Origin: a virus
Taxonomy: Duplodnaviria; Caudoviricetes
Virus record (IMG/VR): IMGVR_UViG_3300033489_000663
Location: 1 to 27,888 of that record
DNA length: 27,888 bases
Reading direction: 5' to 3' (one strand)
Shown: positions 1 to 27,888 of the stretch, in pieces
Layout of the letters: each line of letters begins with the position of its first letter
Position numbering within the stretch: the stretch's first letter is position 1
The notes under the pieces: model-generated
What the model saw: the letters and a program-made list of their open reading frames with translations, nothing else
Told to the model about the DNA's origin: nothing
Database searches by the model: none
Program-made: the position numbers and the translations under genes

Positions 1-108
1 AAACTTCCCAATGAGATTACCCCCGAGTTCATGATCTATGTGTGTGTAATAATCGGCACATACATTGGCGGAGTGGCGTTGGAATCGAAATTCAAACCAG
101 CTCAATAA
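1..108 (+). CDS. 3' end of a holin-like membrane protein (truncated by window start)
   Basis: Frame 1 reads KLPNEITPEFMIYVCVIIGTYIGGVALESKFKPAQ*, a hydrophobic helix with a basic tail, upstream of the endolysin. Not in the ORF track. Confidence 0.5.
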   Translation, partial: KLPNEITPEFMIYVCVIIGTYIGGVALESKFKPAQ

Positions 109-120
109 CTGGGCATTGGT

Positions 121-163
121 CCGGATAGGAGACGGCGAGCTGGGATCGCTAGCTCCTATCCGG
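121..163. other. Inverted repeat / hairpin between lysis genes
   Basis: CCGGATAGGAG (121-131) pairs with CTCCTATCCGG (153-163); no U-tract; just upstream of the GGAGG RBS at 176-180. Confidence 0.6.
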
Positions 164-188
164 GCTTGGCCAATTGGAGGGATAATTG

Positions 189-554
189 ATGCCGGATTGG
201 ATAATCCTGATCGTATCGGCGTTTGGGGGATTGGGAGGAATAGCGGCTGTTGCGACATGGCTGCTGAACTGGCGAAAGGCGAAGCCAGAGATTGCCAGAA
301 TGTACGAGGAGATGGCGACGAAACAGGCAGAACAGATCGAGGAGCTGAGAACAAGAGTTAATCGACAGGACCGGAAGATCCAGCGACAGGGGACGGTGAT
401 CAACAAGCTGCGAGAATGCCTGCGAGAATGGGAGGAAGGGATAAGGATGCTGGTAGAACAAATCATGGCCAAAGGAATGACGCCAGTATGGACGCCAAGG
501 GCGGTAAATGACGAAATGGCGGATTATGGATTGGAGGAAGAAGAGAAGAAATGA
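189..554 (+). CDS. Lysis-cassette membrane protein (holin/antiholin-like; one TM helix plus coiled coil)
   Basis: N-terminal TM segment WIILIVSAFGGLGGIAAVATWLL, then a charged coiled coil; RBS GGAGG; ATGA overlap with the endolysin. Confidence 0.6.
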   Translation: MPDWIILIVSAFGGLGGIAAVATWLLNWRKAKPEIARMYEEMATKQAEQIEELRTRVNRQDRKIQRQGTVINKLRECLREWEEGIRMLVEQIMAKGMTPVWTPRAVNDEMADYGLEEEEKK

Positions 555-1315
555 GCCAGCATATCCTACCAACGCCGGATTACTGCGTAACGACGCAGAC
601 ATTCGAGGAGCACGAGGCGACGGCCAGGCGAAAAGGCTGGTGCACCGGGCCGGGGAACTGCCCTTCGGGGATCTATTATTACGGCGGGCTGGATAAAGCG
701 CCGACCTGGGCGGACATCAACCGGGACATACCAGTTTGCGCTTCGGCGGAATTCAAGAGCATCGAATATGCAGATTTGGACCGGAAGGGGAAAGGACCGG
801 GCGGCGGTTACGGGATCTACGTTAAGGGAATTACGCCGGATGGGGAAGAGGTGATCACGGCGCACCTGGCGGCGACGCCGATGGTAAAGGCGGGAGACAA
901 GAACATTCCAGCAGGGACGCAACTGGGATGGATGGGATCCACAGGGAATTCGAGCAGCAAGCATACCCATTGGGAGATCAGGGTAAATGGGATCCCGGTG
1001 GATCCGGAAAAGAAGCTGGTAACAGTGATCATAGAACCTCCGGTGGAACCGGAAATAGTTGTGACGAGCGATTTTCCGGGAGCAGCGGTAATCGAGATCG
1101 AGGACTGGGAATTCGAGCTAGCTTCGGATTATCTGAACCTGCGGAACGGACCGGGAACGGCAATGAGAGGCTACCAGGTGGTGGGGAAAATCGAGGGGCA
1201 GGGAATGGAAGTTAAGGGAAAGCGGCTGGTGATCTGGGAGGGATGGATAGAGATTGGGGATGGAAAATACTGCGCGTGGGTACACCAGGGAGAGGTGTAC
1301 CTGGTGAGGAAATAG
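551..1315 (+). CDS. Endolysin: M23-family peptidase with C-terminal SH3b-like domain
   Basis: M23 motifs GGYGIYV, AHL, G.MGSTGNSS..HTHWEIR, PVDP; SH3b-like LNLRNGPGT..YQVVG. Confidence 0.85.
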   Translation: MSQHILPTPDYCVTTQTFEEHEATARRKGWCTGPGNCPSGIYYYGGLDKAPTWADINRDIPVCASAEFKSIEYADLDRKGKGPGGGYGIYVKGITPDGEEVITAHLAATPMVKAGDKNIPAGTQLGWMGSTGNSSSKHTHWEIRVNGIPVDPEKKLVTVIIEPPVEPEIVVTSDFPGAAVIEIEDWEFELASDYLNLRNGPGTAMRGYQVVGKIEGQGMEVKGKRLVIWEGWIEIGDGKYCAWVHQGEVYLVRK

Positions 1316-1354
1316 AGACGCAAAATATTGAGACGCAAGATATTGCGTCTCTAC
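1313..1354. repeat. Repeat family A (REP-like palindrome GAGACGCAA-N5-TTGCGTCTCTAC)
   Basis: One partial and one full unit; overlaps the endolysin TAG. Confidence 0.9.
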
Positions 1355-1408
1355 GATAGATGATTGGCGAATGATGAAAGGTAAATGCTGGTTCAGAAAT
1401 GATTTCGG

Positions 1409-1663
1409 ATGGTTGAATATTTTCTTATTATTCTTGGCATTGGTTTGTTGTTCCTGGGAAAGGTCGAGGGAATGGATATACAGAAAGGTCGAATGGACAC
1501 GCTAGTATGCCTGGTGGTTTTATTGATATTTACCGTTAGCCTTTTGTTGGCGGAATTGATCAATTGTATCTATCGCATCTTGAATTCAATACGCAGAATT
1601 TTTACATGGATATGGTCGAAAATGCAGGGTAAACCGGAGATTACCATCGATGACGATCGTTAG
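1409..1663 (+). CDS. Small two-TM membrane protein, AT-rich
   Basis: 84-aa ORF with two hydrophobic stretches filling the gap between endolysin and terminase. Confidence 0.5.
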   Translation: MVEYFLIILGIGLLFLGKVEGMDIQKGRMDTLVCLVVLLIFTVSLLLAELINCIYRILNSIRRIFTWIWSKMQGKPEITIDDDR

Positions 1664-2399
1664 ATGGGACGAGCTGCAATTGAGATTCGATCTGCCGGAT
1701 TTGGACGAGGCTGCGGATGACGCTTTGGAGCGGGCGATATCTCCGGAGGAGGCGCGGCTGATCAGCGAGGCGGCGAGGAGGGCATTAGAAGAGACCCTCA
1801 CCCCGGCCCTCTCCCTGGAAGGGAGAGGGAAGAAACTGGAATGGCTGGCGGACTATCTTTTTTTGCGAGACCAGAACTGGCCATGGCGGGTGGCCTGTTA
1901 CATTGCTTGGGCGAGCTCGCCGAGGCTCAGCCGATGGCCGAAGACGTTGGGAGAACTGGCGACTTCGATATTGGGTTTGAGGAGCCCGCGAGTGATCTAC
2001 AAGTGGAGGATGAAGTATGCCAGCATCGAGACGGTGGTTTCGATGATGCAAGCCAGGCCGCTATGGGAGCACCGGGCGGACGTTTATAAAGCGCTGGTGG
2101 AGATGGCGACGGATCCGAACTACAAGGCGCATAACGACAGGAAATTGTTCTTGGAGATGATCGGGGATTACGTGCCCAGGTCGATGCTGGGAGTGGGGAA
2201 GGCGGGGAAGGGCGGAGATCTGGCGGAGATGAGCGAGGAGGAGCTGAAGCGATGGGCGGGGGAAATGGTTTCGCAAGTCTCCATATCACTTGGAGATGCA
2301 AATGAAAATGTAAATGGAGACGCAAGTGGAGACGCAAAATCTTGCGTCTTTACCGAAGTCTCTACCGAAGAGGAGGGCGAGGGTGCTGGCGACGAGTAG
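1650..2399 (+). CDS. Probable terminase small subunit
   Basis: Overlaps the start of TerL; HTH-like segment LATSILGLRSPRVIYKWR; helical core and acidic low-complexity tail. Confidence 0.65.
   Translation: MTIVRWDELQLRFDLPDLDEAADDALERAISPEEARLISEAARRALEETLTPALSLEGRGKKLEWLADYLFLRDQNWPWRVACYIAWASSPRLSRWPKTLGELATSILGLRSPRVIYKWRMKYASIETVVSMMQARPLWEHRADVYKALVEMATDPNYKAHNDRKLFLEMIGDYVPRSMLGVGKAGKGGDLAEMSEEELKRWAGEMVSQVSISLGDANENVNGDASGDAKSCVFTEVSTEEEGEGAGDE
1794..1830. repeat. Repeat family B (CCCTCACCCC..CCCTCTCCC-N5-GGGAGAGGG), inside the TerS CDS
   Basis: Matches intergenic copies at 4018 and 10752; translated as TLTPALSLEGRG. Confidence 0.85.
2293..2365. repeat. Repeat family A cluster inside the TerS 3' end
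   Basis: GAGATGCAA, GAGACGCAA, GAGACGCAAAATCTTGCGTCTTTAC and GTCTCTAC. Confidence 0.8.
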
Positions 2400-4017
2400 C
2401 AGGGTGATGGTGCAGCAGGAGGAGGCGCGGGCGGAACTGGCCAGGCGAGAACTGGCGCGGCGCCACCTGGTGGATTTTTCGTGCTACGTGGCACCATATT
2501 ATCGACCGGCCAGGCACCACCGGCTGGTGGGAGAATACCTGGAGCAGGTGGAGACGTACGTACGATCCAGGGGCGCGACGGGGATCGGGAGGTTACTGAT
2601 TTTGGAACCGCCGAGACACGGGAAAAGCGAACAGATGAGCAGGCATTTTCCGCCCTGGGTGCTGGGAAGACTGCCGGATACGCACATCATTTTGACGAGC
2701 TACATCTACGACCTGGCGGCGAAGTTCAGCCGGGCGGCAAGGGATGTGGTGCTGTCGACGCCGTTCCGGGCGGTTTTTGGAGAATTGGCGAGCACCGATT
2801 CGCCGGTGGAGATGAGCGAGGACAGTCGAAGCGTGAAAGCCTGGGAACTGGCGGCGCCGCACCGAGGAGGGATGATTGCGACGGGCGTGGGAGGCGGCAT
2901 CACCGGATCAGGAGCGAATTTATTCTTAATCGACGATCCTTTCAAAAACCGGGAGGAGGCGGAGAGCGAGAGCCACCGGGAATCAGTGTGGGAATGGTGG
3001 ACGAGCACGGCTTACACCCGGCTGGAGGATGGGGCGGCGGTGGTGGCAAGCTTGACCAGGTGGCACGGAGACGACTGGGCGGGGAGGCTGCTCAAGGCAA
3101 TGGCGATAGACCCCAAGGCAGATAGGTGGGTGGTTTTGTGTTTACCGGCGCTGGCAGAAAATTGGAACGCGAATGGCGCGAATAAAACGAATGACACGAA
3201 TGAAGGGGAAAATAAAGAAATAAAAGTAAAGGAATTCGATGAGATTCAAAAGGAGAAAATGCTGGAAGGGATTTGGGTAGAAAAAGAGGATGCGCTGGGG
3301 AGGAAGACGGGAGAGGCGCTGTGGCCGGAGAAGTACAGCGAGGAAGATCTGGAGAGGATCAGGATCAATATCGGGGATTACGATTTCGAGGCATTATACC
3401 AACAAAGGCCTTACAGCCGGACGGGGAATCTCTTCCGGAGGGAATGGTTTGCGATCGTGGAAGCGCCGCCGAAGATCGAGGAGATCGTGGCCAGGATGTG
3501 GTTCTGGGATAAGGCGGGCAGCCAGGAGATAAGGTCGTCGACGAACTATGCATGCGGGGGAGTGATGAGCCTGACCAAGGACGAGCTGGTGTACGTGGAG
3601 AACGTGACCAGGAGGCAGTGCACGCCGGGGGAAAGGGACAAGATGATGGTGGAGGCGATGAAGGCGGATTTGGCTACGGGAAGGCCGATCCGTTGCATCT
3701 GGCACCAGCAGGACCCGGGCAGCGCAGGTTTGGATAGCGCGCAAGCGACGAACCGGCTGCTGATCAAGGCCGGTTTTGGGAGGATCAGATTCGAAACGGT
3801 CACGGGAACAAAGGAGGTGCGGGCAGACCCATGGAGCAGCGCTTTGCAAGGCGGGCAGGCAAGGCTGGTGAGAGGTGCGTGGAACCAGCCATTCATCGAG
3901 GAACACATTGGTTTTCCAAAGGCGATGTTCGACGACCAGGTAGACTTTGCGAGCTGGGGATACAGCAAACTGGTCGGGCGGAGGGGAAGGAAAGAGGCGA
4001 GGAGCTACCAGGGGTAA
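2383..4017 (+). CDS. terL: Terminase large subunit
   Basis: Walker A PPRHGKS, Walker B LFLIDDP, TRWH..D motif, nuclease FWD and DDQVD. Start moved to GTG 2383 behind AGGAGG because the ORF-track extension is repeat-derived. Confidence 0.95.
   Translation: MLATSSRVMVQQEEARAELARRELARRHLVDFSCYVAPYYRPARHHRLVGEYLEQVETYVRSRGATGIGRLLILEPPRHGKSEQMSRHFPPWVLGRLPDTHIILTSYIYDLAAKFSRAARDVVLSTPFRAVFGELASTDSPVEMSEDSRSVKAWELAAPHRGGMIATGVGGGITGSGANLFLIDDPFKNREEAESESHRESVWEWWTSTAYTRLEDGAAVVASLTRWHGDDWAGRLLKAMAIDPKADRWVVLCLPALAENWNANGANKTNDTNEGENKEIKVKEFDEIQKEKMLEGIWVEKEDALGRKTGEALWPEKYSEEDLERIRINIGDYDFEALYQQRPYSRTGNLFRREWFAIVEAPPKIEEIVARMWFWDKAGSQEIRSSTNYACGGVMSLTKDELVYVENVTRRQCTPGERDKMMVEAMKADLATGRPIRCIWHQQDPGSAGLDSAQATNRLLIKAGFGRIRFETVTGTKEVRADPWSSALQGGQARLVRGAWNQPFIEEHIGFPKAMFDDQVDFASWGYSKLVGRRGRKEARSYQG
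3166..3201 (+). repeat. Repeat family D (4 x 9-mer ending CGAAT), in-frame inside TerL
   Basis: AACGCGAAT GGCGCGAAT AAAACGAAT GACACGAAT = NANGANKTNDTN. Confidence 0.9.
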
Positions 4018-4058
4018 ACCCTCACCCCAACCCTCTCCCTAAAAGGGAGAGGGTGAGG
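4018..4058. repeat. Repeat family B hairpin
   Basis: Begins directly after the TerL TAA; stem CCCTCTCCC/GGGAGAGGG. Confidence 0.9.
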
Positions 4059-4067
4059 AGAATGTAG

Positions 4068-5387
4068 ATGGCGAGTGATCTGGAACTGGCATTCAAGGCG
4101 CTGAGCGGGAAGGCTGCTTTATATAAGCGGTACTTCGACTATTACGACGGCAACCAGCCGGTGACGTATAGCACCAACCGGTTAGCGGAGATTTTCCAGG
4201 TAATTGATGCGGTGTTCACGGAGAACTGGTGCGCGGTGGTGATCGACAGCGTGCGAGACCGGATCAACCTGACGGGGATCGAAGTTCCGGACAGCGCCAA
4301 GGATACCTGGGAGCTGCTATGGGATGAATCGCAGATCAAACTGGAGAGCGACGAGGCGCACGAGGCGGCGCTGGTGGCGGGAGAGGCATATATGATCGCC
4401 TGGCCGGACGAGGCAAGCATAGCGCAGGCTTATTACAACGATCCGCGATTGGCGCATATTTTCTACCAGGCAGAAAACCCGCGCAAGAAAAGGTTTGCGG
4501 CGAAATGGTGGCTGGAAGGCGAGAAGGAAACAAGACTGACGCTTTATTATCCAGACCATTTGGAATATTACACGGCGAAGGGAAAAGAGGTTCCCAGCTC
4601 GGCGAGCTCATTCAAATCGATGGGAGAGAATGCAAATAATTCATACGATGAGGTACCGGTTTTTCATTTCCGAGCAGCAAACAGGATCGTGCGAAGCGAT
4701 CTGAAGAATGTGGTGCCCATCCAGAATGGGATCAATAAGCTTCTGGCGGATATGATGGTGGCGGCGGAGTATGGGGCATTCAAACAGCGGTTCGTGATCA
4801 GCAATTCCGATATTCTGGGAAAGCTGAAAAATTCGCCGGGCGAGATCTGGGATCTTCCGGCGGGGGATGGGATGGGACAACAGACGCAGGCGGGACAGTT
4901 CGATGCGACGCCGCTGGAGAACTACCTGAAAGCGATCGATAACCTGAGCATGTCGATAAGCTCGATCACCAGGACGCCGAAACACTATTTCTTTTCGATC
5001 GGAAGCAATCTATCGGGCGAGGCGCTAATTGCGATGGAAAGCCCGCTGAATAAAAAGGCGCAGGACCGGATCGACCGGTTCATACCGGCGTGGAAGGACG
5101 TGACCAGGTTTATGCTGAAGGTGATGGGGAAAAAGGTGACAAACCAGGAGATCAGACCGGTGTTCGACGATCCGGAAAGCGTGCAGCCGTTCACGGAGGC
5201 GCAGGCGGTCCAGATGATGGTGAGCGCAGGGATACCGTTGAGCAGCTCGTGCAGGCGGATGGGCTGGAGCGAGAGGGAGCTGAAGGATCTAACGATGGAT
5301 ATGGAGGAGCAGGCGAAGAAGCAGAAGACGAGCCTGGCGGAGGGGTTGTTGGAGGCGCAGAGGAGGTTCGATCAAGGGAACGTTTAA
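4068..5387 (+). CDS. Portal protein (SPP1 gp6-like)
   Basis: Follows TerL; YYDG.Q, NWCAVVID, VPVFHF, SDL..V..IQ and NLSGEAL motifs; 439 aa. Confidence 0.92.
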   Translation: MASDLELAFKALSGKAALYKRYFDYYDGNQPVTYSTNRLAEIFQVIDAVFTENWCAVVIDSVRDRINLTGIEVPDSAKDTWELLWDESQIKLESDEAHEAALVAGEAYMIAWPDEASIAQAYYNDPRLAHIFYQAENPRKKRFAAKWWLEGEKETRLTLYYPDHLEYYTAKGKEVPSSASSFKSMGENANNSYDEVPVFHFRAANRIVRSDLKNVVPIQNGINKLLADMMVAAEYGAFKQRFVISNSDILGKLKNSPGEIWDLPAGDGMGQQTQAGQFDATPLENYLKAIDNLSMSISSITRTPKHYFFSIGSNLSGEALIAMESPLNKKAQDRIDRFIPAWKDVTRFMLKVMGKKVTNQEIRPVFDDPESVQPFTEAQAVQMMVSAGIPLSSSCRRMGWSERELKDLTMDMEEQAKKQKTSLAEGLLEAQRRFDQGNV

Positions 5388-5415
5388 CGTTTAAACGTTG
5401 AACGTTTGAACGTTT
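5379..5415. repeat. Repeat family C (AACGTT array, 7/8-bp spacing)
   Basis: Five AACGTT at 5379, 5386, 5394, 5401, 5409; contains the portal TAA. Confidence 0.9.
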
Positions 5416-5430
5416 ATTGAAGGAATCATT

Positions 5431-5495
5431 TGGGCGGGACGCCCATGCTGAGGTACTCAGCTTCTGAGAATACTCAGCTTCTGAGAGTACTCGGC
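5431..5495 (+). promoter_or_regulatory. Hairpin cluster (family E) upstream of the scaffold RBS
   Basis: TGGGC-GGGAC-GCCCA followed by three CTGAG-N3/4-CTC(A/G)G hairpins, then TTAAAGGAGAG. Regulatory role is inferred. Confidence 0.55.
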
Positions 5496-5513
5496 TTAAA
5501 GGAGAGATGTGAG

Positions 5514-6131
5514 ATGGCAGACGGAACGGGAAGTTCTAGCGGAGGCGCCGGGGGATCCGGCGGTTCAGATCAAAACAAGGGACAAGATCAGGACAGCGGA
5601 GGCGCCGGGGGATCCGGCGGTTCAGATCAAAACAAGGGACAAGATCAGGCTTTGCAATACGAGGAGTGGCTGAAGGGGCAGCCTGAAGAGGTCAAGACCA
5701 TGCTGGGAGGCTGGGAGAAAGGCTTGAAGACGGCGCTGAAGGACGAGCGGGATGCTCGAGGGGATCTGGAGAAGAAGCTGCGGGATCTGGCCGGGAAGGC
5801 AGAGAAGGGCAGTGAGGCCGAGAAGAAGCTGATCGAGATGGCGGACCAGATGGCAGAGGGGGACCGGCGGGCGACCTTTTACGAGGAGGCGCACAAGGCC
5901 GGTGTATCCAACTTGAAGCTGGCGTACCTGGTTGTAGTGCAGGAAGACCTGTTCGACAAGCGAGGGAATGTGAACATCGATGCTCTGAAGAAAGACTATC
6001 CCGAGCTATTCGATCAGGGAGCACCTAAAACGAAAGGGAACGCCGGTGATGGAACTGAAACACAACAACCGGCGCACGTGGGGATGAATGAGTTCATCCG
6101 GGCGAGCGCGGGTAAACCAATTAATCAATAA
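5514..6131 (+). CDS. Capsid scaffolding protein
   Basis: Between portal and capsid; low-complexity N-terminus, coiled coil, LKKDYPELF, C-terminal MNEFIR; ATG 5514 behind AAGGAG. Confidence 0.85.
   Translation: MADGTGSSSGGAGGSGGSDQNKGQDQDSGGAGGSGGSDQNKGQDQALQYEEWLKGQPEEVKTMLGGWEKGLKTALKDERDARGDLEKKLRDLAGKAEKGSEAEKKLIEMADQMAEGDRRATFYEEAHKAGVSNLKLAYLVVVQEDLFDKRGNVNIDALKKDYPELFDQGAPKTKGNAGDGTETQQPAHVGMNEFIRASAGKPINQ
5538..5649 (+). repeat. 57-bp-period in-frame tandem duplication in scaffold
   Basis: 55 identical bp at 5538-5592 and 5595-5649 (SGGAGGSGGSDQNKGQDQ twice). Confidence 0.95.
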
Positions 6132-6146
6132 ACTGGAGGTATTACT

Positions 6147-7115
6147 ATGCCTTACAACAACATGATTTCGAGAGACGACGCGGCTGCATTGATCCCGCAA
6201 GAGGTTAGCAACGAGATCCTTGCGCACGTGCCGCAGAATTCGGCAGTTTTGCAACTGGCAAAGAAACTGCCAAACATGAGCCGGAAGCAGAAGCGGCTAC
6301 CGGTGATGAGCGCGCTGGCGACAGCATACTTCGTCACGGGCGACAATTCGCTGAAGCAGACCACGGAGGTGGATTGGGCGAATAAGTACCTGGATGTGGA
6401 GGAACTGGCTTGTATCGTGCCGATCCCGAAGGCGGTGTTAAACGACTCCGAATTCGACATCTGGGGAGAAGTGAGACCGCAGATCGAGGAGGGTCTGGGA
6501 ATCGCCATCGACAGAGCTGTATTGTATGGGACCAACATACCGGCCACCTGGACGACAGATCTGGGGGCGGCGGGGTTGATTGCCTTGATCACGGCGGCGA
6601 GCCAGATCATCAGTGCAGCGGAATACACCGATCTCTACGAGGCGATCCTGGGCGAGACGGCAGCGGCTGTTTCGGGGATGTTTGGCTTCGTGGAAGATGA
6701 CGGCTTCATGGTGACCGGATCCATTGCTCCGACAGCCATGAAACGTAAGCTGCGCAACGTGCGAGACAGCAATGGGCAACCGATCTTCACCAGATCTATG
6801 CAAGGCACCAACCAGTACGAGCTGGATGGGGCGCCGATCCTATTCCCGATGAATGGAGCAATTTCGGCGACATATTGGCTGATATCGGGGCAGTGGAACC
6901 AGCTGGTTTATTCGATGAGACAGGACATCGAATATACGGTGGGGACAGAGGCGATCATCCAGGATGCAGCGGGTAAGACCATCTATAACCTGTTCCAACA
7001 AGATATGGTGGCGTTACGGGCGGTCATGCGACTGGCGGTGGCGCTGCCCAATCCGATCAACCGGATGCAAGAAACAGAAGCCAACCGGTGCGCGTTTGCA
7101 GCGTTGACGGCGTAG
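6147..7115 (+). CDS. Major capsid protein (HK97 fold)
   Basis: LIPQEVSNEI, AYFV.G, LACIVPI, ID.AVLYG, LR..RDSNGQPIF, NLFQQDMVALRAVMR; RBS GGAGG. Confidence 0.95.
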   Translation: MPYNNMISRDDAAALIPQEVSNEILAHVPQNSAVLQLAKKLPNMSRKQKRLPVMSALATAYFVTGDNSLKQTTEVDWANKYLDVEELACIVPIPKAVLNDSEFDIWGEVRPQIEEGLGIAIDRAVLYGTNIPATWTTDLGAAGLIALITAASQIISAAEYTDLYEAILGETAAAVSGMFGFVEDDGFMVTGSIAPTAMKRKLRNVRDSNGQPIFTRSMQGTNQYELDGAPILFPMNGAISATYWLISGQWNQLVYSMRQDIEYTVGTEAIIQDAAGKTIYNLFQQDMVALRAVMRLAVALPNPINRMQETEANRCAFAALTA

Positions 7116-7117
7116 TT

Positions 7118-7133
7118 GCCGAGATTACTCGGC
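7118..7133 (+). promoter_or_regulatory. Family E hairpin GCCGAG-ATTA-CTCGGC
   Basis: Directly after the capsid stop and before the next RBS. Confidence 0.55.
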
Positions 7134-7152
7134 TTAAAAAAAGAGGTGTGAG

Positions 7153-8091
7153 ATGAGTCTATTTCCGAAAAACCTAAACGAGTTCGTGGCTTCGATGGGA
7201 ATACCGCGGGGGCCGAAATCGAAGGCTTACGTGGTGGATCCGGTGAATGGAAGTGACAGCAATCCGGGGACGAACTGGCTGGCGCCGTTGCTAACCTTGA
7301 CCGAGGCTGAGGATAGATGCGTTGGGGATCGACACGATGCGGTGTTGTTCTTGTCCGGCGATACCGAGGATCATCCGACTGAGGCGATCGTGTGGGATAA
7401 AGACTATACCCACTTGATCGGACTATCGTCTGGGGTCTATGGACTGGGCCAACGCTGCCGGGTGGTAGCGCAGGCTTCCGCGGAGATCTCTCCGGTGATT
7501 TCGTTTACCGGAAACGGGAATATCGTGAAGAACATGCAGTTCTACAACGAGAAAGCTGCGGGGGCGGCAGCCGGATGCGTAATTATCACCGGCATGCGCA
7601 GCTATTTCGAAAACGTGTTCTTTATGGCTCCGATAGCGACCGATGTGGGTTCATACTCGCTGAAACACGCGGGAGCGGAGAACGTTTTCAAGCGCTGCAC
7701 AATCGGCCAGTATACGAACCACCGGTCAGCAGCTTCCCGTGGCCTATGGCTTCACAAGGGCGCCGGAGCATCGGTTTGCCGCTCGAAGTTCGTCAAATGC
7801 GAATTCTTGTCATGGGGCAGCGCGGATCACGTGCACATCCTGATCGACAATGACATTGCAGTCATCCCCTGGATGGTGCAATTCGAAGACTGCTTGTTCG
7901 CCACTGCCACGGGAGGCACGGCGGCTTTGGCGCAAGCAATCGACGATAATTCGACCGCGACCGGCCACCAGGTATTACTGCTGGGCAAGAACTCTTTTGC
8001 CGGATGCAACGTAGTGGCGGATACGCTGACGTACATTTTGACGCAGACGTATTTCCATGGCGGTTTGATGGCGGCTCTGGCGGAGAATTAG
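7153..8091 (+). CDS. Putative head decoration/fibre protein, beta-helix (pectin-lyase-like)
   Basis: YVVDPVNGSDSNPGT...PLLT cap typical of right-handed beta-helix proteins; repeated F..C.F rungs; directly after the capsid gene. Confidence 0.55.
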   Translation: MSLFPKNLNEFVASMGIPRGPKSKAYVVDPVNGSDSNPGTNWLAPLLTLTEAEDRCVGDRHDAVLFLSGDTEDHPTEAIVWDKDYTHLIGLSSGVYGLGQRCRVVAQASAEISPVISFTGNGNIVKNMQFYNEKAAGAAAGCVIITGMRSYFENVFFMAPIATDVGSYSLKHAGAENVFKRCTIGQYTNHRSAASRGLWLHKGAGASVCRSKFVKCEFLSWGSADHVHILIDNDIAVIPWMVQFEDCLFATATGGTAALAQAIDDNSTATGHQVLLLGKNSFAGCNVVADTLTYILTQTYFHGGLMAALAEN

Positions 8092-8118
8092 AGGATTTTA
8101 GATTGATGATTGCAGATC

Positions 8119-8145
8119 AGGGGCGAGTCTAAGACTCGCCCCTAC
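8119..8145. repeat. Repeat family F (AGGGGCGAGTCT-A-AGACTCGCCCCTAC)
   Basis: Perfect 12-bp inverted repeat ending in CTAC. Confidence 0.9.
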
Positions 8146-8167
8146 GAGCGAGGAATGGAGGTTCAAA

Positions 8168-8578
8168 ATGACAGTAGAAATAAATACTGAAGTTGGACGC
8201 GGGTTTATGACCATCGATATCGAGGGATGGGCGATGGCAGCGGGGTGCCTGGGATCGATTGCGAATCCGGAAGGGGTTCCGCTGGCGATCCTGCGGGCAT
8301 ATCTATATGTCGAGACGCCATCGGCAGCGGCTGCGGTTCTTTCCGTCGGCGTTGGTACGCTGGCGGCAGCTTCGACCGACGTGATCAATGCGTTGGAGAT
8401 GAACCAGACGGCGGGAACGCTGTGGAACGGGGTGGATTTGGATATCACATCCAAGGCGGCCATGACCACTCCGGCGATCTGGACGGCGGCGCTGTATCTG
8501 AACTTCACGACGGCGACGCAGATCTCGACGGCATTCAGAGGGAAGCTGTTCGTGGAATACCTGAGGTTGACCGGTTAG
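8168..8578 (+). CDS. Putative capsid decoration protein
   Basis: 136-aa beta-rich protein ending GKLFVEY; RBS GGAGG; in the head module. Confidence 0.6.
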   Translation: MTVEINTEVGRGFMTIDIEGWAMAAGCLGSIANPEGVPLAILRAYLYVETPSAAAAVLSVGVGTLAAASTDVINALEMNQTAGTLWNGVDLDITSKAAMTTPAIWTAALYLNFTTATQISTAFRGKLFVEYLRLTG

Positions 8579-8580
8579 AA

Positions 8581-8770
8581 AGAGACGCAAGATTTTGCGA
8601 AGACGCAAATATTGCGAAGACGCAAGCAAGATTTTGCGGAGACGCAAGATTTTGCGTCTCTACGCAGACAGGGGCGGGTCTCGAGGTTGAATGATGGAAA
8701 ATGTCGAATTTTCCAGACCCGCCCCTACGAAATGGCCCGCCGTTCCGGGCGAAGGACGGGGCGGCGGGCC
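8581..8770. repeat. Composite repeat cluster: tandem family A units, family F, GC hairpin
   Basis: A units 8581-8663; F arms 8670-8681 and 8715-8726; GGCCCGCCG/CGGCGGGCC at 8734-8770. Confidence 0.9.
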
Positions 8771-8807
8771 GGGTGTGAGGAGATAATTCAATGGCCAAGA
8801 TTAGTAT

Positions 8808-9602
8808 ATGAGCTCATTCGGGATTGCCAGACGAGGCTTGATTTTGCCGAGCCTGCCACGAAATGGGGTGGCCAGAGTGGGGGAGGGGCTGAGGAGCGAC
8901 TATCCGCTGGCGGTGAGGGACAAGCTGGAGGGGCTGATCAAGATGGCGTTTGGGCCGGTATTTGGACGTGCTTTTCCTGCTCCACTTAGCTATGGAGCGG
9001 CAAAGACTCGCTATACTCTCACCTTGCAGCCAAGTGCAGCGGTGGGAATTGATAATTTTCTTCAGTCTGCAAATCCAGATACCAATGCTGGAACTAATGT
9101 AAGTATATTTATACGGACAAACCGCGTTGGATTGTTAAAATTCACTGGCATTTCTGCTATTCCCGCTGGCGCATCTATAGTTTCGGCAACATTATCACTC
9201 ACTGCATCGGTTACTGCGGCACTGAATGACACAGTTTATATAAATCGTATATTAGTCGCCAATACGAGTTGGACAGAATTGGGATCGACCTGGAATCATA
9301 CAGACGGGGTTAGTCGTTGGGCTGGAGACGTGGGCGGCAATGGAGGAGCAGACGCAGGTTGTTCCGTAAGTGGGACAGATTATAGTGCCACATTGTTGGC
9401 CTCACTTGCTGTTCTCATAACAGACCCTATTGGAACTGTATATAACATTAGTCTTAATCTTAGTGAAACAACATTGATGGTTGCCAGCAATTGTGGGATG
9501 CTTTTGAGGGCATTAATAGCACCAGGAAATATAGGTTTTGCTTCCAGCGACCATGCGACGGCGGCATACTGGCCGAAATTCGTTATAGTTTATGACGCAT
9601 AA
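8808..9602 (+). CDS. DNRLRE/CBM96-like domain virion protein
   Basis: DNFLQSANPDTN, LLKF, IPAGASIVSATLSL, WTE...TWN, FASSD, PKFVIVY. Confidence 0.75.
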   Translation: MSSFGIARRGLILPSLPRNGVARVGEGLRSDYPLAVRDKLEGLIKMAFGPVFGRAFPAPLSYGAAKTRYTLTLQPSAAVGIDNFLQSANPDTNAGTNVSIFIRTNRVGLLKFTGISAIPAGASIVSATLSLTASVTAALNDTVYINRILVANTSWTELGSTWNHTDGVSRWAGDVGGNGGADAGCSVSGTDYSATLLASLAVLITDPIGTVYNISLNLSETTLMVASNCGMLLRALIAPGNIGFASSDHATAAYWPKFVIVYDA

Positions 9603-9616
9603 AAAGGAGTAAAAAA

Positions 9617-9898
9617 ATGGCAACTAATCACATTGAATTGATTGGAAACGAAACCAGATTGGCAGGAAAGTTTCGCAGCCTGGTCGAAAGAACCAGCATC
9701 TTACAGGATGAAATGAGGCGCATGAAATTCGTCATGGACGAGGCGGGTGCAGCACCACCAACACCAGATTGGGTTGCAATTGAGGGTTTGTTTGGCTTTG
9801 CGGTCGGTAATGGAACGAAGGCATACGATTTATTGAAGACGGCGGCGGCCAAGATAAATTCGGCTGAGGTGGATAATTTCTGCAATCGCATTGGGTAA
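9617..9898 (+). CDS. Hypothetical phage protein
   Basis: 93 aa; RBS AAGGAG; tightly packed. Confidence 0.75.
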   Translation: MATNHIELIGNETRLAGKFRSLVERTSILQDEMRRMKFVMDEAGAAPPTPDWVAIEGLFGFAVGNGTKAYDLLKTAAAKINSAEVDNFCNRIG

Positions 9899-9911
9899 GT
9901 GAAGGTGAGCT

Positions 9912-10745
9912 ATGGGCGCACTAAGATGGATCGAGCTTGATTCTTTAGACAACATCGTCTCTATTGTCGCGGCGACATTGATAGCCTCATATACCTGTGA
10001 CGCCGACAGAATTGTATTCGCCGACATCTACGCACAACAGGTACAGGGCAATGGCGACTATGTCTACTATGCCACCAAGACCCCATCTGGTTTATCCGAA
10101 GGCGTGATCGGTCCCAAAACCACGCAACCGTTGGCAGCGGGGGAAACAATTTTGTGCGGCCAATCCATTGGCGTTAGTCTCCGTAGTGGCGATGTTTTGA
10201 AAATATATTTGAAGGGCGTGTCGGGGGATAATGGCAGCGTGATAGATACAAGAGTCAATTTTTACGAGGATGCTGCATTACAACCAGCAACTCTTGATGC
10301 AACTATCCAAACAACGAATCTTGATGCGGCGATTAGCAGCCGGGCAGCGGCGGGAAATGCGATGGACCTGATCGACGATGCGGTGGATGCAGGAGCGATC
10401 AAAGTGGATGCGGTGACGAAGATACAGAGCGGGCTAAGCACGCTGACGGCGGCGCAGGTAGATACGAACTTGAGCGCGGCGCATGGATCGGGAAGCTGGG
10501 AAGGCGCGTCAGGAAGCGGGTCGGTAGAGTTTATTTATACGGTGACGAACGATGACAGTGGCTTGCCGGTGGCGCAGACGTTCGTGTGGTGCACCACGGA
10601 CATTGGAGGGGACAATGTGGTGGGGAGCGGCTACACGGACGATTTCGGAGACGTGATGTTCTACCTGGACCCGGGGACGTATTATTTTTGGAGGAAGAAG
10701 TCCGGATATAACTTCGAAAATCCGGATACGGAGATGGTGACGTGA
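9912..10745 (+). CDS. Putative virion fibre/structural protein
   Basis: LDAAISSRA fibre-like repeat; C-terminal beta-sandwich-like TDDFG.VMFYLDPGTYY. Confidence 0.65.
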   Translation: MGALRWIELDSLDNIVSIVAATLIASYTCDADRIVFADIYAQQVQGNGDYVYYATKTPSGLSEGVIGPKTTQPLAAGETILCGQSIGVSLRSGDVLKIYLKGVSGDNGSVIDTRVNFYEDAALQPATLDATIQTTNLDAAISSRAAAGNAMDLIDDAVDAGAIKVDAVTKIQSGLSTLTAAQVDTNLSAAHGSGSWEGASGSGSVEFIYTVTNDDSGLPVAQTFVWCTTDIGGDNVVGSGYTDDFGDVMFYLDPGTYYFWRKKSGYNFENPDTEMVT

Positions 10746-10751
10746 TGGCAA

Positions 10752-10793
10752 ACCTCACCCTCACCCCAACCCTCTCCCTTTCAGGGAGAGGGG
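10752..10793. repeat. Repeat family B hairpin
   Basis: CCTCACCCTCACCCCAACCCTCTCCC-TTTCA-GGGAGAGGG. Confidence 0.9.
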
Positions 10794-10833
10794 AATTAAG
10801 AAGAAGGGAGAGGGGGAATAAGGAGGAAATGAG

Positions 10834-11304
10834 ATGACACAAACTGGCGAGGGCACAGGAACAGTTGCGGTAAGCGGCGACATCGATGATGCAGTGGCGC
10901 TGCTCATTCCCAGGCTGAGGAGAATGACAACGGAGCCGACGACGGAAACTTACAGCGATGCAGACCTGGCATCGTTCATCGAGGCGCATCCGCTGGAGGA
11001 CGCTAGGGGCGAGGGGCCGCTGGTGGAAAGCGAGACGGACCCGGGGACGCTGGAAGAGAACCCGGATTGGACGGCGACGTACGACTTGAACGCGGCGGCG
11101 GCGGATGTGTGGGAGGAGAAGGCGGGGATACTAGCGCAGGATTACGATTACTCGGCGGATGGGGGAAATTATTCCAGGAGCCAGGCGTACGAGCAGGCGA
11201 TGAAGCAGGCGAGGTATTTCCGGTCGAAGAGGATCTGGAAGACGGTGACGATGAGGCCGGAGCCTTTGGCACAGGGAAGTGAGGAGTTAGGGGATGAGGA
11301 TTAA
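10834..11304 (+). CDS. Head-tail connector (adaptor) protein
   Basis: LRRM...YSDADL..F, YDLNAAAADVWEEKA, YSRSQ pattern of gp15-like adaptors; position in module. Confidence 0.7.
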   Translation: MTQTGEGTGTVAVSGDIDDAVALLIPRLRRMTTEPTTETYSDADLASFIEAHPLEDARGEGPLVESETDPGTLEENPDWTATYDLNAAAADVWEEKAGILAQDYDYSADGGNYSRSQAYEQAMKQARYFRSKRIWKTVTMRPEPLAQGSEELGDED

Positions 11305-11311
11305 AGACTTT

Positions 11312-11347
11312 AACACGAATAACACGAATTTTGCTAATTACACGAAT
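11312..11347 (+). repeat. Repeat family D
   Basis: AACACGAAT AACACGAAT TTTGCTAAT TACACGAAT. Confidence 0.85.
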
Positions 11348-11379
11348 GGATTTATATATCAAAAAATGGATAAGGAATC

Positions 11380-12396
11380 ATGGTGATCGGATCGAGGCAG
11401 CCGGGACGATTGCAGATTTTGATGGAGGAGTTCAGGCGGCAGATGATGATCGGGGATACAGCGCAGCAGCTTTACATGGCGCAGCGATGGTTGCAGGTGG
11501 AGGCGGCGCTGGAGGGGGCTATGGCGGCGCTGGCGCTGGAAGCGGCGGAGCTGAAGGCGGCGGGGAAACCGGTCAGCCAATCGGCGATTTACGAGATGGA
11601 GAGATACCGCAGGCTGCTGGGGCAGGCGAGGATAGAGACGATTCGATATCAGAAGTGGGCAACGAAGGAGATCGAGGGGAGACAGGGGGAGCTGGCCAGG
11701 CTAGGTATCCAGCATTCGCAGAAACTGATCCGGGCGAGCTATATGGAGGCGGGAAAGGCAGTGGCCAGGTTCGATCTGCTGCCAGTGGAAGCGGTGGAGG
11801 CGATGATCGGATACGCCAGCAACGGGAAACCGCTGTACGACCTGCTGTTCAGGAGCTACCCGGATACGATCGAGGGACTGACGGATATCTTGATCGAATC
11901 GACGGCGAAGGGGGTCAATCCCAGGCAGACGGCGAAGCTGATGGCGAAGGAGATGGCGGGGAATTTGCAGAGGTCGCTGACAGTGGCCAGGACGGAGCAA
12001 CTCAGGGCTTATCGGAGGGCGAGCACGGAGCAGATGAAGGAAAGCGGGGTAGTGGAGGGCTGGATATGGCGGAGCGCGATGCAATCGACGACGTGCCTGG
12101 TATGTATTGCAATGGACGGGACGGAGCACGACCTGGAGGAGGAGCTGGACGACCACCCGAATGGGCGATGCTTCAAACAGCCGAAGATCAAGGGATTGGC
12201 ACCGGTGGAGGCGAGGAGCAGCGAGGATTGGTTCCGATCGCAGACGGAAGAGAGGCAGGTTTCAATGATGGGCGACAGGCTTTTCGAGGCGTGGAAGGAA
12301 GGGCGGGTTGGGTTCGGGGACCTGGCGGGGAGGGTGGATTCGGAGGAATGGGGAAGCCACGTGCATGTGAAGAGTTTGGAGGAGTTGGGGATTTAA
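11380..12396 (+). CDS. Minor head morphogenesis protein (SPP1 gp7 / Mu F-like)
   Basis: VARTE..RAY, W.W, TCLVC..MDG, DHPNGRC. Confidence 0.88.
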   Translation: MVIGSRQPGRLQILMEEFRRQMMIGDTAQQLYMAQRWLQVEAALEGAMAALALEAAELKAAGKPVSQSAIYEMERYRRLLGQARIETIRYQKWATKEIEGRQGELARLGIQHSQKLIRASYMEAGKAVARFDLLPVEAVEAMIGYASNGKPLYDLLFRSYPDTIEGLTDILIESTAKGVNPRQTAKLMAKEMAGNLQRSLTVARTEQLRAYRRASTEQMKESGVVEGWIWRSAMQSTTCLVCIAMDGTEHDLEEELDDHPNGRCFKQPKIKGLAPVEARSSEDWFRSQTEERQVSMMGDRLFEAWKEGRVGFGDLAGRVDSEEWGSHVHVKSLEELGI

Positions 12397-12495
12397 ACGC
12401 GAATGGCGCGAATGAGCGAATGATTGCCGAGAGTACTCGGCGCGAATGTTTAATAAATCGGTGAAAATTAGAGACGCAAAATATTGCGTCTGTAC
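12396..12495. repeat. Composite: family D units, family E hairpin, family A
   Basis: D 12396-12421 and 12439-12447; E 12426-12441; A 12469-12495. Confidence 0.88.
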
Positions 12496-12504
12496 GAAGA
12501 AAAG

Positions 12505-12879
12505 ATGAGAAATTTTACGAGCACGGAGCTGGAGAGGATGCAAGGGACGCAGGAGGAGGGGATGATGGATATCTGCGACCTGCTGGAGCACGTGGAAACG
12601 GACCGGAAAGATGAGTATGGTAAGCCGGTGGAACAGTGGGTGGCCAGGAGCGGGCTGGCGTGCGGGCTGGATCTACGGTCCAGCGGGGAAGTGAGGAACG
12701 CGGAAGCGGATTTGTGGGACGTCAGACTGAGGCTGCCGATCGATACGGAGGTGAGCAGGGTGGACCGGGTGGTGATCACCCACCGGTTCGGGGCGCTGCT
12801 GGGGGAGCCGATGCTGTTTCAGGTGGAGGGGGAAGCGCTTAGAGGACCGTCGGGATTGGTGCTGAAGTTAAAGAATTAA
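12505..12879 (+). CDS. Head closure (stopper) protein
   Basis: DEYGKPVEQW, LRLPIDTEV...DRV; synteny. Start moved to ATG 12505. Confidence 0.7.
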   Translation: MRNFTSTELERMQGTQEEGMMDICDLLEHVETDRKDEYGKPVEQWVARSGLACGLDLRSSGEVRNAEADLWDVRLRLPIDTEVSRVDRVVITHRFGALLGEPMLFQVEGEALRGPSGLVLKLKN

Positions 12880-12912
12880 CGCGAATGACACGAATATGCG
12901 AATAACGCGAAT
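12878..12912 (+). repeat. Repeat family D
   Basis: Four units; overlaps the upstream TAA. Confidence 0.88.
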
Positions 12913-12938
12913 GTTATTTTTTATAAGGAATTGTTTAG

Positions 12939-13397
12939 ATGAGTGAAGAAGGCGTGGAAGTTAGGATGTACCTGGATCACGTAAAGGTGACGGTGAAGGA
13001 GGCGACGGAGGAGGTGTTGAAGGCGCTGGGGTTCAGGATCGTGGAGCGGACGCAGCTCAATATCCGGGAGAACGACCAGATCGATACGGGTTTCATGGTT
13101 AATTCGGTATATCCGATCTGGAAGGAGGGGAGCGGGTATGAAGGGGCGGCGAGCGAGGCGGCGCAATATAACGTGAGGAAGACGGGCGAAGTGGTTGGAG
13201 GGATCAGGATGGCGCCGGAGGAGCATCTTCCGGAGGACGCCATGGCGGGAGTGGTGGTGGGGGCGAACTACGCCATCTACCAGGAGGAAATAAATCCTTT
13301 CTTGTATCCGGCGGCGGAGCAAGCGGCGAGCGAGTTCGAAGGGGAAGCGGAGAAGATCTACCGGGAGGAAATGCCGGAGGAGGGATCCAGGATATGA
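12939..13397 (+). CDS. HK97 gp10-like neck/tail-completion protein
   Basis: IDTG.M.NS, V..NYAIYQE, PFLYPAAE. Confidence 0.85.
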   Translation: MSEEGVEVRMYLDHVKVTVKEATEEVLKALGFRIVERTQLNIRENDQIDTGFMVNSVYPIWKEGSGYEGAASEAAQYNVRKTGEVVGGIRMAPEEHLPEDAMAGVVVGANYAIYQEEINPFLYPAAEQAASEFEGEAEKIYREEMPEEGSRI

Positions 13398-13789
13398 TCG
13401 ACGTCGAGGCGGTAGTGCGGTCATGGCTGATTACAATAGACAAGCTCACTGCCGAGTTCGGGACGAGGATCTATGCGGGGAGATATCTGCCTTCGGGATA
13501 CAAGACAGCGGATGGTCCAGCGCTTTTGTTTGCGGTGCGGGGAGGGAGACAGGATTATTCGAGCAAGATACTGGAGTCGAGCATGCAGTTCCGGGTATAT
13601 GGAGAGACGGAGGGCGAGGCGAGAAAGGCGTCGCAGGCGGTTTACGATGGGATCAACGACCAGCAGGCGAGGGGGATATGTTACGCCAGAATGGAGGAGG
13701 GGACGATGCCGGTGCTGATGACGGAGCCGGGGTCGGATTGGCCTTACGTGCTGATGTATTTCAAGTTTTTCATACAAAATGATGAATAA
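13394..13789 (+). CDS. Tail terminator protein
   Basis: RIYAG..LP, MQFRVYG..A...AVYD; follows the gp10-like gene with ATGA overlap. Confidence 0.75.
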   Translation: MIDVEAVVRSWLITIDKLTAEFGTRIYAGRYLPSGYKTADGPALLFAVRGGRQDYSSKILESSMQFRVYGETEGEARKASQAVYDGINDQQARGICYARMEEGTMPVLMTEPGSDWPYVLMYFKFFIQNDE

Positions 13790-13796
13790 AAGATTT

Positions 13797-13875
13797 AACG
13801 CGAATGGCGCGAATAGGCGAATAACGCGAATATTTTTAATAATATGGGCGAAAGCCCATGCCGAGAGTACTCGGT
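13797..13875 (+). repeat. Family D followed by double hairpin (family E)
   Basis: D 13797-13831; ATGGGC-GAAA-GCCCAT 13844-13859; GCCGAG-AGTA-CTCGGT 13860-13875. Confidence 0.85.
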
Positions 13876-13890
13876 TAAGGAGAGTGTGAG

Positions 13891-14109
13891 GTGAATAAGT
13901 TCGATGAGATGAACGCGGAGCAGATCAGGGAATACCTGGAAGGGAAGAAATGCTCGCTGGAAGAAGTGCGGGACATCTACAGCCACGAGGCGAACGGCGA
14001 GATGAGAGAGGATGTGATGGAGGCGATCGGTAAGCATATGGCCGGATTGATAGGTCCAGAAAAGAAGGCCAAGGCGAAGCCGAAGGCCAAAGTGGAGAAG
14101 AAGGGATGA
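13891..14109 (+). CDS. Small helical protein with Lys-rich tail
   Basis: GTG start behind AAGGAG; 72 aa. Confidence 0.75.
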   Translation: MNKFDEMNAEQIREYLEGKKCSLEEVRDIYSHEANGEMREDVMEAIGKHMAGLIGPEKKAKAKPKAKVEKKG

Positions 14110-14139
14110 ATTGCCGATGACAATCGGATGTCGAGAATG

Positions 14140-14164
14140 GAGACGCAAAATCTTGCGTCTCTAC
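14140..14164. repeat. Repeat family A
   Basis: GAGACGCAAAATCTTGCGTCTCTAC. Confidence 0.9.
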
Positions 14165-14180
14165 GGAGGAAGGTGAATAT

Positions 14181-14423
14181 ATGATCGATTTTGATCTGAA
14201 TGGAATGAGCGCCAGGCAGGTGCTGGCATATTTGAAAAGGCATCAGGTAGGTCGGGGGCTGCTGCCGAATATCAATGCGACGGAAAAGACATACCGGAGA
14301 AGACCGGAGGTATTGAAGGCTTTGAGGGATTACCAGATCTGGTTGGCGGAAATCAATAAACCGGTGGAGACAGAGATCGAGGAGGAACAGATCGAGACGC
14401 AAAATATTGCGTCTCTACAATAA
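14181..14423 (+). CDS. Small helical protein; C-terminus encoded by a family A repeat
   Basis: 80 aa; RBS GGAGG/AAGG; last residues ETQNIASLQ come from 14394-14418. Confidence 0.7.
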   Translation: MIDFDLNGMSARQVLAYLKRHQVGRGLLPNINATEKTYRRRPEVLKALRDYQIWLAEINKPVETEIEEEQIETQNIASLQ

Positions 14424-14443
14424 GACGAGAGGAGAGATGAGGT

Positions 14444-14824
14444 ATGACGGCAGATTATGATAATGCAGTGGTATTGACGGTGCTGGAGATCAGCCGGGCG
14501 GGAAAATCGCTGGATAAACTGGCAGTGACGCCAACGGCGACGGATGGAAACAAGTTTCTGAATGATGGGAAGACATTCCTGTTCGTGAGGAATGGGTCGG
14601 GCGGAGATATCACAGTGACTTTCGACTGCCCAGGCTCGGTGGACGGAGCGGCGATCGCTGACCTGGTGGTGACGGTGAAGGCGACCGGCGATGGAAACGG
14701 GCTGGACGAGCTGCTGATCGGGCCGTTCACGGCGATATTCAATCAGTCGGATGGTTACGTGTGGGCGGTGTTCTCGGCGGTGACAACGGTTATTACGGCG
14801 GCGTTCAGGTTGGCGAACCCGTAA
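14444..14824 (+). CDS. Virion accessory protein, paralog 1
   Basis: 126 aa, beta-rich; highly similar to 14898..15272. Confidence 0.8.
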   Translation: MTADYDNAVVLTVLEISRAGKSLDKLAVTPTATDGNKFLNDGKTFLFVRNGSGGDITVTFDCPGSVDGAAIADLVVTVKATGDGNGLDELLIGPFTAIFNQSDGYVWAVFSAVTTVITAAFRLANP

Positions 14825-14825
14825 A

Positions 14826-14880
14826 AATTTCGAATTTGGAAATTGGAAATTGGAATTGAGAATTGGGAATTGCGGAATTT
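14826..14880 (+). repeat. Repeat family G (degenerate GAATT 6-8-mer array)
   Basis: aatttcg aatttgga aattgga aattgg aattgag aattggg aattgcgg aattt. Confidence 0.8.
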
Positions 14881-14897
14881 GAAAGGAGAGATGAGAT

Positions 14898-15272
14898 ATG
14901 GGTTATTCAAGCGCAACGGTGTTGACAGTGCAGGAGATCAGCCGGGCGGGGAAGTCGGTGACGGAGCAACTGGCGGCGGCGACGGCGACGCACGGAGATA
15001 AGTTCCTGAACGATGGAAAGACTTTCCTGCGGATCAAGAACGGCGACGCCAGCCCGATCACGGTGACAATCCAAACGCCAGGTACTATAGATGGCCAGGC
15101 GCTGGCGGATCTGACGGTGACGATTGCGGCTACGGCAGACGAGGATGGGCTGGACTTCCAGGACATCGGGCCTTTTACGGCGATCTACAACCAATCGGAT
15201 GGATACGTGTGGGCGTTGTGCTCGGCGGTAACGAGCGTCACGATCGGGGCATACCGACTAACAAATCCGTAG
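14898..15272 (+). CDS. Virion accessory protein, paralog 2
   Basis: Shares EISRAGKS, KFLNDGKTFL, IGPFTAI.NQSDGYVWA with paralog 1. Confidence 0.8.
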   Translation: MGYSSATVLTVQEISRAGKSVTEQLAAATATHGDKFLNDGKTFLRIKNGDASPITVTIQTPGTIDGQALADLTVTIAATADEDGLDFQDIGPFTAIYNQSDGYVWALCSAVTSVTIGAYRLTNP

Positions 15273-15280
15273 GGATTTGG

Positions 15281-15316
15281 AACGCGAATGACACGAAATT
15301 GGCGAATAACACGAAA
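15281..15316 (+). repeat. Repeat family D
   Basis: AACGCGAAT GACACGAAA TTGGCGAAT AACACGAAA. Confidence 0.85.
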
Positions 15317-15335
15317 GAATTGAAAGGAGAATAAG

Positions 15336-15929
15336 ATGGCAGTAGCAGACATTATCGTGAGCCCGTGTTTGATCTATTATTCGACGCCGGGGACGACTTT
15401 ACCGGCGGATACGGTGGCGGCGGGCGGGGCGTGGCCAGCGGGCTGGACTGCGCTGGGATATACCGAGACGCCGCTTTCGGTGGAATTGAAGCGGGACAAG
15501 GTGGAGGTGGACATCCAGGAGTCGCTGACGCCAATCAAGAAGGCAGTGCAAAAGGAAGAGCTGACGGTGGAGACCACGTTGTCGGAGCTGCTGGGGAGCG
15601 AGCTCAACCTGGCCTGGGGAGGTACGTACAGCCCAACGGCGGCAGGAGCGGGGCAACCGGCGAAGGAAGAGATCATTGGCGGCGACGTGACCACGCTTAC
15701 CGAGAGGCAATGGGGCTTCGAAGGAAAGTACGTCAGCGCGGCGGGAACTACGCACCCGATCCGGTTCTACATCTGGAAGGGGATCTGCGAGCTGGGCTGC
15801 AAGCTGGAGTTCGGGAAGTCGAAGGACGTGGGGATCGCACTGCGGATCGAGGCCAATCCGGACATGACCAAGGCAGTGGGGCAGAGGGTGTGGAAGCTGG
15901 TGAGGATCACCGCGCCGGCAACATCGTAG
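15336..15929 (+). CDS. Major tail tube protein
   Basis: WTALGYT, T.ETTLSE...L.LA.G; 197 aa; upstream of chaperone and tape measure. Confidence 0.85.
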   Translation: MAVADIIVSPCLIYYSTPGTTLPADTVAAGGAWPAGWTALGYTETPLSVELKRDKVEVDIQESLTPIKKAVQKEELTVETTLSELLGSELNLAWGGTYSPTAAGAGQPAKEEIIGGDVTTLTERQWGFEGKYVSAAGTTHPIRFYIWKGICELGCKLEFGKSKDVGIALRIEANPDMTKAVGQRVWKLVRITAPATS

Positions 15930-15950
15930 GAGGGGCGGATGGATCGATAA

Positions 15951-16006
15951 GGGCGGGTCTAGTGGATTTTATATGATGCATTTTGATTGTGCAGACCCGC
16001 CCGTAC
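15951..16006. repeat. Repeat family F with long loop
   Basis: GGGCGGGTCT (15951-15960) pairs with AGACCCGCCC (15993-16002), followed by GTAC. Confidence 0.8.
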
Positions 16007-16025
16007 ATGGAAATGGAGGCGAGGA

Positions 16026-16454
16026 ATGGCGAAAGTGATGCTAGGAGGAGTAGAGTACGAGCTGAAACCGATCCCGCTGAGACCGGCCAGGGAGCTGAGG
16101 GAGAAGATTGCAGGCCAGGTGGAGGGATTTGCCAGATCGATCAGCACGCTGGAGGGAGTGGAGATCAACAAGATGGAGGAGGTTGGCGAGCTGATCAGCA
16201 GCCTGGGGATGACGGCAGCCAATTCGATGGATATGATTGCGGATTGGCTATTCGAATTCTCGGCTGAGCTAAGGGCGGATAAGAATCGAATCGAGGAGAC
16301 GGCGACCGACGAGGAGGTGCTGAAGGCATTCTGGGAGGCGCTGAAGATGCTCTACCCTTTCGGATCGATGATGGGATCGCTGAGTGGCCTGGCGGGGAAG
16401 GCGATCTCGATGAGCTCGCGCTTAGCCAATGGGGATACTGGGCGGACGAATTAG
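16026..16454 (+). CDS. Tail assembly chaperone (gpG-like)
   Basis: Follows the tail tube gene; ATG 16026 behind GGAGG/GAGG; contains an in-phase slippery heptamer. Confidence 0.8.
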   Translation: MAKVMLGGVEYELKPIPLRPARELREKIAGQVEGFARSISTLEGVEINKMEEVGELISSLGMTAANSMDMIADWLFEFSAELRADKNRIEETATDEEVLKAFWEALKMLYPFGSMMGSLSGLAGKAISMSSRLANGDTGRTN

Positions 16455-16609
16455 ACGAGACGACATTGACCTGGCTGGCAAGGGCTTACGTGAGAAGGAA
16501 GCAATTCGAGGGAACGGCGAGCCTGGCGGCGATGGGAAAGGCGGTGCAAGAGGGGAAGAGGGAGAGGATTGCTCCGGAGGCGATGATGGCGATGATGGGG
16601 GGTTTCTAG
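16355..16609 (+). CDS. -1 frameshift extension of the tail chaperone (gpGT-like)
   Basis: C CCT TTC at 16355-16361; -1 frame open to TAG 16607-16609 (PFRIDDGIAEWPGGEGDLDELALSQWGYW...AMMGGF). Confidence 0.75.
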   Translation, partial: PFRIDDGIAEWPGGEGDLDELALSQWGYWADELDETTLTWLARAYVRRKQFEGTASLAAMGKAVQEGKRERIAPEAMMAMMGGF

Positions 16610-16610
16610 G

Positions 16611-16647
16611 AAAGTTAGAACGTTCAAACGTTTAACGTTAAAACGTT
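16611..16647. repeat. Repeat family C
   Basis: AAAGTT plus four AACGTT. Confidence 0.9.
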
Positions 16648-16662
16648 GAAATGGAGGATGAG

Positions 16663-16944
16663 ATGCCTTATCCAAACGAACATTCGGCGAGGGTGCGGGA
16701 CCCGGGAAATTTCCAGGCGGACAGCTTCCGGCGGAAGGAGGTTGCGCCGGGGATCTCGATTGTTATGGGCAGGCTGAAGGGAAGCACGAGCATGACGGCG
16801 CAGGCGTACCGCTTCGATCGGACGAAGTTCACGCCGGAAGAAGCCAGAAAATGGCTGGAAGAGCACGACGTCAAATTTATCTCGTTCGAGGCGGCTTCGA
16901 ACGAGAAGATGGATAGATTAATCCGGAAGGCAGCGGGTAGGTAA
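16663..16944 (+). CDS. Hypothetical phage protein (MPYPNEHSAR...)
   Basis: RBS GGAGG; 93 aa; flanked on both sides by family C arrays. Confidence 0.8.
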   Translation: MPYPNEHSARVRDPGNFQADSFRRKEVAPGISIVMGRLKGSTSMTAQAYRFDRTKFTPEEARKWLEEHDVKFISFEAASNEKMDRLIRKAAGR

Positions 16945-16947
16945 AAT

Positions 16948-16977
16948 AACGTTAGAAAGTTGGAACGTTAAAACGTT
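16948..16977. repeat. Repeat family C
   Basis: AACGTT, AAAGTT, AACGTT, AACGTT at 8-bp spacing. Confidence 0.9.
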
Positions 16978-16986
16978 GGAGGAGAA

Positions 16987-18534
16987 ATGGGCATTACGAT
17001 CGGCGACGCGATTCTGTGGTTGAGGGGCAACGATTCTAAGCTGGATGCGGATCTGAAGTCGGCGGAGACGAAGACCAAGGGAGTGTTGGGAAGGATTTCG
17101 GCCAACTTCAAGGAGAGCATGAATTTCGCCATGGGCCAGATCATGAGCCAGGGGTTGAATCAACTGGCGGCGGGGATCGAGCGGACGGCCAAGGAGGTGA
17201 TCGACCTGGGTCAGGAATACGCCCAGCAAGTGGAGGACATGGCCAGGCTGAGCGGGATGACGGTGGAGGACGCCAGCCGGATCATCCAGGTGGCGGACGA
17301 CATGCGGGTGGGCTACGGGGAGGTTTCGACGGCGCTGAAGCTTTACGCCAAGACGCAGTCGGATGCAGGCAATGCGGCGAAGATGGACATCGATACGCTG
17401 GCCAGGCTGTCGGATCAGTACCTGGAGCTGGCGCCGGGAGTGGACAGAGCCAACTTCCTGCTGGAAAATTTCGGACGGTCAGGTCTGGCGATGGGGAAGA
17501 TGATGGAGCAGGGAGGGGAAAAGATCAAGGGGATGGCAGACGCCGTAGATAAAAGTTTGATAATGACTAAGGAGGGTATAAAACAATCAGAAGAATATCG
17601 ATTAGCGATGGATGAATTAGACGATACTATGAAAGGAATAAAACTCACATTATGGAATGAATTGAGACCTTATGTCATGCGATTTCTAGAATGGTTAAAA
17701 ACTGATGGAGTTAAATATTTGAGAATGCTCATAGATGGATTTGTCGCTCTGCCAGGTCCAGTGAAAGGAATTATTGTCGCATTGGGAGGATTGTTTTTGC
17801 TTCTCATGAAACTAGGACCGGCGTTGATGGGGATTGCAGGGATCATCAATATATTGGGAGGGGCAGGGGCAGGAGGTGGATTGCTGGCGGGATTGGGGAC
17901 GGCGCTGGGGGCAGTAAGCATACCGGTGCTGGCGCTGATCGTGGCGATCGTGGGGTTGATTGCGACGCTTATCATCCTGGGTCCGCAGGCGAAGGCGACG
18001 TTCATGATGATTGCGGAAATTATTGCGGCGTCGCTGAAGAGGGCGGGCTATGAGCTGAATAAATTCTTTCGCACGGTGGCGGATTGGGCGGCAAAGCTGC
18101 TCAATAGCATTGGAGCGTGGTTCAAGAAGATCGGAACAGGGATTGTGGATGGGATATGGTCCGGGATCCAGGGAGCGTGGGAATCACTGAAGACTAAGGT
18201 TGCGACGGCGCTGGATGATCTGTTGAAGTGGATCCAGGATCATATCGGGGCGCATTCCGAATCAGTGCTTTTCAAGGTGAAAGTTGGCAGGCCGATGGGA
18301 GAGGGGATCGGACTGGGGCTGCAAGAGTCGATGAGGGAGCAAGTGCAGCAGATCTTCCAGTTGGGGGTGCAAGGGATGACATTGGCAGGGGCGCAGGCAT
18401 CGCAGAGCATCAGCGTGGGACAACTGGTGGTTGATAGCAGGCTTTCGCAGAGGGAGAGGGATTATTGGGACGAGAGGTCGGAGAGGATTGCGGAGAAGTC
18501 GACAATGAGATGGCTGAAAAGAGCACGTGGATAA
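16987..18534 (+). CDS. Tail tape measure protein
   Basis: Helical Ala/Gly-rich protein with hydrophobic segments, FG.SG, W-spaced repeats and HS.S...VG..MGEG. Confidence 0.92.
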   Translation: MGITIGDAILWLRGNDSKLDADLKSAETKTKGVLGRISANFKESMNFAMGQIMSQGLNQLAAGIERTAKEVIDLGQEYAQQVEDMARLSGMTVEDASRIIQVADDMRVGYGEVSTALKLYAKTQSDAGNAAKMDIDTLARLSDQYLELAPGVDRANFLLENFGRSGLAMGKMMEQGGEKIKGMADAVDKSLIMTKEGIKQSEEYRLAMDELDDTMKGIKLTLWNELRPYVMRFLEWLKTDGVKYLRMLIDGFVALPGPVKGIIVALGGLFLLLMKLGPALMGIAGIINILGGAGAGGGLLAGLGTALGAVSIPVLALIVAIVGLIATLIILGPQAKATFMMIAEIIAASLKRAGYELNKFFRTVADWAAKLLNSIGAWFKKIGTGIVDGIWSGIQGAWESLKTKVATALDDLLKWIQDHIGAHSESVLFKVKVGRPMGEGIGLGLQESMREQVQQIFQLGVQGMTLAGAQASQSISVGQLVVDSRLSQRERDYWDERSERIAEKSTMRWLKRARG

Positions 18535-18540
18535 ATAATT

Positions 18541-18575
18541 AACGCGAATGTCACGAATTGGCGAATGGCGCGAAT
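18541..18575 (+). repeat. Repeat family D
   Basis: AACGCGAAT GTCACGAAT TGGCGAAT GGCGCGAAT. Confidence 0.88.
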
Positions 18576-18594
18576 GAATTTTGTAGGATAAAGA

Positions 18595-18951
18595 ATGAAT
18601 TTACCGAGTTATGCAATTGGGACGACGCAGGAGGGGATGAGCTCGCTGGAGGCGCTGGGACTGCCGCTACCGAAGGCGGAGGCGCCGGATTACGCGGTTT
18701 ACGTGGAGAATGGGGAGGGAGATTTGGTAGGACAGGGCTGGATCGTGGCCAGGTGGCGTTTTGCGGAGCTGAGCCTGGCGCAGGCAGCGGCGCTGGAGGC
18801 GTTTGCGGGGGATTGTTATTTCCGGACGCTTAAAGCGGATGGGACGTACGGAGCATATTCAGCGCTGTTGGTGCTGCCAGCGAGGAGGGCGCCGAAGGTG
18901 GACCGGTGGCTGGATTACGCGGCGGAGTTCAGGAAGTGCGTAAGCGTTTAA
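18595..18951 (+). CDS. Putative distal tail protein
   Basis: 118 aa directly after the tape measure; function by synteny only. Confidence 0.6.
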   Translation: MNLPSYAIGTTQEGMSSLEALGLPLPKAEAPDYAVYVENGEGDLVGQGWIVARWRFAELSLAQAAALEAFAGDCYFRTLKADGTYGAYSALLVLPARRAPKVDRWLDYAAEFRKCVSV

Positions 18952-18978
18952 CGTTCAAACGTTGAATATTAGAACGTT
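18943..18978. repeat. Repeat family C
   Basis: AGCGTT, AACGTT x2, AATATT, AACGTT; contains the upstream TAA. Confidence 0.85.
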
Positions 18979-18993
18979 TAATAAAGAGGAATT

Positions 18994-19050
18994 AAAAAAT
19001 GATGGGCATGACATTTATGGAAATAAATTTTCCAAGGGCACGCCCATCAT
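18994..19050 (-). terminator. Probable intrinsic terminator of the minus-strand cassette
   Basis: ATGATGGGC/GCCCATCAT outer stem and TGGAAA/TTTCCA inner stem; a T-run follows on the minus strand. Confidence 0.6.
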
Positions 19051-19077
19051 CTATAGCAGGATTGGAATTATAAAAGG

Positions 19078-19593
19078 TCAATGAGTATTCTTGTGAGGCC
19101 TGCCACCTTTTTTACCATTATTGCGGCTGCTAACCGCCTTGCGCTCCGATTTAATGGATCCAAGTTGAGCTGCGGCGACGGAGGCTGCCACCGCGCCAGG
19201 CTGATCGGGCATGGTGAGGATCCAAGCGCCGTCAGGTTGGCGTTCCAGCCCGCCGACACCATCAAGCCACAAGACATCGTTATCGATTTTCTCGGCACCG
19301 GTGGAGCTGCGACCATTGGAGTAAGCCGCTTGCATCAGACCGCAGATGGTAACAAGCTGGTCGATACTGAGCTGGTCGACGAGGCCAGCTTGGTCGAGCG
19401 CGGAAAGGTGGGGGTTGATTGCGGACGGGACATAAGCTTGCAAGCGGAGCTGATCATATACTTGCTGATTTTTGGACGGCTCGCTAACCACGCCGTATCC
19501 TGGGACAGGATTGTTGGCGCAATCCAGGCCATAATTGACCAGGTTGCAGTAGACACAATCGGTTTCGGGTTGGGTGCAGTACGGGGGTTTCAT
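19078..19593 (-). CDS. Putative DNA-binding protein (N-terminal Cys4; C-terminal NGKKGGRP)
   Basis: CTQPETDCVYCNLVNYGLDC; basic tail KSERKAVSSRNNGKKGGRP; ATGA-coupled to the upstream gene. Confidence 0.7.
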   Translation of the reverse strand: MKPPYCTQPETDCVYCNLVNYGLDCANNPVPGYGVVSEPSKNQQVYDQLRLQAYVPSAINPHLSALDQAGLVDQLSIDQLVTICGLMQAAYSNGRSSTGAEKIDNDVLWLDGVGGLERQPDGAWILTMPDQPGAVAASVAAAQLGSIKSERKAVSSRNNGKKGGRPHKNTH

Positions 19594-19922
19594 GAGGTTT
19601 TTCCCTTTCTGGCTGGCACAGTGAGCAGCACAGTCACGGCTCCGAGATACCCGAGGTCATCTAGCACATCGGGGTTGGTGATCCGATGCCAGACACCTTG
19701 ATAGCGGGCAAACCAGGCGGTGGAGTGGTACGTACCGCCCGAGGTAACGGCCTCGTAGCTCCGATCGTGCAGGATTGCTCTACAGACCTGCCGGTATGTG
19801 CCGACGTGATAGGGTTTGGTCGGGTAAGGTATGCCGACCTCTTTGTAATGGCTGGCGTCGGTATCGTAATTCCAACCCAGCCTCGATCGAAGATTAACAA
19901 TGTGGTGTATAGTGGTAGTCAT
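19590..19922 (-). CDS. Hypothetical protein
   Basis: 110 aa; RBS AAGGAG on the minus strand. Confidence 0.7.
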   Translation of the reverse strand: MTTTIHHIVNLRSRLGWNYDTDASHYKEVGIPYPTKPYHVGTYRQVCRAILHDRSYEAVTSGGTYHSTAWFARYQGVWHRITNPDVLDDLGYLGAVTVLLTVPARKGKTS

Positions 19923-19979
19923 GATATTGTCTCCTTACCGGCCTTTGGCCCGACCGGGGGGGCAAGTTATGAGATTAGA

Positions 19980-20477
19980 TCAATTGGCGGTGCAATCGCC
20001 GTAGCAGTAAGTTCTGCATTTGGGGCAGAGACCATTCTTGATTTCGCGGGCATATTCTTTGGCTTCGGCTTCCAGGGCTTTTTTGGCGGCCTGCTCCTTG
20101 GCAATCTCGGCGGCTTGCACTTCGCTGTATTCGGGGTCGATTCCGACTTCGGCGTCAAGTTCGGCGATCATGGTCATGGCGATGTCGTAAATCCCTTTGC
20201 CAACATAAGCGTTGCCGATACGGGCGTAGGCACCGGCGGGGAGCTTGGTGAATTTACTGGCAGTGTCAAAAAATGCGAAACCGCCTGGCTTTCCGACCGT
20301 GCGGATTCTCTTACCGGTGGTTTTGTGAATGATCACGACTTCGTATTTTTCGTAAGTTTCTTTCCCGATGGGGAGATTGTAACCGTCAAGGTAGGCTGTT
20401 TTTTCGTTAACTTCGCGGGTGAGGCTGATCTGGATGGTGCTGGTGTCGGTTTGGGTAGTGCGGATTGCGGTTGTCAT
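19980..20477 (-). CDS. Hypothetical protein with C-terminal CPKCRTYCYGDC motif
   Basis: RBS AAGGAG; first gene behind the consensus promoter. Confidence 0.8.
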   Translation of the reverse strand: MTTAIRTTQTDTSTIQISLTREVNEKTAYLDGYNLPIGKETYEKYEVVIIHKTTGKRIRTVGKPGGFAFFDTASKFTKLPAGAYARIGNAYVGKGIYDIAMTMIAELDAEVGIDPEYSEVQAAEIAKEQAAKKALEAEAKEYAREIKNGLCPKCRTYCYGDCTAN

Positions 20478-20505
20478 TTCGTGTCTCCTTTTTTAACTTA
20501 TATAT

Positions 20506-20534
20506 ATTATAACCTAACGTTAGGATATTGTCAA
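20506..20534 (-). promoter_or_regulatory. Consensus sigma70/sigmaA promoter with palindromic operator
   Basis: Minus strand TTGACA (20534-20529), 17 bp, TATAAT (20511-20506); spacer contains CCTAACGTTAGG (20513-20524). Confidence 0.92.
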
Positions 20535-20544
20535 GGGGCAATTT

Positions 20545-22497
20545 GTGGCTGACATAGATACCATCCGGACGGCGGGGAACTGGAGCGACGGGCTGTTGCT
20601 CATCGACGAGCCGACGGTCATCTATACGGCCAATGCGACGGGGGCGGTGGACGAGGAGGATTGGAGCATCGGGTTCGACAGCGGGGATCCGGAACTGGAC
20701 CTGGGAGATTGCCGGTCGGATATGACCTTACTGATCGGGTCGGAGGAGCTGGGCTGCGACAAGGGGATCGCCCGGCTGCGGAAGGCACCGGAAGCGGGGG
20801 TTTTCTACATTGGGATCGACGCGTCGCTGGTGGTGGAGGACGGCGACCACCTGACAGTCGTGGACGATTTCGAGCCGTTCGCCAAGCACCCGCTGGACGA
20901 GCTGCTGGACGTGGACGTGGCGTATGTGGACCAGTTCGAGGACTTCGATCCGATTCCATGGTTCAATGGCAGGTGCGTGGTGATCAAGGCAGGGGAAACG
21001 GCGGTTTTCGATGCGACTTTGGCGTGGGTTCCGGGTTCGACGATCAGCGGATGGACCTGGACATTCACCGGGGCTACATCGAGCACGGGGACGGACACGG
21101 CGACGCCCACGGCGACGTACGACGACAGCGGTCGCTTCCGGGTGGAGCTGGAGATCGAGGCGACGAACGGCAAGAAGATGACCGGCTACGGCTACGTGTT
21201 CGTGCTGGGGGAGAACCTGGCGGCGGAAGCGGACGTGGCCATCAGCGCTCCGGAGTGGGACGCGGATGCGGGGGCGCTGTGCACGGTGGAGATGTTCGAC
21301 AGACCGGCGATCCGGGACGGGGCCAGGGCTATCGTGTTTGCCCGGGACTGGTACGAGGGAACAGAACAGAGCTTCGGTCCGGTTGCAGGTAGGGAGAATA
21401 TCCTGATCGAAGGGAGGATCATCGGGGAGACCATCATCCGGATCCCGGGCTGGGACAAAGTGGAATTCGCCATCGGGGGACCGATTGCGGATTTGGCGGA
21501 GACAGCGGCCATGGTTTCGGGGCTGGTGGACAAAAGCCTGCCAACGGATGATGGGATTACGCTGCCAGCCTGGTCGAAGATGGATGGGCTGACAGTGGCC
21601 AAGGGGCTGCATTACCTGGCGGTTCATCGATCTACGATCGCCAGATGCCTGGATATCCACGTGGAGGATTGGGGCTGGAGCTGCCCCAAGCTGACCGGGA
21701 GCGGGGACAGCCTATACCAGCAACTGGTGAACTACGCGGAGCGGGCGGCGCTGAGCGTGAGGGCGGACCGGCTGGGGAGGATCTTCGTGGAGCGGGACGC
21801 GCAGCTCTACCCAGTGGCGGACCGGGACGACATTCCGGTGATCTTTACGGCGGAGGATGCGGACTGGCAGGACGAACTGACCATCGTGCGAAGGCAGCGA
21901 GGAGAAACGGCCATGGCTGAAGCGGAGGGGGAGATTTTCAGCGGAGGGGCGCGGACAAAGGTGGGGGGCAGATCGCCGGGGCACCAACCGGCCAGGCACG
22001 GAGGAGGAGACGATCTGGACGAGGTGTACGTGGCGACGAAGGCCAACGTGCGATCGCTGGCGGGTTTGCTGGCGGGAAGCAAAAACCAGGAGATCGAGCG
22101 GATCACCTGGCGTACGGCGCACAATAATAGGCTGCTGGACGTGACGCCCAGGATGTACGTGCAGGCGGTGGTAGACGGGGAGACACTGCGGTGCATCCCC
22201 AGAAATATCTCGCCAACGCCGAACGAGGGAACGGGGTTCTGGCACATGGAGATCGAGCTGGAACCGGAGGGGGAAGAATGGCCTGCGGTGGATATTACGT
22301 ACCCGGGTGACGGGGAACCGCCAATACCGCCGCCGCCAGAGCCGCCGCCTACGCCGCCGCCGCAACCGCCGCCGCCGCCGCCGCCGCCGGAATCCAGTGA
22401 AGTCGATGCAGTGGTATCTTGCGCTAACATTCAATCGATAAAATCAACGGCAGACTTAGACGAGGCCAGTCCAACCTGGTCAGCGGAGACGAGTTAA
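20545..22497 (+). CDS. Tail tip/hub protein with PKD domain and poly-proline linker
   Basis: PKD motif WTWTF..A...TPTATY..SG.F.V.L; hub-like DRLGRIFV; Pro-rich segment 22318-22389. Confidence 0.75.
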   Translation: MADIDTIRTAGNWSDGLLLIDEPTVIYTANATGAVDEEDWSIGFDSGDPELDLGDCRSDMTLLIGSEELGCDKGIARLRKAPEAGVFYIGIDASLVVEDGDHLTVVDDFEPFAKHPLDELLDVDVAYVDQFEDFDPIPWFNGRCVVIKAGETAVFDATLAWVPGSTISGWTWTFTGATSSTGTDTATPTATYDDSGRFRVELEIEATNGKKMTGYGYVFVLGENLAAEADVAISAPEWDADAGALCTVEMFDRPAIRDGARAIVFARDWYEGTEQSFGPVAGRENILIEGRIIGETIIRIPGWDKVEFAIGGPIADLAETAAMVSGLVDKSLPTDDGITLPAWSKMDGLTVAKGLHYLAVHRSTIARCLDIHVEDWGWSCPKLTGSGDSLYQQLVNYAERAALSVRADRLGRIFVERDAQLYPVADRDDIPVIFTAEDADWQDELTIVRRQRGETAMAEAEGEIFSGGARTKVGGRSPGHQPARHGGGDDLDEVYVATKANVRSLAGLLAGSKNQEIERITWRTAHNNRLLDVTPRMYVQAVVDGETLRCIPRNISPTPNEGTGFWHMEIELEPEGEEWPAVDITYPGDGEPPIPPPPEPPPTPPPQPPPPPPPPESSEVDAVVSCANIQSIKSTADLDEASPTWSAETS

Positions 22498-23985
22498 ATG
22501 AGCGGTCCAGTATCAGGCGTTAGCGATTCGGATACCGCGTGGTGGAACAGGGACATCATGGCAGCCATCGACGCGGCGGGAGGAAGCGAGGGTGAGAAAG
22601 TCTGGCTCACACAAAATTTGACCACGATAGGAGCAGCCACGTGGACGGACATCACCCCGGTGGACGTGGATACATTCGAGCGGGGCCATCTCTTCTTCGG
22701 GAGAGTTAAATTCGCCCCGACCATCGAGAACGTGATCTACGTGGTGGGTTATGCGGAGGGATACCACATTGCCCTTTTGAGCTGCTGGATATTCAGGAGC
22801 CCAGACTTAGGCGCGACCTGGTCTTACAATCTGGTGAGGGACGACTTCAATGCTCTGGCGGGCGATTATACGGTTACGCACGAAATATCGGACGTGGAGA
22901 TATGGGATGGAGACCCGATTCAGTTCATGCAAACTCACGCCAGAACCGGAGACGAAGAATCGACGTACAATCCTTGGGCGATAGCATATAGAATTGTAAC
23001 CAATGACACCGGTTCGTGGGCCAACCTGGACGGAGATGGCGTTACGATACACGATTTTGACAATAGTTCTCTGCTCGATAATGTTTTATGGGGGACAGGA
23101 AACTGGCTGTTGGGCGGCGGCGGCGCTGCAGGCGAGGCGTACCTGGACGATTACTTCGGCGTCGGTGGGTGGACGGAAACCTCTGGCATAGATCAAAACA
23201 TGCCCAAAGAAGAAGGCAGAATCTATGTGAAACAGACTTTCACTCACAGCTCGAATTCCTATTGGGCGTATGCGGAAAGCTGGGTATTCTGGAACGTACC
23301 CAAGATTGCGATCAGCTACGCTTTCGACATTGCCCGCAACAATACCGTACTTTACATCGGCTTCCTGGACGCCATCTACCAATCTCTGGACGCCGGTTAT
23401 AACTGGCAAGATATCAGCACGGAAGAGACGGAAGGCGAAGGGGCGTACGACATTTGCATCGATCCCTTGATCTACGAAGCGATTTATTACTGGAGCGCCA
23501 GTCTGTCGGACACCCACATTTTCAAAAGCCCGACATTGGGAATAGGATCTCCGGCGCTAGAATCGTCAGGTCTCTGTTTGCGAGTGGGAGGAGTAAAAAC
23601 TGGCGATGCGCTTCTGTCGTCCTGGCCGAGCACGGCGGTCAATCGAATAGCCAGGTCGTGGAATTCGGGGAAAATATGGGGCATCCACCGGGAAAGCAAT
23701 CTCTGGTACATGAGCATGAGAAACCTGGGGATCACGACGGTGCAACTTGGATTTCCAACGGTGCTAGTAGAATCCACTTTTATAAAAGGAACAACCATAC
23801 TGGGGAGGGCGTGGGCGCAAACGATTGCCTTGAAATACTATCATCAAGATAAATTGATCTACGTCGATCGCAAATCGATCTACATTAGCGACGACGCAGG
23901 AGAAACCATGACAGCAAAAAAGGGCGGATGGATCAGCTATAGTTTTGGAGTTGTGGGGCATCGCTTGCCAGAGGCGGAAGCTTGA
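22498..23985 (+). CDS. Putative receptor-binding protein with Asp-box (BNR) repeats
   Basis: RSPDLGATW, QSLDAGYNW, ISDDAGETM. Confidence 0.7.
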   Translation: MSGPVSGVSDSDTAWWNRDIMAAIDAAGGSEGEKVWLTQNLTTIGAATWTDITPVDVDTFERGHLFFGRVKFAPTIENVIYVVGYAEGYHIALLSCWIFRSPDLGATWSYNLVRDDFNALAGDYTVTHEISDVEIWDGDPIQFMQTHARTGDEESTYNPWAIAYRIVTNDTGSWANLDGDGVTIHDFDNSSLLDNVLWGTGNWLLGGGGAAGEAYLDDYFGVGGWTETSGIDQNMPKEEGRIYVKQTFTHSSNSYWAYAESWVFWNVPKIAISYAFDIARNNTVLYIGFLDAIYQSLDAGYNWQDISTEETEGEGAYDICIDPLIYEAIYYWSASLSDTHIFKSPTLGIGSPALESSGLCLRVGGVKTGDALLSSWPSTAVNRIARSWNSGKIWGIHRESNLWYMSMRNLGITTVQLGFPTVLVESTFIKGTTILGRAWAQTIALKYYHQDKLIYVDRKSIYISDDAGETMTAKKGGWISYSFGVVGHRLPEAEA

Positions 23986-25679
23986 GCCAAAAAGGGCAGT
24001 ACGAGATCCGGAAGAGGCTGGCCAAGCTGCTAGGGGCAGGAGAAGAAAAGACATGGGAAGGCTTGGTGGGAGACGCTTCGGGGACGATCAAGGTCGAGGG
24101 GCACGGCGATCTGAGATACGTGCGCCCGGTGGGATGCAATCTGCCGGTGGTGGTGAATAAGGGAGCGGCGCCGGATCTGAAAGGATTGCACGTGAAGGTG
24201 GGGAGGTGGTTCAAGAGGGACCGGCAGCGGATCATGGGCGTGGCGGAGGGAGGAGGAAGCACGATCGGCGTGGAACATCACGCTCCGACGCACCGCTGGC
24301 GAGCGGGCGATTCGGTCTTTATCGAAACCGTTCAGATATTGGATGCGCTGGTTTGGGCGAGCGGGGGGATGGCGATCACCATCAATGCGGGGTGGGTGAT
24401 TGTGAATGGGCAGGCGGTGCATCTGGACGGATCGACGATGGATATTACGGAAAATATTCCGGTGAGCGGGGCGGCGTATTCGCTGGTGAGGGTGGATGCG
24501 GACGGGGTGATCGACGTGCAGGATGGGACGCCGGTGGACAGCTATGCGGATCTGAGCTGGGACGACGTTCCAGTGTTGGAGGCGGGATATGCACTGCTGG
24601 CGATCGTGAGGCTTTACGAAGGGCAGACGGAGCTGAGCACGGATTACGATTGGCCGGACGTGATCGACGCCAGATTCTCGACGATGGGCCTGGGTTCGGT
24701 TACCGGGCATACTCACGTCGAGGCGGATATCACCGATCTGGATCACGATGCGGTGAAACTCCAGGGAAGGATTTTGGCCGATGATGCACCGAGCGTGAAC
24801 GACGTGGTTTATTGGGATGGAAGCGAATGGAAACCAGGACCACAAAGCTCAGGCGCCGGATTGGGCGATCTTTATTCGATTTGCCAGGGAAGATTGACTT
24901 TGGCTTCGGGGATACCGGTTACCGTAGAGGATGTGACCGCAGCAGATACGGTTTATTTCACGCCGGATGGGGGAACTTTGATCGGATTATTCGATGGAGC
25001 GGACTGGAATATCCACGTTCTCACGGAAATTTCATTGGATATCTCTGGCGAGGATGAGGATACGAATCTAGATATATTCATCTATGACGATTCGGGGACA
25101 CTTACTTTGGAAAGAATAGTATGGACAAATAATACGACCCGAGCCACAGCTTTAGCGAAACAAAATGAGGTTTACGTCAAGGATGGAGATGCGACGAGGA
25201 GATATCTGGGAACAATCCGAATAACGGACATTGCGGGTGAATGCGAAGACAGCCTGCTTAAAATGTACGTTTGGAACTATGCTAACCGCACACTGCGGAC
25301 GATGCGGGTGTCAAATACGACGGGTCATACGAATGCAACGGCGATCTGGATATCGTGGAACGCGGACGATGCAGTGAGAGTACAATTCGTGATCGGTCTG
25401 GTGGAGGAGAGGATCAATTTGAGGCTCTGGGGAGATCTGATGCCAGGAACGGACGCCAGGAGAGCATTAGTTTCCGTTGGTTACGATGTGACCAACAATT
25501 ATCTGGGGACGCTTAATAGTATCATCGAGGTAGGATGCGCCCAGAGGATGCGGATTGCAACCAGTATGAGCCATTTGCCGGACATCGGATATCACTACTA
25601 CCAGATCACGGAGAACGCAGCTTCAGCAGCATCGGTGACTTTCAATGCAGCGGAGCTGGAGGCGAACATCTATGGCTAG
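23982..25679 (+). CDS. Tail fibre-like protein
   Basis: HTHVEADITDL, APS.NDVVYWDGSEWKP, QGRLTL.SG.PV; TTG start overlapping the upstream stop. Confidence 0.7.
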   Translation: MSQKGQYEIRKRLAKLLGAGEEKTWEGLVGDASGTIKVEGHGDLRYVRPVGCNLPVVVNKGAAPDLKGLHVKVGRWFKRDRQRIMGVAEGGGSTIGVEHHAPTHRWRAGDSVFIETVQILDALVWASGGMAITINAGWVIVNGQAVHLDGSTMDITENIPVSGAAYSLVRVDADGVIDVQDGTPVDSYADLSWDDVPVLEAGYALLAIVRLYEGQTELSTDYDWPDVIDARFSTMGLGSVTGHTHVEADITDLDHDAVKLQGRILADDAPSVNDVVYWDGSEWKPGPQSSGAGLGDLYSICQGRLTLASGIPVTVEDVTAADTVYFTPDGGTLIGLFDGADWNIHVLTEISLDISGEDEDTNLDIFIYDDSGTLTLERIVWTNNTTRATALAKQNEVYVKDGDATRRYLGTIRITDIAGECEDSLLKMYVWNYANRTLRTMRVSNTTGHTNATAIWISWNADDAVRVQFVIGLVEERINLRLWGDLMPGTDARRALVSVGYDVTNNYLGTLNSIIEVGCAQRMRIATSMSHLPDIGYHYYQITENAASAASVTFNAAELEANIYG

Positions 25680-26757
25680 ATACAGAAATCGACGCCAGAA
25701 CTTTGCTCCTGTCTGGAGATTTTCATTGATATTCGACACTTTGCGCGGCGGGCCATGGATACGATACGAAGGCAATCCGATCATGGAACTTGGAGCTGAA
25801 GGTTCTTGGGAAGATAACGGTATTCGCGACTCGAATCTTATGATCGATCCGGATGGCTATTTGGCCACGGACGATGGCAATTATAGGATGTACTATTCAG
25901 GCTATAAGAATACCGGCGAGACGCATTGGCGACGCGGTATAGGGTTGGCAACCAGCCCGGATGGGATAACTTGGACGAAGTATGGAAGCAATCCAATCCT
26001 GACCAAAGGCGCTGCGGGTTCGTGGGATGAATACGGTGTGCAAGCGGCCAATGTTATTAAGCGTGGTGCAAACGATTACATTATGATCTATTCAGGCGTA
26101 GACGACGATTGGAGCGACGAAGATTCCTGGGGGATCGGCATTGCAACCAGCAACAATGGGATCAACTGGACGAAGTACGCCGGAAACCCGGTGTTAATTG
26201 CAGCAGATTTCATTGGAATAGCGGGAAATAATATACTTACATTTCCATACATGATTCAATTGTCAGATGGTTCGTATGCAATGACTGCAGGAGCTACTTA
26301 TTATACAGACCCGTTATATGGGGATGCGTTCCAGACCTACGCTGCGGTTTCGGAAGATGGACTGACGTGGACACCGCTCAATGGCGGCAATGCTGTCTTC
26401 ACTCCGACTGGGGAAGAGTTCGATTCGAACAATATCGAATACGCACGATTATACGAAATTCAGGAAAATAAGTATCTGATAACCTATCATGGCGATCCAG
26501 CAGGAGTTATGAACAATCGAATGGAGATAGGTCTGGCAACCAGCATCGACCTGATCAACTGGGTACGATACGGTGTAAGGCCTATATTTTCATTCGGCTC
26601 AGGCGACGAATGGGACGATTTCAGCATCGGTAATGGTGTCTTGGCCAAGGATGATTTTGGCACAGACACGCTACGGATGTGGTATGGAGGAGTTTCCGAA
26701 CCGAATATCAGCGAGGGAGAAGGTTTCGGTTATGCAACGAGTGACCAAAGGACGTGA
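25672..26757 (+). CDS. Five-bladed beta-propeller glycoside-hydrolase-like protein
   Basis: Repeats of MYYSG...IGLATS.DGI.W.KY..NPIL...G.WD; ATG 25672 overlaps the upstream gene end. Confidence 0.8.
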   Translation: MARYRNRRQNFAPVWRFSLIFDTLRGGPWIRYEGNPIMELGAEGSWEDNGIRDSNLMIDPDGYLATDDGNYRMYYSGYKNTGETHWRRGIGLATSPDGITWTKYGSNPILTKGAAGSWDEYGVQAANVIKRGANDYIMIYSGVDDDWSDEDSWGIGIATSNNGINWTKYAGNPVLIAADFIGIAGNNILTFPYMIQLSDGSYAMTAGATYYTDPLYGDAFQTYAAVSEDGLTWTPLNGGNAVFTPTGEEFDSNNIEYARLYEIQENKYLITYHGDPAGVMNNRMEIGLATSIDLINWVRYGVRPIFSFGSGDEWDDFSIGNGVLAKDDFGTDTLRMWYGGVSEPNISEGEGFGYATSDQRT

Positions 26758-26804
26758 GACGCAAAATATTACGTCTTTACAGACATAAGATATTACGTCT
26801 CTAT
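26756..26804. repeat. Two degenerate family A units
   Basis: GAGACGCAAAATATTACGTCTTTAC and AGACATAAGATATTACGTCTCTAT; overlaps the upstream TGA. Confidence 0.85.
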
Positions 26805-26868
26805 AAGCGAAGATTGGCCACGGGAGAGGCCAGGCGGTGGAAATTCTCCAGGTCGGATTTTGCGATCT
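26801..26868 (-). pseudogene. Duplicate, synonymously recoded 3' end of the integrase
   Basis: Encodes IAKSDLENFHRLASPVANLRL*, identical to 26911-26978; 8 mismatches in 68 bp, all silent. Confidence 0.9.
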
Positions 26869-26872
26869 TAAT

Positions 26873-26910
26873 AACGTTTGAACGTTAAACGTAAGAACGT
26901 TTAAACGTTT
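26873..26910. repeat. Repeat family C
   Basis: Four AACGTT and one AACGTA directly after the integrase stop. Confidence 0.9.
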
Positions 26911-27888
26911 TTACAGTCGAAGATTAGCCACCGGCGAGGCCAGCCGGTGGAAATTCTCCAGGTCGGATTTTGCGATCTGGAGATATTTTTTTACCATCTC
27001 CATAGTGGCATGACCGAGAATCACCTGAAGCGAGTAGGGATCCCCGCCATTGCGGAGGTAGAGGATGGCGAAGGTATGGCGGAAGCGGTGAGGATGGACG
27101 TTGGCAACCCCGGCGCGACGTCCCAGGGAACGGAGCTGCTTGAGCAGGCGGTGGCGGTCGAGGGGGGTTTGATTCAGGGTAATGAAGAATGGCTCGTGGG
27201 TAGTCGGGGCAGGTCTGTTGAAATTATTCATCTGAGGATTTCCTTTACCAGACCTGCCCCTACATTTGTCGGTGCGGGAGGCGAGGTATTTCCACAACGC
27301 CTGTGCGGTGCGGGGGCTGAAGGGGACGAAGCGCTCGCTGTCGCCTTTGCCGCTGGCCACGTGGACGAAGCGGTTGTGGAGATCCACGTCGCGGACGGCG
27401 AGGGAGCAAAGCTCGTCGGCGCGCAGGCCGGTATCCAGCAGGAGCAGGATGATGGCGCGATTGCGGTCCTGGTTGGGCAATACGTTGGAGGCGATGGTCC
27501 CGTGGTTCGAATAGGTCTTACTGGAGGAGATGGCGTTGACGATGGCTCGCAGATCTGCGTCGGAGAATGGGTTGATAGTGCGGCGACCTGGATGGGGCGG
27601 ATCGATCTGGCGGGGAAGGTTGGCGATGGCGTAGCCTTCTTCGACAGCCCAGCGCCAGAGGGAGGAGAGGCCGGTGTGGTAATTGAGCAGAGTTTTCTTG
27701 CTTACGGTCTGACTGGCCAGGAAGCGCTCGAGCTGGGACTTGGCGATCTGATCGAATGGTAGATCGTTCTCCAAGAAGGCAGCCAGCTTGCGAAAGGTAT
27801 TGTGGTAATCGGCGATGGTGTGCGGCGATAGCTGGCGCGCCTGGGCGTTCAGGGTGTAGCCTTGGATTATCTGGGAAAGGGTAAACAT
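26911..27888 (-). CDS. int: Tyrosine recombinase / phage integrase
   Basis: SAM-like N-terminus; DTGLRADEL (R), GKG (K), HRFRHTFA (HxxR), LGH, KKY (Y). Start coincides with the window edge and may extend. Confidence 0.95.
   Translation of the reverse strand: MFTLSQIIQGYTLNAQARQLSPHTIADYHNTFRKLAAFLENDLPFDQIAKSQLERFLASQTVSKKTLLNYHTGLSSLWRWAVEEGYAIANLPRQIDPPHPGRRTINPFSDADLRAIVNAISSSKTYSNHGTIASNVLPNQDRNRAIILLLLDTGLRADELCSLAVRDVDLHNRFVHVASGKGDSERFVPFSPRTAQALWKYLASRTDKCRGRSGKGNPQMNNFNRPAPTTHEPFFITLNQTPLDRHRLLKQLRSLGRRAGVANVHPHRFRHTFAILYLRNGGDPYSLQVILGHATMEMVKKYLQIAKSDLENFHRLASPVANLRL
27203..27263. repeat. Repeat family F, in-frame inside the integrase
   Basis: GGGGCAGGTCTG (27206-27217) pairs with CAGACCTGCCCC (27249-27260), followed by TAC. 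Confidence 0.85.

Follow-up and report, generated by a model that had tools for sequence, protein, structure and literature searches.

Several groups of short bacterial repeats are close to the ones treated here. REP systems have been described as chromosome-bound; one account has REPINs as vertically transmitted and RAYTs as absent from mobile elements (bioRxiv 10.1101/2021.07.10.451892). REPs with a GTAG foot often supply a TAG stop codon (PMC3733652). Among the partner proteins considered below, action in trans is biochemically established for RAYT only, according to the accessible part of PMC8266576. The intrastrand triplex repeat known as BoxC, PIT or TM_ECO was found to have no strand bias and no link to phages, plasmids or transposons (PMC4666352). 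For BoxC/PIT and for the heptamer arrays of Xanthomonas and Beggiatoa there is no agreed function or mobiliser. The accessible portions of the main texts on the heptamers (PMC4692102, PMC4679880) name neither a partner gene nor phage copies, and the supplement to the former places a GGGAATC repeat 6 nt after bccP, overlapping the start of XCC0516.

The window, that is, the whole stretch of 27,888 nt of tailed-phage DNA that was analysed, contains seven mutually unrelated repeat families (A-G). These repeats are genuine and far above chance: + strand motif counts for A, D, C, E and B are 10, 7, 8, 5 and 3, and the maxima in 100 second-order Markov simulations are 3, 0, 0, 0 and 0, respectively. 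Assembly chimeras are unlikely, and an assembly artefact was rejected, because many junctions are spanned by Logan contigs with 0-4 differences each (run X1, possibly the source sample) and a record identical to the window exists (L171). As a preliminary description of this DNA had noted, the window is transposase-free, the sole recombinase match being a tyrosine integrase. HMMs for the four partner genes discussed below (RAYT, DUF559, GxxExxY and four-helix-bundle) have zero matches within it. A tail-tube scan of viral contigs gave zero relatives, and the spacer at 12395-12500 has zero matches in an annotated phage collection. The features are as follows, with the state of the orthologous junction in the sister phage L172 where it differs.

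551..26757, +: operon hosting the arms; a temperate tailed phage's genes for lysis, head and tail (Pfam and PHROG matches)
1313..1354, +: A, partial and full single-footed GTAG-type REP; the M23 peptidase gene takes its TAG from the arm
1794..1829, +: B, BoxC/TM_ECO type, within a probable small terminase ORF
2317..2353, +: A, within the probable small terminase ORF
3166..3203, +: D arm, read in-frame as part of a variable large-terminase loop (relatives' loop: D, C or empty)
4018..4058, +: B, 3' of the stop codon of the large terminase; reverse-complemented, it matches the TM_ECO consensus (L172: G)
5378..5416, +: C, AACGTT 7-8-mer array, giving the portal gene its final codons and its stop
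5447..5495, +: E, three hairpins, 5' of the ribosome site of a probable scaffold gene
7118..7133, +: E, 3' of the major capsid stop (L172: A)
8092..8145, +: degenerate heptamer run and F REP
8582..8728, +: A cluster and long-loop F
10752..10815, +: B
11311..11349, +: D arm (L172: G)
12395..12495, +: compound spacer, a D arm split by E, then A
12877..12913, +: D arm, overlapping a stop codon
13796..13875, +: D arm and E
14139..14164, +: A (L172: E)
14393..14418, +: A, within an 80-aa ORF, at its 3' end (L172: none)
14825..14884, +: G heptamer arm flanked by two paralogous tail genes (L172: A)
15281..15316, +: D arm
15949..16006, +: long-loop F, 3' of the tail tube stop (L172: none)
16611..16648, +: C (L172: E nested in C)
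16946..16978, +: C, 5' of the tape measure gene
18540..18577, +: D, 3' of the tape measure stop
18946..18985, +: C, overlapping a stop codon (L172: G+D)
26756..26812, +: A, degenerate copies overlapping the stop of a GH32-like gene
26870..26910, +: C, adjoining the integrase stop; a left-type arm by eye, though the integrase is on the - strand

The preliminary description had placed repeats at nearly every core gene junction. All 21 of its pairs of stop and repeat were recovered at the positions given, but the occupancy is lower than this wording suggests: by our own gene calls, arms are present at 20 of 35 junctions in the whole window and at 18 of 24 from 4017 to 18951. The 21 pairs amount to 20 spacers, since 26757 and 26911 lie in one spacer. 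It was right about the six stop codons overlapped by repeats (1315, 5387, 12396, 12879, 18951 and 26757) and about the three repeat-free zones (9602-9912, the minus cassette and 22497-25679). Absent from its list were the E copies at 5447-5495 and four intragenic copies, namely B at 1794, A at 2317-2353, D at 3166 and A at 14394.

Judged from sequence comparison, six of the seven families, all but E, are host elements traced to four unrelated host genes. In bacterial chromosomes, A and F go with RAYT, B with DUF559, D with GxxExxY, and C and G, in the Anaerolineae class, with four-helix-bundle genes. Pairing was counted in the 200-nt flanks of the 30 best-scoring genes per family. Period-7/8 arrays lie upstream of 25 and downstream of 28 of the 30 four-helix-bundle genes (control 2/56), D-left arms upstream and D-right arms downstream of 24 of the 30 GxxExxY genes each (control 0/58 and 1/58), and B upstream of 21 and downstream of 16 of the 30 DUF559 genes (control 1/47). 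The D and B patterns have 0 occurrences in the flanks of the wrong gene. In the chromosomes, PF05635 genes framed by inverted period-7/8 arms make up the four-helix-bundle cassette, with C arms either side of the gene in L299 and L307, and PF13366 (GxxExxY) genes are framed by inverted 9-mer arms, or by arms paired as a hairpin; in L237 such a gene is preceded by a D arm of the window type. Copies of A and F are found around, or in-frame within, RAYT-like genes (L258, L265, L349-L378). The RAYT-like proteins match NF047646 with E values of 1e-10 to 5e-18, under its cut-off, and two of them are not recognised by Pfam. XCC0516 is the sole PDB match of the C-flanked protein, and no catalytic role was found for the four-helix-bundle family. 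Two of 151 class genomes have the exact A motif of the window, and the nearest capsid relative in genomes (66%) is binned as a gammaproteobacterium.

The repeats had also been proposed as one undescribed system. This proposal has to be given up, since the host genes behind six of the families are of four unrelated kinds and since A/F, B and the heptamer class have already been published (PMC6006769, PMC4666352, PMC4692102, PMC4679880). A search that was thin on subscription papers found no published description of the arm pairing of GxxExxY and DUF559, nor of the phage junction pattern.

In the phages, the arms occur without their genes. No partner gene was found in the phage loci and in two relatives rated 100% complete, and no gene-bearing cassette at a phage junction in the phage loci and four longer records; an insert in L003 carries an arm-free minus-strand ORF, HNH-like by eye. 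Window C and G consist of lone arms without a PF05635 gene and are therefore halves, not cassettes. Likewise, the window D arms are all unpaired (7/7), so that none makes up a GxxExxY cassette. The copies are furthermore one-sided and co-oriented. In phage loci, 33 of 33 D arms are on the late strand and 1 is paired, whereas in a chromosome 30 of 36 are paired. The same polarity is seen for B (13/13), for REPs (33/38) and for the 7/8-mer arrays, which are G-rich on the late strand in 51 of 59 cases. Solo arms in the G084 chromosome have a mixed orientation that is not clearly related to local GC skew, a measure that is noisy per 20 kb. The restriction of phages to solo left arms has an exception in the G109 prophage, where arms are found in pairs and one right arm stands alone. 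Window REPs are single or head-to-tail and none is inverted, unlike REPINs, which consist of inverted REPs within about 130 bp. Their GTAG foot, of the form GT[AG]G at the 5' base of the hairpin and located on the - strand, is intact in 5 of 10 full copies and has one base changed in the others; A copies in other viral contigs are double-footed in 55 of 62 rows.

Comparing family counts between phage and chromosome, as the preliminary description had proposed, bears out an enrichment: phage density is about 10-fold higher, relative to samples of G084, which was picked for its D-richness, and of G109, neither being the true host. With one detector for all, written after inspection of the data, there are 7.5 arms per 10 kb in the window, 6.9 in L172, 0.76-0.85 in the G084 samples and 0.55 in the G109 sample; the G109 prophage, with limits drawn by hand, has 8 sites in 10.6 kb. 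The REP pattern is loose, and 11 of 50 control windows were also positive. Among 63 related loci, 40 have no detected arm, though they have core structural genes in common. Arm-rich phages are scattered on the capsid tree (10/45 rows, 7 changes, at least 5 of them forced).

The alignment of orthologous junctions, likewise proposed earlier, shows that repeats come and go and that the family can swap at one junction. Over 20 junctions compared between the window and L172, 8 have the same family, 6 a different family and 4 a repeat in one phage only, and 2 are empty in both; hence family or presence differs at 10 of 20. At the terminase junction and the first tail-gene junction, the flanks align up to the stop and from the start, and the entire spacer differs. 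The two best-aligned swapped junctions are devoid of a target-site duplication, which sets them apart from MITEs. As regards the G/A swap between paralogous tail genes, unequal crossing-over could produce it. A 43-nt compound A unit is found again at non-orthologous junctions, the copy at 1313..1354 having 97.7% identity over 43 nt to the capsid junction of L172.

A host-derived mobile origin is likely because of the chromosomal bracketing of small genes and the junction-to-junction change between sisters. The explanation that we favour, and regard as fairly probable, is that the junction inserts, E not covered, are gene-less half-repeats of host cassettes, mobilised by the host and filtered by selection. 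The halves were probably picked up from the host, with the probable help of RAYT, DUF559, GxxExxY and four-helix-bundle proteins in trans, and then probably retained at harmless sites only. Copies may land fairly freely, and the survivors would be those situated after a stop codon and ahead of the next ribosome site, or else in loops that tolerate them. Some copies may then spread between junctions by recombination among co-resident phages, whereby the orientation would be preserved. One-sidedness is likely a survivor effect, in that paired hairpins, or halves open to recognition on the exposed coding strand, would suffer cleavage or interfere with the long late transcript.

Family E may be a separate, phage-encoded signal, an operator or a translational hairpin with an ANUA loop. 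We would put this possibility, compatible with the favoured explanation, at somewhat less than even. In E, compensatory changes and G-U changes occur on the coding strand, and the family is often located directly 5' of a ribosome site. Among viral contigs, the sister phage alone has it as a repeat at junctions (2/24 stretches), and genomes have single matches only (4/151, and 3/401, all three being one orthologous site); neither a partner gene nor multi-copy E was found in the searched genomes and viral contigs, which do not include the true host. The same limit weakens the case for a signal, as does the phage early region lying outside the window, and E behaves in a mobile-like manner: it nests in C and D arrays, and its presence varies between sisters at orthologous junctions.

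Unlikely, in our opinion, is a spread without any mobilising proteins, by slippage, template switching and capture of host spacers by a phage recombinase, with the partner genes as passengers. It accounts directly for solo left arms and for the replacement of whole spacers, and it fits the reuse of the 43-nt compound A unit and the absence of visible insertion scars. It leaves unexplained why one arm family is tied to one gene family across genomes, and why in-frame arms occur in terminase loops, where there is no ribosome site.

Domestication, for mRNA processing or module exchange, had been suggested as well. In the form considered here, the halves would be interchangeable modules between stop and ribosome site that tune translation re-initiation or mRNA stability of structural genes, or joints for module exchange. 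The strict polarity and the 10-fold enrichment are in its favour, and so are the complete spacer swaps, ribosome site included, the folding of the A, B and E hairpins, which keeps the ribosome site open, and the gene divergence between the window and L172, which often changes stepwise where a junction carries an arm, as it does around the capsid gene. We nevertheless consider it quite unlikely. A single domesticated RNA signal is hard to reconcile with folds that differ by family (two of the tested D and C spacers have folds no better than those of shuffled sequence) and with the 40 of 63 related loci without a detected arm. Terminators or promoters are rejected, such sites being at chance level, and an Rfam search of the window at gathering score gave 0 matches.

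Active stop targeting, in which all families recognise the gene end (stop codon, paused ribosome or single-stranded DNA at the gene end) by one common rule, seems improbable. Arms do lie close to stops: in 18 of 20 spacers the first arm base is -9 to +9 nt from the stop, the arm itself provides the stop codon in six cases, chromosomal left arms often begin at the upstream stop, and GTAG REPs often provide TAG. Targeting itself is inseparable from what compact spacers force, because 13 of the 15 spacers without an arm measure at most 20 nt, which leaves the gap between stop and ribosome site as the only neutral slot; occupied spacers are mostly arm. Moreover, four window copies are intragenic, relatives have in-frame arms of differing kinds in their terminase loops, in-frame C arms are also found in host genes (L152, L158), and by crude ORF calls only 17 of 47 chromosomal D arms have a same-strand stop within -30 to +40 nt. 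Nor do the data support a left boundary of A that is fixed by cleavage, as the preceding base varies among copies.

One niche thus holds six such families, each with a candidate host protein, and their turnover between sisters is fast. The locus offers concrete candidate pairs of enzyme and substrate, junctions that form natural isogenic pairs, and a strand-specific prediction as to the half and the strand that would be cleaved. It is tempting to speculate, with considerable doubt, that temperate phages of Chloroflexota are the niche and vehicle of at least four unrelated REPtron-like host systems (HUH, Vsr-like, PD-(D/E)XK and four-helix-bundle), of which the halves were made into a strand-locked kit of interchangeable modules for the gap between stop and ribosome site. 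The phage would then keep only the half that escapes the host enzyme on the exposed strand, and the modules would tune translation or serve as joints where genes are exchanged. Phage carriage, if true, would provide a route between hosts for such repeats. If the arms are neutral, the compact operon would be a clean case of selection on the survival sites of mini-elements.

Compared with the described systems, A and F resemble the REPs of RAYT subclass 2.4 (PMC6006769; PMC3733652) in being GTAG-footed hairpins, around or in-frame within RAYT-like genes, near 3' ends and able to supply TAG. Assignment to this subclass would follow from the double foot and the in-gene REPs, as in PMC6006769. In contrast to these, the window copies are dense in a phage and gene-less, their GTAG foot is confined to the template strand, and A, mostly double-footed elsewhere, has a single-footed form here. 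B conforms to the TM_ECO consensus CCCTCNCCC-N3-6-GGGNGAGGG-N3-GGGNGAGGG (PMC4666352), the reverse complement of 4018-4053 fitting the printed consensus by eye, but it is phage-borne and in one orientation, and in chromosomes it flanks DUF559 genes. As far as the accessible parts of the sources go, C and G share with the heptamer arrays GGGAATC of Xanthomonas and Nostoc (PMC4692102) and TAACTGA of Beggiatoaceae (PMC4679880) the 7-mer tandems at gene junctions, the G-rich strand after stops and its inverse before starts, and overlapped stops, and differ in their tie to four-helix-bundle genes and in being unpaired in the phage. The ORF-bearing intervening sequences of 23S rRNA (S23p; PMC4990558, consulted in part) also have PF05635 inside a frame of inverted repeats; these are located in rRNA and excised by RNase III, while the phage arms are mRNA-borne, unpaired and gene-less. 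Finally, the stoperators and boundary sequences of mycobacteriophages (PMC3029335, likewise consulted in part) are many short, transcription-oriented sites at phage gene junctions. They represent a single 13-bp repressor site per phage with one asymmetric consensus, as opposed to seven unrelated families, six of them host-shared and variable between sisters, and of these only E could have an operator-like role.

The record is a 27.9-kb virus contig, a temperate tailed phage minus its early region, with these Pfam/PHROG matches:

Plus strand: genes for an M23 peptidase, large terminase, SPP1-type portal, major capsid, head morphogenesis, neck, tail tube and tape measure
Right end of the window, minus strand: tyrosine integrase gene

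The host is probably a member of the Chloroflexota, and probably of the Anaerolineae, since Chloroflexota records account for six of the nine loci with capsid relatives in named genomes, and an Anaerolineae MAG (50% identity) is among these six; the nearest such relative (66%) lies on a short contig that was assigned to a gammaproteobacterial bin. The 3' end of the integrase gene is present in direct copy (26795-26868 and 26905-26978; 88% identical, same last 21 residues encoded) around a family C array, and this duplication looks like an attachment site inside the gene end. Three minus-strand ORFs at 19078-20477, an insertion in the tail region, bear no arms and gave no Pfam/PHROG matches. 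A 55-nt perfect duplication with 57-nt spacing (5538-5649) marks the start of the probable scaffold gene. Ahead of this gene, a small hairpin unrelated to the arms (5431-5444) is a candidate site of translational autoregulation, and similar hairpins are found at or near the same position in seven relatives (L001, L002, L004, L015, L182, L048 and L056).

According to the preliminary description, repeats of seven families (A to G) follow the stops of nearly every core gene. The listed repeats and the six stop-codon overlaps are real, each having been verified in the window sequence. The frequency is overstated: by our own gene calls, arms (for most families, single halves of repeats that bracket small genes in chromosomes) occupy 20 of 35 junctions overall and 18 of 24 between 4017 and 18951. 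Motif counts surpass those of all 100 Markov simulations; the motifs of D, E and B are confined to the plus strand. Spacers with an arm measure 37-229 nt; of the 15 without one, 13 do not exceed 20 nt and the remaining two lie at the minus cassette. In 18 of 20 spacers the arm starts at most 9 nt from the stop; four extra copies lie inside genes (1794, 2317, 3166 and 14394). Many junctions are bridged by contigs of public runs, the best of which may be the source sample.

Whether repeats of this kind accompany four small gene families was tested in genomes belonging to the same class as the Anaerolineae MAG. Four-helix-bundle genes (PF05635) are present in 103 of 151 genomes, GxxExxY genes (PF13366) in 98 of 151, DUF559 genes (PF04480) in 54 of 101 and relatives of a RAYT-like protein in 37 of 61. 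Among the 30 best matches to each Pfam family, period-7/8 arrays occur in the flanks of four-helix-bundle genes (25/30 and 28/30; control 2/56), D-left upstream and D-right downstream of GxxExxY genes (24/30 each; control 0/58 and 1/58), and B around DUF559 genes (21/30 and 16/30; control 1/47). Because the patterns were composed after the flanks had been viewed, a stronger control is that D and B patterns stand beside the wrong gene family in zero cases among these best matches. The four-helix-bundle genes of two loci, L299 and L307, are bracketed by C-type arms. A and F hairpins occur beside or within RAYT-like genes; the loose REP pattern used also matched 11 of 50 control windows. For family E, searches of genomes and viral contigs gave no convincing match; that it is a phage-made signal, independently of how the other families are read, is a tentative possibility. 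In L299 (G130:C78, near 2024-2338, minus strand), a diverged version of the upstream gene's 3' end recurs past the C-armed four-helix-bundle cassette. The control pattern, family C backwards, is itself expanded in G024 and G145 (35 and 45 matches) and is a further arm word of the same class. Junctions of L001, L044 and L048 hold more hairpin families not in the window, one ending CTCGCAATGAC.

In the phages, HMM searches found the partner genes to be absent from the window and the phage loci, as well as from G156 and G158, both rated 100% complete. As for the density of the families in phage and chromosome, the window has 7.5 and the sister phage L172 6.9 sites per 10 kb, versus 0.76-0.85 (1.2-1.56 Mb) in G084, chosen for its D-richness, and 0.55 (400 kb) in G109; the enrichment over these chromosomes is about tenfold. 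All 33 D arms in phage loci lie on the late strand and only one is paired, two or so being likely chance matches in coding DNA. Chromosome samples, by contrast, have paired D arms in 29 of 47 and 30 of 36 cases. This polarity extends across 89 phage loci (same orientation for B 13/13, REPs 33/38, 7/8-mer arrays 51/59), while solo arms in G084 follow no orientation rule (heptamer 17:11, D 1:4, REP 4:5, B 2:1). The coding-strand GTAG foot is kept in none of seven full A copies of the window, versus 55 of 62 rows from other viral contigs, in which a single copy is often counted on both strands. The prophage of G109 (8 sites in 10.6 kb, limits drawn by hand) carries paired arms and one solo right arm, which count against the generality of a phage-specific form.

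L172 has core proteins 39-98% identical to those of the window and the same palette (A, C, D, E, F, G), other relatives having palettes of their own. The suspected swapping of families at orthologous junctions was borne out: of 20 junctions, eight have the same family, six a different one, four differ in presence and two are empty in both. The DNA of the terminase junction and of the first tail-gene junction can be aligned as far as the TAA and from the ATG onwards; the entire spacer differs, ribosome site included, and the alignment reveals no target duplication. The latter swap could stem from unequal crossing-over, as paralogues flank this junction. The peptidase junction of the window and the capsid junction of L172 share a 43-nt compound A unit at 97.7% identity, which points to copying between junctions. 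Capture of spacers by recombination, with no dedicated enzymes, would suit such exchanges; set beside the pairing with genes in chromosomes, it seems rather unlikely. Of 63 related loci of at least 8 kb, near-identical ones being partly retained, 15 reach a density of 2 or more sites per 10 kb and 40 lack sites altogether. On the capsid tree, the 10 arm-rich rows among 45 need seven changes (9.2 on average after shuffling, with 19 of 500 shuffles scoring no higher than seven). Arm-richness is thus mildly clustered, yet was gained or lost several times.

Between the two sisters, identity drops to 52% for the capsid and 38% for the gene after it (6147-8091), against 80-98% for the neighbours, as in a putative swapped head module with an arm-bearing junction on its right edge. 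A block of three genes (8808-10745; CBM96-like, 93 aa, 277 aa), with no arms at its internal junctions, is missing in L172. The tandem paralogous tail genes at 14444-15272 (phrog_16194) are a single gene in the relative L015, and in another relative, L003, an ORF on the minus strand (1843-2457) that looks HNH-like by eye separates the scaffold gene from the capsid gene.

Domestication of the arms by the phage, with which their polarity might agree, is unlikely; a fold comparison found no common RNA fold among the families, sites resembling terminators or promoters occur at the rate expected by chance and Rfam gave zero matches. One loop of the large terminase is occupied by an in-frame D arm in the window and in L172, by a C arm in L190 and by another D-type arm in L187, and is empty in L188 and L192; in-frame C arms are also present in host genes. 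Arms therefore occur wherever they are tolerated and, the slot between stop and ribosome site being the main such place in a compact operon, their proximity to stops fails to demonstrate the stop-codon targeting that had been proposed, which is improbable. We favour, with some confidence, a model in which arms would be acquired from the host, during lysogeny or infection, and mobilised in trans, a step with biochemical support for RAYT only, which cuts single-stranded DNA guided by GTAG (PMC8266576). Recombination would then spread them from junction to junction, and selection would remove paired or wrongly oriented copies.

The component repeat types are mostly known already, and three are in print: GTAG REPs, BoxC/TM_ECO and heptamer arrays. 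RAYT subclass 2.4 has canonical and double-foot REPs, plus in-frame REPs within the gene (PMC6006769), and GTAG termini often supply a TAG stop (PMC3733652); A or F may already be listed in the consensus figure of the latter paper. REPINs are regarded as vertically inherited (10.1101/2021.07.10.451892). The B copy at 4018 matches the TM_ECO/BoxC consensus, for which the parts of PMC4666352 covered here report no phage link, and PF04480 and PF13366 are counted among the PD-(D/E)XK families (PMC3424549). Heptamer arrays occur at junctions, no mobiliser being given in the parts examined (PMC4692102, PMC4679880); one supplement row lists a GGGAATC repeat lying between bccP and XCC0516 (PMC4692102), and the C-flanked protein matches XCC0516 alone in the PDB. 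A literature search, with figures and most supplements outside its scope, found no description of this junction-repeat pattern in phages. Its nearest phage analogue, in the portion of PMC3029335 considered, is the stoperators.
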